Source: an uncultured Archangium sp. (GTDB lineage Bacteria; Myxococcota; Myxococcia; Myxococcales; Myxococcaceae). From it: a stretch of DNA of 52,390 bases. Where the stretch lies: assembly GCA_937875615.1 (NCBI GenBank), contig CALNBU010000553.1, positions 1 through 52,390 on the forward strand, written 5' to 3'. Numbering within the stretch: position 1 is the first letter of the stretch; every line of letters begins with the position of its first letter. The translations under genes were made by a program, and so were the position numbers. The notes beneath the pieces are model-generated. The model had not been told where the DNA came from. It saw nothing but the letters and a program-made list of their open reading frames with translations, and made no database searches. Shown in pieces: positions 1 through 52,390 of the stretch.

Positions 1-471
1 CTGGGCGTGGGGGTGATGAGCGCCGAGCGGTCCAACCCGCTGGCGGCGGGCCGCGCGTCGTACCCGGGGCAGTTCGAGCAGACCTTCTCCGCGGCCGGCG
101 GGGTGAGCTGGTCGCCGAACAAGCACTGGCTGGTGCACTCGCGCGTCAACTTCCGCACCGGGCGGCCGTACACGCCGGTCGACACCTTCGTGCCCGACGC
201 CACCGGCCAGCACTGGGTGCCGGTCTTCGGCGAGACCTCCTCGGAGCGCTACCCGTTCTTCTTCGAGCTCAACCTCCGCGGCGAGTACCGCTTCGAGCTC
301 GGCCCGGTCTCGTGCGCGGTGTACGCGGAGATCCTCAACGTCACCAACACCATGAACGTGTACTCGTGGGTCTACGGCGCCGGCGAGGTGACGGGCGGGG
401 TGATGCCCAACCAGGGGCGCTTCAACCATCTGCCCATCCGACCGTTCCTCGGCCTCCGCGGAGAGTACTGA
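1..471 (+). CDS. Outer-membrane beta-barrel protein, C-terminal fragment (TonB-dependent-receptor-like); 5' end lies outside the window
   Basis: Frame-1 ORF is open at the window edge. It shows an alternating beta-strand-like pattern and ends ...RPFLGLRGEY, with the terminal aromatic residue typical of OMP/TBDR C-termini. Third codon positions are GC-rich. Confidence 0.5.
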   Translation: MGVGVMSAERSNPLAAGRASYPGQFEQTFSAAGGVSWSPNKHWLVHSRVNFRTGRPYTPVDTFVPDATGQHWVPVFGETSSERYPFFFELNLRGEYRFELGPVSCAVYAEILNVTNTMNVYSWVYGAGEVTGGVMPNQGRFNHLPIRPFLGLRGEY

Positions 472-603
472 CGGGCCGGAAAGCGCGTCGCGGTGCGGTG
501 TCCGTGTAATTCTTGAGCCACACGATTCTTCCCGCGGCCGGGGCGCGCGAATGTGTCGGGGCGGTGCTGACAGCGGGCGCAGATTTGGTATTGGCGCGCG
601 GGC

Positions 604-1308
604 GTGGGGCTGACTTTCGACATCACCCGGTGGGCCGCCTGGGCGCCGGGGTTGAGCACGCCCGAGGCCTGGGAGGCCTGGGCCCGCAGCCCCAGCACGC
701 CGCGCGGCGCCGAGGTCCCCCCGCTGACCGAGGTCCCCGCCATGCAGCGGCGCCGGGTCGAGAAGCTGGGCCGGCTCGCGGTGCAGGTGACGCAGTGGGC
801 ACAGGGAGAGCGCCGGGGCCTCCCGCTGGTGTTCGCCTCGCGCCACGGCGACGCCCCGCGCAGCGCCGAGTTGCTGTCCGAGCTGGCGAAGGGCGCACCG
901 CTGTCGCCGGCCAGCTTCGCGCTCTCGGTGCACAACGCGGTGGGCGGGCAGTACTCCATCATCCGCGGCGAGACGGCCAACGTGGTGGCGGTGGCCAACG
1001 GCCTGTGCACGCCGGAGGCCGGGCTGTTGGAGGCGCTGACGCTCGCCGAGGAGGCGGTGCTGGTGGTGTACGACGCCTCGCCGCACCCGCTGCACGAGGC
1101 AGACTACCCCGAGGCGCCCGCGGACTACGCGTGGGCCTGGCAGGTGAAGCGCGGCGGGCCGCTCTCGCTCACGCCGGGCGAGCGCGACGGCACGGCGGCG
1201 CCCGGCGCGCTTCCTCACGCGCTGGCGTTGTTGGCCTTCGCGCTCTCGGCGCAGGCGACCTACCGCGTCGAAGACGACGCCACCGGCTACGTCTGGAGGC
1301 GGTCATGA
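604..1308 (+). CDS. Ketosynthase chain-length-factor-like partner protein (ApeC-like), lacking a Cys-His-His triad
   Basis: GTG start. MGLTFDITRWAAWAPGLSTPEAW... resembles the short KS-N-terminal-like protein that opens APE clusters. Its stop overlaps the next start (ATGA at 1305-1308). Confidence 0.7.
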   Translation: MGLTFDITRWAAWAPGLSTPEAWEAWARSPSTPRGAEVPPLTEVPAMQRRRVEKLGRLAVQVTQWAQGERRGLPLVFASRHGDAPRSAELLSELAKGAPLSPASFALSVHNAVGGQYSIIRGETANVVAVANGLCTPEAGLLEALTLAEEAVLVVYDASPHPLHEADYPEAPADYAWAWQVKRGGPLSLTPGERDGTAAPGALPHALALLAFALSAQATYRVEDDATGYVWRRS

Positions 1309-2111
1309 GCGCCGCGGTGCACGCCGGCCCGGAGCAGGGGAACCGGCTCGAGATTTTCTTCCGCATCCTCACCACCGGCTTCTGCTTCGTGCTCTTCGGC
1401 GTGGTCACCCTGACGCTGGGGGTGGTGTTGTTCTCGTACGTGCTGCTGCGGCACCGCACGCGGGACCGCCAGCGCATGGCCTCGCGCGGCATCGTGCGGT
1501 GGTGGTTCCGCACCTTCGTGGAGATCATGCGGTTGCTGGGCGTGCTGGACTACGAGCTCCACGGGGTCGAGAAGCTGCAGCGGCCCGGGCTGTTGATCCT
1601 CGCCAACCACCCCTCGCTCATCGACGTGGTCATCATCGGCTCGCTGGTGCCGCGCTTCTGCGCGGTGGTGCGCAGCAACCTGCTGAAGAACCCCTTCATG
1701 CGCGTGCCCATCGAGGCCGCGGGCTACATCACCAACGACCAGGGTCCGGGCCTCGTCACCGGCTGTGACCGGGCGCTGGCGCTGGGCGACGACATCGTGG
1801 TCTTCCCGCAGGGCACGCGCACGCCCGAGAGCGGTGAGATCAAGTTCCAACGCGGCGCGGCGAACGTGGCCATCCGCGCCCGGCGCGCCATCACGCCGGT
1901 GGTCGTCACCTGCAACCCGCGAGGCCTGGCGCGCTACCAGCGCTGGTACCAGGTGCCTCCCCGGCGCATGCATTTCGTCATCAGCGTTCATGACGATCTT
2001 CAGGTAGACCCCTTCCTCAAGGACGGGGTGCCCGAAGCCCTCGCTGTCCGTCGTTTGAACACACACCTCGAAGCCTTCTTCGAGCAGGAGTCTGGCCGTG
2101 CAACCTCTTGA
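1305..2111 (+). CDS. PlsC-family lysophospholipid acyltransferase (ApeD-like)
   Basis: I chose the internal ATG of the 513..2111 ORF because it overlaps the upstream stop. The upstream 264 codons are Arg/Ala/Gly-rich shadow sequence. The protein has N-terminal TM segments, the HX4D box ANHPSLIDV and an FPQGTR motif. Confidence 0.85.
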   Translation: MSAAVHAGPEQGNRLEIFFRILTTGFCFVLFGVVTLTLGVVLFSYVLLRHRTRDRQRMASRGIVRWWFRTFVEIMRLLGVLDYELHGVEKLQRPGLLILANHPSLIDVVIIGSLVPRFCAVVRSNLLKNPFMRVPIEAAGYITNDQGPGLVTGCDRALALGDDIVVFPQGTRTPESGEIKFQRGAANVAIRARRAITPVVVTCNPRGLARYQRWYQVPPRRMHFVISVHDDLQVDPFLKDGVPEALAVRRLNTHLEAFFEQESGRATS

Positions 2112-2367
2112 GCAGGAAGTGGCGAAGTTCATCATCGAAACCCTGAACCTCGAAGACGTGAAGGTCGAGGAGATCGACCCCGCGGCGCCGCTGTTCGTCA
2201 CCGGCCTGGGCCTCGACTCCATCGACGCGCTCGAGCTGGGCGTAGGCCTGCAGAAGAAGTACGGCATCAAGTTGTCCGCCGACGCCGCCGAGACCAAGAA
2301 GCACTTCGCGTCGGTGCAGGCGTTGGCGGCGCTGGTCAACCACCACCGTTCCGGAGCGGCATCGTGA
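2098..2367 (+). CDS. Acyl carrier protein (ApeE-like)
   Basis: 89 aa with the phosphopantetheine attachment motif GLDSIDALEL. A GTG at 2119 is an alternative start. Confidence 0.85.
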   Translation: MQPLEQEVAKFIIETLNLEDVKVEEIDPAAPLFVTGLGLDSIDALELGVGLQKKYGIKLSADAAETKKHFASVQALAALVNHHRSGAAS

Positions 2368-2633
2368 CGAAAGAAGAGATCCACACCAAGTGTGTTGAAG
2401 TGCTGACCGAGACCTTCGGCATCAAGGCGGAGCTCATCAAGCCCGAGGCGCGCCTCTACGAAGAGCTTGACATCGACAGCATCGACGCCGTCGATCTCAT
2501 CGTCCAGCTCAAGCCCATGGTCGGCAAGCGGATGACGCCCGAGGCCTTCAAGAAGGTGCGCACGGTCCAGGACGTGGTCGACGCGCTGTACGCGTTGATT
2601 CACGACGACGTGGCCGCCCCGCCCGCCGCCTGA
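2364..2633 (+). CDS. Acyl carrier protein (ApeF-like), second tandem ACP
   Basis: 89 aa with motif LDIDSIDAVDLIV. GTGA overlap with the preceding ACP. Confidence 0.85.
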   Translation: MTKEEIHTKCVEVLTETFGIKAELIKPEARLYEELDIDSIDAVDLIVQLKPMVGKRMTPEAFKKVRTVQDVVDALYALIHDDVAAPPAA

Positions 2634-2640
2634 CGCCCTC

Positions 2641-3192
2641 GTGTTGCGCACCGTCGCCTTCGCGGCGCTCACGGCCGCGTACCCGTTGGCCATCTGGCTC
2701 CTGGGCGACCGCATCGAGCCCCGTTGGCTGGCGTTGTCGCTGGTGCTGTTGGGCGCGCTGCGCCTGGCGGCCAGCAAGCAGCGAGGCTGGGTGCTGTTGG
2801 CGTTGGGCGCCTTCGCGCTGGCGGCGGTGACGGGCGTGTTGAACGCCGGTTGGCCGCTCCGCTGGTACCCGGTGTTCGTCAACGCCTCGCTGCTGGTGCT
2901 CTTCGCGGTGACCCTGCGTTCAGGAATGCCCATGGTGGAGCGCCTCGCCCGGCTCAAGGAACCGCAGCTCCCGCTTCACGCGGTGGCCTACACCCGCAAG
3001 GTGACGGTGGCCTGGTGTGGCTTCTTCCTGGTGAACGGTCTGGTCTCCGCCGCCACCTGCCTGTGGGGGAGCGACCGCGTCTGGGCGCTCTACAACGGCG
3101 CGCTCTCGTACCTGGCCATCGGGGTGTTCGGCGGGGTGGAGTACCTCATCCGGCTGCGGGTGAAGAAGCAGCATGAGGTCGCGGTGACATGA
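2641..3192 (+). CDS. Multi-pass membrane protein of APE clusters (ApeG-like)
   Basis: 183 aa with several hydrophobic helices. It sits between the ACPs and the adenylating enzyme, as in APE clusters. Its stop overlaps the next start (ATGA at 3189-3192). Confidence 0.65.
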   Translation: MLRTVAFAALTAAYPLAIWLLGDRIEPRWLALSLVLLGALRLAASKQRGWVLLALGAFALAAVTGVLNAGWPLRWYPVFVNASLLVLFAVTLRSGMPMVERLARLKEPQLPLHAVAYTRKVTVAWCGFFLVNGLVSAATCLWGSDRVWALYNGALSYLAIGVFGGVEYLIRLRVKKQHEVAVT

Positions 3193-4667
3193 AGCGGCTG
3201 GCGCTCTTCACCGACGACCGCGCGGCCTTCGCGGCGACGCTGTTCCACGCCTGGGCCGACGGGGTGCAGGTGGTGCTGCCGGGCGACGATCTGCCGGCCA
3301 CCCGCGCCGCGCTCCAACCACACATCGACGGCTGGTTGCCGCTGGTGCGCGCGCCGCTGCCGGCGCCTGGCGCGCTCGACCGTTCGCTCCCCGGCGTGGT
3401 GGTGTTCACCTCGGGCTCTACCGGCGCGCCGGCGGCCATCGGGAAGCAGCTCCGGCAGCTGTTCGACGAGGTGGCGACGCTGGAGGCCACCTTCGGGGCG
3501 GGGTTGCCCGCGGAGACGCGCTTCGTCTCCACCGTCTCGCATCAACACATCTACGGGTTGCTCTTCACCGTGCTGTGGCCGGTGTTGTCGGGGCGGCAGT
3601 TGGCGCCGAGGCGCCTGGAGTACCCCGAGGAGCTGGAGCGGGATCTCGCGGCCGGCCCGTCGGTGCTGGTGTCGAGCCCCGCGCACCTCAAGCGCCTGCC
3701 GGACGCGCGCGCGTGGACGACGCAGACCCGCGCGGTCTTCTCTTCGGGTGGTCCGCTCCCGCCCGAGGCCTCGGCGTTGGCGCGCCAGGTGCTGGGGCAT
3801 GCCCCGTATGAGGTCTTCGGCAGCTCGGAGACGGGGGGCGTGGCCTGGCGGCAGGGCGCGTCGTCGGCGTGGCGGCCGTTGGCTGGCGTGCAGGTGCGCG
3901 CGTCGGCCGATGGGCTGCTGGAGGTGCGGAGCCCGCACCTGCTCGAGGACGCCTTCTTCACCACCGCGGACCGGGTGGACTTCGACGGGTCGGACTTCCG
4001 GTTGCTGGGGCGGAGCGACCGCATCGCGAAGATTGAAGAGAAGCGCGTGTCGCTCGACCTGCTGGAGCGCACCTGCCTGGCCACCGGGTTGCTCCGCGAG
4101 GCGCGGGTGGTGGCGTTGCCCGGGCCCCGGGTCACGTTGGCCCTGGTGGGCGTGCCCACCGACGAGGCGAAGGCGCTGCCGCGCAAAGTTCTGATTGAGA
4201 AACTCAAGCGCTCGGTGCACGAGGTGGTCGAGCCGGTGGCCAGACCCCGCCGGTTCCGATTTCCCGAGGCCCTGCCGGTCGACGAGCGGGGCAAGACCCC
4301 GGAGGCGTTGTTGACAGCGTTGTTTGCACCAGAGCGGCCGGAGCCGACGTGGATTTCGCGGGGGGCAGAGGAGGCGGAGCTGCGGCTCCTCATCTCTCCC
4401 GACTTGCGCGTGCTGCAGGGCCACTTCCCAGAGGTGCCGGTGGTGCCGGGCGTGGCGCAGCTGGACTGGGCGGTGGCGTGGGCCAGGGAGGTCTTCCCGA
4501 TGACCGGCGCCTTCACCCGGTTGGAGGCGCTCAAGTTCCAGGCGCTGATGGTGCCGGGCCACCGGGTGACGCTGACCCTGGGCTGGCAGACGGCGAAGCG
4601 CTCGCTGAGCTTCCGGTATACCGGTGAGGGCCGCACGTACTCCAGCGGCCGGGTGGTGTTCGCCTGA
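3189..4667 (+). CDS. Fusion of an AMP-dependent adenylating enzyme (ApeH-like) and a C-terminal hotdog dehydratase domain (ApeI-like)
   Basis: AMP-binding motifs FTSGSTGAPA, YEVFGSSETGG, GRSDRIAKIEEKRVSL and ERGKT. The C-terminal ~110 aa (LQGHFPEVPVVPGVAQLDWAV...) is FabA/FabZ-like. Confidence 0.8.
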   Translation: MKRLALFTDDRAAFAATLFHAWADGVQVVLPGDDLPATRAALQPHIDGWLPLVRAPLPAPGALDRSLPGVVVFTSGSTGAPAAIGKQLRQLFDEVATLEATFGAGLPAETRFVSTVSHQHIYGLLFTVLWPVLSGRQLAPRRLEYPEELERDLAAGPSVLVSSPAHLKRLPDARAWTTQTRAVFSSGGPLPPEASALARQVLGHAPYEVFGSSETGGVAWRQGASSAWRPLAGVQVRASADGLLEVRSPHLLEDAFFTTADRVDFDGSDFRLLGRSDRIAKIEEKRVSLDLLERTCLATGLLREARVVALPGPRVTLALVGVPTDEAKALPRKVLIEKLKRSVHEVVEPVARPRRFRFPEALPVDERGKTPEALLTALFAPERPEPTWISRGAEEAELRLLISPDLRVLQGHFPEVPVVPGVAQLDWAVAWAREVFPMTGAFTRLEALKFQALMVPGHRVTLTLGWQTAKRSLSFRYTGEGRTYSSGRVVFA

Positions 4668-5395
4668 TGAACCCGGTGGTGGTCATCCCCGTGTACAACC
4701 ACGAGCACGCCATCGGCGCGGTGGTGGACCAGGTGCGCGCGCGGGCGCTGCCGGTGCTGCTGGTGGACGACGGCAGCAACCCCGCCTGCGCCGCGGTGCT
4801 CGACGCGCTGGCGCAGCGCGAGGGCGTGTCGTTGTACCGGCGCGCCAGCAACGGCGGGAAGGGCGCGGCGGTGATGTCGGGCCTCGAGGAGGCGAAGCGC
4901 CTGGGCTTCACCCACGCGGTGCAGGTGGACGCAGACGGGCAACACGCGCTCGATGATCTCCCGCGGTTCCTCGACGCCGCGAAGGCCAGCCCCGCAGCGC
5001 TGGTGAGCGGCGTCCCGCAGTACGACGCCTCGGTGCCGAAGGCGCGCCTCTACGCCCGCTACCTCACGCACATCTGGGTGTGGATCAACACGCTGTCCTT
5101 CGCCATCCGCGACTCCATGTGCGGCTTCCGGGTGTATCCGCTCGAGGCCACGCTGGCGGCCATCGTGCCGGGCATCGGCAAGCGCATGGACTTCGACCCG
5201 GAGATCGCCGTGCGTCTGGTGTGGCGTGGGGTGGAGGTCGTCAACCTGCCCACCGCGGTGACCTACCCGCTCGACGGCGTGAGCCACTTCGACGCGCTGT
5301 GGGACAACGTCCGAATCTCGGGCATGCACGCCCGGCTCTTCGTGGGCATGCTCCTTCGCCTGCCGCTGTTGTTGTGGAGGAAGGTGGTTCGATGA
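4667..5395 (+). CDS. Family 2 glycosyltransferase (ApeJ-like)
   Basis: The N-terminus VVIPVYNHEHAIGAVV...LLVDDGSNP and the VQVDADGQH motif are typical of GT2. One-nt overlap with the upstream stop. Confidence 0.85.
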   Translation: MNPVVVIPVYNHEHAIGAVVDQVRARALPVLLVDDGSNPACAAVLDALAQREGVSLYRRASNGGKGAAVMSGLEEAKRLGFTHAVQVDADGQHALDDLPRFLDAAKASPAALVSGVPQYDASVPKARLYARYLTHIWVWINTLSFAIRDSMCGFRVYPLEATLAAIVPGIGKRMDFDPEIAVRLVWRGVEVVNLPTAVTYPLDGVSHFDALWDNVRISGMHARLFVGMLLRLPLLLWRKVVR

Positions 5396-5799
5396 GTCGC
5401 TGGGTACACGAGCTCCACATCGCGCCGCAGTTCTACGACTGCGACCCCATGTTCGTGGTGTGGCACGGCCACTACCTCAAGTACTTCGAGCAGGCGCGCG
5501 CGGAGCTGCTGGGGAGCCTGAACTACGGTTACCGGCAGATGCTGGAGAGCGGCTACCTGTGGCCCATCGTCGATCTCCGGCTCAAGTACGTGCGCTCGGC
5601 GAAGCTCCTGCAGCCGCTGACGGTGCGCGCGGAGATCGTCGAATATGAACATCGACTGAAGCTTGATTACCGCATCACGTCCGAGGGCGAGACCCTGACC
5701 CGGGGGTACACCGTGCAAGTGGCCGTCGACGCAAAGACGCAGGAGCTCCAGTACGTCACTCCCCGCGTGCTGTGGGAGCGGCTGGGGGTGGCGCCATGA
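5392..5799 (+). CDS. 4HBT/YbgC-type acyl-CoA/ACP thioesterase (ApeK-like)
   Basis: Internal ATG of the 5080..5799 ORF overlaps the upstream stop (ATGA). YDCDPMFVVWHGHYLKYFEQAR is a hotdog thioesterase signature. Confidence 0.85.
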   Translation: MSRWVHELHIAPQFYDCDPMFVVWHGHYLKYFEQARAELLGSLNYGYRQMLESGYLWPIVDLRLKYVRSAKLLQPLTVRAEIVEYEHRLKLDYRITSEGETLTRGYTVQVAVDAKTQELQYVTPRVLWERLGVAP

Positions 5800-6338
5800 G
5801 CGCCGCGCTGGTGTTGTTGCTGCTGGCGGCCGACGGCGACGTGGCCAGCCGGGTGCAGGCGAAGCTGGTGCAGCGCGAGGTGCTCACCGGCACCTTCGAG
5901 CAGAGCAAGCAGGTGAAGGGCTTCAAGCGCCCCTTCAGATCATCCGGCACCTACGAGGTGAAGAAGGGCGCCGGCGTGAAGTGGAACACCGCCGCGCCCT
6001 TCGCCTCGCAGCTCACGGTGACCGCCGACGAGATCCGCTCCATGCAGGGCAGCGAGCAGCTCTTCGCGCTCGACGCGAAGACCGAGCCCACGGTGAAGGT
6101 CATCACCCAGCTGCTGTTCTCGCTGCTGGCCGGTGACTTCGCGGTGCTCAGCCAGCACTTCGACGCGCGGGGCGCGGTGGAGGGCGAGGGCTGGAGCATC
6201 GAGCTGGTCCCGAAGGCCGGCCCGCTCACCCGCGCCTTCACCCGCATCTCGCTCAAGGGTGACGCCTTCGTCCGCTCGGTGACGCTGCACGAAGAGAGCG
6301 GTGACGTGACGTTGATCTCGCTGGCGCCCGCTCCGTGA
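5796..6338 (+). CDS. LolA-like outer-membrane lipoprotein carrier family protein (ApeL-like)
   Basis: ATGA overlap with the upstream gene. It has a signal-like N-terminus MSAALVLLLLAADG. The pattern FEQSKQVKGFKRPFRSSGTYEV...WNT is LolA-like, and the gene sits before the exporter. Confidence 0.7.
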   Translation: MSAALVLLLLAADGDVASRVQAKLVQREVLTGTFEQSKQVKGFKRPFRSSGTYEVKKGAGVKWNTAAPFASQLTVTADEIRSMQGSEQLFALDAKTEPTVKVITQLLFSLLAGDFAVLSQHFDARGAVEGEGWSIELVPKAGPLTRAFTRISLKGDAFVRSVTLHEESGDVTLISLAPAP

Positions 6339-8599
6339 ACCCGCGCCTCACCTTCTTCTGGACGCTCGCCTTCGCGGCGCTGGTGGCCCACCAGGTCTAC
6401 CTGTGGACCGGCGGGCTCCAGGTGGAGACGGATCTGCTCCGCCTGCTGCCGCAGGGCGAGCGCGACGAGGTGGCCGAGGGTGCGCTGCGCGCGCTCGCCG
6501 ACAGCGCTTCCCGTCAGGTGGTGGTGTTGGTGGGCGGTCCGGACGCGGCGACGGAGGCTGCCCGCTTCGAGGCGGCGGTCGACGCTTCCGTGCTGGCGCC
6601 GGTTCCGCTGCCCGCCTCACCGGAGGACTCGCTGCTGGAGGCGTTGCTCCCGCATCGGGACCGCCTGCTGACGGCCGGGCAACGGTCCCAGCTCGCCGCG
6701 CTGTCCGCGGAGCAGCTGACGGAGCGCGCGCTGTTGCAGCTCCAACAGCCGATGGCGGCGCGCCTGGGTGACTTCCGCGACGATCCGCTCCAGCTCTTCC
6801 CGGAGTTCCTGCGGGAGCGCGCGCAGGCCAGCCGGGTGCGCCCGGTCGACGGTCAACTGCGCGTGGGCGACGAGGTGTTGCTGCGCTTCGAGGTGAAGGG
6901 CGCGGGCATGTCGCTGGGCAGCGAGCCGAGGTTGCAGCAGGCGCTCGACGCGGCGAAGGCCAGGGTGGCGACCGACACCACGCTGCTGGTGGCCGGGGTG
7001 CCGCTGTTCGCGGAGACCGCCTCGGTGCAGGCCAACAACGAGGTGAACACCATCGGTCTGGGCTCGCTGCTGGCCATCATCCTGGTGATGTGGCTCGCCT
7101 TCCGGTCGCCGCGCCCGTTGATCCTGGTGGTGCTCTCGGTGGGCACGGGCGTCGCCGCGGGGCTCTCGGCCTGCGTGCTGGTGTTCGGCAAGGTGCACCT
7201 GATGACGCTGGTGTTCGGCGCCTCGCTGGTGGGCGTCGCCGAAGACTACGGCATCCACTACTTCGCGGCCCGGCAGGCGAGGCCGGAGGTCGAGCGCCAT
7301 CAGCTGCTGGAGCTGCTGAAGCCGGCGCTGCTGCTGGCCATGGTGACCAGCGTCGCGGGCTACGTGATGCTGGCCATCACCCCCATGCCGGGGCTGCGGC
7401 AGGTGGCCCTCTTCTCCGGAGCAGGGCTGGCGGCGGCCTTCCTCACCGTGTTGGCCTTCTTCCCGTTCCTCGACAGCGGGCAGGTGCGGTCGACGCGCTT
7501 CTCCCGGGTGTGGGCGGGCACGCGGGCGAAGTGGCCGTCGCTGAGCGGCGCGAGGTTGGCGGTCGCGCTGGCGCTGGTGCTGCTCGTCGCGGGCGTGGGC
7601 ATCTTCCGGTTGCGCGCGCAGGACGACGTGCGGGCGCTGCAGGCCAGCCCACCGCACCTGCTCGCCGCGCAGAAGGCGTTGGCGGAGCGCATCGGGTTGC
7701 CCAGCCCTGCGCAGTTCTTCGTGGTGCGCGGCGCCGACGAGGGCGAGCGCCTGGCACGGGAAGAGGCGCTGCTGGAGCGGCTCGACGCATTCATCAGCGA
7801 GGGCCAGCTGCTGCGCTACGACGCGGTCAGCCAGTGGGTCCCTTCTCCACGAAGACAAGAGGAGAACCGCGCGGTGTGGGCGAAGGCCCGGGCGGCCGTG
7901 CTGGAAGGGCTGAAGGATGAGCTCGACGGCGAGGCGCCACCCTTCATCGAGTCGGAGCAGCTGGGCGTCGACGCAGTGCTGGGCACCTCGGTGGGCGCGG
8001 CGCTTCGGCCGCTGCGGCTGGCCGACGCCAACGTGGTGATGCTCCACAGCCCTTCGCGCGAAGCGTTGGAGCGCTTCGCGACGTTGGGCGCGCTCCCGGG
8101 CGTGAAGTTCGTCGACCGCACGGGAGAGATTTCGTCGCTCATGCGCCGCTGGCGGGTGGGCATGAGCGAGCTGCTGGTGGCGGGCTACTTCGTCATCTTC
8201 GCCGCGCTCTGGTGGCGCTTCCGGGCGCAGGCGTGGCGGGCGCTGCTGCCCACCGCGCTGGCCTCGCTGGCGGCGCTGGGCGTGGTGGGCTTCCTCGACG
8301 AGCCCTTCTCGCTGTTCCACGTGCTGGCGCTGTGGCTGCTGCTGGGCATGGGCGTCGACTACGGCATCTTCCTGCTCGAGCACCCCGACGATGGCGGCGA
8401 GGCCTGGCTGGCGGTCGGGCTGGGGGCGGTCTCCACGCTGCTGTCGTTCGGTCTGCTCGCCATCTCCAGTACGCAGGCGGTGCACGCCTTCGGAGTGACG
8501 CTGGGCGTGGGGGTGACGCTGGTGTGGCTGGGCAGCCCGTTGTTCGTTCCGCTTGAAGCCGCGCCGCGGCCAGTGAGAGCATCACCGCCTCCCGCGTGA
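6335..8599 (+). CDS. MMPL/RND-type membrane exporter (ApeM-like)
   Basis: 754 aa with two blocks of ~6 TM helices separated by soluble domains. GTGA overlaps at both ends. Confidence 0.85.
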   Translation: MNPRLTFFWTLAFAALVAHQVYLWTGGLQVETDLLRLLPQGERDEVAEGALRALADSASRQVVVLVGGPDAATEAARFEAAVDASVLAPVPLPASPEDSLLEALLPHRDRLLTAGQRSQLAALSAEQLTERALLQLQQPMAARLGDFRDDPLQLFPEFLRERAQASRVRPVDGQLRVGDEVLLRFEVKGAGMSLGSEPRLQQALDAAKARVATDTTLLVAGVPLFAETASVQANNEVNTIGLGSLLAIILVMWLAFRSPRPLILVVLSVGTGVAAGLSACVLVFGKVHLMTLVFGASLVGVAEDYGIHYFAARQARPEVERHQLLELLKPALLLAMVTSVAGYVMLAITPMPGLRQVALFSGAGLAAAFLTVLAFFPFLDSGQVRSTRFSRVWAGTRAKWPSLSGARLAVALALVLLVAGVGIFRLRAQDDVRALQASPPHLLAAQKALAERIGLPSPAQFFVVRGADEGERLAREEALLERLDAFISEGQLLRYDAVSQWVPSPRRQEENRAVWAKARAAVLEGLKDELDGEAPPFIESEQLGVDAVLGTSVGAALRPLRLADANVVMLHSPSREALERFATLGALPGVKFVDRTGEISSLMRRWRVGMSELLVAGYFVIFAALWWRFRAQAWRALLPTALASLAALGVVGFLDEPFSLFHVLALWLLLGMGVDYGIFLLEHPDDGGEAWLAVGLGAVSTLLSFGLLAISSTQAVHAFGVTLGVGVTLVWLGSPLFVPLEAAPRPVRASPPPA

Positions 8600-8835
8600 A
8601 CATCACCGTCCTCATTCCCCGCTCGCTGCTGACCGCCTGTGAAGGGCGCGCGAAGATCGAGCTGGGAGTGCCGCCCTCCGCCGACGTGGCGGAGATTCTT
8701 GTCACGCTGCTGTCGCTCTACCCGGGGTTGAGGGCCTTCATGGCCAACGAGCAGCGCCCGCTCAGGCAGCACTTCAGCGTGGCGCGGCTCGGGCAGAAGA
8801 TCTTCCTCTTCACCAGCACCGCGGTCGTGGGCTGA
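8596..8835 (+). CDS. Small MoaD/ThiS-like ubiquitin-fold protein with an atypical C-terminus (no GG)
   Basis: GTG start overlaps the exporter stop. NITVLIPRSLLTACEGRAKIELGVPPSADVAEILVTLLSLYPGLRAF follows the MoaD pattern. The protein ends ...TAVVG. Third codon positions are GC-rich. Confidence 0.4.
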   Translation: MNITVLIPRSLLTACEGRAKIELGVPPSADVAEILVTLLSLYPGLRAFMANEQRPLRQHFSVARLGQKIFLFTSTAVVG

Positions 8836-8890
8836 CGTCGGCGGGGTTGCTTGAACGGTCGCCCCGTGCGCCATAGGGTGCCGACGCATC

Positions 8891-11254
8891 ATGGCTGAGG
8901 TACCAAACAGCCCGCCGCGGCCGGCGTGGGCTTCGGGCGCAGGGCTCCCGCGACCGTTGGCGTTGGGCGGCGTGCTGGTGGGCATCTCGGTGGTGGCCGC
9001 GTTCCTGTTGACGCCCGGGCTCTCCGGCCAGCGCATTCCAGAGCTCGCGCCGGAGCAGGTGGGCACGCCTTTTCACGCCTCTTCGGTGGCGGTGCTGAAG
9101 GCCAGCCGCGACTTCGAGGTGCACGACGAGGCCCAGACGCAGCGGCGCCGCGACGAGGCCCGGGCCCGGGTCCGGCCGGTGTTCGACTACTCGCCGCAGG
9201 TGGCCGCGCGGGTGAAGAGCGGCGTCAGCGCGGCGTTCTCGGCGATGCGCGAAGCGGTGGAGGCGACGCCGCTCCACGCCGAGGGCCAGAAGAAGGGCCG
9301 AGACGAGGAGCTGGTCGCCGCGCTGCGGGCGGTGAAGAGTGAGTTCGAAGAGTCGGCGGTGCTCCCCGACGACGAAGATTTCGACGTGCTGGCGGGGAGT
9401 CGGTTCTCTCCGGAGCTGGAGAAGGCCGCGCAGGACCTCATCGCCCGCGCCTACAACTCGAAGATCGTCGCCGCCCGGGAAGAGCTCTCGCGCGTCGACA
9501 ACAACGGCATCTCGGTGCGCATCGTCGGCGGCACCACCGAGTTCGAGATGCCCACCGCGGCGCCGGGAATCCTCGACCTGCGCGAGGCCGGCGCGGAGCT
9601 CGACCGCTTCGCGTCGGTGCCTGGCAACCTGCTGGCGGACAGCCCGGTGCCGGTGCGTCGGGCGGTCCTCCGCTTCGCCCGCAAGCAGCTGCGCGCCAAC
9701 CTCACCATCAACATCGCCGAGACCGAGGCGCGCCGCAAAGCCGCCCCCGACGCGGTGAAGCCGCAGGTCATCTCCATCAAGAAGGGCCAGCGCATCATCG
9801 GCGACGGAGAGCTCATCACCGAAGGGCACGTGCTGGTGACGCGCAGCATCCGGGCGCAGGCCACGGAGTTCGACCTCCTCCAGCTGCAGCTGGGGGGCGC
9901 GGGCATCGTGGCGCTGTTGGTGGCCGGGGCGTGGCTCTTCTTCTCGGCCGCGCTCAAGCAGTTCCGGCCCTCGCGGCGCGACGCGGCCTTCATGGGCCTG
10001 CTGGCGGCGGGGCTGCTGGGTGGCCTGCACCTGTGGGTGCTGGTGGCCGACGCGGTGCACGACCGCTACCCGTCGATTCCCATCGAGGCGCTGCAGTACG
10101 CCTTCCCGGTGGCCGCCGGCGCGATGCTCGCGCGCTTCGTGTTGTCGGAGTCGAGCGCGCTCTTCTTCGCGCTCATCTTCTCGTCGCTGGCCGGCATCCT
10201 GCTGGGCAACTCGCTCTCGTTCTTCCTGCTCTCGATGGTGTCGTCGATGGTGGCGGCGGACCGCATCGCGCGAGCGAAGGACCGCGCCGGCATCTTCCGC
10301 GCCGGGCTGTGGACGGGCGGGGTGTCCTTCGGCTTCGTCATCTTCGTGCAGCTGGCCGCGGCGAAGGGCTTCGGCGTCGAGGCCATGTTGTGTGGAGCGT
10401 TCGCCTTCGTCTCGGCGGCCTTCGTGCTGCCGGCGTTGGTGTTGGCGCTGACGCCCATCGCCGAGAGCCTCTTCGGCTACGCGTCGGACGTGAAGCTGCT
10501 GGAGCTGGCGAACCTCAACCACCCGGCGCTCAAGGAGCTCGTGCTCAACGCGCCGGGGACCTACCACCACAGCATCGTCATGGGCTCGCTGGTGGAGCAG
10601 GCCGCGGAGGCCATCGGGGCCAACCCGCTGTTGGCGAGGAGCTGCGCCTACTACCACGACATCGGGAAGGGTCGGAACCCGGCCTACTTCGGCGAGAACC
10701 AGAAGGCGGAGAACCTGCACGACACGCTGGCGCCCTCGATGAGCGCGGTCATCATCAAGCGCCACGTCACCGAGGGGCTGGAGATGGCGCGCGAGTACAA
10801 GCTCCCCGCGCGGGTGGCCGACGCCATCCCCGAGCACCACGGGACACGGCTGGTGGGCTTCTTCTTCCACAAGGCGCAGAAGGAGCTGGAGGGCCGCGAG
10901 GACGCGAAGCCTCTGGACGAGAGCCTGTTCCGCTACCCCGGCCCCAAGCCGCGCTCCCGCGAGACGGCGTTGGTGATGATCGCCGACGCCTGCGAGGCGG
11001 CGAGCCGCTCGATGCCCGAGCCCACGACGGAGAAGCTGCGGGCGTTGGTCCAGAAGATGATCAACATCATCTTCAGCGAAGGGCAGCTCGATGAGTGCGA
11101 GCTCACCCTCAAGGATCTGCACCTCATCGCCGAGTCCTTCACCCACACCCTGGAGGGCATCTACCACGCGCGACCGCAGTACCCGGCGGGCGCGGTGGGG
11201 GGGGGCAAGCCTCCGGAGCGCGAGGTCGTGAAGAGTCTCGCGGTCGTCAAGTGA
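8891..11254 (+). CDS. pgpH: 7TM-HD membrane phosphohydrolase (PgpH/YqfF family, cyclic-di-AMP phosphodiesterase-like)
   Basis: 787 aa with a large N-terminal extracytoplasmic region, 7 TM helices and a C-terminal HD domain (HHSIVMGSL...AYYHDIGK). It lies immediately upstream of ybeY, as in many bacteria. Confidence 0.88.
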   Translation: MAEVPNSPPRPAWASGAGLPRPLALGGVLVGISVVAAFLLTPGLSGQRIPELAPEQVGTPFHASSVAVLKASRDFEVHDEAQTQRRRDEARARVRPVFDYSPQVAARVKSGVSAAFSAMREAVEATPLHAEGQKKGRDEELVAALRAVKSEFEESAVLPDDEDFDVLAGSRFSPELEKAAQDLIARAYNSKIVAAREELSRVDNNGISVRIVGGTTEFEMPTAAPGILDLREAGAELDRFASVPGNLLADSPVPVRRAVLRFARKQLRANLTINIAETEARRKAAPDAVKPQVISIKKGQRIIGDGELITEGHVLVTRSIRAQATEFDLLQLQLGGAGIVALLVAGAWLFFSAALKQFRPSRRDAAFMGLLAAGLLGGLHLWVLVADAVHDRYPSIPIEALQYAFPVAAGAMLARFVLSESSALFFALIFSSLAGILLGNSLSFFLLSMVSSMVAADRIARAKDRAGIFRAGLWTGGVSFGFVIFVQLAAAKGFGVEAMLCGAFAFVSAAFVLPALVLALTPIAESLFGYASDVKLLELANLNHPALKELVLNAPGTYHHSIVMGSLVEQAAEAIGANPLLARSCAYYHDIGKGRNPAYFGENQKAENLHDTLAPSMSAVIIKRHVTEGLEMAREYKLPARVADAIPEHHGTRLVGFFFHKAQKELEGREDAKPLDESLFRYPGPKPRSRETALVMIADACEAASRSMPEPTTEKLRALVQKMINIIFSEGQLDECELTLKDLHLIAESFTHTLEGIYHARPQYPAGAVGGGKPPEREVVKSLAVVK

Positions 11255-11694
11255 CGTTGCGGGTGCTGTGCACGTCGCGCTCGTCGCAGGCGCCGCGCCT
11301 CGTCGCGTTGGCGCAGCGCTTCGCCGAGGTCCTCAGGCTGCCCACCTCGGAGCTGTCGTTGTCGCTGGTGCGAGACGCGCAGATCCGCGTGCTCAAGCGC
11401 GACTACTTCGGCGTCGACGCGCCCACCGACGTGCTGTCGTTCCCGGCGGGCGACTTTCCCGGGCCAGGTCCCCGGCCGCTCGGTGACATCGTCATCTCGC
11501 TCGACACCGCGCGGCGCGCGGCCGGCGAGTTCGACTCGACCTACGAGCGGGAGCTGGCGCTCTACCTGGCGCACGGGCTGCTGCACCTGCTGGGCTACGA
11601 CCACACGACGAGGCCGCAGGCGCGCCGCATGGAGAAGTTGGAACGCAAACTGTTGGGGCACGCAGGGATGTTGGCGCGGAGCGTCGAGCTGTAG
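11251..11694 (+). CDS. ybeY: rRNA maturation endoribonuclease YbeY
   Basis: GTG at 11251 overlaps the pgpH stop (GTGA). Zinc motif HGLLHLLGYDH. Confidence 0.9.
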   Translation: MTLRVLCTSRSSQAPRLVALAQRFAEVLRLPTSELSLSLVRDAQIRVLKRDYFGVDAPTDVLSFPAGDFPGPGPRPLGDIVISLDTARRAAGEFDSTYERELALYLAHGLLHLLGYDHTTRPQARRMEKLERKLLGHAGMLARSVEL

Positions 11695-11742
11695 TCGCAA
11701 CAACTACCCAAAGAGGTCGCGACTCAGTAAGGGGCCCGGCCG

Positions 11743-13368
11743 ATGAGCGAATCAGCCGCCGCCGCCCCTGCTGCACCGGAAGTCGCCAAAGAGAACAAGA
11801 TGCCATCGAGCATCTGGTTCATCGTCAGCAACGAGTTCGCCGAGCGTTTCTGCTTCTACGGCATCAACTCGATTCTGGTGGCCTACATGGTGAGCCACAT
11901 GAAGTTCCCTGACGGGAAGGCGCTCGCCTGGGGTGCGCTCTTCAAGTCGGCGGCCTACTTCTTCCCGGTGTTGGGGGCCGTCATCTCCGACGTCTTCTGG
12001 GGGAAGTTCCGGACCATCTTCGTCTTCTCGATTCTCTACGCGACTGGTTGCGTGTGCCTCGCGCTCTTCGGGAGCAGCGAGTTCGCGCTGGTGGCGAGCC
12101 TCGGGTTGGTGGCCCTGGGAACCGGTGGCATCAAGCCCTGCGTATCGACCAACGTCGGTGACCAGTTCAGTGCGAAGAACGCGCACCTCATCGAGCGTGC
12201 GTTTTCGCTGTTCTACATGGCCATCAACGCCGGTTCGTCGATCTCCATCTTCATGTGCCCGTGGTTGCTCGACCATCCGAATTGGGGCCCGAAGTGGGCG
12301 TTCGGAATGCCAGCGATCATGATGGTGCTGGCCACCATCGTGTTCGTAGCCGGCAAGGCGAAGTACGTGATGGTTCCGCCAGCCGGCAAGGCGTGGCTCA
12401 AGGAGGTCTTCTCTCCAGATGGGCTGAAGCTCATCGCCAAACTCGGCGTGCTCTATGTCTTCGTCGCGCTCTTCTGGTCGCTGTGGGACCAGTCGAACGG
12501 AGGTGCCCTGGTGCTGCAGGCCAAGTCGCCGCTCATGGACAAGAGCATCTTCGGGATCTTCACCTTCAAGCCTGCGCAGGTACAGGTCGTGAACGGCCTC
12601 TTCATTTTGCTGCTGGCGCCAGTCTTCTCGTACGGCATCTACCCGGCGGTGAACAAGTTCGTGAAGGTGACACCGTTGCGCAAAATCGGCGCGGGGTTGG
12701 TAGTCATCGGCATCTCCTTCATCGTGGTTGGGTGGATCGAGGACGAGATCATGGCCGGTCGCACCGTGTCGGTGTGGTGGCAGCTGCTGGCCTACTTGAT
12801 CCTCACGGCTTCCGAGTTGCTGGTGTCTGTCACCGCACTGGAGTTTTCGTACAAGCAGGCGCCGCTGCGCATCAAGAGCTTCATCATGGCGCTCTTCTTG
12901 TTGTCGACCACGCTGGGAAATCTGGTGGTGGCTGCGGTGAATCTGGTGTCGGTGAAGCCGGTGAAGGTCGAGAAGATTGAGACCGGGGCGCAGACCTGGG
13001 TCACGCTCGAGGGGGCCGCCGACTTCGTGCCTGGTCAGAAGATCGACTTTACCGACAAGGCCGGAATCATGACGGTGTCGCTCGACGACAAGGGACAGCC
13101 CGAAGAGAAGGCCCTTGAGGGAACGTACCTGGTGGCGGAGGTCGAGACATCCCGCGTACGCATCATGACGGTGGAGCGGCAGGACCTGTCGACCAAGGGT
13201 GGCTTCAGCGGCCTGGACTCGGTGTCGACCTATTCCCTGGTTGGGTCTGCCTACTATTGGTTCTTCATCGCCATCATCTGGATTGCCGCGTTGGTGTTCG
13301 CGGTCTACGCGAAGTTCTACAAAGAGCAGGATTTCGTGCGCACTGATGAAGGGGCCGCCGCCGCGTGA
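11743..13368 (+). CDS. POT/PTR2-family proton-dependent oligopeptide transporter with an extra soluble loop domain
   Basis: PTR2 signatures ERFCFYGINSILVAYM and GGIKPCVSTNVGDQF. 541 aa. A ~95-aa hydrophilic insert precedes the last TM helix. Confidence 0.9.
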   Translation: MSESAAAAPAAPEVAKENKMPSSIWFIVSNEFAERFCFYGINSILVAYMVSHMKFPDGKALAWGALFKSAAYFFPVLGAVISDVFWGKFRTIFVFSILYATGCVCLALFGSSEFALVASLGLVALGTGGIKPCVSTNVGDQFSAKNAHLIERAFSLFYMAINAGSSISIFMCPWLLDHPNWGPKWAFGMPAIMMVLATIVFVAGKAKYVMVPPAGKAWLKEVFSPDGLKLIAKLGVLYVFVALFWSLWDQSNGGALVLQAKSPLMDKSIFGIFTFKPAQVQVVNGLFILLLAPVFSYGIYPAVNKFVKVTPLRKIGAGLVVIGISFIVVGWIEDEIMAGRTVSVWWQLLAYLILTASELLVSVTALEFSYKQAPLRIKSFIMALFLLSTTLGNLVVAAVNLVSVKPVKVEKIETGAQTWVTLEGAADFVPGQKIDFTDKAGIMTVSLDDKGQPEEKALEGTYLVAEVETSRVRIMTVERQDLSTKGGFSGLDSVSTYSLVGSAYYWFFIAIIWIAALVFAVYAKFYKEQDFVRTDEGAAAA

Positions 13369-13814
13369 CGGACCTGCGAGTCATCAACGTCGACCTGTCG
13401 GAGCTGCGCCTGGCCTTCGAGGCCGAGACGCAGGATCTTCCCTGGTACCTCGACACCGACACCGGCGCGGTGTTGCTGGCTACGCCCGAGTACGATCCCG
13501 CCCAGCACGGCGGGCTCACCCTGGCCACCATCGAGGCCGACACGCAGCGCTTCCTGCGCGTGCCGCCCTCCAACCCCGACCAGCTCATCGCCGACATGCG
13601 CGAGTTCGCCGATGAGTCTGGCGACGCCCAGCTCAAGGAGTCGCTCGAGCTGGCGCTCTCCGCGCCGAGGCCCGACAAGCGCTTCAAGACGGTGCTGTCG
13701 TGGTTGCCCGAGCAACAGGCGCAGTGGAGCGCCTGGCGTCAACGCCGCACGCTGGAGCGGGTGACGGTCTGGTTGAGCTCCAACGGCCTGGTGGCCAGGG
13801 CGCGTGTGGCATGA
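13365..13814 (+). CDS. UPF0158-family cytoplasmic protein
   Basis: GTGA overlap upstream and ATGA overlap downstream. The pattern WYLDTDTG...RFKTVLSWLPEQQAQWSAWRQ...WLSSNGL resembles UPF0158, as recalled from memory. Confidence 0.55.
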   Translation: MTDLRVINVDLSELRLAFEAETQDLPWYLDTDTGAVLLATPEYDPAQHGGLTLATIEADTQRFLRVPPSNPDQLIADMREFADESGDAQLKESLELALSAPRPDKRFKTVLSWLPEQQAQWSAWRQRRTLERVTVWLSSNGLVARARVA

Positions 13815-15361
13815 CGACGGAGACGGCGAAGACGAAGCTGCCGCCGCAGATTCGGTACATCATCGGCAACGAGGCCGCGGAGCGCTTCAGCTTCTACGGC
13901 ATGCGCAACGTGCTGACCGACTTCCTGTCGGCGCACCTGCTGGTGACGTTGGCCGCCACGCAGTTGGAGCGTGAAGCCATGGCCAAGGAGGTGTTCCACA
14001 CCTTCGCCATGGGCGTGTACTTCTTCCCGTTGCTCGGCGGCTGGTTGGCCGACCGGGTGCTGGGCAAGTACCGCGTCATCCTCTGGCTCTCGCTGGTGTA
14101 CTGCGTGGGGCAGGCGCTGCTGGTGTTCAGCACGGGGAGCCAGACCGGCTTCTACGCCGGCCTGTTGCTCATCGCGCTGGGCAGCGGAGGCATCAAGCCC
14201 TGCGTATCGGCCTTCGTGGGTGACCAGTTCGACTCTTCGAACAAGCACCTGGCGAAGGTGGTGTTCGACGCCTTCTACTTCATCATCAACTTCGGCTCGT
14301 TCTTCGCCTCGCTGCTCATCCCTCCGCTGCTCAAGTCGGGCTACGTGCGCCTGACCTTCGCGGTGCCGGCGGTGTTGATGGCAGTGGCGGTGGTCATCTT
14401 CTACGCGGGCCGCCACAAGTACGTGAACGTGGCGCCGGCGGCGAAGGACCCCGACTCCTTTCTCAACGTGTGCCGCACCGCGCTCTTCGGGCGTGGGTTG
14501 AACGCGGGCTCGGCGCTGGTGCTGGCGGGCGCCGTGTTGGCGCTGGGCTCCTTCGCGCTGTGGCCGTACCTGCACGCGGTACCCACCATCTGTCTCGCGC
14601 TGGTGGTGTTCCTGGTCTTCGGCGGCGTGGGCGCGTCACTGCGGGTGGACCAGGCGCGCGGCGCGCACCCAGACGAGGCCGTCGACGGCGTGAAGGCGGT
14701 GTTGAAGGTGCTGGTGTTGTTCGCGCTGGTGACGCCCTTCCATTCGCTCTTCGACCAGAAGGCCACCACCTGGGTATTGCAGGGCAACGCCATGGAGCTG
14801 CCCGGGTGGAGCTGGTTCAAGACCGCGTCGCAGATGCAGGCGGTGAACCCGATTCTGGTGATGCTGCTCATCCCCTTCAACAACGTGGTGCTCTTCCCGC
14901 TCCTGCGGAGGTTCGGGGTCGAGCCCACGCCGCTGCGTCGCATGGGCACGGGGTTGGTCTTCGCCGGCGGCTCCTGGGTGGTGGTGGCGTTGATGCAGCA
15001 GATGATGGACGGCGGCGCGAAGTTGTCGGTGCTGTGGCAGCTGCTCCCGTACTTCCTGCTCACGCTGGGCGAGGTGCTGGTGTCGGCGACCGGCCTCGAG
15101 TTTGCGTACAGTCAGGCGCCCGCGCGCCTCAAGGGCGTGCTGATGTCGTTCTGGATGCTCGCCACCACGGTGGGCAACCTCTGGGTGCTGCTCGCCAACG
15201 CCAGCGTGAAGAGCGAGGGCGTCACCCGCTACCTCACCGCGCAGGGCTGGGGCGTCATCTCGTCGCAGATGTACTTCTTCGCCTTCTTCGCCTTCGCCTC
15301 CGCGGCGGTGTTCGCGCTCTACGCGCGCGGCTACAAGGTGGCCGACCACTACCGGAAGTAG
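13811..15361 (+). CDS. POT/PTR2-family oligopeptide transporter (second paralogue)
   Basis: Internal ATG overlaps the upstream stop. Signatures ERFSFYGMRNVLTDFL and GGIKPCVSAFVGDQF. Confidence 0.9.
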   Translation: MTTETAKTKLPPQIRYIIGNEAAERFSFYGMRNVLTDFLSAHLLVTLAATQLEREAMAKEVFHTFAMGVYFFPLLGGWLADRVLGKYRVILWLSLVYCVGQALLVFSTGSQTGFYAGLLLIALGSGGIKPCVSAFVGDQFDSSNKHLAKVVFDAFYFIINFGSFFASLLIPPLLKSGYVRLTFAVPAVLMAVAVVIFYAGRHKYVNVAPAAKDPDSFLNVCRTALFGRGLNAGSALVLAGAVLALGSFALWPYLHAVPTICLALVVFLVFGGVGASLRVDQARGAHPDEAVDGVKAVLKVLVLFALVTPFHSLFDQKATTWVLQGNAMELPGWSWFKTASQMQAVNPILVMLLIPFNNVVLFPLLRRFGVEPTPLRRMGTGLVFAGGSWVVVALMQQMMDGGAKLSVLWQLLPYFLLTLGEVLVSATGLEFAYSQAPARLKGVLMSFWMLATTVGNLWVLLANASVKSEGVTRYLTAQGWGVISSQMYFFAFFAFASAAVFALYARGYKVADHYRK

Positions 15362-15888
15362 TTCGCCGGGCGGTCGAGGCGGTAGATGAAGCGTGGCCGC
15401 GCCACGCCGAAGACCTGCACCGCCTCCTGGTGGCTCACCGTGGCCCCCAGCTTCTCGAGGGCCCGACGGCTGCGCAGGTTCTCCTCGCTGATCTGGAACC
15501 ACACCGTCTTCGCCCAGCGGAAGGCGTGGTCCAGCATCAGGCGCTTGAGCTCGGTGTTGGTGCCATCACCCCAGCGCGCGCGGGCCAGGAAGGTGTAGCC
15601 GATGATGACCGAGGCGTCTGCGGGGCTCCAGTCGTAGAACTTCGACGCGCCGATGAGGTGACCGGGCGCGTCCTCCACCACCACGCCGCCGCCGCTGTGC
15701 AGGAGCCCGTTGAAGTAGCGCTCGAACAGCTGCGGCTCGTGGCGGTTCTTCTCGGAGTGCTGCGCCCACACCTGCGGGTCGCTCGCGGCGTGCAGCGCCG
15801 CCAGATCTCCGGCGCGTAGGGGACGGACGGTGAGTCGGTCGCCGCGCAGCGTCGGCTGCCAATCGGGTGGCTGGGGGTCGGGCGTCAT
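15349..15888 (-). CDS. GNAT-family N-acetyltransferase
   Basis: 179 aa. GYTFLARARWGDGTNTELKRLMLDHAF...NLRSRRALEKLGA is a typical GNAT (RimJ/L-like) core. Confidence 0.8.
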   Translation of the reverse strand: MTPDPQPPDWQPTLRGDRLTVRPLRAGDLAALHAASDPQVWAQHSEKNRHEPQLFERYFNGLLHSGGGVVVEDAPGHLIGASKFYDWSPADASVIIGYTFLARARWGDGTNTELKRLMLDHAFRWAKTVWFQISEENLRSRRALEKLGATVSHQEAVQVFGVARPRFIYRLDRPANYFR

Positions 15889-15931
15889 GGGCGCATCCTC
15901 ACCGATGGCGGCGCGGCGGGGCTCGAAAAGT

Positions 15932-16516
15932 CTACGTCGCGGCGCGGACGTAGTGGGCGAGGCCGCGCGGCTCGCCGCCCGACCAGTCGCGGGTGTTCAT
16001 GGCGTCGAAGAGGCGGCGGGTCTCCACCAGCCACGGACCGAAGCCGGCGTTGACGTCCAGCACCAGCACCAGATCTTCGTCCGCCAGGTAGCCGCCGAGG
16101 GGCGAGTGGTGTCCGCCGCCGCTCCCGAAGAGCGGCGCGCGGGAAAAGTTGGTGATGAAGCGGTGCGCTGGATCATTCGCCCGTCGGAGGTGCGCGCGCA
16201 GGGCGTCGACGTCGCGCGGGCGCACGGCCTCGACGCGCCAGTCGGAAGGCAACAGCGCCGCTGATTCACCCACGACGTCCTCGAGGCTCATGGCGCGTAC
16301 GCCGAAGCGACTGAAGGGGTTGGGGGCTGCCTTCACGTCGAGGCTGCGCAGCACGTTGCAGACGCTGGTGGGGCCACAGATGGCGTTCCAGGTCTGTGAC
16401 TGAAGCGGGGCGTACCGCCGGGCGACGGGCAGCGCCCAGGCCGCGCGGAGCAGCGCCGGGTCCTGGTACCCCGGGTCGGCGCGGATGGAGGTGAAGGGCA
16501 GGGGAGCGCGACGCAC
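15932..16516 (-). CDS. Phytochelatin-synthase-like papain-fold cysteine peptidase (short bacterial form)
   Basis: A candidate Cys-His-Asp triad lies in PCS-like contexts. These are QSQTWNAICGPTSVCNVLRSL (Cys), GGGHHSPLGGY (His) and LVLVLDVNAGFGPWLVETRRLFDAM (Asp plus the PCS-like tail). Confidence 0.65.
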   Translation of the reverse strand: MRRAPLPFTSIRADPGYQDPALLRAAWALPVARRYAPLQSQTWNAICGPTSVCNVLRSLDVKAAPNPFSRFGVRAMSLEDVVGESAALLPSDWRVEAVRPRDVDALRAHLRRANDPAHRFITNFSRAPLFGSGGGHHSPLGGYLADEDLVLVLDVNAGFGPWLVETRRLFDAMNTRDWSGGEPRGLAHYVRAAT

Positions 16517-16556
16517 GTCGAGGACTTAACCGCCGCCTCGCCGCTTCGCAGGCGAC

Positions 16557-19418
<2,862 letters not shown>

Positions 19419-19433
19419 GAGGGTGGCTCATGC

Positions 19434-19451
19434 TCAGAACAGGTGTTCAGG
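19434..19451 (-). promoter_or_regulatory. LexA-box-like near-dyad upstream of uvrA
   Basis: The minus strand reads CTGAACACCTGTTCTGA and the plus strand CAGAACAGGTGTTCAGG. Each matches 15 of 17 positions of the Myxococcus LexA box CTRHAMRYBYGTTCAGS as I recall it. The site ends about 15 nt before the uvrA ATG. Confidence 0.3.
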
Positions 19452-19486
19452 TCAAGCAGACTTTCGGTGAGGCGCCCGCCGCCCGG

Positions 19487-20572
19487 CTACTGCAGGGTCA
19501 CCTGGTCGCCGGTCACGAAGCGGGTCCCCTGGACGACCGCGCAGGTGGTGACCTTGCCGTTGAGGTGGCCGACCACCTGCAACACGCCGACGTCGTCACC
19601 GGCCTCGCGGCCCAACACCTGGCCGGTGGTGGGGTCGATGATCTCCGGGCCCAGGCGGCGCACCACCAACGTGGAGCCCACCTGCATGCCGCTCTCGGAG
19701 CCGGCGGTGATGTAGACCTTGCCCCGCGCCACGCTGGCCACCGAGCCCGACCACGGCTTGTTGGCCGCCGACGCCACCAGCTTGTTCATCATGGAGTGGA
19801 TGGCGGCGTAGAGCGCCTTCTTCCCCAGCGTGTCGTCCTGCGTGGCCTTGCCGCCGCCGAGGATGACCGCGCTCGACTGGATGGCCTCGCCCTCGCCGCT
19901 CTCCGCGGCCCAGGTCTCGCCGGTCGTCACGTCGACCATCCGCAGCGACACCCGCGCGTGGTACTTCATGGAGTCCTTCTGGAAGTAGCCGCCGAAGCCC
20001 GACTTGCTGTGGATGACGTTCAGATCGGTGATCTTCCCGGTGATGATGGCCTGCACGCCCAGCAGCTGCCCCATCTTCGCGGCCGACTTCGGGTTGATGA
20101 GCCCGCTGGCGCCCAGCTGCTGCTCGCCCAGCACCCGGTTGAGCTGCTCACGCTCGATGACGATGAAGGCGCCGGAGTTGTGGAGGGACTCGGTCACCAC
20201 GTCGGCCGCCGCCGCGGCCAGGGCCCGCCGGTTGCCGCTGTAGCCCTGGTACTGCGCCACGTCCTCGAAGTTCACGACCGCCACCCGGCGACGCAGCCCG
20301 GTGGTCACCGCCGTCTGTCCGGGCGACAGCATGGGGCCGGTGGCCCGCTCGGGTGCGGTCTGCTCCATGAGCGGCGGCGGAGGCGGGGGCGGGGGATCCT
20401 GTGGCGAGTAGTCAGCGGGGCCCTGCTGGGCGTACCCGGGCGGGAGCTGCTGTTGCGCCTGCGCCGCCAGGCGGGCTTCACGGGCCGCTCGCCGACGGGC
20501 GCGTCGCCCGGCGCAGCCGGAGAGCGAGGAGAGAACGAGGGCAATCATCAACAGGGTCGAGAACTTCTTCAT
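19487..20572 (-). CDS. CsgG-family lipoprotein with a long Arg/Pro-rich tether and a C-terminal beta domain
   Basis: Lipobox LSSLSG|C. The CsgG-like core is VAVVNFEDV...FIVIEREQLNRVLGEQQLGASG...LLGVQAIITGKITD. A poly-Pro tract (PPPPPPPP) follows the lipid Cys region. Confidence 0.72.
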   Translation of the reverse strand: MKKFSTLLMIALVLSSLSGCAGRRARRRAAREARLAAQAQQQLPPGYAQQGPADYSPQDPPPPPPPPLMEQTAPERATGPMLSPGQTAVTTGLRRRVAVVNFEDVAQYQGYSGNRRALAAAAADVVTESLHNSGAFIVIEREQLNRVLGEQQLGASGLINPKSAAKMGQLLGVQAIITGKITDLNVIHSKSGFGGYFQKDSMKYHARVSLRMVDVTTGETWAAESGEGEAIQSSAVILGGGKATQDDTLGKKALYAAIHSMMNKLVASAANKPWSGSVASVARGKVYITAGSESGMQVGSTLVVRRLGPEIIDPTTGQVLGREAGDDVGVLQVVGHLNGKVTTCAVVQGTRFVTGDQVTLQ

Positions 20573-20717
20573 GGGAAACCTCTGGGGTTGCGGTGAGAGA
20601 GACCCGCCCAGGGTTCAGGACCCATTCCAGAATTCAGGCCTGCAAAATCATATGGTTGCAGACGGCCAAGGCCGTCAGTGGAGACACGCCGTCGCGCCGC
20701 GCGGTCGGTGTGGCTCC

Positions 20718-22832
20718 TCAGTCGTGCAGCGTCAGCTGTTGGACCTCGCCGGAGGCCGACTTCAGCTCCACCAGGTGGCGCCCGCCGAGGCGCAGCCGCG
20801 GGTGCTCGAGCTGGAGCGCGCCGTCGGCCTCTCGCCAGGTCGACCACAGCCCGCCGTCGATGCGCCAGGCGTAGCGCCCGCGGGGAACGAAGAGCGTCGC
20901 GGCGCCCTCGGAGCGCTCCGCGCGCACCACCAGCGATTGGGTGGCCCGCTTCTGCTGCGCCACGCACGCGCCGGCGTCGGAGGGCAGCCGGGCATAGAAG
21001 GCCGCGTGTCCGAAGGTGTTCGCGCCCTGCAGCGGGGCGATGCCGCGCGCCCCCACCACCTCCAGCGTGCCCATCAGGTCGGGTACGGCGAAGCCCCCCA
21101 GCCCAGCAGCGAGCTGCGGCTCGGCGAGCGAGAGCAGGGTGGGCAGGAGGTTGGCCAGCACCGTGGCGTCCTCTGCCAGCAGCTCGCTGTTGCCCACCAC
21201 CACGTTGCTCACCAGGTTGCCGAGCGAGCCGATGACGGGAGTGAGGGTGGCGCAGTCGGCCTCCACGCCCAGCGGCAGTGAGACGTCGGCCAGCACGGTG
21301 AAGAGGCGCACCTGGCGCTCCTCGAGCTGCGCGTAGAGGTCGACCTCCAGGTTCGGCCAGTCGAGGCGGAGCAGCGGCTCGACCAGCGCGCCGCTGGCGT
21401 CGATGGTGTTGGCGCCGATGACCGCGCTGGGGGGCGCCGTCGGGCGGAGCGCGATGAGCAGCGGCACGTTCTTTCCGTGCGTCAGCTTGTTGAGCGAGGG
21501 CAGCAGCGTGCCCAGCAGCTCCGAGCTCAGCAGGCTCACCGTCGAGGTGCCCAGCTGCAGACACAGCGCGCCGGACTGGTGCGCGTTGAAGAAGAGCTCG
21601 GAGAGGAACTGGTTCGAGACCGAGAAGCCCACGTCGTACGGCCCCGGCGCCAGCTGGTCGAAGTCGGGCAGGGGCAGCGTCGGCGGGGTGGGCCGCTGCA
21701 GCGCGGTGACGCAGTCGGCGACCGTGAGCGCCTGGACGCCGCCCCGGAGCCCCGCCGTCAGCCCCACGCTGGTGGCCTCCGCGCTGCCGCCCGCGCCGAT
21801 GGCCAGCTCCACCGCGGCGCCCGGCGGAACGCCCAGACCGCTCAGCAGCACGTCGAGCTCCGCGCGGCCCTCCATGCCCAGCGAGAGCGGCACGCAGGCG
21901 CCGTTGCTGTCGTCGCGGCAGAGGCCGGCCTGACAGCTGGAGGTGTGCGTCCCCGAGGTCGGGCACTCGCCCTGCGGGCCGCAGGCCGCGCACAGCGTGT
22001 CGCCGAGGCGGGTGGTGAGCTGGGTGCGCAGCTGCGCGGTGAGCTGGTTGATGAGCAGCGTCTTCACCGGCCCGAGGTTGGCGATGTTCAGCGCCGAGCA
22101 GCCCTCGTTGAGGATCTCCATGTCGTCGGGGTCGATGCAGGCCTCGGTCGCGGTGCCGCCGCAGGCCTGGGTGTTGCCGATGGCCGCCACCTCCAGCTTG
22201 AGCACCTGGTCCCACCGGGTGTCGATGGTGAGCGCGAGGTCGAGCAGCAGCTCGTTGGTCACCGGCGGCTGTCGCGCGGAGTCGTAGTCGACGGTGAACT
22301 TCGCGCGGCCGAACGGAGGGATGAGGCCGCACAGCGGGGTGCCGCCCACGGAGGAGATGGGCAGCGCGCCGGTGTCGACGGCGGCGGTGACGCGCACCCG
22401 CAGCAGGTTGGGGGCCGCCGGCTCGAAGCGGGGGTCGGCCAGCGTCAGCGTCACCGGGTGTCCCTGGTCGTCGGCGTCGCAGGTACCGTCCATGCGCCCG
22501 CACGACTCGTCGGCGCAGCCGGGCTGGCCGGTGTCGGCGATGGCCAGCTGCAGCACCGGGATGCCGATGACACTGGTGGTCTGCGGCGAGCACGGGATGG
22601 TGACGTTCATCACGCCGCCCGGCGCGAGGAGGCTCATGAAGGTCTCGCCGTTGGCGTTGAGGTACGAGAAGCCGTTGGCGGAGAGGCGCGCCGCCCCGGC
22701 GCTGTTGAGCTTCTGGCCGGTGAAGCTGCCCTGCGGGAGCTGCGTGAACCCGGGGCAGCTGCAGTTGGGCAGGGCGCAGGTGGTCAGCAGGCAGCAGGCG
22801 AGGAAGAGCGAGGGGCGCGTCACCGGCGGCAC
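20718..22832 (-). CDS. Large secreted Cys-rich protein of unknown function, possibly a two-lobed BPI/LBP/CETP (TULIP)-like lipid-binding protein with a C-terminal beta-sandwich
   Basis: 704 aa with a hydrophobic Cys-containing N-terminus (SLFLACCLLTTCA), many paired Cys and GC-rich third positions. Several segments resemble the BPI C-terminal domain pattern as I recall it: VSNQFLSELFFNAHQSGAL, LLGTLLPSLNKL and SNVVVGNSELLAEDATVLANLLPTLL. Confidence 0.55.
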   Translation of the reverse strand: MPPVTRPSLFLACCLLTTCALPNCSCPGFTQLPQGSFTGQKLNSAGAARLSANGFSYLNANGETFMSLLAPGGVMNVTIPCSPQTTSVIGIPVLQLAIADTGQPGCADESCGRMDGTCDADDQGHPVTLTLADPRFEPAAPNLLRVRVTAAVDTGALPISSVGGTPLCGLIPPFGRAKFTVDYDSARQPPVTNELLLDLALTIDTRWDQVLKLEVAAIGNTQACGGTATEACIDPDDMEILNEGCSALNIANLGPVKTLLINQLTAQLRTQLTTRLGDTLCAACGPQGECPTSGTHTSSCQAGLCRDDSNGACVPLSLGMEGRAELDVLLSGLGVPPGAAVELAIGAGGSAEATSVGLTAGLRGGVQALTVADCVTALQRPTPPTLPLPDFDQLAPGPYDVGFSVSNQFLSELFFNAHQSGALCLQLGTSTVSLLSSELLGTLLPSLNKLTHGKNVPLLIALRPTAPPSAVIGANTIDASGALVEPLLRLDWPNLEVDLYAQLEERQVRLFTVLADVSLPLGVEADCATLTPVIGSLGNLVSNVVVGNSELLAEDATVLANLLPTLLSLAEPQLAAGLGGFAVPDLMGTLEVVGARGIAPLQGANTFGHAAFYARLPSDAGACVAQQKRATQSLVVRAERSEGAATLFVPRGRYAWRIDGGLWSTWREADGALQLEHPRLRLGGRHLVELKSASGEVQQLTLHD

Positions 22833-22930
22833 CCTACCGAGTGCCGCCCAGGCTGGCGAGGTCGGCGCCGAACGGCCGGGCCGAAGACTTCACTTGCGGC
22901 GATGCTTTGGAGTTAACTCCGAGGTCTCTC

Positions 22931-25111
22931 ATGCGCACTTCACGACTGCTGCCGCTCGTCTGCTTCGTCGCGCTCCCCGCCTTCGCGGAGCCTGCGCGCA
23001 CGCGCCAGCAAGACCGGGAGGCGCTCAAGACCACGCTCGACGGGGTGTTGACGAAGTCGACGCTCAAGGACGCGCGGGTGGGGCTGCAGGTGCGGAGCCT
23101 CGAGGATGGCTCGGTGGTGTACGCGCGCGACGCCGAGGAGTTGCTCAACCCGGCGTCGAACGTGAAGCTCTTCACCGCCGCCGCGGCGCTCGCGGTGCTG
23201 GGCCCGGAGTACCGCTTCGACACCGAGTTCTTCGTCGACCGCGACTGGAAGGAAGGCAAGACCAAGGTGCTGTACGTGCGGGGCCGCGGCGACCCGAGCA
23301 TCACCACCGAGCGCCTCTACGGCATGGTGGCCGACCTGCTGCACAACGGCGTGAAGGAGGTCGGGGACATCGTGGTCGACGACTCCTGGTTCGACGGGGA
23401 CCGCACGCCGCCGGGCTTCGACCAGGAGTTCGGAGATCGCGCGTACCTCGCGCCCACCGGAGCGCTCTCCCTCAACTGGAACACGGTGGGGGTGCACCTC
23501 CGGCCCGGCGACCGCGCGGGCGAGAAGGCGACGGTGGAGGTGGAGCCGCCCAGCGACTTCTTCGTGGTCGAGAGCCAGGTGACCACGGGCACCAACACCC
23601 AGCGGCGCTTCACCGCCAGCTCCTCGGTCGACAAAGACAAGGTGCGCCAGAAGATCTCGGTCGAGGGCGTGGTGCCGGTCGACAAGGGGGTGTGGGCGGT
23701 GTGGAAGAAGATCGACCAGCCCTCGCTGTACTTCGGCTTCACGGTCAAGGCGCTGCTCAAGCAGCGGGGCGTGAAGGTGAAGGGGCGGGTCCGTCCGGGC
23801 GTGACGCCGAAGGCGGGGGTGCGGCTGCTGCAGCTGAACCAGAGCGACACGCTCGACGTGGTGCTCAAGAAGCTCAACAAGAACTCCTCGAACTTCGTGG
23901 CCGAGCAGCTCATCAAGACCATGGGCGCGCAGGCGCGGGGAGAGCCGGGGACCCACGCGGGAGGCATCGCCGCGGTGGAGGCGTTCCTGGAGCGCGAGGT
24001 GGGCATCGCCCGCGGCACCTACGTGATGAAGAACGGCTCCGGGCTCAACGACACCAACCGCTTCTCGGCGGCGCAGACCAACAAGCTGCTGGTGCACATG
24101 GCCAACCGCTTCGAGGTGATGCCGGAGTTTCTCTCGTCGGTGGGCATCGCCGGCAAGGACGGCACGCTCAAGTACCGCTTCGAGGGCAGCGACGCGGTGG
24201 GCCGCCTGCGCGCCAAGACGGGCACGCTCGAGACGGTGTCGGCGCTGTCGGGCTACGTGCAGGCGGTAGGCGGCGAGCGCTTCGTGTTCTCCATCATGGT
24301 GAACGACTTCACCGGGCGCGCCGGCACGGTGGTGCCCAACATCGACGCCATCGGGGCGGCGGTGGCGGCGCAGGGCAGCTCCGCGGGGCCCTCGGCGGCG
24401 GTGGCCGCGCTGACGCCGGCCTCGGTGGTGGGTCCCTTCGCGGAGCTCAAGAAACGGCTGCAGACCTACGTGGGCCTCGCGCGAGAGGGCGAGAAGCGCA
24501 ACGTGGCGCTGCTGCGCACCGCGTGGCGCAGCGAGCGGGACCCCGCGGTGCGCGCCATCATCGCCGACGCGCTGTACCAGTCGGACCCGCGGGAAGGCGC
24601 GAGCGTGCGGGTGTTGCTCGACTCCGCGCTGGCCACCGACGACGTCTACGGGCGCATCAAGAAGGCCTCGGCGGAGGCCGGCTTCGACCTGCCGGTGCTG
24701 CCCTCGGTGGTGGAGCTGGCGGCGGCCGGCAACGTCGACGCCGCGGCGCGGCTCTTCGAGTTCGTCAAGGTCGACCAGGCCGACGAGCGCGCCTCGGCCT
24801 GGCTCTCGGAGCAGCTGGCGGTGGTGGCCACGGACGCGCCGCAGGAGCTGCTGCTGGCGCTCAAGTCGACGCCCGAGGCGGACCGCGCGCCCGTCATCGA
24901 CAGCCTGGTGCGCGGGCTGGTGAAGGCCGCGCAGCCCGACGCGCCGCTGTGGGCCACGCTGCGGCAGAACGAGGGCGCGGCGGACCCGTCGATGGCCGCC
25001 TTCGCCAAGTCGCTGGAGGCCACGCTGTCGCTGAAGATCGCCGAGGCGCGTGTCCCGGTGGAGGGCGACGAGCCCGCGAGCGACAACAGCAAGCCGGTGC
25101 CGGGCGGGTGA
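22931..25111 (+). CDS. dacB: D-alanyl-D-alanine carboxypeptidase/endopeptidase (PBP4, peptidase S13) with a ~250-aa C-terminal helical extension
   Basis: I chose the ATG at 22931 because it gives the signal peptide MRTSRLLPLVCFVALPAFA. SxxK motif NPASNVKLF, KTG motif AKTGTL, and DGSGL-type GSGLND. Confidence 0.85.
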   Translation: MRTSRLLPLVCFVALPAFAEPARTRQQDREALKTTLDGVLTKSTLKDARVGLQVRSLEDGSVVYARDAEELLNPASNVKLFTAAAALAVLGPEYRFDTEFFVDRDWKEGKTKVLYVRGRGDPSITTERLYGMVADLLHNGVKEVGDIVVDDSWFDGDRTPPGFDQEFGDRAYLAPTGALSLNWNTVGVHLRPGDRAGEKATVEVEPPSDFFVVESQVTTGTNTQRRFTASSSVDKDKVRQKISVEGVVPVDKGVWAVWKKIDQPSLYFGFTVKALLKQRGVKVKGRVRPGVTPKAGVRLLQLNQSDTLDVVLKKLNKNSSNFVAEQLIKTMGAQARGEPGTHAGGIAAVEAFLEREVGIARGTYVMKNGSGLNDTNRFSAAQTNKLLVHMANRFEVMPEFLSSVGIAGKDGTLKYRFEGSDAVGRLRAKTGTLETVSALSGYVQAVGGERFVFSIMVNDFTGRAGTVVPNIDAIGAAVAAQGSSAGPSAAVAALTPASVVGPFAELKKRLQTYVGLAREGEKRNVALLRTAWRSERDPAVRAIIADALYQSDPREGASVRVLLDSALATDDVYGRIKKASAEAGFDLPVLPSVVELAAAGNVDAAARLFEFVKVDQADERASAWLSEQLAVVATDAPQELLLALKSTPEADRAPVIDSLVRGLVKAAQPDAPLWATLRQNEGAADPSMAAFAKSLEATLSLKIAEARVPVEGDEPASDNSKPVPGG

Positions 25112-25260
25112 CGCCGTTCCCCACCAGCCGCTGTCACGGCTGCCGGTTCCTGCGCGAAGTGACGACCGCGCGCTCGACCTTTCTCCTCTGCACGCACGGC
25201 GGGCCGCCGAAGTACCCGCCGCAACCGGTGCTGGCGTGTCCGCACCGGGTGGCGGCCTGA
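25108..25260 (+). CDS. Small conserved Cys4 (zinc-ribbon-like) protein
   Basis: GTGA overlap with the dacB stop. 50 aa. RCHGCRFLREV...STFLLC...PKYPPQPVLAC resembles a widely conserved small hypothetical family, as recalled from memory. Confidence 0.5.
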   Translation: MTPFPTSRCHGCRFLREVTTARSTFLLCTHGGPPKYPPQPVLACPHRVAA

Positions 25261-25363
25261 GGCGGCTCCGCGCGCCTCCACAAGTCGGGCCCCCGTGCTA
25301 AGGCTCCGCCCCTGACGACTCGCCCGCGTTGGGCCGGTTCTCGACCAGGAAGGAAGCAGTGAC

Positions 25364-25810
25364 ATGGCAGGCATCAACAAGGTCATTCTGATCGGCAACC
25401 TCGGGCGCGACCCCGAGGTGCGCTTCACGCCCAGCGGCCAGGCGGTGGCCAACTTCAGCATCGCCACCAGCGAGTCGTGGACCGACAAGTCCTCCGGCCA
25501 GCGCCAGGAGAAGACCGAGTGGCACCGCATCGTGGTGTGGGGGAAGCAGGCGGAGAACTGCGGCCAGTACCTCAAGAAGGGCCGCCAGTGTTACATCGAG
25601 GGCCGCCTCCAGACCCGCGAGTGGACGGACAAAGAGGGGAAGAAGAACTACACCACCGAGGTCGTGGCCAACACCGTGCAATTCCTGGGTGGCGGCGCCG
25701 GTGGACGCGCGGAGGATGGCGGCGGTGGGTACCAGCGCGCTGACAGCAATGTCGCGGCGCCTCCTGAAGATTTCGGTTCCCCCCCTCCTTCCGACGACAT
25801 TCCGTTCTAA
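25364..25810 (+). CDS. ssb: Single-stranded DNA-binding protein
   Basis: OB-fold N-terminus [18 protein letters not shown], a Gly-rich linker and the acidic tail DDIPF. RBS aggaaggaag lies upstream. Confidence 0.97.
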
Positions 25811-25953
25811 GGTGCCGAGAGGCCGAGGAGATTCGATCTTGACGCGCAGGTGACGATTCTGTTGTACGCGCACCGACGCGACTTCAGCCGAATTTCCATA
25901 CACACCCTACACGCGCCCAAGCCCGGTTGGGCGCAGCAGCAGGAGCAGCAACG

Positions 25954-27384
25954 ATGAAAGCAAAATTCCTCGCGCTCGGAGCCATCGGCTTCGTCGCTCT
26001 CACCTTCATGGGGTGTCCTCAGCAGGAGTGTGGACCCAACAACTGCAACGGTTGCTGTCAGGAAGACGGCACCTGTGTCGCGCCTCCGGACAACGCGAAG
26101 CACGCGACCTGCGGCACGTCGGGCAACGCGTGCGACGACTGCTCCGCCAACGATGGCCAGTGCGACAGCAGCAACTTCACCTGCGTCGGCGGTGACGGCG
26201 GTACCGGCGGTGGCGGCGGCGTGGAGTGCGGAAACGGCTGCTGGACCTCGAGCAACCCTGCGACCCGTACCTGCCGTGTGGCGGGGACCAGCCAGCAGAA
26301 CGCCACGTTCTGCGGCATCGGCGCGGTCGTCTGTGGCGCGTGCCCGACCGGTCAGGCCTGCAACGACGGCGTGTGTGGCGCGCCGACGACGGTGTCGCTG
26401 GGCGCCGTCTGCCAGGGCAACGCGGACTGCGCCGGGCTGCCCGTGTCCAACAACGAGATCGTGGTCGGCACGAGCCAGTGGACGCCGACGCCCTACTGCA
26501 AGACCGCTTCGCAGAACGAGAGCTTCCTGAGCGGCTTCCGTCTCCCCGGGTTCTCCTACCCCGAGGGCTACTGCACCAAGCGCTGCGTCGGCAACGCGAG
26601 CTGCGGCGCCGGCAACATGTGCGTGGCCGGCCTCGGCGTCTTCGGTGAGCTCGACAACTTCTGCGCCAAGGGCTGCACGGACAACTCGCAGTGCCGCACC
26701 GGCTACTCCTGCGTCGGCCTCTCCGCGACCCAGGCCGCGTGCCTCCCGTCGTCGGTCGATTGGTCGACGCCCACGGTGGACGCCGGTACCGGCAACACCA
26801 ACGTCGCCGGCGGCGCGTGCACTGGCAACGCGCAGTGCCAGCCTCCGTCCAACGCCTACTGCCTCACCAACAACAACTTCCCCGGCGGTATGTGCATCGC
26901 CGAGTGCAGTTGGATGTCTGACGAGAACTGGTGTGGCCCGATGAGCGAGTGTGTGACCTTGCTCGGCCCTGACTCGGAGACGGCGCCCACGCTGGTGAGC
27001 CTCTGCCTCCAGAGCTGCTTCATGCTGCCCGACGGCGGTCAGCTCGACACGCCTGATGCGGGCATGGCCCCCGGGGTCGACGCGGGCGAGGAGCCGGATG
27101 CAGGCGAAGAGCCCGATGCGGGCGAGCCTGACGCCGGTGGCGAAGAGCCCGACGCGGGCGAGCCTGACGCGGGTGGCGAAGAGCCTGACGCGGGCGAGCC
27201 TGACGCGGGCGACGAGACGCCTGACGCGGGCGGCGAAGAGCCTGACGCGGGTGACATGACGCCCGACGCCGGCGACATGACGCCCGACGCCGGTGAGCCC
27301 GTTGACGCTGGCGTGACGTACCGCCCGTGCCGCGACCAGTACGATTGCAACGCTGACCCCAACGAGGCCGGCTTCTGTTTCTGA
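25954..27384 (+). CDS. Cysteine-rich lipoprotein with a C-terminal acidic xDAG tandem repeat
   Basis: ATG preceded by aggagcagca. Lipobox LTFMG|C. There are dozens of Cys in CxxC/CxC-like spacing. 12 PDAG plus 2 VDAG motifs occur near the C-terminus. Confidence 0.8.
   Translation: MKAKFLALGAIGFVALTFMGCPQQECGPNNCNGCCQEDGTCVAPPDNAKHATCGTSGNACDDCSANDGQCDSSNFTCVGGDGGTGGGGGVECGNGCWTSSNPATRTCRVAGTSQQNATFCGIGAVVCGACPTGQACNDGVCGAPTTVSLGAVCQGNADCAGLPVSNNEIVVGTSQWTPTPYCKTASQNESFLSGFRLPGFSYPEGYCTKRCVGNASCGAGNMCVAGLGVFGELDNFCAKGCTDNSQCRTGYSCVGLSATQAACLPSSVDWSTPTVDAGTGNTNVAGGACTGNAQCQPPSNAYCLTNNNFPGGMCIAECSWMSDENWCGPMSECVTLLGPDSETAPTLVSLCLQSCFMLPDGGQLDTPDAGMAPGVDAGEEPDAGEEPDAGEPDAGGEEPDAGEPDAGGEEPDAGEPDAGDETPDAGGEEPDAGDMTPDAGDMTPDAGEPVDAGVTYRPCRDQYDCNADPNEAGFCF
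27052..27312 (+). repeat. In-frame degenerate tandem repeat encoding (E)EPDAG(G) units
   Basis: Repeated gagcc(t/c)gacgcgggc units. The longer 36-nt unit gagcctgacgcgggtggcgaagagcc(c/t)gacgcgggc recurs. All of it lies inside the 25954..27384 CDS. Confidence 0.85.
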
Positions 27385-27416
27385 CGCGGTAGCGTCTCCA
27401 GGATGAGACAAGACGG

Positions 27417-27456
27417 GGCGGCAGTCGCGGAATGCGGCTGTCGCCTCTTCTCTTTT
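27417..27456 (+). terminator. Rho-independent terminator-like hairpin downstream of the Cys-rich lipoprotein gene
   Basis: A 12-bp stem joins ggcggcagtcgc (27417-27428) and gcggctgtcgcc (27434-27445), including two G-U pairs. The loop is ggaat and the tail is tcttctctttt. The hairpin starts 33 nt after the stop codon. Confidence 0.6.
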
Positions 27457-27471
27457 GCAGGAGTTGGAACG

Positions 27472-28353
27472 ATGGCAGACGCGGTGGTGCGTGCGCTGGT
27501 GCCGCAGGCAGGCTTGAAGGTCTCGGTGGTGGTGGCGACGGAGCTGGCGCGAGAGGCCCGCCAGCGCCACGGGTTGGCGCCCGCGGCGGCGGTGCTCTTC
27601 GCGCAGGGCCTGGCCGCGGGTGGGTTGTTGGCGTCGCTCCAGAAGGAGGAGGCGCGCATCAACCTCCAGCTCGAGTGTGATGGGCCGCTGCGCGGTTTCT
27701 TCGTCGACGCGAGCGTCTCAGGGGCGGTGCGCGGCTACGTGAAGAACCCCGCCGCCGATGTCGCCCTGGCCTCGGGGCGCTTCCAGTGGCGCGGGTTGCT
27801 CGGCAACCAGGGCTTCATCTCGGTGCTCAAAGAGTCGGGCGGACAGTACTACCGCTCTTCGGTGGAGCTGACGGCGATGCAGCTCTCGGAGGACCTGAAT
27901 CACTACTTTCGCGCTTCGGAGCAGGTGCCGACGCGGGTGGCGCTCGAGGTGACGGCCATCGGCGACGAGCCGCTGGGCGTGGTCGCGGGCGTCCTGGTGC
28001 AGGCGCTGCCGGACGGAGACCTGGAGGCCCTCGCCGAGCTGGGCCGTGTGCTCCCCGAACGGCTGCGCGCCTGGCTGGAGGGGGGCGGTGGTGAGCCCGA
28101 GGCGTTGCTCGGCGCGCTCTTCCCCGGGGAGACGGTGCTGGCCCGGGTGCCGCTGCGCTTCAGCTGCACCTGCAGCCGGGAGCGCGCGCTGGCCACCCTC
28201 GCCGCGCTGGGGGCCGACGACGTCCAGAACATCGTCGACACCATGGGCAGCACCGCGGTGACGTGTCACTTCTGCGGCAGCAAGCACGAGGTCAGCCTGG
28301 AGGACCTCTGGGGCATCCTCGCGTCGCTCGGGCGCCCTCAGCTCCGCAACTGA
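27472..28353 (+). CDS. hslO: Redox-regulated chaperone Hsp33
   Basis: ATG at 27472 follows the RBS gcaggag. The N-terminus MADAVVRALVPQAGLKVSVV aligns with Hsp33 N-termini. C-terminal zinc centre CTCSRER...CHFCGSKHEV. Confidence 0.9.
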   Translation: MADAVVRALVPQAGLKVSVVVATELAREARQRHGLAPAAAVLFAQGLAAGGLLASLQKEEARINLQLECDGPLRGFFVDASVSGAVRGYVKNPAADVALASGRFQWRGLLGNQGFISVLKESGGQYYRSSVELTAMQLSEDLNHYFRASEQVPTRVALEVTAIGDEPLGVVAGVLVQALPDGDLEALAELGRVLPERLRAWLEGGGGEPEALLGALFPGETVLARVPLRFSCTCSRERALATLAALGADDVQNIVDTMGSTAVTCHFCGSKHEVSLEDLWGILASLGRPQLRN

Positions 28354-28360
28354 GCGCGCC

Positions 28361-29218
28361 TCACTGCTTCGCGTCGAGCGCCTTGAGCTCCTCGAAGCCG
28401 GGCAGCTGCGAGAGGTCAGGCACGATGATGATCTCGATGCGCCGGTTCTGCGCCTTCGCCTCGCGGGTCTCGTTCGAGGCCACCGGGCGGGTGTCGGCGA
28501 AGGACGCGGCGGAGACGCGCTCCGAGAGCAACCCCGCCTCCACCATCGACTTGAGGACGGTGATGGCGCGCGCGGCGGCCAGCTCCCAGTTGCTGGGGTA
28601 CTGCGCCGAGTTGATGGGCACGTTGTCGGTGTGGCCCTCGACCTGGAAGGTGCGCCTGGGGATGGTGGCCAGCACCTGCGCCACCTCGCCGATGGCCTGC
28701 TTTCCCTCCTTCGAGAGGCTGGCGGAGCCGGAGCCGAAGAGGATGTCGGTGGCCAGCACCACCACCATGCGGCCGTCGACGATCTTCACCTTCAGCTTCC
28801 CGGCGTCGATGAGGCTCCGGAAGCGCGCCAGCAGGCTCTTGAACTCGTTGATGCGGCCCTCGGCCTCGGCGCGGCGCTTCTCCAGCTCCGAGAGCGCGCG
28901 GGTCATCTCCTCCACCGACGCCTGCAGCTTGCTCTTGTCCTTGGCGGCGGCGGCGATGTCGCCGCGCAGCTTGTCGATGCGGGCGGTCAGGTCCTTCACG
29001 CGCTCCTGCTCTTCGGCCAGGGCGCGGTCGACCTGCACCTTGTCCTCGGTCAGCCGGAGGTGCTTCGCCTCCAGCTCCGCCAGCGCCCGATTCTTGTCGG
29101 TAAGGTTGACGTCGAGTGCGTCGCGCTCCGCCTTGATGGCGTCGTAGTCTTTCTGCGTATAGCAGCCGATGGTCGGCAGCAGCCCCAGCGTCAGGATGAG
29201 CTTTCGCATGCGGCGCAT
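28361..29218 (-). CDS. OmpA/MotB-domain lipoprotein with an N-terminal coiled coil
   Basis: Start at MRRMRKLILTLGLLPTIG|C (lipobox). A long heptad-like region is followed by the OmpA_C motifs FGSGSASL...GHTDNVP...NWELAAARA...NRRIEI. Confidence 0.85.
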   Translation of the reverse strand: MRRMRKLILTLGLLPTIGCYTQKDYDAIKAERDALDVNLTDKNRALAELEAKHLRLTEDKVQVDRALAEEQERVKDLTARIDKLRGDIAAAAKDKSKLQASVEEMTRALSELEKRRAEAEGRINEFKSLLARFRSLIDAGKLKVKIVDGRMVVVLATDILFGSGSASLSKEGKQAIGEVAQVLATIPRRTFQVEGHTDNVPINSAQYPSNWELAAARAITVLKSMVEAGLLSERVSAASFADTRPVASNETREAKAQNRRIEIIIVPDLSQLPGFEELKALDAKQ

Positions 29219-29318
29219 GTTGCCACAGCGGGCAGGTCCCCACGGCGCCAATCGCTACCGCCAGCATGACGAATTCCACTGTTGATGAACGCGCTCTGTG
29301 ACGTGGCGGTGCGCGTCG

Positions 29319-30356
29319 TCAGTAGCGATTCTTTTCGTAGTCGTGCTCGAGGCCGACGCGCATCATCGTCTTCGAGGCCAGGGTGCGCACCGCCGTCGCG
29401 GCGAGGCCGCGCTGCTTGTTCTGCTTCACGTGGTCGATGAACACGTCGGCGATGCGCGGCAGCGCGCTCCTGGGGACGTGGCGCGCGGGGTCCCACAGGC
29501 GAGCGTCGCGCACCGCGGGGCTGTCGAAGAGCTTCGCGGCGTCGAGCTCCAGGCGCAGCGCCAGCTTCGGCGTCTTGCCCTCCACCGCCATCTCCGCGAG
29601 CAGCTCCGGCGCGCTGGTGAGCGAGGCGCGGCCCGTCAGCTCCGCGGCCCGCTCGTCTCCGGGGCTCAGCGCCAGCAGGGCCACCCGCGGTTGTTCGAGC
29701 AGGTTGTGAAAGGTGTCGGTACGGCGATTCCCGGGGCGGTCGGGCACCAGGAGCCGCCCGTCGGCGTCGACGCGGAGGAAGCCCCGCGGGTCACCCTTGG
29801 GGCTGGCGTCGGCGGCGCCGGTGGCGTCCCAGGAGGTCAACACCACGAAGGGCGACGCCGCGAGGAACGTACGGAGCGCGGGCTCGCTCAGGGGGCTGCC
29901 GGCCACGGACGGCAGCGGCACGATGGGGGCTGTTGGCGCGCTCGCGCTCCACAGCGAAGAGCGGAGAATCGACTTGGCGCAGTGCACGAAGGCCTCCTCG
30001 ACCCGCAGCGTGAGGTGAAGGCCGTCGAGCGAGGCGCGGCCGTTGATGCGCAGCGTCTCGCCCAGGCCCGGCACCAGGAAGACCAGCGAACAGCCCACCG
30101 TGAGGTCGAGGGCGAGCGGCTCCGGCAGCTGCAGGCGGAGGTGGTGCTCGTCGAGGGCCTCGGCGAAGCCCGCCGCGCCGCCCACCGGAATCGCGCGCGC
30201 CCGCCCGGCCGGGTCACAGGCGCCCAGCACCGCGAAGGGCGCGCAGCGGAGCAGGTGACGGCAGTGCCCGTCGAGCAGGTCGATGGACTTCATCAGCACG
30301 GCCAGGGGGCGCGCGCCCACCAGCGCCTCCAACGCGGTCACGGTCGTGAGCTCCAT
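29319..30356 (-). CDS. Tandem split-barrel PPOX-like (pyridoxamine 5'-phosphate oxidase family) FMN-binding protein
   Basis: Start at MELTTV. Two copies of the pattern ...PG..ETLRINGRASL / ...PDRPGNRRTDTFHNLLEQPRVALLALSPGDERAAELTGRASL. Function is unknown. Confidence 0.6.
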   Translation of the reverse strand: MELTTVTALEALVGARPLAVLMKSIDLLDGHCRHLLRCAPFAVLGACDPAGRARAIPVGGAAGFAEALDEHHLRLQLPEPLALDLTVGCSLVFLVPGLGETLRINGRASLDGLHLTLRVEEAFVHCAKSILRSSLWSASAPTAPIVPLPSVAGSPLSEPALRTFLAASPFVVLTSWDATGAADASPKGDPRGFLRVDADGRLLVPDRPGNRRTDTFHNLLEQPRVALLALSPGDERAAELTGRASLTSAPELLAEMAVEGKTPKLALRLELDAAKLFDSPAVRDARLWDPARHVPRSALPRIADVFIDHVKQNKQRGLAATAVRTLASKTMMRVGLEHDYEKNRY

Positions 30357-30530
30357 GGCCCCACGAGAGTCTATTTTGAGTTTGATTTGCAAGACCGACT
30401 GTCCATCCAGTCAGCGCGCGCACCGGGCGCCGTGGCGGGGTGGCCACGTGGTGCGGCCATCAAGACGCGCGCGCGCGTGCGCTGCCCGCGCTACAACGCG
30501 TTCGCCCACTTCTTGCTTCCGAGGGGACTC

Positions 30531-33500
30531 ATGCACGCTCGCCGTCTGCTCGTTTCAACCGTTTGCTTCGCCGTGGTCGCCGGCTGCACCTGCGGCGGGT
30601 CCACCACCCCGACCGACCCGATGACGCCGGGCCAGGACGCGCCGGCGCAGGCGCTGAGCCCGCTCCCGGAGCCGCCGAAGCTGGACCTGGCGCTGGAGCC
30701 GCTGCCCGGCGCCGACGGCTCCCTGGCGGTGGTCGCGCGACGGCCGCAGGGCGATGTGCGCGGCGAGGTGCGGCCCACGGTCACCTTCTCGAAGCCCATC
30801 AAGTCGCTGGAGGTCGTCGAGGACCAGCGCGCCGCCGACGAGAAGGCGCCCTTCGCCCGAATCGACCCTCCGCTCGAAGGTGCGTGGCGCTGGCTGGGCT
30901 CGTCGACGGCGGAGTTCGTGCCGAAGGGGCTGGTGCCGTACTCCACCACCTTGACGGTCACCGTCTTCAAGGGGCTCAAGGCGCTCGACGGCTCGACGCT
31001 GAAGGACGACGAGGTGTACTCGTTCTCGACGCCGCGCCTCGCGCTGCAGCAGGTGAGCCCCTTCAACGGCCACCGCTGGCTCGAACCCGACACCACCTTC
31101 AGCCTGCTGTTCAACCAGCCAGTGGAGTCGGCGGAGCTGGAGAAGCAGGTGCGGCTGACGGTGGGCGGGGCGCCAGTGGCGCTCAAGGTCGAGAAGGAGG
31201 CTTCGGTGCAGGACGAGCGCCGGGCGGCGCGCGGTGATGAGCGACCCTGGGAGCAGCTGTCTGACGAGGAGCGCGGCTACCGCAACCGGCAGACCCGCTA
31301 CGTGCTCAAGCCGGCGTCGCCGCTGAAGCTCGACAGCGAGGTGGTGCTGGTGCTGCCGTCGACGCTGCGCGGGAAAGAGGGCCCGCAGACCATGGAGAAC
31401 GAGGAGCGCCGCAGCTTCCGCACCTATGGCCCGCTCAAGTTGGAGTCGGTCGGCTTCTGCGAGCGCGGCTGGCGTTGCCCGTACGGCCCGATGACGGTCT
31501 TCACCAGCAACGAGGTCGACGTGGAGACGCTCAAGTCACGGCTGAAGGTGACGCCGGAGGTGGAGCTCGACTGGGAGCGCGCCGAGGCCTGGGCGCCGGA
31601 GTCGGAGTGGGCCATGAGCAACCAGCGCCCGCTGGTGCGGCTGCCGGGAAAGTGGCGGCCCGGCACGAAGTACAAGTTGGAGATCTCCTCCGGCGTGGGC
31701 GACGTCTTCAAGCAGACGGCGAAGGAGGGCCTCGATGGGCAGGCGAGCACCGATGATCTGCGAGCGGCGCTCACCACCGGGCCTGCCCTGGGCATGCTCG
31801 AGAAGACCGCCGCCGCGCCGGTGCTGACCGTCGACGTCGCCAACCTGAAGGAACTCGACGTCTCGATGTGGAGGCTGTCGGACGACGAGCTGGCGCGGCT
31901 GCTGGTGTCCAACTCGCCCGGAGACTGGTCGATGCTGGGGCGCGCGGCGGACTTCGCCGAGAAGGAGCAGCTCAAGTACCCGCACAACACCTCGCGGGTG
32001 CATCCGCTCAAGCTGAAGAAGGTGCTGGGCGCGGCGACCGGTGGCGCGGTGCTGGCGGTGACCAACTCTCCCCAGCTGGAGTACCGACCGGCCCGCGGCT
32101 TCCAGCAGTTGCTGCAGATTACCGACCTCGCGGCGCACGTGAAGGTGGGGCCGAAGTCGTCGCTGGCGTGGGTGACGCGCCTCTCCGACGGGCTGCCGGT
32201 CGGCGGCGCGGAGGTGAGCGTCTACAACAGCGTGGGCGAGAAGACGTGGAGCGGCGTCACCAACGCCGACGGCTTCGTGGACGTGCCCTCGGCGAAGGAG
32301 CTCAAGCTCACCCCGCCGCGCTACGACTGGGAGTACCCGCGGGCGGTGGTGTTGGCGAAGAAGGACGGCGACGTCACGGGCACCTCCAGCAGCTGGAGCT
32401 CCGGGGTGGAGCCCTATGAGTTCGGCATCAACACCGGTTGGGAAGGCGAGCAGCCGCGCTCGAACTCCTTCATCTTCACCGACCGCGGCATCTACCGGCC
32501 GGGCGACGAGGTCTTCATCAAGGGCGTGGTGCGCTACCGGGTGCTGGGCGAGCTGCGCGCCCCCGCCGAGGGCAGCGCGCTGCGCGTGGTGGTCACCGAC
32601 GCGCGGGACAACGAGGTCAGCAGCCAGACGGTGAAGGTGTCGAAGTACGGCACCTTCTCGCTCTCGACGAAGGTCGAGCGCGACGGCCCCACCGGCTACT
32701 ACCGCGTGGAGGCCGACGGGAAGGTGGCCGGCGCAGACCTGACGGTCAGCGGGAGCTTCCGGGTCGCCGAGTACCGGGCGCCGCAGTTCCGCGTCGACGT
32801 GCAGAGCAGCCAGCAGGACCTCACCGCCGGCGACACGCTGGAGGCCTCGGTCTTCGCGCGCTACCTCTTCGGCGGCGCCATGAGCGACGTGCAGGTGAAG
32901 TGGTCGGCGCAGCGGACGCAGACCTCGTTCTACCCGCAGGCCGGCGCGGGCTTCACGTTCTCGCAGGAGACCTGGTGGTGGGACGACAACCGCCCGCAGG
33001 ACGCCAGCGGGTTCTTCGCCTCGGGCGAGGGGAAGGCCGACGCGAAGGGCGCGCTGGCGGTGAAGGCCGGCGTCACCGAGGCCCCGGGCGAGAAGCCCTA
33101 CAGCTATTCGTTCGAGGCGGAGGTCACCGACGTGAATCGGCAGGCGGTCGCCGGCCGCACCTCGGTGGTGGTGCACCCCTCGAAGTACTACGTGGGCCTC
33201 AAGGCGGGCTCCTACTTCCTCACCGCGGGCAGCGAGACGGAGCTGCTGGGGCTGGTGCTCGACAACCAGGGCAAGCGCACCGACGCGGTGCCCTTCACCG
33301 TGGCCATCAGCAAGCGTGAGTGGAAGTCGGTGAAGCAGAAGGACGCCTCGGGGGGCTTCAGCACCGTGTCGGAGGCGGTGGAGACCGAGGCGCACCGGTG
33401 CGAGCTCAAGTCGTCGGCCACCGCGGTGCCCTGCCGCTTCACGCCGACCTCGGCGGGCTTCTACATCGTGCGCGGCTCGGTGAAGGACGAAGCGGGTCGC

Positions 33501-36497
33501 ACGCACAGCGCGTCGATGGGCCTCTACGCGCTCGGCACCGAGTGGGTCGCCTGGCAGCGCAACGACACCGACCGCCTCGAGCTGGTGACCGACAAGTCCA
33601 GCTACGACGTGGGCGACGTGGCGAAGGTGCTCATCAAGTCGCCCTACCCGGAGGCGAAGGCGATGTTCACCGTGGAGCGCGAGGGCGTGCTGTCGCGCCA
33701 GTTGCTGCACCTCAAGGGCTCGGTGGTGACGGTCGACGTGCCGGTCACCGAAGACATGGTGCCCAACGTCTTCGCCGGCGTGGTGCTGATGCGCCCGCGG
33801 GTGAGCGAGGGCGGCATCGAGACCGGCGATGACCCGGGTCGGCCGAACGCGCGCGTGGGCCTCATCAAGCTCAACGTGGAGAAGAAGAGCAAGCGGCTGG
33901 CGGTGAACATCAAGACCGACAAGAAGGACTACCAGCCTCGCGAGAAGGTCAACGTCTCCATCGACGTGAAGGACATCAAGGGCGCCGGCGCGAACGGTGA
34001 GGTCACGCTCTACGTGGTCGACGAGGCGGTGCTGCGGCTGACCTCGTACCAGGTGCCGGATCCCATCGCGGCCATCTTCCCCGAGCGGCCGCTCTCGGTA
34101 CGCCTGGGTGAGCCGCTGCTGCACCTGGTGAAGAAGCGCGCCTACGGCGAGAAGGGCGAAGACCAGGGCGGCGGTGGCGGCGGCGACGAGGGCGCGGAGT
34201 TCCGCAACAACTTCAAGACCACGGTGCTGTTCAGCCCCACGCTGGAGCTGAAGGACGGCGTGGCCAGCACCTCCTTCGTGTTGCCCGACAACCTCACCGA
34301 GTTCCGGTTGATGGCGGTGGTGGTGACCCAGAGCGATCGCTTCGGCAGCGGTGAGGCCAGCGTCCGGGTGAACAAGCCGGTGATGGCGCTCCCGGCCTTG
34401 CCGCGCTTCGCGCGGGTGGGCGACGTCTTCGAGGCCGGCGTGGTGGTGCACGCGCACGGCGGCTCGGCGGGCGAGGTGACGGTGACGGCCGCGGTGACCG
34501 GCGCGGCCCAGTTGACGGGGGCGGCCGAGCAGAAGGTGGTGGTGAACGAGGGCGCGCCGAAGGAGGTGCGCTTCGCCTTCAAGGCCACCACCTTCGGTGA
34601 CGCGCGCTTCCGCTTCACCGCGAAGGGCGCGGGGGTGAGCGACGGCGTCGAGCAGGTGATTCCGGTGGAGCTGCCGGTGGAGCTCGACGCGGTGGCCACC
34701 TACGGCGACACCACCGATGCGCGGGTCGAGGGCCTCGTGCCCCCGAAGGAGGTCTACGAAGACCGCGGCGGGTTGACGGTGACCATGGCGTCGACGTCGC
34801 TGGTCGGCTTCGACACCGGGTTCCAGCAGCTCATCGAGTACCCCTACGGGTGTCTGGAGCAGCAGAGCTCGCGGCTGGTGCCCTTCATCGCGCTGCGGGA
34901 GATCGCCGGGCAGTTCAACCTCGCCTGGCCCACGCGCGACAAGAAGAAGGCGGCGAAGGACGACGAGGTGGCGGCGTTGTTCCGCACCTACCTCTACGGC
35001 TCGCTCGACGTGTCCGACAAGCACCACCCCGACGACGTCATCGCGGCCACCGTGAAGAGCATCCTCTCGATGCAGAACGACAACGGCAGCTTCCGCTACT
35101 GGCCCTCGTCGCAGTGCCACGACCCGTGGGTGTCGGCCTACGCGACGATGACCCTGTCGCGCGCGAAGGACGTCGGCTTCGAGGTGCCCAAAGAGAGCCT
35201 GGACAAGGCGGCGCGCTACCTGGCTGACGTGGTGGGCGGCAACTGCGGCAGCTGCTGGTCGGGCCCGTACTGCGGCGACGAGACGCGCGTCTTCGCCTCC
35301 TACGTGCTGGCCCGCATGAAGAAGCCGAGGGCGTCGAGCTACCCCGAGCTCTACGCGCGCCGCGACAAGCTCTCGCTCTTCGGGAAGGCGCTGCTGGCCA
35401 ACGCCATGTACGTAGGCCAGGGCGACCGCAAGCAGGCCAACGCGCTGCTGCAGGAGCTGCTCAACCACGCCAGGGAGTCGCCGAAGGGCGTGTCCTTCGC
35501 CGAGGTCAACTCCGCGACCTACGCCACGCTCTTCAACTCCGACACCCGCACCACCGGCGTGGTGCTGCAGGCGTTGACCGACATCTCACCCGACCACCCC
35601 TACGTGGGAAAGATGGCGAAGTACCTCACCGGCGTGCGCGCGGGTGACGGCCAGTGGCGCTCCACGCAGGAGGCGGCGTGGTCGTTGATGGGCCTCACCC
35701 AGGTGTTGCGCACCAAGGAGCGGGACACGCCCGACTTCAAGGCCTCGCTGCTGATGGGCGCCGGCGAGCTGATGAGCCAGGGCTTCCAGGGGCGGTCGAT
35801 GAAGAGCGAGGTGAAGACCCTGCCCATGAAGGAGCTGCTGGCGAAGTCCGCCGGCGCCGACCAGAAGTTGACCTTCAAGAAGGAGGGCACCGGCGTGCTG
35901 TATTACTCGGCGCTGCTCAGGTACGCGCCGAAGCAGCTGCCCATGAGCTCGCTCGACAACGGGCTCTTCGTGCAGCGCTGGTTCGAGCCCTTCGCCGGCG
36001 GCGGTCAGGCGCTGAAGTTCTCGGCGGGCGACCTGGTGCGGGTGCGGGTGCGCGTGGCCACCAACCAGGAACGTCACTGGGCCGCCTTCGAGGTGCCGCT
36101 CCCCGCGGGCCTGGAGCCCGTCGACACCTCGCTGGCCACCACCGCGCGGCAGGGCAGCGCCCCCGACGAAGAGAGCCGGGAGCCGGGCTACGACGAGGAG
36201 AGCTACGAAGACGGAGAAGAGGGGAACGCCGAGGGCGACTACGACGAGAACCCCTGGGCGTACTCGTTCTGGAGCCCGTTCAACCACATCGAGCTGCGCG
36301 ACAGCCGGGTGGTGGTGTTCGCCGACCACCTGCCGCCGGGCATCCACGTGGCGAGCTTCGTGGCCCGCGCCACCACGCCGGGCACGTATATCCTCAAGCC
36401 CGCGCGCGGTGAGCTGATGTACGAGCCGGAGGTGTGGGGGCGCAGCGAGGGCGGGACCTTCGTGGTGGAGATGCCCTCGGTGGTGACGCAGAAGTGA
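30531..36497 (+). CDS. Bacterial alpha-2-macroglobulin family lipoprotein (YfhM-like) with an intact thioester motif
   Basis: I chose the ATG at 30531; the upstream 411 codons of the 2399-aa ORF are antisense shadow over the PPOX gene. Lipobox VVAG|C. 1988 aa. Thioester CLEQ in YPYGCLEQQSSR at 34851-34862. Followed by pbpC, as in E. coli. Confidence 0.9.
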   Translation: MHARRLLVSTVCFAVVAGCTCGGSTTPTDPMTPGQDAPAQALSPLPEPPKLDLALEPLPGADGSLAVVARRPQGDVRGEVRPTVTFSKPIKSLEVVEDQRAADEKAPFARIDPPLEGAWRWLGSSTAEFVPKGLVPYSTTLTVTVFKGLKALDGSTLKDDEVYSFSTPRLALQQVSPFNGHRWLEPDTTFSLLFNQPVESAELEKQVRLTVGGAPVALKVEKEASVQDERRAARGDERPWEQLSDEERGYRNRQTRYVLKPASPLKLDSEVVLVLPSTLRGKEGPQTMENEERRSFRTYGPLKLESVGFCERGWRCPYGPMTVFTSNEVDVETLKSRLKVTPEVELDWERAEAWAPESEWAMSNQRPLVRLPGKWRPGTKYKLEISSGVGDVFKQTAKEGLDGQASTDDLRAALTTGPALGMLEKTAAAPVLTVDVANLKELDVSMWRLSDDELARLLVSNSPGDWSMLGRAADFAEKEQLKYPHNTSRVHPLKLKKVLGAATGGAVLAVTNSPQLEYRPARGFQQLLQITDLAAHVKVGPKSSLAWVTRLSDGLPVGGAEVSVYNSVGEKTWSGVTNADGFVDVPSAKELKLTPPRYDWEYPRAVVLAKKDGDVTGTSSSWSSGVEPYEFGINTGWEGEQPRSNSFIFTDRGIYRPGDEVFIKGVVRYRVLGELRAPAEGSALRVVVTDARDNEVSSQTVKVSKYGTFSLSTKVERDGPTGYYRVEADGKVAGADLTVSGSFRVAEYRAPQFRVDVQSSQQDLTAGDTLEASVFARYLFGGAMSDVQVKWSAQRTQTSFYPQAGAGFTFSQETWWWDDNRPQDASGFFASGEGKADAKGALAVKAGVTEAPGEKPYSYSFEAEVTDVNRQAVAGRTSVVVHPSKYYVGLKAGSYFLTAGSETELLGLVLDNQGKRTDAVPFTVAISKREWKSVKQKDASGGFSTVSEAVETEAHRCELKSSATAVPCRFTPTSAGFYIVRGSVKDEAGRTHSASMGLYALGTEWVAWQRNDTDRLELVTDKSSYDVGDVAKVLIKSPYPEAKAMFTVEREGVLSRQLLHLKGSVVTVDVPVTEDMVPNVFAGVVLMRPRVSEGGIETGDDPGRPNARVGLIKLNVEKKSKRLAVNIKTDKKDYQPREKVNVSIDVKDIKGAGANGEVTLYVVDEAVLRLTSYQVPDPIAAIFPERPLSVRLGEPLLHLVKKRAYGEKGEDQGGGGGGDEGAEFRNNFKTTVLFSPTLELKDGVASTSFVLPDNLTEFRLMAVVVTQSDRFGSGEASVRVNKPVMALPALPRFARVGDVFEAGVVVHAHGGSAGEVTVTAAVTGAAQLTGAAEQKVVVNEGAPKEVRFAFKATTFGDARFRFTAKGAGVSDGVEQVIPVELPVELDAVATYGDTTDARVEGLVPPKEVYEDRGGLTVTMASTSLVGFDTGFQQLIEYPYGCLEQQSSRLVPFIALREIAGQFNLAWPTRDKKKAAKDDEVAALFRTYLYGSLDVSDKHHPDDVIAATVKSILSMQNDNGSFRYWPSSQCHDPWVSAYATMTLSRAKDVGFEVPKESLDKAARYLADVVGGNCGSCWSGPYCGDETRVFASYVLARMKKPRASSYPELYARRDKLSLFGKALLANAMYVGQGDRKQANALLQELLNHARESPKGVSFAEVNSATYATLFNSDTRTTGVVLQALTDISPDHPYVGKMAKYLTGVRAGDGQWRSTQEAAWSLMGLTQVLRTKERDTPDFKASLLMGAGELMSQGFQGRSMKSEVKTLPMKELLAKSAGADQKLTFKKEGTGVLYYSALLRYAPKQLPMSSLDNGLFVQRWFEPFAGGGQALKFSAGDLVRVRVRVATNQERHWAAFEVPLPAGLEPVDTSLATTARQGSAPDEESREPGYDEESYEDGEEGNAEGDYDENPWAYSFWSPFNHIELRDSRVVVFADHLPPGIHVASFVARATTPGTYILKPARGELMYEPEVWGRSEGGTFVVEMPSVVTQK

Positions 36498-38896
36498 GCG
36501 CCACCGGGCGGCCAGCGCAGGCGAGGCTGCGGCGCTGGCTCCCCGGTCGACGCGCGGCGCTGGCCCTGCTGGTGCTGCTGACCCCGGTGGCGGTCTTCAT
36601 CGGCCGGCCGCTCCCGCCGGGGTTGCTCGACTACCAACCCATCGTCTCGCTCAAGGTGGTCGACCGGAACGGCGTGTTGCTGCGCGAGCTGCGCAGCCGC
36701 GATGACGGGCGCGCCACGCCGCTGCGCTCAGCGCAGCTCTCAGCGCAGGTGCGCGCGGCGTTCCTGGCCGCGGAGGACCATCGCTTCGAGGCCCACCTTG
36801 GCGTCTCGCCCACCGCGATGGTGCGCGCGGCGAAGCAGAACCTGGCGGCGGGACGGGTGGTAGCCGGGGGCTCCACCATCACGCAGCAGCTCGCGCGCAC
36901 GCTCCGACCGCGGCCGCGCAGCTTCTCCGGCAAGGCGAGGGAGGCGCTGTGGGCGCTGCGGCTGGAGGCGCACCTCTCCAAGGACGAGGTGCTGACCCAG
37001 TACCTCAACCGCATTCCCTTCGGGAACAACACCTTCGGCCTCGAGGCGGCCTCGCAGCTGTACTTCGGGAAGCGGGCCGAGCACCTCTCGTTGGGCGAGG
37101 CGGCGCTGCTGGCGTCGGTGCCGCGCGGACCCTCGGCCTATGATCCCTACCGGCGGTTGGCCCGGGTGACGGAGCGCCGCGCGTGGGTGCTCGACCGGTT
37201 GCTGGCCACCGGGCTGGCCTCGCCGGAGGAGGTGGCGGTGGCGCGCGCCGAGCCCATCGACCTCGCGCACTTCCGCTCGGTCTTCCTCGCGCCACACTTC
37301 GTGAACTACGTCTCCGCGCACCTGAAGGACTGGGGGCTGGAGGAGGCGGCGGTCATCGAGACCTCGCTCGACGGTCAACTGCAGGCGCAGGTGGAGGCGC
37401 AGATCTCCGCAGAGGTCTCACGGCTGGTCGACCGGCGGGTGGGCTCCTCGGCGGCCCTGGTGATCGACAACGCGAACGGCGAGGTGCTGGCCTACGCGGG
37501 CTCCGCCGACTTCTTCGACGTGGCCATCGAGGGGCAGAACGACGGAATCCAGATGAAGCGCCAGCCGGGCTCGGCGCTCAAGCCCTTCGTGTACGCCGAG
37601 GCCTTCACCCGCGGCTTCACGCCGGCCACCGTCATTCCCGACCTCGACCTCTCCTTCGATGCGCCGAAGGGGGCCTATTCGCCGAAGAACTACGACCGCC
37701 GGCTCCATGGGCCGGTGCGCGCGCGCGAGGCGTTGGCCAACTCCTACAACGTGCCCGCGGTGCGGGTGGCGGAGGAGCTGGGCGTGAGCGCGACGTTGCG
37801 GACGCTGCGCGCGGCCGGCTTCGACTCGCTCACCCAGGACGCCGACCACTACGGGCTGGGGTTGGCGCTCGGCAACGGCGAGGTCAGCCTGTGGGAGGCG
37901 GCGCGGGCCTACGCGGGCTTCGCGCGCGGCGGGGTGCTGAGGCCGCTGGTCACCGTGCGCCGGGCCCTGCGCGCCGACGGCACCGAGCTGCCGCTCCCCC
38001 GGGAGTTTGCCGCCCGCCGCTTCGCGGACGCCGGCGCGGTGTCGCTGGTGACGCACATCTTGAGCGACAACGCCGCCCGGGCCCGGGCCTTCGGCCTCGA
38101 CAACGCGCTGCGCTTCGACTTCCCGGTGGCGGCGAAGACCGGCACGTCGAAGGGCTACTCCGACAACTGGACCGTCGGGTACACGAAGGAGCGCACGGTG
38201 GCGGTGTGGGCCGGCAACTTCGACGGCACGCCGATGATTCAGGTCTCGGGCATCACCGGGGCGGGGCCGGTCTTCAAGCGGGTGATGAGCGCGGCCATGT
38301 CGGGCGTGGTGCCCGCGAAGCTGGTCGACCGCAGGGGCCTCACCGCGGTGCACATCTGCCCGCTGTCGGGCGAGCGCGCGGGGCCGTCGTGTCCCGCGGC
38401 GATGGAGGAGCTCTTCATCGGCAAGACCGCGCCGAAGCAGGCCTGCTCGATGCACGGCGAGCTGTCGGCGTCGTTGAGCGAGCCGCTGCGCGCGCAGTGT
38501 CTGCGCCTGGCGGCGGCCTCCGGGCGGATGACCGACCTCGGCCTCGACTTCTACGACTGGGCCCGCAACGAGGGCCTGGCCGCGGAGCCCTGGTTGGCGG
38601 CGGCGTGCCTGGGCAAGCACGACCAGGACCACGGCGCGAAGGTGCTGCAGCCGGTGAAGGGCGGCGAGTTCCTGCTGTTGGCGGATCTCCCCCTCGCCGA
38701 CCAGTCGATTCCGGTGCGCGTGCGCGCGGCGCCGACGCTGGGCCGGCTGCACGTGTACCTCGACGGGGCGCCCGCCCTGGAGCTGTCGGCGCCCTTCACC
38801 GGCAGAATCCCCGCGACGCCGGGGCCGCACGTGCTGGAGGTGCGCGACGGTGAAGGCGTGGTGCTGGACACCGTGCGCTACCTCGTGCGCGGTTGA
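36494..38896 (+). CDS. pbpC: Penicillin-binding protein 1C (bifunctional glycosyltransferase/transpeptidase)
   Basis: GTG at 36494 overlaps the A2M stop (GTGA). GT51 motif EDHRFEAHLGVS. Transpeptidase motifs GSALKP, NSYN and KTGTS. C-terminal PBP1C-type domain. Confidence 0.9.
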   Translation: MSATGRPAQARLRRWLPGRRAALALLVLLTPVAVFIGRPLPPGLLDYQPIVSLKVVDRNGVLLRELRSRDDGRATPLRSAQLSAQVRAAFLAAEDHRFEAHLGVSPTAMVRAAKQNLAAGRVVAGGSTITQQLARTLRPRPRSFSGKAREALWALRLEAHLSKDEVLTQYLNRIPFGNNTFGLEAASQLYFGKRAEHLSLGEAALLASVPRGPSAYDPYRRLARVTERRAWVLDRLLATGLASPEEVAVARAEPIDLAHFRSVFLAPHFVNYVSAHLKDWGLEEAAVIETSLDGQLQAQVEAQISAEVSRLVDRRVGSSAALVIDNANGEVLAYAGSADFFDVAIEGQNDGIQMKRQPGSALKPFVYAEAFTRGFTPATVIPDLDLSFDAPKGAYSPKNYDRRLHGPVRAREALANSYNVPAVRVAEELGVSATLRTLRAAGFDSLTQDADHYGLGLALGNGEVSLWEAARAYAGFARGGVLRPLVTVRRALRADGTELPLPREFAARRFADAGAVSLVTHILSDNAARARAFGLDNALRFDFPVAAKTGTSKGYSDNWTVGYTKERTVAVWAGNFDGTPMIQVSGITGAGPVFKRVMSAAMSGVVPAKLVDRRGLTAVHICPLSGERAGPSCPAAMEELFIGKTAPKQACSMHGELSASLSEPLRAQCLRLAAASGRMTDLGLDFYDWARNEGLAAEPWLAAACLGKHDQDHGAKVLQPVKGGEFLLLADLPLADQSIPVRVRAAPTLGRLHVYLDGAPALELSAPFTGRIPATPGPHVLEVRDGEGVVLDTVRYLVRG

Positions 38897-38912
38897 GCGC
38901 GGCGCCGTCCGG

Positions 38913-39701
38913 TCACTTCTGGTTCGGGCTGCGCTTGCCTTCGGACTCGAGCTGTTTGCCGTAGGCCTCGGTCTTCTGCGCGAAGTTGCCGCTGGCGAGC
39001 ACCATGCCCTCGGCGAAGAGCGAGCCCATGCCGACGATGGCCATGTTCTGCTGCAGGTAGTTGTTGAGCCACTTCTTGGTCATCTTGAGCCCCAGCGCAT
39101 CGTACGAGAGGAGCTTCTTGATGAGCTTGTCGACCTCCGCGTCGAGCTGGTCGACCGGCGCGACCTTGTTGATGAGCCCGATGTCGTACGCCTCCTTCGC
39201 GGTGGCCATGCGGTCGGTCATCAGGAACTCACGCGCGCGGCTCAGGCCGATGCGCGCCGGCCACAGGAGCGCGCCGCCGTCGCCGGGAGGCACCCCGAAG
39301 CCCGACATGTGCGGGTCGCTGAAGGTCGCGTCTTCGCTGGCGTAGACGAAGTCGCAGGCGAGCGCGATGGAGGCGCCCATGGAGTGCGCGCCCGGCGCGT
39401 AGACCTTGGCGATGGTCACCTTCTCGCAGTTGATCTCGTCGCGAATGATGTCTTCGGCCTCTTTGAAGATCTGCAGCATGTCCTTGTAGATGCCGAGCTT
39501 CTTCACCCACTCGAAGTCGTACTTCTCGGGCGCGATGAAGCTCTTGCCCTTGCCGGTGACGACCACGACGCGGCAGTCGGATTCATGGGCGATGCGGAAG
39601 ACCTTCGAGAGGCTGTTGTGCGTCTTGCCGTCGAGGCCGCCGATCTCGATGGTGAAGATTTCGTCTTTCTCGGTGATGTCGATGAGGCCAAATTCAGACA
39701 T
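38913..39701 (-). CDS. Enoyl-CoA hydratase/isomerase (crotonase) superfamily protein
   Basis: 262 aa with a crotonase-like core VVVVTGKGKSFIAP...ALACDFVYASEDATFSDPHMSGFGVPPGDGG. The canonical catalytic Glu pair is not obvious. Confidence 0.75.
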   Translation of the reverse strand: MSEFGLIDITEKDEIFTIEIGGLDGKTHNSLSKVFRIAHESDCRVVVVTGKGKSFIAPEKYDFEWVKKLGIYKDMLQIFKEAEDIIRDEINCEKVTIAKVYAPGAHSMGASIALACDFVYASEDATFSDPHMSGFGVPPGDGGALLWPARIGLSRAREFLMTDRMATAKEAYDIGLINKVAPVDQLDAEVDKLIKKLLSYDALGLKMTKKWLNNYLQQNMAIVGMGSLFAEGMVLASGNFAQKTEAYGKQLESEGKRSPNQK

Positions 39702-39729
39702 GGGGTGCTCCTGGTTGGGGGTGGGTGCT

Positions 39730-41349
39730 TCAGCTGTCGATGGCGCGTGAGGAGCCGGCGCGGGCGCGCAGCTCGAACTTCTGGATCTTTCCGGTCGAGG
39801 TCCTGGGGAGCGGCCCGAAGTTCACCGCGCGCGGCACCTTGAAGCCCGGCAGGCGCTCCCGGCAGAACGCGATGAGCGCCTCGGCGGTCAGGTCTGCGTC
39901 AGGCCGCAGCTCGACGAAGGCGCACGGTGTCTCGCCCCACCTGGGGTCGGGTTGTGCGACGACCGCGGCGGCGAGCACGGCGGGGTGCCGGTAGAGGACG
40001 TCTTCGACCTCGAGGCTCGAGATGTTCTCTCCGCCGGAGATGATGATGTCCTTGCTGCGGTCCTTGAGCTTCACGTAGCCGTCGGGCGAGACGACGCCGA
40101 GATCTCCGGTGTGGAACCAGCCTCCGTCGAACGCCGCGCGCGTGGCGGTGGGGTTCTTGAGGTACCCCTTCATGGTGATGTTCCCGCGGAACATCACCTC
40201 GCCCATCGTCTCGCCATCGGCGGGCACCGTCGATGGGTCCATCACCGCGATGGCCTCCTGCAGGTGGTAGCGCACGCCCTGCTGCGCGTTGAGCCGGGCC
40301 CGCTCGGAGAGCGGCAGGGCGCTCCAGCCCTCGCGCCGCTCACAGACCGCCGCGGGTCCGTAGACCTCGGTGAGGCCGTAGACGTGCGTCAGGTCGAAGC
40401 CGAGCTCCGCCATCCGCTCGAGCATGGACGCCGGCGGCGCCGCGCCCGCCACCATCGCCGACACGCGGTGCGCGATGCCCTCCGCGTGCTCCCGCGCGTT
40501 GATGAGCATGGAGTGCACCACCGGCGCGCCGCAGTAGTGGGTGACGCGGTGCGCGCGGATGAGGTCGAACACCGTCTTCGGGTCGACTCGGCGCAGGCAC
40601 ACGTTGGTGCCCGCGCGCGCCGCGATGGTCCACGCGAAGCACCAGCCGTTGCAGTGAAAGAGCGGCAGCGTCCAGAGATAGACGGGGTGCTTCGGGAGGT
40701 CCCACTCGAGGACGTTGGAGACCGCGTTCAGGTACGCGCCGCGATGGTGGTACACGACCCCCTTCGGGTCGCCGGTCGTCCCGGAGGTGTAGTTGAGGCA
40801 GATGGCGTCCCACTCGTCGGCGGGCGCGGCGGTGAACGTCGGGTCACCCTCGGCCAGCAGCGCCTCGTACGAGCGCCAGGAGACGGCGGGCAGCGCGAGC
40901 TCCGGCGCGTCGACGTCGATGAGCAGAAGCTCCCGGCCCAGGCGGTCGACCGCGGCCTGGGCGACCGCGGAGAACTCGCGGTCGACCAACAGCGCCTTCG
41001 CCTCTCCGTGGGCGAGCATGAACGAGATGCCCTCGGCGTCGAGGCGGGTGTTGAGCGCGTTGAGCACCGCGCCGCTCATCGGCACCCCGAAGTGCGCCTC
41101 GATGAGGGCGGGCACGTTGGGCATCAGCGCCGCGACGGTGTCTCCGTGGCCGATGCCGTGCTTGCGCAGCGCGCTCGCGAGTCGGCGGCACCGGGCGTCG
41201 GTCTCACGCCACGTCTGCCGAAGGTCGCCATGGATGATGGCGATTCGTTCCGGGTGCACCTGCGCCGCGCGTGAGAGGAACGTGAGCGGTGTCAGGGCCA
41301 CGAAGTTCGCGTCGTTCTTGTCGAGTCCGAGCTCGTAGATGGAGGCCAT
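39730..41349 (-). CDS. AMP-forming acyl-CoA synthetase (short/medium-chain type)
   Basis: Start at MASIYELGL. LTPLTFLSRAAQVHPERIAIIHG, YTSGTTGDPKGV, TGDLG and the C-terminal GKIQKFELR are adenylate-forming motifs. Confidence 0.9.
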   Translation of the reverse strand: MASIYELGLDKNDANFVALTPLTFLSRAAQVHPERIAIIHGDLRQTWRETDARCRRLASALRKHGIGHGDTVAALMPNVPALIEAHFGVPMSGAVLNALNTRLDAEGISFMLAHGEAKALLVDREFSAVAQAAVDRLGRELLLIDVDAPELALPAVSWRSYEALLAEGDPTFTAAPADEWDAICLNYTSGTTGDPKGVVYHHRGAYLNAVSNVLEWDLPKHPVYLWTLPLFHCNGWCFAWTIAARAGTNVCLRRVDPKTVFDLIRAHRVTHYCGAPVVHSMLINAREHAEGIAHRVSAMVAGAAPPASMLERMAELGFDLTHVYGLTEVYGPAAVCERREGWSALPLSERARLNAQQGVRYHLQEAIAVMDPSTVPADGETMGEVMFRGNITMKGYLKNPTATRAAFDGGWFHTGDLGVVSPDGYVKLKDRSKDIIISGGENISSLEVEDVLYRHPAVLAAAVVAQPDPRWGETPCAFVELRPDADLTAEALIAFCRERLPGFKVPRAVNFGPLPRTSTGKIQKFELRARAGSSRAIDS

Positions 41350-41465
41350 CGCGACCACGAACGGTAGAGAGGTGGTGGAAGACCGTCTTGAACGGGCGCG
41401 GCCCCTGTCTGGAATGTTTGGGACGACGCGCCGCGCCACCGAAGCGCGGCGGTACAGTGCGGCGC

Positions 41466-42347
41466 ATGCGTCTCACTCGTCTCGATGACCTCGCGCGCAG
41501 CACGGGCAACTACGCGGCGTGGCTGGAGGGGCCGGCGGCGACCACCAGGCAGGTCGGCGTGCACGGCTTCCGCTTCGACGCGCACGAGCAGCGTGACCCG
41601 GTGACGCTCGATGTCTTCCACGCGCTGGTGTGTCTGCGCGGCGGCGCGTCGATCTGTCGGATGATGAACGACTCCGTCCAGGAGTTCCGGCTGGGCCCCG
41701 GTGACGTGCTGGTCAACCCGATGGCGGTGCCGATGCGCTGGTCCTGGGTGGGGGCGGTCGAGGTGTTGAACCTCGCGGTGCACCCCGGGTATCTCGACGA
41801 CGTGGTGCGCGAGTCGCTGGGCGGCACGCCGAAGCTGAGGCCGCTCGCGCTCCCGTGGGCGCCTGACCATCAGCTCGCGGAGCTGGGCCTCGAACTTCAG
41901 CGGGAGCTGGCGACGCCACAGTTGCTGGGCGCACAGCGGGGGACGAAGGCGTTGGGGGAGCGCATCGCGCTGCACGTGCTGCGTCGCTACGTCGAGGTCG
42001 AGCGCGGCGGGAACGATCGCGCGTTTGGTGATGAAGAGCGCCGGCGGCTCGAGGGCTACGTCGATGAACACCTCGACGGGTCACTCCGCGTGGAGCACCT
42101 CGCCGCGCTGGTACACCTCGGTGAACACCACTTCACGCGCACCTTCCGCGCCACCTTCGGGAAGACGCCGCAGTCGTGGGTGCGTGAGCGTCGGCTCGAT
42201 CGCGCGCGCGCGCTGGTGATGACCACCGCGTCGACCATCTCGGACATCGCGATGGAGACCGGTTTCTCCGACCAGAGCCACCTCACGCGGTGCTTCCGCG
42301 CGGAGTTCGGCGCCACGCCCGCAGCGCTTCGCCGGGGCCGGAGCTGA
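41466..42347 (+). CDS. AraC-family transcriptional regulator
   Basis: Internal ATG at 41466. C-terminal double HTH (HLGEHHFTRTFRATFGKTPQSWVRERRLDRAR...ISDIAMETGFSDQSHLTRCFRAEFGATP). Divergent from the acyl-CoA synthetase gene. Confidence 0.85.
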   Translation: MRLTRLDDLARSTGNYAAWLEGPAATTRQVGVHGFRFDAHEQRDPVTLDVFHALVCLRGGASICRMMNDSVQEFRLGPGDVLVNPMAVPMRWSWVGAVEVLNLAVHPGYLDDVVRESLGGTPKLRPLALPWAPDHQLAELGLELQRELATPQLLGAQRGTKALGERIALHVLRRYVEVERGGNDRAFGDEERRRLEGYVDEHLDGSLRVEHLAALVHLGEHHFTRTFRATFGKTPQSWVRERRLDRARALVMTTASTISDIAMETGFSDQSHLTRCFRAEFGATPAALRRGRS

Positions 42348-42403
42348 GCCTGCGTGGGCGCCACGCGCCAGCGTAGTCAGCGCGTGGCTCCGTCTGGAAA
42401 GAT

Positions 42404-42871
42404 GTGACCATGTTCAAGCTGGACGACGAGAAGGCGCTGCTCGAGAGCTTCCGCACGCGCGACCGCAAGCACGTCGAGCTGCCGGCAGACCTGAAGTTCC
42501 CCATCATCCTCCGCGACTACGTCGCGTGGGCGCACCCTTCGGGCGGGCGGCTGTACCTCGTGTTCGCGCCGGCGGAGGGCCACCCCACCGGCGTCGTCTT
42601 CGACACCAACGGCGGCGGTGGTCAGGTGCCGCAGCTGTGCGCGTGGTGCCACTCGAGCGCCGGCGCAGGCGGCGTGGCGATGCTGACGGCCACCGCCTCC
42701 AACAAGAAGCGCGTGGGGGTGTGGGTGTGCGGTGACTTGAGCTGCAAGGCGAAGGTGGAGGAGGCCTGCAACCTCGCCGGCAGACCGCTGCACGACGCCC
42801 TCGCCACGCTGGTGGCGCGCATGAGCCAGTTCGCCGCCGAGGCCCTGCGCATCGATCTGCTGCGCCGGTGA
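42404..42871 (+). CDS. FBP-domain protein (EF-G-binding-protein-like, C-terminal treble-clef zinc finger)
   Basis: 155 aa. The motif LCAWCHS...GGVAMLTA...VGVWVCGDLSCKAKV matches the CxxC...CxxxxC FBP_C pattern as recalled. Confidence 0.55.
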   Translation: MTMFKLDDEKALLESFRTRDRKHVELPADLKFPIILRDYVAWAHPSGGRLYLVFAPAEGHPTGVVFDTNGGGGQVPQLCAWCHSSAGAGGVAMLTATASNKKRVGVWVCGDLSCKAKVEEACNLAGRPLHDALATLVARMSQFAAEALRIDLLRR

Positions 42872-42908
42872 GCCGTGCGCTGGCCGACTTCTTGCTCTGT
42901 CCACGGAC

Positions 42909-43301
42909 ATGAGCGAGCCCATCATCGACCAGTTCATGACCGAATCTCCGTACACCATCGGCAGAGACCAGCCGCTGTCGGTGGCGGGGGCGCTGATGGC
43001 GGAGCACGCCATCCGCCACCTCCCGGTGCTCTACCGGGGCCGGCTGGTGGGGGTGTTGTCTCAGCGCGACGTGGCGGTGGTGAGCGGGCTCCCGCGGGTG
43101 GACGCGGCGAAGATCTCCGTCAGCGAGGCGATGAGCGAAGACGTCTTCACCGTGGGGCGGCGCTCCACGCTCCGCAAGGTGGCGGCGCAGATGGCCGAGC
43201 ACAAGTACGGCTGCGCGGTGGTCCTGGAGAAGGAGCGGGTGGTGGGGGTCTTCACCACCGTCGACGCCCTGGAGGCGCTGGCCGACCTGCTCGAACCCTG
43301 A
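42909..43301 (+). CDS. CBS-pair domain protein
   Basis: 130 aa with two CBS repeats (IRHLPVLYRGRLVGVLSQRDV and YGCAVVLEKERVVGVFTTVDAL). Confidence 0.85.
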   Translation: MSEPIIDQFMTESPYTIGRDQPLSVAGALMAEHAIRHLPVLYRGRLVGVLSQRDVAVVSGLPRVDAAKISVSEAMSEDVFTVGRRSTLRKVAAQMAEHKYGCAVVLEKERVVGVFTTVDALEALADLLEP

Positions 43302-43352
43302 GTCGCAGGGTCTGCGCCCCGGCCCCCGGCGCGCGAAGAATCTGCGTGGCCG

Positions 43353-43883
43353 TCAGGCCTTCGGCGCCGCGGCGGCCTGCTGCTTCTTCTTCCGCTCGAG
43401 CTGCCAGCCGTGGAGGAACATCAGCACGATGCCGGCGATGATGGACAGGTCCGCCACGTTGAACACCCCGGTGCGGAGGCTCCCGAGGCCCATGTTCATG
43501 AAGTCCACCACGCTGCCGCCGAAGCGCGCGCGGTCGACCCAGTTGGAGAAGCCGCCGGAGGCGATGAAGGCGTAGCCGGCCACCTCCATGGTGACCAGCT
43601 GCTTGCTGACCAGCGCGTAGATGGCGAGGCCCAGCAGCAGCAGCCCCACGCCGATGGTCAAAAGCCAGTAGCGCAGCGTCGGCGGGAGGTTGGCGCCCAG
43701 CGAGAGAAACGCGCCCTCGTTGGTCGCGTACTCCAGCCTGAAGGTGTCGCTCAGCCACGACTGGCGGGGCATGCCCTTGAGGTGAGCGGTGGCGAGCTGC
43801 TTGGTCCACTGGTCGATGACCAGCTGAGCCACGAAGACCGAGAGGAAGAGGGGCAGACGCTTCAACACGAGCACGTCGGCCAC
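43353..43883 (-). CDS. lspA: Lipoprotein signal peptidase II
   Basis: 176 aa with four TM helices. Motifs DQWTK, NEGAFLS, FSNWVDR and FNVADLSI. Confidence 0.9.
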   Translation of the reverse strand: MADVLVLKRLPLFLSVFVAQLVIDQWTKQLATAHLKGMPRQSWLSDTFRLEYATNEGAFLSLGANLPPTLRYWLLTIGVGLLLLGLAIYALVSKQLVTMEVAGYAFIASGGFSNWVDRARFGGSVVDFMNMGLGSLRTGVFNVADLSIIAGIVLMFLHGWQLERKKKQQAAAAPKA

Positions 43884-43886
43884 TTG

Positions 43887-44690
43887 TCAGAACCGGCCGC
43901 TCACTGCCAGCCCGTTCGGCATGGGCGCGGCCTGCAGCTCCACCGGCCCCACCCGACCGTGCAGCAGGGTGGGCATCAGCACGCCCACCGCCTGTCCGAA
44001 CAGGGTGCCGAGGATGACGTCCGAGGCCCAGTGCTTGTCGGCCGCGAGGCGGAGGAGCGCCGTGGCGGCGGCCAGCGGTTGCCCCACCACCCACAGCAGC
44101 CAGGCGTGGCGGTACCCGCGCAGCGTGGCCACGGTGGCCGCCGAGGTGGCGAGCGCGAAGACGAAGGTGGCGTGGCCGCTGAAGAACGAGAGGTTGTGGT
44201 CTTCGGGGTGCCGCTCGGCGAGCAGCGCCTCGTCGGCGCCCACCGTGTAGGGGCGGGCGCGGCCCACGGTGAACTTCACCAACTGGTTGACGTTGATGGC
44301 CGCGAAGGTGGCCTCCAGCACCAGCACGGTGTCGATGAGGAACCGCTTCCACCAGGCCTCGTCGCGGCCGCCGATGAGGGCGTTGAGGCCCAACATGGCC
44401 ACCGGCAAGGCGGCGAAGCCGATGATGTTGCTGGCCATGTCCGGCCCGGAGAGGCCCGAGGCGCTGGGAGAGAGCGACGGCACGAAGAGCCCGCGCACGC
44501 CGTTGTCGAAGTCGTTGGTGGCGCACCAGCGGCAGTCGGCCGGCGACAGCTGCCGCTTGACCGCGAACTCCGAGACCAGCCACGCCACGCCGAGGGTCGC
44601 CGTCACCGGGAGGTCCACCCGGGGGTCCCACTTCAGCTCGTAGGTGGTGGGGGTCTGGGCGAGGGACAGCGCGAGAAGCACGGGGAGCAT
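43887..44690 (-). CDS. PAP2-family membrane phosphatase
   Basis: Motifs VGRARPY, FFSGHAT and RLAADKHWASDV (KX6RP / SGH / SRX5HX3D-type). Three-nt gap to lspA. Confidence 0.85.
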   Translation of the reverse strand: MLPVLLALSLAQTPTTYELKWDPRVDLPVTATLGVAWLVSEFAVKRQLSPADCRWCATNDFDNGVRGLFVPSLSPSASGLSGPDMASNIIGFAALPVAMLGLNALIGGRDEAWWKRFLIDTVLVLEATFAAINVNQLVKFTVGRARPYTVGADEALLAERHPEDHNLSFFSGHATFVFALATSAATVATLRGYRHAWLLWVVGQPLAAATALLRLAADKHWASDVILGTLFGQAVGVLMPTLLHGRVGPVELQAAPMPNGLAVSGRF

Positions 44691-44771
44691 CGCCCCGACG
44701 CTACGCTACGCTTGGACGATTTCACGCGGCTTGTGTATGGGCTGCCGTCGATTCTTCTACAGGGGTCCCCC

Positions 44772-46007
44772 ATGCGCGTTGAGAGAGCAGACGTGGTCAT
44801 CACCGGGGCCGGGCCGTCCGGCTCCATCGCCGCCGGCATGCTTCGTCGCCAGGGTCGTCAGGTGCTCGTGCTGGAGCGAGAGACGTTCCCCCGCTTCTCC
44901 ATCGGCGAGAGCATGCTCCCGCAGATCATGACCTACGTCGAAGAGGCGGGGATGCTCCGCGACGTGGTGCAGGCCGGCTTCCAGTTCAAGAACGGCGCGA
45001 ACTTCACCTGGGGCGGGCGCCGCACCGACTTCGACTTCCGCGACAAGTTCGGCGAGGGCTGGGGCACCACCTACCAGGTGCAGCGCGGTCGCTTCGACAA
45101 GGTGCTGGCCGACGCCGCCGCCAGGCAGGGCGCCGACGTGCGCTTCCGCCACGAGGTGCAGGCGGTCGAGGTGGGCGACGCGCCGAGCCTCACGGTGAAG
45201 AACCTGGAGTCGGGCGAGGTGTTCCGGGTGGAGACGAAGCTGATCCTCGACGCCAGCGGCTTCGCCCGGCTGTTGCCCCGGCTCCTCGACCTCGAGCTGC
45301 CGTCGAACTTCCCGGTGCGCCAGGCCTTCTTCACCCACGTCCAGGACAACATCGGCCGCGCGGACAACTTCGACCGCGACAAGATCCGCATCGTGGTGCA
45401 CCCGGTGCGCCCAGACGTCTGGTACTGGCTCATCCCCTTCTCCGATGGGCGCATGTCGGTGGGCGTGGTGGCGGCGGCGGAGTACCTCGACCGCTACCAG
45501 GGCACCGAGACCGAGAAGCTGCGCGCGCTCATCGACGAAGACCCCGAGACGAAGGCCGTGCTGTCGAACGCGGTGTGGGACACCCCGGCCCGGACCCTGC
45601 GCGGCTACGCCTCGAACGTGAAGCGCCTCTGTGGCCCCGGCTATGCGTTGCTCGGCAACGCGGGCGAGTTCCTCGACCCGGTGTTCTCATCGGGCGTCAC
45701 CATCGCCATGACGTCCTCCCACCTCGCGGTGAAGTGCGCGGTGAAGCAGCTCGACGGGCAGCCGGTCGATTGGGAGCGCGAGTACAGCAAGCCGCTCAAG
45801 AAGGGCGTCGACACCTTCCGCGCCTTCGTCGAGGCCTGGTACCGCGGCGGCTTCCAGAACATCATCTTCCACCCCACGCCAGACCCGGAGATCCGCCGGT
45901 GCGTCTGCGCCATCCTCGCGGGCTACGCGTGGAACGAGAAGAACCCCTACGTGGCCGAGCCCCGCCGCGTGTCGGTCCTGGAGGAGATTTGCGCGCCGCG
46001 TTCCTGA
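44772..46007 (+). CDS. Flavin-dependent halogenase-like FAD oxidoreductase
   Basis: I chose the ATG at 44772; the upstream 454 codons of the 865-aa ORF are shadow over lspA/PAP2. GxGxxG motif ITGAGPSGS. Candidate catalytic-Lys context FQFKNGANF. WxWxIP motif VWYWLIPF. FxxPxxSxG motif FLDPVFSSG. Confidence 0.72.
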   Translation: MRVERADVVITGAGPSGSIAAGMLRRQGRQVLVLERETFPRFSIGESMLPQIMTYVEEAGMLRDVVQAGFQFKNGANFTWGGRRTDFDFRDKFGEGWGTTYQVQRGRFDKVLADAAARQGADVRFRHEVQAVEVGDAPSLTVKNLESGEVFRVETKLILDASGFARLLPRLLDLELPSNFPVRQAFFTHVQDNIGRADNFDRDKIRIVVHPVRPDVWYWLIPFSDGRMSVGVVAAAEYLDRYQGTETEKLRALIDEDPETKAVLSNAVWDTPARTLRGYASNVKRLCGPGYALLGNAGEFLDPVFSSGVTIAMTSSHLAVKCAVKQLDGQPVDWEREYSKPLKKGVDTFRAFVEAWYRGGFQNIIFHPTPDPEIRRCVCAILAGYAWNEKNPYVAEPRRVSVLEEICAPRS

Positions 46008-46519
46008 GTGCGCTGGCGCTGACCGCCTGCGTGACCGCTCCCCGGCCCGCGCCGGAGCCGCCGCCGTTCGTGCTGCGGCTGACGCCGGCCAGCCTGGGGC
46101 GCGAGGTGTCGCTCAGCCAGCGCATCACCCTGGTCCGCGAGGGCGCGCGCCAGAGCTTCGACGCGCTGCTGGAGGTCGACGCGTCGGCGGTGCGGGTGGC
46201 GCTGCTGGGCGCCGGCCAGACGCTGGGGAGCCTCACCTGGGACGGCGAGCGCTTCACCCGCAAGGCCTCGGCCTTCGTGCCTCAGGCGGTGACCGCGGAG
46301 CGCATCATCACCGACATCGAGCTGGCCTTCTGGCCGGAGGACGCGGTGCGCGCCGGGTTGCCCGAGGGCTTCGCCCTGACGGAGCGCGAGGGCCGTCGGG
46401 AGTTGTCGCTGGGCGGTGAGCCCTTCGCCACCGTCACCTGGGACGCAGGGCACCGGCGGGTGGTGTTGACCCAGCACCGCTTCGGCTACGTGCTGGAGAT
46501 CGAGTCGGTGGACGCGTGA
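45989..46519 (+). CDS. DUF3261-type lipoprotein (ApeN-like)
   Basis: TTG at 45989 gives (M)RAAFLSALALTA|C, a clean lipoprotein signal. It overlaps the halogenase 3' end by 19 nt. The body (SLSQRITLVREG...LLEVDASAVRVALLG) resembles DUF3261 as recalled. Confidence 0.6.
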   Translation: MRAAFLSALALTACVTAPRPAPEPPPFVLRLTPASLGREVSLSQRITLVREGARQSFDALLEVDASAVRVALLGAGQTLGSLTWDGERFTRKASAFVPQAVTAERIITDIELAFWPEDAVRAGLPEGFALTEREGRRELSLGGEPFATVTWDAGHRRVVLTQHRFGYVLEIESVDA

Positions 46520-47673
46520 GCGCCTTCTTGTCGGAGCCCGCGGTGGTGTGCGCGCTGGGCCGCGATGCGGCGGAGGTCCGCGAGGCGCTCTTCGCGCCGG
46601 CGGTGGGCGGGGTTCAGGTGAGCGACTTCTTCTCTGCGCAGCGGCCGCTGGCGCTGGGCCGGGTGCCGGGCGAGGTGCCCGCGCTCGCCGACGTGCCGGA
46701 GGCGCTCCGCAGCCGCAACAACGCGCTGCTGGCGATGGCCATGGCGCAGCTGCCCCTGGCCGCGTTGGTCGAGCGCTTCGGTCGCGCGCGCGTGGGCGTG
46801 GTGCTGGGCACCAGCACCTCGGGCATCGGCGAGTCGGAGCTGGCCATCGACGCCTACGTGAAGACCGGCGCGCGCCCCGCCGGCTACACGTACCTCAAGC
46901 AGGAGCTCGGCTCTCCGGCGCGCTTCGTGGCGAGACAGCTCGGCACCTCGGGGCCCACCGCCGTCATCAGCACCGCGTGCAGCTCGTCGGCGAAGGCGAT
47001 GGCGTCGGCGGCGCGCTGGTTGGAGGCGGGGCTGGTCGACGCGGTCATCACCGGGGGCGTCGACTCGCTCTGTCGCTTCACCATCGCGGGCTTCAGCGCG
47101 TTGGAGTCAGTGAGCGACGGCCGCTGCAACCCCATGAGCCGCCACCGCAACGGCATCAACATCGGCGAGGCCGCGGCGCTCTTCGTGATGACCCGCGAAG
47201 ACACCGGGGTGCGGCTGGCGGGTTGGGGTGAGTCGTCTGACGCCCACCACCTTTCCGCGCCGGACCCGGAAGGGAAGGGCGCCGTCGCCGCCATGCGACA
47301 GGCGCTGGCGCGCGCGCAGCGGGCGGGCGTCGACTACGTCAACCTCCACGGCACGGCCACGCCGCTCAACGACGCCATGGAGAGCCGCGCGGTCGACGCG
47401 GTGCTGGGCCTCGAGGTGCCCTGCAGCTCCACCAAGCCGCTCACCGGCCACACGCTGGGCGCGGCGGGGGCGCTGGAGGCGGCGCTCTCGTACCTCACGT
47501 TGACCGACGGGGCCGGGCGGTTGCCGCCGCACTGGTTCGACGGGGCGCGCGACGAGGCGCTGCCGGGCATCCGCCTGGCGCAGGTCGGTGAGCGCGCCGC
47601 GCCGCGGGCGGTGCTCAGCAATTCGTTCGCATTCGGGGGCAGCAATGCGGCGCTGGTGCTGGTACGTGACTGA
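46516..47673 (+). CDS. Beta-ketoacyl-ACP synthase (ApeO-like)
   Basis: GTGA overlap upstream. Active site ISTACSSSAKAM, plus HGTATPLND and GHTLGAAG. Confidence 0.9.
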   Translation: MSAFLSEPAVVCALGRDAAEVREALFAPAVGGVQVSDFFSAQRPLALGRVPGEVPALADVPEALRSRNNALLAMAMAQLPLAALVERFGRARVGVVLGTSTSGIGESELAIDAYVKTGARPAGYTYLKQELGSPARFVARQLGTSGPTAVISTACSSSAKAMASAARWLEAGLVDAVITGGVDSLCRFTIAGFSALESVSDGRCNPMSRHRNGINIGEAAALFVMTREDTGVRLAGWGESSDAHHLSAPDPEGKGAVAAMRQALARAQRAGVDYVNLHGTATPLNDAMESRAVDAVLGLEVPCSSTKPLTGHTLGAAGALEAALSYLTLTDGAGRLPPHWFDGARDEALPGIRLAQVGERAAPRAVLSNSFAFGGSNAALVLVRD

Positions 47674-47679
47674 GCCGAC

Positions 47680-48138
47680 ATGACGAAGTCCTTTTCTGGA
47701 CCGGTCTCGGAGTTGTTGCCGCACCGGCCGCCCATGTTGCTGATCGATGCGCTGCTGGAGGACTCGCCGGAGCACGTGCGGGTCTCCGCGCTGGTGCGCC
47801 GCGAGGCGCTCTTCGTGACGGAGGAGGGCTGGCCGGGGTGGGTGGGCGCCGAGCTGATGGCGCAGAGCATCGGGGTGTGGGGCGGGCTGCTGCGCCTGAG
47901 CCGCGGCGAGGCGGTGCAGGTGGGGTTCCTCCTGGGGTCGCGCCGCTACGAGTGTCGCGTACCCTTCTTCCCCGTCGGGGCGCGGCTGGAGATCAACGCG
48001 GTGCAGGAGATCGTCAGCGAGCAGGGCCTGGCGGTGTTCAACTGCACGCTCTTCATGGATGGCGAGCCCGTGGCCACCGCCAACCTCAACGTCTTTCAAC
48101 CGCCGGACGTCTCGGCGTACCTGAAGGAGCTGATGTGA
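47680..48138 (+). CDS. Hotdog-fold 3-hydroxyacyl-ACP dehydratase (ApeP-like)
   Basis: 152 aa. LLPHRPPMLLIDAL... is a FabZ/ApeP-like N-terminus. The gene sits between the KS and KR genes. Confidence 0.75.
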   Translation: MTKSFSGPVSELLPHRPPMLLIDALLEDSPEHVRVSALVRREALFVTEEGWPGWVGAELMAQSIGVWGGLLRLSRGEAVQVGFLLGSRRYECRVPFFPVGARLEINAVQEIVSEQGLAVFNCTLFMDGEPVATANLNVFQPPDVSAYLKELM

Positions 48139-48860
48139 CTGACACCGTGCTGGTGACCGGCTCGAGTCGAGGCATCGGTCGCGCCATCGCGCTGCGCGCC
48201 GCGCGAGACGGCTTCGACGTGGTGGTGCACTGCCGCAGCCGGGTCGACGAGGCCCACGCGGTGCAGCAGGACATCGCCGCGCTGGGCCGCGCCTCGCGCC
48301 TGCTGACCTTCGACGTCGCCGACAGAGACGCCGCGCGCGCCGCGCTGGAGCGCGACGTGCAGGCCCACGGCGCGTACTATGGGGTGGTGTGCAACGCGGG
48401 CATCGCGCGTGACACCGCCTTCCCCGCGATGACCGGCGAAGACTGGGACCAGGTCATCCACACCAACCTCGACTCCATCTACAACGTGCTGCAGCCGCTG
48501 GTGATGCCGATGGTGCAGCGCCGGAAGCCGGGCCGCATCGTGACGCTCTCGTCGGTGTCCGGCGTGCTGGGGAACCGCGGGCAGGTGAACTACTCGGCGG
48601 CCAAGGCAGGCATCATCGGCGCTACCAAGGCGCTGGCGGTGGAGCTCGCGCGGCGCGACATCACCGTCAACTGCGTGGCGCCGGGGCTCATCGACACCGA
48701 GATGGTGTCTCCCGAGGTGCTGGAGCACGCGCTGGAGTTGATCCCCGCGCGGCGCGTCGGCAAGCCGGAGGAGGTGGCGGCGGTGGTGTCGTTCCTGCTT
48801 TCTCCGGGCGCCGCGTACGTCACCCGGCAGGTGATTTCCGTCAACGGAGGCATGGGATGA
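48135..48860 (+). CDS. fabG: 3-oxoacyl-ACP reductase (SDR; ApeQ-like)
   Basis: GTG at 48135 overlaps the upstream stop. Cofactor motif TGSSRGIGRAIA, catalytic YSAAK, and NAG. Confidence 0.9.
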   Translation: MTDTVLVTGSSRGIGRAIALRAARDGFDVVVHCRSRVDEAHAVQQDIAALGRASRLLTFDVADRDAARAALERDVQAHGAYYGVVCNAGIARDTAFPAMTGEDWDQVIHTNLDSIYNVLQPLVMPMVQRRKPGRIVTLSSVSGVLGNRGQVNYSAAKAGIIGATKALAVELARRDITVNCVAPGLIDTEMVSPEVLEHALELIPARRVGKPEEVAAVVSFLLSPGAAYVTRQVISVNGGMG

Positions 48861-50083
48861 AGCGTGTCGTCGTCACCGGAGTGGGCGCGCTGTCACCGCT
48901 GGGCCACGACTGGCCGGCGGTCTTCGGCAAGCTCCAGTCGCTCACCACCGCGGTGCAGGTGGTGCCGGCCCTCGGCGAGTACGAGGGGATGCTGACCCGG
49001 CTGGGCTGTCTCGTGGCGCCGTTCGAGCTCGACGAGAAGGTCTACAACCGCAAGTCGACGCGCAGCATGGGGAAGGTGGCGGTGATGGCGGCGCGGGCCT
49101 CGGAGCTGGCGCTGCAGCAGGCGGGGCTGCTGGGTGACCCGCTGGTGAAGAGCGGCCGCCTGGGCATCAGCTGCGGGAGCTGCATGGGTTCGCTCTCGCC
49201 CATCACCGACTTCGGCCGGTTGATGACGCAGAAGACGACCGCGGGCATCACCTCCACCACGTACATCAAGGTGATGGCGCACACCGCGCCGGTGAACGTG
49301 GGTGTCTTCTTCGGCATCACCGGGCGCATCATCACCACCTCGTCGGCGTGCACCTCCGGGAGCCAGGGCATCGGCTACGCCTACGAGGCCATCCGCAGCG
49401 GCGCGCAGGTGGCGATGCTGGCCGGCGGCGCCGAGGAGTGGGACGTGGCGCAGGTGGCCGTCTTCGACACCCTGTTCGCCACCAGCACCAGCAACGAGAC
49501 ACCCGAGAAGACGCCGCGGCCCTTCGACGTGAAGCGCGACGGGCTGGTGCTGGGAGAAGGGGCCTGCATGCTGCTGCTCGAGGAGTACGAGCACGCGAAG
49601 GCGCGCGGGGCCCGCATCCTCGCGGAGCTGGTGGGCTTCGCCACCAACAGCGACGGCACCCACGTCACCAACCCCAACAGCGCCACCCAGGCGCAGGCCA
49701 TGCGCGCGGCGCTGGACGACGCGCAGCTCTCGCCTTCGGACATCGGCTACGTCAACGCCCACGGCACCGCCACGTCGAACGGCGACATCGCCGAGTCGCA
49801 GGCCACGCACGCGGTCTTCGGCGACCGGGTGCCGGTGTCGTCGCTCAAGTCGTACATGGGGCACACCCTGGGCGCCTGCGGCTCGCTGGAGGCGTGGATG
49901 ACCTTCGAGATGCAGCGCGAGAAGTGGTTCGCGCCCACCGTGAACCTGGAGTCAGTGGACCCGGCCTGCGGCGCGCTCGACTACGTCAGGGGCGGCGGCC
50001 GCGCGCTGGACACCGAGTTCGTGATGACCAACAACTTCGCCTTCGGCGGCATCAACACCTCGCTCATCTTCCGGCGCGCGTAG
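48857..50083 (+). CDS. Beta-ketoacyl-ACP synthase I/II-like (ApeR-like)
   Basis: ATGA overlap upstream. TSSACTSGSQGIG, NAHGTATSNGD and GHTLGACG form the Cys-His-His triad. Confidence 0.9.
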   Translation: MKRVVVTGVGALSPLGHDWPAVFGKLQSLTTAVQVVPALGEYEGMLTRLGCLVAPFELDEKVYNRKSTRSMGKVAVMAARASELALQQAGLLGDPLVKSGRLGISCGSCMGSLSPITDFGRLMTQKTTAGITSTTYIKVMAHTAPVNVGVFFGITGRIITTSSACTSGSQGIGYAYEAIRSGAQVAMLAGGAEEWDVAQVAVFDTLFATSTSNETPEKTPRPFDVKRDGLVLGEGACMLLLEEYEHAKARGARILAELVGFATNSDGTHVTNPNSATQAQAMRAALDDAQLSPSDIGYVNAHGTATSNGDIAESQATHAVFGDRVPVSSLKSYMGHTLGACGSLEAWMTFEMQREKWFAPTVNLESVDPACGALDYVRGGGRALDTEFVMTNNFAFGGINTSLIFRRA

Positions 50084-50554
50084 TCAGAAGGTGGCCACGG
50101 TGGTCAGCGACGGCGGGCCCAGCCCGGAGCGCTGCCGTCGCACCTGCTCCAGTTGTTCGCGCAGCTCGTTCGCCGCCGCGTTGCGCCTCAGGCGTTGCTC
50201 CACCCTGTCGGCGAGCATCCAGATGGCCAGGATGCCCAGCGGCATGCCCAGGCCGACGGCGACCAGGCCCAGGATGCCCAGCGGCAGCGCGAACAGTCTG
50301 CTGGTGATGATGGCCGAGAGCAGGATGCCGGTGCCGATCAGCGTGGAGGTCGCGCCGATGACCAGCAGGGTCACCGGCAGCCGGATGGAGACGCGCAGCC
50401 GCGTCAGCTCCGCCAGCTCTGCTTCGAGCTGCCGCACGGATGGATACGGCGTGAGCAGGATCTCGATGGGTGCGTCGTCTCCGACGAGGCGCGCGCCGGT
50501 GGCGTCGGGCTGAATCTGACCGCACAGCGAGAGCAGCAGCCCCGTCAGCAGCAT
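50084..50554 (-). CDS. Small membrane protein of unknown function, co-directional with and 9 nt downstream of the ammonia-lyase gene
   Basis: 156 aa with GC-rich third positions. It has a hydrophobic N-terminus, two long TM helices and an Arg-rich coiled C-terminus. I recognise no family. Confidence 0.5.
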   Translation of the reverse strand: MLLTGLLLSLCGQIQPDATGARLVGDDAPIEILLTPYPSVRQLEAELAELTRLRVSIRLPVTLLVIGATSTLIGTGILLSAIITSRLFALPLGILGLVAVGLGMPLGILAIWMLADRVEQRLRRNAAANELREQLEQVRRQRSGLGPPSLTTVATF

Positions 50555-50563
50555 CGCGGGCGG

Positions 50564-52065
50564 CTACAGCATGCCCGGGAGCGAGAAGGTGCGCATCCGG
50601 CTCAGCAGCGCGCGGAGCTCCGGCTCGAGGGCGCGGTCTTCGATGAGCGGCTTGAGCTCGAGCGCGCTGGCGAAGCTGGCCACCTTCTCGGGCAGCTTCG
50701 CGCCAGAGCGCTGCTTGAGCCACACCGCCTGGTGCGTCGCGAAGGCGTGAGCGGCGGCCACCTGCTCGGTCAGCTCCAGCACCCGCAGCGCGTCGCGCGC
50801 GGCGATGGTCCCGAGGCTCACCTTGTCCTGGTTGTGGCACTCGGTGCTGCGCGAGAAGACCGACGCCGGCATGGTGTTCTTGAGCGCCTCCGCGGTCCAC
50901 GCCGAGGAGGAGATCTGCAGCGCCTTGAGGCCGTGGCTCACCGCGGCCTGGGTGCCGGTGGCGCCGGTGAGGTTCGACGGCAGGCCGTGGTTGAAGCGGG
51001 TGTCGACCAGCAGGGCGAGCTGGCGGTCCATGAGGTCCGCCAGGTTGGCGACCACGTTCTTGAGCGTGTCCATGGCCAGGGCGACGTGGCCACCGTAGAA
51101 GTGCCCGCCGTGCATCACCTTGCCGCTCTCGGGGTCGATGAGCGGGTTGTCGTTGGCGCTGTTGAGCTCGTTCTCGATGAGCGAGCGCAGGAAGGGGAGC
51201 GCGTCTTCCGCCACGCCGATGACGTGGGGCGCGCAGCGCACCGAGTAGCGGTCTTGCAGGCGTGACTCCGTGTGCTCGGAGCCCTGGAGATCTTCGCGGA
51301 TCCAGCTCGCCGCGCGCTGTTGCCCTTCATGCGGCTTGGCCGAGTGCAGCAGCGCGTCGAAGTGGTGCGGGTTTCCTCCCATCGCCGCCGAGGCCAGCGC
51401 GGTGAGGTGCGCGGAGAACCTGGAGAGCGCGGCGGCGCGCTCGTGCGCGAGGCACGCGAGGCCGGTCATCACCGCGGTGCCGTTCATGATGGCCAGGCCC
51501 TCTTTGGGCAGGAGCCGGATGGGCGCGATGCCCCGCTCGGCGAAGACCTCGGCGGTGGGGCGCCGGACCCCGTCGACGAGCACCTCGCGTTCGCCGCACA
51601 ACACCGCGGCGACGTAGGAGAGCGGGGTGAGGTCTCCGCTGGCGCCCACCGAGCCCTCCTGCGGAATCACCGGGAGCAGGTCCTCGGTCAGCAGCCGCTC
51701 CAGTTGTCGCAGCAGCGGCAGCGACACGCCGGAGAAGCCCTGCACCAGGGACTGCAGCCTCGCGGCGAGGATGGCGCGCGTCTCCTCGGGGCCGAAGATC
51801 TGGCCCAGCCCGACGCCGTGGTACGTGTAGAGGTGGCGCGGCAGCTCCGGCACCAACTCGGGGGGAACGCCCACCGTCACCGAGTCTCCGTAGCCGGTGG
51901 TGACGCCGTAGATGACGCCCTTCTGCGCGAGCGTGCGGGCGACGTGCGCGGAGCCGGTCTCGATGCGCGTCAGGAAGCGGACGTCGGAGGAGAGGCTCGA
52001 CGAGAGAGCGTGGCGACCTGTTCGATTTTGAGCGGCTGTCCATCGAAGGTGATGAGCTGCGTCAT
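50564..52065 (-). CDS. MIO-dependent aromatic amino acid ammonia-lyase (TAL/HAL/PAL family) with an apparent frameshift near codon 21
   Basis: The main frame (ORF 50564..52174) carries YGVTTGYGD and the MIO triad in GSVGASGDLTPLSY. The family-typical N-terminus MTQLITFDGQPLKIEQVATLS starts at the ATG at 52065 in a different frame (ORF 51970..52155). The main-frame N-terminal extension has no family resemblance. Confidence 0.8.
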
Positions 52066-52155
52066 GTGCGGTGCGCCTGTAGGCAGGGCCCCACTGATTT
52101 GCAATCGACAAGCCGGCACTTGACGCTGCGCTGCGTGTGCGGTCCCCTTCGCCAC

Positions 52156-52390
52156 ATGAGAGCACTCCCGTCACTTCGCAGTGTCTGTGTGTCAGCCGCG
52201 CTCCTCTTCCTCATGGCCTGTCCGCCTGAGCCCACGACCGATGGTGGAACCGGTGGTGGCAGCACGGTGGGCGGCGGTGCAGGCGGTGGCGCGGTGGGTG
52301 GCGGCTCAGGCGGAGGCGCGGTGGGCGGCGGCTCAGGCGGTGGCGCGGTGGGTGGCGGCTCAGGTGGTGGCGCGGTGGGCGGCGGCTCAG
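52156..52390 (+). CDS. Gly-rich repeat lipoprotein, N-terminal fragment (3' end outside the window)
   Basis: ATG at 52156 gives MRALPSLRSVCVSAALLFLMA|C (lipobox), followed by GG(S/A)GGGAVG repeats. The ORF is open to the window end and so is absent from the ORF track. Confidence 0.55.
   Translation, partial: MRALPSLRSVCVSAALLFLMACPPEPTTDGGTGGGSTVGGGAGGGAVGGGSGGGAVGGGSGGGAVGGGSGGGAVGGGS
52273..52390 (+). repeat. 27-nt in-frame tandem repeat (at least 4.3 copies, continuing beyond the window)
   Basis: Units ggcgg(c/t)(t/g)caggcgg(a/t)ggcgcggtggg(c/t) occur at 52273, 52300, 52327, 52354 and 52381. Confidence 0.8.

Follow-up and report, generated by a model that had tools for sequence, protein, structure and literature searches.

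Our results favor a model whereby an uncultured myxobacterium carries an intact predicted aryl-polyene (APE) pigment biosynthesis and export gene set whose two halves were probably separated by a local block transposition. The window analyzed here is one entire MAG contig of 52.4 kb from a host in the 'Archangium sp.'-like MAG clade (GTDB/NCBI label), and it holds the two halves on the same strand with a gap of ~36 kb between apeM and the halogenase gene. Nothing has been inserted between apeM and apeN; comparison with relatives points to a local rearrangement of an ordinary kind, as opposed to an insertion.

Gene content of the two ape halves

Pfam scans bear out a sequence-only reading of the window, which had placed apeC-M (604-8599) and apeN-R (45989-50083) apart on one strand. 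The genes of the two halves and of the contig ends are as follows.

1..471, +, TonB-dependent receptor (TBDR), C-terminal 156 aa, truncated at the contig end (by tblastn, 79% identical to TBDR residues 728-883 of relative L001)
604..8599, +, ape half 1: apeC, D, E, F, G, H+I fusion, J, K, L, M (Pfam; initiation, ACPs, lipid attachment, export)
604-1308, +, apeC (Pfam Ketoacyl-synt_2)
1305-2111, +, apeD (Pfam scan, Acyltransferase)
2098-2367, +, apeE (ACP, PP-binding)
2364-2633, +, apeF (ACP, PP-binding)
2641-3192, +, apeG (without Pfam match; 69-75% identical to the relatives' positional orthologue)
3189-4667, +, apeH+I fusion (AMP-binding plus ApeI-like, PF22818, above cutoff)
4667-5395, +, apeJ (Pfam scan, Glycos_transf_2)
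5392-5799, +, apeK (Pfam scan, 4HBT_2)
5772-6338, +, apeL (LolA)
6335-8599, +, apeM (MMPL)
44772..50083, +, ape half 2: halogenase, apeN, O, P, Q, R (Pfam; elongation KS, DH and KR plus LolB-like protein)
44772-46007, +, flavin-dependent halogenase (Pfam scan)
45989-46519, +, apeN (DUF3261)
46516-47673, +, apeO (KS, Pfam ketoacyl-synt; Cys155 present)
47680-48138, +, apeP (PF22817 ApeP-like, above cutoff)
48135-48860, +, apeQ (adh_short/KR)
48857-50083, +, apeR (KS, Pfam ketoacyl-synt; Cys165 present)
50084-50554, -, LapA-like small membrane protein
50564-52174, -, TAL-like accessory ape gene for an aromatic amino-acid ammonia-lyase (Pfam Lyase_aromatic, 500 bits)
52157..52390, +, lipoprotein gene 5' end (lipobox LFLMAC, then GGGAVGGGS repeats), running off the contig end

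Together the halves encode a type II PKS-like core, comprising the KSs ApeO and ApeR with their Cys residues and a CLF-like ApeC in which the KS active-site Cys motif is absent; two discrete ACPs (ApeE and ApeF), both of which keep the DSI Ser motif; the KR ApeQ; and ApeI-like and ApeP-like dehydratases. Aryl-starter adenylation is represented by ApeH, lipid attachment by ApeD, ApeJ, and ApeK (domain matches), and export by ApeG, ApeL, ApeM, and ApeN (membrane protein, LolA-like, MMPL/RND-like, and DUF3261, respectively). All ape ORFs are intact. What departs from an APE cluster is contiguity: in place of one C...M, N...R locus there are two groups, with 36.2 kb of core genes separating apeM from the halogenase and apeN genes.

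At the right end, the TAL-like enzyme has an intact ASG (MIO) motif and is 79-87% identical to the relatives' TAL, which abuts the TBDR gene there; its best NCBIfam matches, to BagA/FevW TAL and FlxA TAL, are partial and below cutoff, and its true start probably lies ~40-50 codons inside the called ORF. The start codon of the lipoprotein gene lies a few dozen bases 5' of the fragment called by NCBI (~52241-52390), and the gene enters Gly-rich 27-nt tandem repeats (52255-52389); we found no clear homologue of it in the relatives' TAL-TBDR interval. At the left end, the truncated receptor corresponds to a full TBDR of ~870 aa in relatives (Pfam TonB_C/Plug/barrel in the L001 protein), encoded directly 5' of apeC in L082, L083, and L092.

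The gene set matches that of the canonical cluster apeA-R described in E. coli CFT073 and Xenorhabdus doucetiae (Johnston et al. 2021, PMC8253772; Grammbitter et al., bioRxiv 10.1101/2020.12.19.423268). Common to both are the CLF-like ApeC, the KSs ApeO and ApeR, two ACPs, the KR ApeQ, the DHs ApeI and ApeP, the adenylating ApeH, the acyltransferases ApeD and ApeJ, the thioesterase ApeK, and the export proteins ApeG, ApeL, ApeM, and ApeN, with the same gene order within each half. In contrast to apeA-R, the window has its halves 36 kb apart, has lost the M|N adjacency, carries ApeH and ApeI as a fusion, and further includes genes for a halogenase, a TAL-like lyase, and a TonB-dependent receptor; neither apeA nor apeB was identified.

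Gene order in relatives and the intervening 36 kb

The canonical order assumed by the sequence-only reading is real. The genes C D E F G HI J (TAL) K L M (halogenase) N O P Q R are contiguous in ~60 loci of distant taxa (from Burkholderiales, Xanthomonadales, Myxococcus, and Corallococcus). Compared with the TAL/halogenase APE clusters among these (L019-L080), which we take to be akin in content to xanthomonadin and flexirubin clusters, the window's TAL-like lyase is 61-69% identical, its halogenase 59-66%, its ApeM 40-49%, and its ApeQ ~68-80%; those clusters run as one contiguous C-J, TAL, K-M, halogenase, N-R series, whereas in the window TAL is inverted after apeR and C-M lie elsewhere.

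Close relatives ('Archangium sp.' MAGs) also keep one locus, but it is permuted: halogenase-N-R, then reversed LapA-like and TAL genes, then TBDR and C-M. The permuted locus is found on single contigs in L082 (a 9.4-Mb ONT MAG), L083, and L092, and the TAL|TBDR adjacency additionally in L001, L003, and L091. Within the clade, the slot between apeJ and apeK holds variable insertions. In ~12 close relatives with loci extending past apeM, none has apeN-R within 10 kb downstream of it. The proposal that a canonical cluster was interrupted between apeM and apeN was thus mistaken, as these genes are already non-adjacent in all close relatives. Protein identities to the relatives are 55-87% for apeC-M (L001-L016) and 47-86% for halogenase-apeN-R (L082, L083, L092), with identical order in both cases.

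The region between the halves has the following features.

8891..44690, no strand assigned, core chromosomal neighborhood of ~36 kb (Pfam, and synteny with the segments that follow truB and precede the halogenase gene in relatives)
44691..44771, no strand assigned, divergent intergenic region between PAP2 (-) and halogenase (+) (lspA-PAP2 next to halogenase-apeN also in L082 and L092)

The neighborhood comprises, in order, 7TM-HD, ybeY, POT, UPF0158, POT, GNAT, a PCS-like (phytochelatin-synthase-like) gene, uvrA, a CsgG-like gene, a hypothetical gene, dacB, ssb, another hypothetical gene, hslO, an OmpA-like gene, A2M (2399 aa), pbpC, ECH, an acyl-CoA synthetase gene, AraC, FBP_C, CBS, lspA, and PAP2. 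Between the halves we count ~25 genes, including a small ORF next to 7TM-HD, instead of the 27 reported earlier; uvrA, ssb, ybeY, hslO, dacB, A2M, and pbpC do lie inside. The series truB-small ORF-7TM-HD-ybeY-POT...uvrA recurs in L084-L088 and L094 (six loci in five relatives' genomes). In the 9.4-Mb MAG, apeM (~3.997 Mb), TAL (~4.010), halogenase (~4.017), pbpC (~4.021), and 7TM-HD (~4.054) are collinear, and in JAUXRX010000023.1, 7TM-HD (42.7-45.1 kb) and apeM (110.5-112.7 kb) share one contig and strand. Judged by this synteny, the 36 kb is the conserved neighborhood that precedes the relatives' halogenase-N-R half and not inserted material, and the 44.7-kb junction between PAP2 and halogenase is an ancestral adjacency and not a breakpoint.

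The window superficially resembles a canonical cluster that took up a 36-kb island or mobile element between apeM and apeN, but such an insertion has next to no probability. The region is syntenic core chromosome in all relatives, which refutes this explanation; domain, tRNA, and repeat searches found no tRNA, integrase, or transposase domain between the halves and no direct repeat flanking 8.6 and 44.7 kb; and GC (0.63-0.72) and GC-skew are continuous. The sequence-only reading had already doubted a simple island and favored a rearrangement or lineage-specific arrangement, and it was right on both counts.

The apeM junction and its explanations

Of the two breakpoints suggested earlier, only that at ~8.6 kb is novel.

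8555..8596, +, sole novel junction, between apeM and the small ORF (alignments A1 and A2 plus sequence reading)
8596..8835, +, small ORF, 79 aa, conserved (70-75% aa identity to small ORFs of L084-L088)

ApeM homology stops at ~8554 and small-ORF homology starts at ~8590, leaving at most 36 bp that is assignable to neither side. Both flanking ORFs are complete: ApeM ends in a lineage-specific tail of 14 aa, and its TGA (8597-8599) overlaps the small-ORF GTG (8596) in a 4-bp stop/start overlap. The small ORF, which has a weak ubiquitin-like/SAMP1 match (NCBIfam SAMP1 E=3e-4, below cutoff), lies between truB and 7TM-HD in all relatives. The join is known from one organism, through one MAG and low-coverage contigs of a second assembly. 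Because a 782-bp contig (L090) of that assembly, ERZ27283054 (ENA, MEGAHIT k119, with reads possibly shared with the MAG), is 100% identical to window 8250-9031 across the junction, the join is probably real; a 1713-bp contig of the second assembly (L096) is likewise 100% identical to the window.

We suggest that the arrangement arose in two steps. In the clade ancestor the canonical order had already become [halogenase N O P Q R>][<LapA-like <TAL][TBDR C D E F G HI J K L M>], a step that is shown by comparison, and this locus lay directly downstream of truB-small ORF-7TM-HD-ybeY-...-uvrA-...-A2M-pbpC-...-lspA-PAP2. In the window genome, the ~11-kb TBDR-apeC-M unit and the ~44-kb [small ORF...TAL] block would then have swapped places, fusing the apeM 3' end to the small-ORF start codon; that both blocks would have kept their orientation fits tandem duplication with loss of one copy of each, or excision and reinsertion. 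In agreement with this model, the window reads [TBDR' C-M][small ORF...TAL] versus [small ORF...TAL][TBDR C-M] in relatives, with strands unchanged, one new internal adjacency, and block orientation and internal order kept. The permuted clade clusters (such as those in JASGKS010000001.1, JBEHYH010000007.1, and JAXLYB010000005.1) hold orthologues of the window's genes at 55-87% identity and share halogenase-N-R, TBDR-C-M, reversed TAL, and upstream pbpC...lspA-PAP2; their units are adjacent in one ~22-kb locus with truB before the core, whereas in the window TBDR-C-M stands in truB's place. Under the swap, two further adjacencies are expected, truB|TBDR and TAL-lipoprotein|gene downstream of apeM, both beyond the contig ends.

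Set against the gene order in relatives, the contig is an exact cyclic permutation, with both of its ends located in the TAL-TBDR interval, whose flanks adjoin in relatives. This raises a question of topology or assembly, because a simple swap would give such ends only by coincidence, whereas a collapsed duplication or a circular path would produce them. It is possible, though unlikely, that the junction is real and the split an illusion of linearization, with a ~55-kb unit [small ORF...TAL-(lipoprotein)-TBDR-C-M] tandemly duplicated, amplified, or circular, the contig a collapsed unit broken within the Gly-rich repeat/TBDR region, which is hard to assemble, and at least one copy carrying a contiguous permuted ape locus. 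The single new adjacency fits this view, as do the mere ~2.2 kb missing between the contig ends (727 N-terminal TBDR codons plus the lipoprotein remainder), the right end inside a 27-nt tandem repeat, and the fact that the second assembly, too, ends <100 bp from the window's left end. However, a two-copy tandem duplication should produce branches at the junction (truB to small ORF, apeM to the downstream gene) at which unitig-type contigs stop, yet neither the 52-kb contig nor the k=119 782-bp contig is interrupted there; a 55-kb episome with uvrA, ssb, dacB, pbpC, and ybeY is biologically unlikely; and the right-end lipoprotein lacks a homologue in the relatives' interval. A ~55-kb duplicated, circular, or amplified core segment bearing the whole APE locus would explain both the real junction and the position of the contig ends and could be a duplication-and-random-loss intermediate in a natural population, which we consider distinctly unlikely.

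A chimeric join of two contigs at ~8555-8596, in a genome whose real order is that of the relatives, has only a slim chance of being correct. In its favor, the window comes from one fragmented third-party MAG, the two sides meet in a very short and clean junction, and the join is absent from all nine informative long loci of relatives. Against such an artefact, the 782-bp contig matches with flanks of 350 bp and 430 bp, the two sides share no repeat of k-mer length, the ORFs on both sides are exactly preserved with their overlap, and a random chimera would rarely join points only ~55 kb apart in a ~10-Mb genome. Very improbable, finally, and without direct support from the one contig analyzed, is that the genome has a complete cluster elsewhere and that the halves derive from two different ape loci: they are exactly complementary with no gene duplicated or missing, and each is, with all ORFs intact, the orthologue of the relatives' matching half at similar identity (55-87%).

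Function and implications of the split

Under the preferred block transposition, the pathway would most likely still be functional, because each half was a unit of its own beforehand, with its own upstream region (the PAP2|halogenase and TAL|TBDR divergent regions), and their ORFs and catalytic motifs (KS Cys, ACP Ser, TAL ASG) are preserved. The concern that the split might disrupt co-regulation is weakened, since in relatives, too, the halves form separate transcription units that differ in orientation. From the C-M unit, transcription now probably continues into small ORF-7TM-HD-ybeY.

[quoted passage not shown] The clade shows a stepwise erosion of this collinearity, from canonical to permuted to physically split, which matters for cluster-calling tools, as these would list one of the halves as a partial or 'fragment' BGC. 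It also allows a natural test of the need for linkage between the C-M (initiation, attachment, and export) and N-R (elongation) modules. In other respects the biology is ordinary, consisting of intact genes locally rearranged in one uncultured genome.

The ape gene set and its canonical order

Genes were called by third-position GC in the window (~70% GC) and checked with Pfam and against the calls in the public record. Gene calls and Pfam bear out the sequence-only reading of an ape set split between apeM and apeN, with both halves on the same strand.

Features of the two halves and of the right end of the window
604-1308 (apeC), 3189-4667 (apeH+I), 6335-8599 (apeM), + strand: half 1, in the order apeC, apeD, apeE, apeF, apeG, fused apeH+I, apeJ, apeK, apeL, apeM (Pfam)
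44772-46007, + strand: flavin-dependent halogenase, first gene of half 2 (Pfam)
45989-50083, + strand: apeN, O, P, Q, R (Pfam)
3' of apeR, - strand: LapA-like small protein
50564-52174, - strand, 3' of apeR: aromatic amino-acid ammonia-lyase, tyrosine-ammonia-lyase-like (TAL)
52157-52390: lipoprotein gene, lipobox LFLMAC, running into 27-nt tandem repeats (52255-52389) that encode GGGAVGGGS units

Every ape ORF is full length and is the positional orthologue of a gene in relatives, at 55-87% identity, and the KS cysteines, the ACP serines (apeE and apeF are the two ACP genes of half 1) and the lyase ASG motif are all present. In everything that sequence can test, contiguity excepted, the gene set has the attributes of an APE cluster; the TAL and the halogenase tie it to those APE clusters of Burkholderiales and Myxococcus that carry both genes, and in content it is similar to the xanthomonadin and flexirubin systems. 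The adenylating enzyme ApeH and the dehydratase ApeI form one 492-aa ORF (3189-4667), a fusion seen in nearly all retrieved loci, and NCBIfam matches the ApeH part best to 4-coumarate-CoA ligase, a match that is below cutoff and would fit a TAL-derived starter. The start codon of the TAL is uncertain: its longest ORF (536 aa) places the N-terminus ~35-50 codons beyond that of orthologues (~500 aa), and the call in the public record is just 438 aa long.

Reference orders were taken from an ApeM scan with one genome per species and then from tblastn searches of the 80 resulting loci with every window protein. The genes are contiguous, in the order C D E F G HI J, (TAL), K L M, (halogenase), N O P Q R, throughout Burkholderiales, Xanthomonadales, Rhodocyclales, Myxococcus and Corallococcus loci. 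This agrees with the apeA-R order in print and with the export role given there to ApeG, ApeL, ApeM and ApeN (PMC8253772). ApeM of these canonical-order loci is distant from that of the window (40-49% identical). ApeM of the window's clade stands no nearer to Myxococcus/Corallococcus ApeM (43-45% identical) than to that of Burkholderiales (up to 49%; loci L036, L039, L046, L060, L068 and L075 against L017-L080), and these identities suggest that APE clusters have been exchanged horizontally between Myxococcota and Proteobacteria. The slot between apeJ and apeK (window 5395/5392) is a hot spot. It holds the TAL in canonical clusters, a LipA-type acyltransferase and a DUF1801 gene in many clade members (L082 429-1777) and, in MAG STL-MYX2 (L010 1-9032 with L092), a ~9.7-kb operon with an OEP match and genes whose sizes would suit a tripartite RND efflux system; it is empty in the window and in loci L001-L003.

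A permuted locus and conserved core genes in close relatives

Close relatives are MAGs labelled Archangium sp., Myxococcaceae or Myxococcota whose ApeM is 55-74% identical to that of the window. In all of them apeN-R are absent from the 10 kb 3' of apeM, and the genes 3' of apeM differ from those found there in the window. Loci L001 and L003 carry a reverse-strand TAL and a TonB-dependent receptor (TBDR) gene directly 5' of apeC, and L091 provides one more TAL–TBDR adjacency. The context around TAL orthologues in a 9.4-Mb long-read MAG (L082), in JBEHYH010000007.1 (L083) and in a 548-kb contig (L092) gives a single order: pbpC...lspA-PAP2; halogenase, N, O, P, Q, R; (CBS), LapA-like gene and TAL (reversed); small gene, TBDR, apeC...M. 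The ancestral state of the clade is thus one ~22-kb locus with an order already permuted from the canonical one. A canonical order cut between apeM and apeN is therefore the wrong picture of the window: contiguous M-halogenase-N order exists in distant taxa, but M and N are neighbours in none of the close relatives.

The interval from apeM to the halogenase holds ~25 genes by our count, near the 27 first predicted, and uvrA, ssb, ybeY, hslO, dacB, A2M and pbpC are all among them. The order rimP-nusA-infB-DUF503-rbfA-truB-[79-81 aa ORF]-7TM-HD-ybeY-POT-UPF0158-POT...uvrA recurs in 6/6 loci from five relatives' genomes (L084-L088, L094). The 9.4-Mb MAG is collinear (7TM-HD at ~4.054 Mb, pbpC ~4.021, halogenase ~4.017, TAL ~4.010 and apeM ~3.997 Mb), and JAUXRX010000023.1 carries 7TM-HD (42.7-45.1 kb) and apeM (110.5-112.7 kb) on one contig and one strand. 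Given this order and its collinearity with ape genes, the 36 kb is, by synteny, the conserved core neighbourhood 5' of the halogenase-N-R half. These are core genes, as first read, but unrelated genes that came to lie at a split they are not, since the same block already precedes halogenase-N-R in relatives. Of the two junctions first named for verification, only that at 8.6 kb, between apeM and a conserved small ORF, is novel; the one at 44.7 kb, where PAP2 meets the halogenase, is ancestral by the same comparison.

Between pbpC and lspA (38913-43301) lies a block of ECH, acyl-CoA synthetase (PRK08162), AraC, FBP_C and CBS genes that is absent in the 9.4-Mb relative, which has DUF429 instead; a role for its ECH and acyl-CoA synthetase (38913-41439) in processing coumarate for an ape starter was unsupported, as the NCBIfam matches are generic only: acyl-CoA synthetase (PRK08162) above cutoff, and crotonase below cutoff. 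Two paralogous POT-family peptide transporter genes flank the UPF0158 gene (11743-15361), an arrangement conserved in relatives, with the strand of the POT genes differing in some (L094); the first POT gene is in the part of the window where GC is lowest (~0.63). A 485-aa hypothetical gene with no Pfam or NCBIfam match (25927-27384) hosts degenerate tandem repeats of GAGCC(T/C)GACGCGGGCG-type units at 15-36 nt spacing (27067-27279).

The apeM junction, the contig ends and a proposed explanation

The adjacency of apeM and the small ORF (8596-8835, + strand) is the only one not found elsewhere among the compared loci. ApeM homology with relatives stops at ~8554 (…PLFVPL), and homology with the relatives' small ORF starts at its start codon, weakly a few bases 5' of it, leaving at most 36 bp assignable to neither side. 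ApeM gains a 14-residue lineage-specific tail, and its TGA (8597-8599) overlaps the GTG (8596) of the small ORF, a 4-bp stop/start overlap. In two relatives (L084/L085) a TGGCATGCT motif lies ~20-25 bp 5' of the small ORF; it is missing in the window because apeM now abuts this ORF. The 79-81 aa ORF is always 5' of 7TM-HD and has a weak ubiquitin-like SAMP1 match below cutoff. We found no repeat common to both sides of the junction or to the junction and the contig ends, and no IS remnant or terminator-like feature above chance at the junction. Scanning 8200-9100 for sigma-70 promoters and for terminators also gave nothing that exceeds shuffle expectation.

The window makes up a whole contig of 52,390 bp (NCBI GCA_036741495.1, DAINSD010000001.1). 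Its left end cuts the TBDR gene 156 codons before the stop, and its right end lies ~0.2 kb past the TAL, in the 27-nt repeat of the lipoprotein gene, which probably caused the assembly break. This lipoprotein has no clear homologue at the same position in relatives; it does not match their conserved 'MAAKKK...' protein (~293 aa) 3' of apeM and is not homologous to their small genes between TAL and TBDR. The two contig ends do not overlap. A search for an N-terminal TBDR fragment of the same MAG returned only P0322/L091, which comes from another organism and shows the ancestral adjacency of TAL and TBDR. Looking up apeC by exact protein match retrieved a 1713-bp contig (k119_91800) of ERZ27283054, identical to window 100-1812. 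Two assemblies therefore end inside the TBDR gene less than 100 bp apart (window positions 1 and 100), which hints at a repeat boundary or strain-variable site there.

We lean towards a model whereby two adjacent blocks, TBDR-C-M (~11 kb) and small ORF...TAL (~44 kb), would have been exchanged with both keeping their orientation, possibly via duplication and loss. The model predicts two more new adjacencies, truB–TBDR and the TAL side with the gene 3' of apeM, which would lie beyond the contig ends. ERZ27283054, an independent ENA assembly (MEGAHIT k119), also includes a contig of 782 bp with 100% identity to window 8250-9031. It runs from 350 bp of apeM through the junction and the small ORF into the start of 7TM-HD, and we count it as evidence for a real join; a chimeric assembly is accordingly improbable. 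Somewhat more credible, though still unlikely, is a circular, duplicated or amplified form that would keep the ape locus contiguous. Because TAL and TBDR adjoin in relatives, the contig is an exact cyclic permutation of their order with ~2.2 kb missing, a pattern predicted by a collapsed tandem duplication or by a circular path and a coincidence under a simple swap; however, the 52-kb and the 782-bp contigs both cross the junction unbroken, where a two-copy duplication should break them. That the halves are remnants of two different loci seems very improbable, and an island insertion, already thought unlikely from the sequence alone, can be dismissed: the scans found no tRNA, recombinase domain or direct repeats flanking the apeM-halogenase interval, as first read for integrase, transposase, tRNA and repeats, GC and GC-skew run on without break across the window, and the 36 kb is syntenic core genome.

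Regulation and significance

If blocks were exchanged as we propose, splitting the halves need not have changed regulation much, because relatives already have them as two units, each with its own divergent upstream region. Transcription of the C-M unit probably continues into the small ORF, 7TM-HD and ybeY, as predicted from the stop/start overlap and the lack of a terminator. The literature search turned up no account of an ape locus that is split or permuted; Myxococcota APE BGCs are reported there only as antiSMASH counts, and the window is an organisational variant of the APE cluster that is new within the literature searched. Its interest is modest and lies mainly in BGC detection and in a natural experiment on module linkage.

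Follow-up and report, generated by a model that had tools for sequence, protein, structure and literature searches.

Proteins of the BPI/LBP/CETP/PLTP family (PF01273 and PF02886; structures 1bp1, 4m4d and 2obd) are built from two tubular lobes set back to back and joined by a central sheet. BPI itself has one disulfide, and among bacterial proteins of the wider TULIP fold, YceB of E. coli is a lipoprotein. To our knowledge, TipA (Bd2538) of Bdellovibrio bacteriovorus is the sole bacterial double-TULIP protein with an experimental study so far. Bdellovibrio is a predator once classed among the Deltaproteobacteria. The structure of TipA has been solved, with BPI, CETP, and LBP as the nearest structural neighbours, and it works with a beta-sandwich adapter, TipB (Bd2539) (bioRxiv 10.1101/2025.09.09.675085). 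The same authors noted double-TULIPs with fused beta-rich domains in AFDB; their paper neither describes TipA as a lipoprotein nor mentions a disulfide (bioRxiv 10.1101/2025.09.09.675085). Bacterial structural homologues of BPI, such as A0A2D5ZNG0, also appear among AFDB clusters (Barrio-Hernandez et al. 2023, PMC10584675), and examples labelled Deltaproteobacteria and Planctomycetes are among the BPI-fold proteins in a figure of that study.

The protein described here is encoded at 20718..22832 (-) of a stretch of DNA of 52,390 nucleotides and ~70% GC (the window), where the ORF and its translation, third-position GC, homologues, and a structural model delineate the gene of a predicted BPI-like double-TULIP lipoprotein. 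The longest ORF comprises 704 sense codons with a stop codon at 20718-20720, and with codon-position GC of 0.70/0.51/0.97 it is a real gene. The likely start codon is the GTG at 22823, and all residues below are numbered by the resulting 701-aa form; the database entry of this protein begins MTRPS. A signal peptide and lipobox, MTRPSLFLACCLLTT followed by Cys, occupy 22776..22823 (-) and were assigned from the alignment, by eye, and with a regular expression, as were the lipoboxes of the homologues. The lipobox reads L-T-T-C16, with Cys16 as the predicted lipidated N-terminus. Of 42 aligned homologues, 95% have Cys at this position, and in most of them a hydrophobic stretch precedes a classic lipobox of the form L-x-A-C or A-A-C-G. 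Judged from sequence, the BPI-like protein is therefore a predicted lipoprotein. It contains 23 Cys, about 20 of them conserved in the 42-homologue alignment, in keeping with its first description as Cys-rich. The mature protein has a pI of 4.64 and both TULIP lobes are acidic (pI ~4.3-4.4); the N-lobe, at pI 4.34 with 14 K+R versus 26 D+E, is not the cationic N-terminal domain of mammalian BPI proper.

In the full-length AF2 model (pLDDT 82.1, pTM 0.78), the order helix A, long antiparallel sheet, long helix B occurs twice, forming two helix/long-beta-sheet/long-helix lobes at residues ~26-292 and ~398-615 that are joined by a central sheet. The N-terminal TULIP lobe (21948..22748 (-)), delimited by the secondary structure of the model and by Foldseek, runs from a strand through helix A (49-66) and long antiparallel strands to a 26-residue helix B (251-276), with a Cys-rich loop at ~96-121. 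A Cys-rich connector with strands of the central sheet follows at residues ~293-397 (21633..21947 (-), from alignment and model); Cys 278, 281, and 287 are conserved just ahead of it and Cys 297, 302, 310, and 371 inside it. The C-terminal TULIP lobe (20979..21632 (-)), placed by the model and by a PF02886 match in the homologue P0097, repeats the order as strand, helix A' (404-417), long strands (485-523), and helix B' (553-574). The chain ends in a 7-stranded beta-sandwich tail at residues ~630-701 (20721..20936 (-)), defined by a tail-only model and by conservation.

The top PDB matches of the model in Foldseek are BPI, LBP, and CETP, all with probability 1.0. BPI is matched at E 2.4e-17 with a TM of 0.55 per target (1bp1) and at E ~1e-17 (1ewf), LBP (4m4d) at E 5e-16, and CETP (2obd) at E 5e-13. 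The alignments to BPI and CETP run over ~600 columns, so that both lobes are covered. The next matches are clostridial P47, BSP30b, and SPLUNC1 (PLUNC-type TULIPs), and TipA is not among the PDB matches of the model. The check proposed in the first-pass annotation, structure prediction followed by Foldseek, thus returned a TULIP fold with two lobes, and on the strength of this model the BPI/LBP/CETP double-TULIP fold of the 20718..22832 product holds. Sequence searches of the PDB found nothing meaningful, with best matches at E 0.3-0.5 to NADPH-sorbose reductase for the single protein and to Far1 for the family profile. The kinship with BPI is visible by structure comparison only, not by direct PDB sequence search.

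Pfam evidence for the same kinship comes through a relative. The window protein has no Pfam or NCBIfam match, including none to PF02886 even at E<=1, so the sequence evidence is transitive. Residues 407-589 of P0097, which is 38% identical to the window protein over 98% of the query, match LBP_BPI_CETP_C (PF02886) at E 3.7e-8 (33.5 bits, cut-off 23), spanning profile positions 39-218 of 238, and this region projects onto window-protein residues 400-587 in the alignment. Lesser scores were obtained for P0161 (19.3 bits) and P0084 (11.1 bits), and PF02886 is matched at E<=1 in just 3 of the 42 aligned members; PF01273, the LBP_BPI_CETP N-terminal domain, is matched by neither the window protein nor any of the 42. 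The four segments of the second half that had been singled out by eye as BPI-like (402-420, 436-466, 492-521, and 539-581) all fall inside residues 400-587, and the proposal of a two-lobed, BPI/TULIP-like secreted protein agrees with both the Foldseek ranking and the P0097 score above the PF02886 cut-off. The similar element reported for the first half, FSYLNANGETFMSLL (residues 52-66), does occupy the equivalent structural place (strand and helix A), but has no likeness at the profile-profile level, where a comparison of N lobe with C lobe gave no signal of internal duplication (hhalign E 0.32).

The terminal tail, correctly anticipated as beta-sandwich-like, forms the 7-stranded sandwich in the AF2 model, and modelled by itself it reaches a pLDDT of 90.8. 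It is basic (pI 9.9), as opposed to the acidic lobes, and carries the conserved motif YSWRVDxGxWSxW...HPRLxLxGxH. Its Foldseek matches are weak and generic (Ig/FN3/PKD/CTD-like, best E 0.016, TM 0.4-0.55), and according to the model the tail is a generic Ig/FN3/PKD-like sandwich. Other matches of the tail model are the C-terminal domain of RgpB and sandwich domains of glycosidases, at E >= 0.016. No C2 or ExsB-type match occurs among the Foldseek top 50, and a TipB-like or C2-like module was considered and set aside as unsupported, the matches being to generic Ig/FN3/PKD folds, the RgpB C-terminal domain, and glycosidase sandwiches. The conserved, basic, Trp-rich sandwich is likely a docking or regulatory module.

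Homologues of the window protein number 101 at E<=1e-3, and clustering at 50% identity leaves at least 1255 representatives of the family, which was found in Myxococcota-type MAGs and assemblies only. All members listed with names are called "hypothetical", and neither Pfam nor NCBIfam has a model for this Myxococcota BPI-like family. Natural variants include proteins with a lipobox only, proteins with a lipobox and a MYXO-CTERM tag, and proteins fused in frame to a second lipoprotein-like module. Among the family representatives, a MYXO-CTERM-like tag closes the chain in 64 of the 72 with lengths of 761-1000 aa, and in the window subfamily (650-760 aa) in 4 of 102; it is absent from the window protein, whose chain stops right after the sandwich (…QQLTLHD). 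TIGR03901 scores lie near threshold (16-18 bits versus a cut-off of 20) in P0097, P0101, and P0170. The MYXO-CTERM tag sends proteins to the cell surface through the T2SS (PMC11980579).

Directly downstream, as first annotated, lies the 361-aa gene of a CsgG-type lipoprotein (19487..20572 (-); lipobox LSSLSG followed by Cys), whose CsgG/HfaB-family membership is given by PF03783 (E 3.9e-29, 101.9 bits, residues 94-275). A 145-nt spacer (20573..20717 (-)) separates the two genes; scanned for promoters and terminators it holds neither a sigma-70-like promoter nor an intrinsic-terminator consensus, and its RNA fold is on par with shuffles (z -0.35). The next genes in the window are uvrA and PBP4, and no CsgE/F/A/B family was matched. 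At 48 homologue loci, 39 of which reach at least 2 kb downstream, no CsgG-like gene is found beside the BPI-like homologue within the fetched flanks, nor near distant family members at any of 4 loci; conversely, none of 7 loci of CsgG orthologues (55-73% identical) has a BPI-like gene nearby. These orthologues occupy unrelated gene contexts, and the closest one found (73% identical) has a DsbA-like gene on one side and an isocitrate-lyase gene on the other. The conserved neighbours in relatives are PBP4 (27 loci), a divergent SDR (26), an SRPBCC protein (23), and a convergent rpe (20), together with a GAF/HD-GYP protein and pyruvate kinase, and they include no channel or transporter and no conserved same-strand small partner gene of the TipB kind. 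In most relatives the BPI-like gene is flanked by opposite-strand genes of housekeeping type, with an SDR gene on its upstream side and rpe on the other. All three of SDR, SRPBCC, and rpe are missing from the window, which indicates that the window lineage was rearranged on the downstream side, and this rearrangement explains the CsgG and uvrA neighbours without a functional link. The BPI-like gene thus keeps a syntenic place beside PBP4, no operon partner is conserved with it, and the CsgG-like gene is a contig-specific neighbour, not a conserved partner.

The first-pass annotation had also placed the pair in a region rich in lipid-export genes. LolA-like, MMPL, and aryl-polyene (APE) genes are indeed present at 600-8600 of the window, but they lie more than 12 kb from the BPI-like gene, and the neighbours of its homologues are different ones. 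Between them and the BPI/CsgG pair lie genes for a 7TM-HD protein, two POT transporters, a small UPF0158 protein, a GNAT protein, a phytochelatin-synthase-like protein, and uvrA; APE biosynthesis and export genes occur at both ends of the window. Linkage to APE, LolA, and MMPL genes was accordingly rejected as context, being distant in the window and absent from the loci of homologues.

Taken together, the product is probably a stand-alone, lipid-anchored, disulfide-stabilised double-TULIP protein of BPI/LBP/CETP architecture. Such a protein would be exported by Sec and then lipidated, and would end up under oxidising conditions, anchored on the periplasmic side of the outer membrane or exposed at the cell surface; the conserved lipobox Cys, the roughly 20 conserved Cys, and the MYXO-CTERM-like tags of longer relatives count for export and for an oxidising location. 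By analogy with BPI-family proteins and TipA, its presumably hydrophobic tubes may accept lipids, or hydrophobic molecules of another kind, as cargo that would be ferried through water between membranes. The acidity of the lobes speaks against a bactericidal mode that is cationic and LPS-targeting, like that of mammalian BPI, and favours a role as a carrier or transfer protein.

The system originally proposed, in which a BPI-like shuttle feeds hydrophobic cargo to a CsgG-type channel or itself exits through it, is highly improbable. The two genes are adjacent on one strand, 145 nt apart and without a recognisable terminator, both products are predicted envelope lipoproteins, and the CsgG-family assignment is solid, yet the adjacency occurs in the window contig only (0/48, 0/4, and reciprocally 0/7 loci elsewhere). 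Linkage of homologues to CsgG-like genes in other genomes had been named from the outset as the point on which the pairing turned, and at these loci the genes are unlinked. The opposite-strand genes flanking most relatives and the DsbA-like and isocitrate-lyase neighbours of the closest CsgG orthologue count against it as well. The CsgG pore lets through unfolded curli subunits, and a folded, disulfide-rich 70-kDa protein would be an unexpected substrate for it. Missing co-occurrence therefore largely refutes the two-component reading and, since its sole evidence was that the genes adjoin in one contig, a BPI-like plus CsgG "system" should not be propagated; this negative result matters equally. 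It is also very unlikely that the protein resembles the single-TULIP Takeout/JHBP proteins, carrying a small hydrophobic molecule that is no membrane component (a pigment, aryl polyene, isoprenoid, or signal, for example) and not serving bulk transfer of phospholipid or LPS. Diverse hydrophobic ligands bind TULIP tubes (PMC5507252), and the TipA preprint discusses a moth juvenile-hormone-binding protein (bioRxiv 10.1101/2025.09.09.675085); the double-TULIPs characterised so far (BPI, LBP, CETP, and TipA), however, bind lipids or LPS. The APE genes at both window ends and the YceI genes near one distant family member would suit such cargo, but the former lie more than 12 kb from the BPI-like gene and not beside homologues elsewhere, and the conserved neighbours include no biosynthetic gene.

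Confinement of the family to Myxococcota-type assemblies, a phylum with many predators, and the MYXO-CTERM-like surface-sorting tags of longer relatives (PMC11980579) would also fit a factor for predation or competition that is surface-displayed or shed on outer-membrane vesicles and attacks prey membranes or strips lipids from them, by analogy with Bdellovibrio TipA or with the way BPI permeabilises membranes. This is nonetheless unlikely for the window protein: its subfamily goes without MYXO-CTERM (4/102), acidic lobes would not be drawn to anionic LPS and phospholipid surfaces as cationic BPI is, the conserved syntenic place among housekeeping-type genes is not that of a variable weapon locus, the fused sandwich has no C2-like match in the Foldseek top 50, and homologue loci hold no TipB-like partner gene. 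The stand-alone, lipid-anchored carrier remains the preferred reading, and a bolder version of it, quite unlikely as it stands, would make the family a dedicated device of social or predatory myxobacteria for lipid extraction and transfer at the cell surface or outer membrane. Held by the N-terminal acyl anchor, and in longer paralogues also by a MYXO-CTERM lipid, it would move lipids between cells, in outer-membrane exchange or prey-lipid harvest, with the Trp-rich fused sandwich gating the N-terminal tube in cis like TipB. If true, such a device would parallel, in bacteria, the BPI/CETP plasma lipid carriers of eukaryotes, while having its own gating domain.

Set beside known systems, the window protein shares with BPI, LBP, and CETP the two back-to-back tubular lobes, the central sheet, a predicted extracytoplasmic location, and, at profile level through P0097, a homologous C-lobe, although identity is just 10-12%. 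It differs from BPI in its predicted lipid anchor at the lipobox and about 20 conserved Cys, in acidic lobes where BPI has a cationic N-domain, and in being about 250 residues longer, with an extra Cys-rich connector and the C-terminal Ig-like sandwich. Other bacterial TULIP-fold proteins are Clostridium botulinum P47/OrfX and E. coli YceB (PMC6791001); P47 comes next among the structural matches (E 2e-5) but is far weaker (TM 0.2-0.3), P47/OrfX belong to toxin gene clusters, and YceB is a single TULIP domain, whereas the window protein is a double-TULIP. The AFDB bacterial proteins have a full BPI-like fold as the window protein does, and have been noted as clusters only (PMC10584675). Compared by description, TipA is likewise a bacterial BPI-like double-TULIP; TipB, however, is C2-like, measures ~170 aa, and is made from its own gene in the operon, whereas the sandwich here is fused, about 75 aa, and Ig/FN3/PKD-like. 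The label "undescribed" in the first-pass annotation is thus overtaken by AFDB clustering (PMC10584675) and TipA (bioRxiv 10.1101/2025.09.09.675085), and the window protein adds to bacterial BPI-like double-TULIPs described from 2023 onward. With it, their short list gains a large, wholly unannotated family, whose variants could help explain lipid movement outside the cytoplasm and across bacterial cell surfaces.

The BPI-like open reading frame lies on the minus strand (20718-22832) and comprises 704 sense codons, with codon-position GC of 0.70/0.51/0.97, typical of the real genes of this window, in which GC is ~70% throughout. The database copy of the protein starts 3 codons further in (MTRPS…) and has 701 aa, and this form is used for residue numbering. 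The protein itself has no match in Pfam or NCBIfam, and a sequence search of the PDB found no relative. An AlphaFold2 model built from an alignment of 42 of its 101 homologues was confident (pLDDT 82.1, pTM 0.78) and contains two lobes (residues ~26-292 and ~398-615) separated by a Cys-rich middle part and followed by a 7-stranded sandwich (residues ~630-701). The order strand, short helix, long antiparallel strands, long helix is seen twice in the model. Foldseek placed human BPI at the top of the PDB matches (1bp1, E 2.4e-17; 1ewf, E 1.0e-16), with LBP (4m4d, E 5e-16) and CETP (2obd, E 4.6e-13), all at probability 1.0, over alignments of ~600 columns with TM up to 0.55 per target; bacterial TULIP P47 (E 2e-5) and then single-TULIP BSP30b and SPLUNC1 came next. 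The two-lobed BPI/TULIP-like architecture proposed in the first-pass annotation is thus borne out, and the modelled fold is that of a BPI-like double-TULIP.

Sequence comparison of relatives agrees with the model. P0097, a homologue that aligns with 98% of the query at 38% identity, scored 33.5 bits on Pfam LBP_BPI_CETP_C, for which the gathering cut-off is 23 bits, and two further family members gave sub-threshold matches. The P0097 match corresponds to residues 400-587 of the BPI-like protein and covers all four segments earlier flagged as resembling the BPI C-terminal domain (402-420, 436-466, 492-521, and 539-581), so that assignment was correct. Comparison of one lobe with the other by hhalign detected no similarity (E 0.32).

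At the N-terminus of nearly all homologues is a signal peptide that closes with a lipobox, and 95% of the aligned sequences have a Cys at the position of Cys16. Some 20 Cys columns show little or no variation, from which an oxidising, extracytoplasmic location can be inferred. The tail modelled alone was confident (pLDDT 90.8) and resembled just generic Ig/FN3/PKD-type sandwiches (best E 0.016), with no C2 or ExsB-type fold among the top 50 Foldseek matches. The protein is probably a membrane-tethered carrier, periplasmic or at the cell surface, whose two apolar tubes would load lipids or other hydrophobic compounds and pass them on, with the sandwich as a putative docking or gating module. 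Rival readings are a carrier of small molecules and a prey-directed, membrane-attacking factor. The latter recalls BPI, yet the N-domain of BPI is cationic and binds LPS, whereas the lobes here are acidic (computed pI 4.3-4.4; mature protein 4.64) and the tail is basic (pI 9.9).

The 101 homologues came from a collection of 5.8 billion proteins; those with taxon labels all belong to Archangium, Myxococcaceae, or Myxococcota MAGs, and the names shown were all "hypothetical". When 1.84 billion cluster representatives were searched exhaustively with a profile, 1255 members were returned at E<=1e-3, of which 560 reached E<=1e-30. The ones looked up were likewise all "hypothetical" and came from MAGs of Myxococcaceae or Deltaproteobacteria. 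Three main length classes were drawn from 246 fetched members. In the class of the window protein (650-760 aa), a MYXO-CTERM-like end occurs in just 4 of 102 members. The 761-1000 aa class has a second sandwich, and 64 of its 72 members end in a Cys, a hydrophobic helix, and an Arg cluster. TIGR03901 (MYXO-CTERM) gave 16-18 bits in P0097, P0101, and P0170, slightly below the cut-off of 20. Above 1000 aa, the tag is internal in 11 of the 12 members inspected, with double-TULIP and sandwich modules preceding the motif (GC…hydrophobic…RRRR). Two of these long homologues, P0200 (1402 aa) and P0222 (1514 aa), continue in frame with a second lipoprotein-type signal (for example, …LIGVLVAACAIVSAC|DSDD) and a large Cys-rich, repeat-containing module, and on sequence they look like two exported proteins fused into one. 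An internal MYXO-CTERM of this kind has been mentioned for MXAN_5598 (PMC11980579). Myxosortase and the T2SS route MYXO-CTERM proteins to the myxobacterial cell surface (PMC11980579), so surface display is plausible for the family and more tentative for the window's subfamily.

The CsgG-family lipoprotein gene (19487-20572, minus strand; 361 aa, PF03783, E 3.9e-29) lies downstream of the BPI-like gene in the same orientation, 145 nt (20573-20717) separating the two. A scan of this spacer found neither promoter nor terminator consensus, and its structure is not unusual. A perfect palindrome, GACGGCCTTGGCCGTC, lies at 20661-20676 (minus strand), ~40 nt past the BPI-like stop codon; the terminator scan passed over it because no T-run follows. 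The predicted fold of the whole spacer includes the palindrome hairpin, and the spacer overall is no more stable than shuffled sequences. Beyond the CsgG-like gene come uvrA, a phytochelatin-synthase-like gene, and a GNAT gene, in that order, and a PBP4-type D-Ala-D-Ala carboxypeptidase gene and ssb lie divergently upstream of the BPI-like gene. The phytochelatin-synthase-family protein (15932-16516, minus strand; PF05023, E 1.2e-23) is short, at 194 aa, and belongs to a family uncommon among bacteria. Tandem POT/PTR2 peptide transporter genes (11743-13368 and 13700-15361, both plus strand) are separated by a small UPF0158 gene (13365-13814).

The first-pass annotation had also joined the BPI-like protein and the CsgG-like channel into one envelope system, and had named absence of genomic linkage elsewhere as grounds for giving it up. 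Scanning one genome per GTDB species yielded 48 loci with a homologue, all in Myxococcota MAGs, and when the genes next to the BPI-like gene in the window were used as tblastn queries, the CsgG-like gene and uvrA were detected in 0 of 48; PBP4 was upstream in most and ssb often too. At least 2 kb downstream was covered in 39 of the 48 loci, so short contigs do not explain the absence. The CsgG neighbour was also absent from the loci of four distant family members, and, reciprocally, no BPI-like gene occurred at seven loci around CsgG orthologues (55-73% identity), where neighbours include APH and NTP-transferase, trypsin-like protease, DsbA-like, and isocitrate lyase genes. Linkage was thus absent from the other genomes, which is the outcome named as grounds against the system. 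The fold holds and the system does not, and a CsgG-coupled system is the least likely of the readings. One of the seven loci, L059, has an APE cluster as neighbour. There the CsgG orthologue, which has 55% identity to that of the window, shares 4 nt with the end of a 301-aa gene that carries no annotation, and the two (5099-7104) stand divergently beside the cluster (Ketoacyl-synt_2, acyltransferase, two ACPs, ApeI/AMP-binding protein). The link of the CsgG-like gene in that organism may be with APE export and not with a BPI-like protein.

A neighbour census of the 48 loci recorded PBP4 in 27, a divergent short-chain dehydrogenase (SDR) immediately upstream in 26, an SRPBCC protein with a Lys-rich tail in 23, a convergent ribulose-phosphate 3-epimerase (rpe) downstream in 20, a GAF/HD-GYP protein in 18, and pyruvate kinase in 11. 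The homologue is thus flanked by opposite-strand genes in most of these loci and has no conserved partner, for transport or as a channel. The SDR, SRPBCC, and rpe genes were not found in the window, which indicates a lineage-specific rearrangement. The SRPBCC/AHSA1-like protein, encoded between PBP4 and SDR upstream of homologues in loci L002-L046 (for example, L028 4483-5229), has a long Lys/Ala/Pro-rich, histone-H1-like C-terminal tail.

Lipid-related genes occur elsewhere in the window. A first APE-type set (600-8600, plus strand) encodes a Ketoacyl-synt_2 ketosynthase, an ApeI-like/AMP-binding protein, a GT2, a LolA-like protein (5772-6338), and an MMPL protein (6335-8599), and a second, aryl-polyene-type set (46516-52174) encodes two ketosynthases, an ApeP-like dehydratase (47680-48138), and an aromatic amino-acid ammonia-lyase (50564-52174, minus strand). 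The APE-type genes lie >12 kb from the BPI-like gene, with unrelated genes in between, and the census did not find them beside homologues in other loci. A 2399-aa bacterial alpha-2-macroglobulin (29298-36497, plus strand; MG2, bMG3, bMG5, bait region, TED, bMG10) is a second "innate-immunity-like" protein in the window, and the next gene encodes a PBP1C-type bifunctional penicillin-binding protein (36434-38896, plus strand; Transgly, Transpeptidase, BiPBP_C); A2M and PbpC form a classic gene pair.

Earlier bacterial TULIP families include YceB/DUF1439, DUF4403, DUF2140, DUF2993, and P47/OrfX (PMC6791001). Clustering of AFDB revealed full BPI-like folds in bacteria, such as A0A2D5ZNG0, with TM 0.81 to human BPI (PMC10584675). 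[quoted passage not shown] The authors of that study also pointed to AFDB double-TULIPs that have beta-rich domains fused to them (bioRxiv 10.1101/2025.09.09.675085). Because these AFDB folds and TipA were previously reported, the window protein adds a member to a known kind. Its distinguishing features are predicted lipoprotein anchoring, many conserved Cys, an acidic surface, a small Ig-like tail that is conserved and rich in Trp, and MYXO-CTERM in sister subfamilies.
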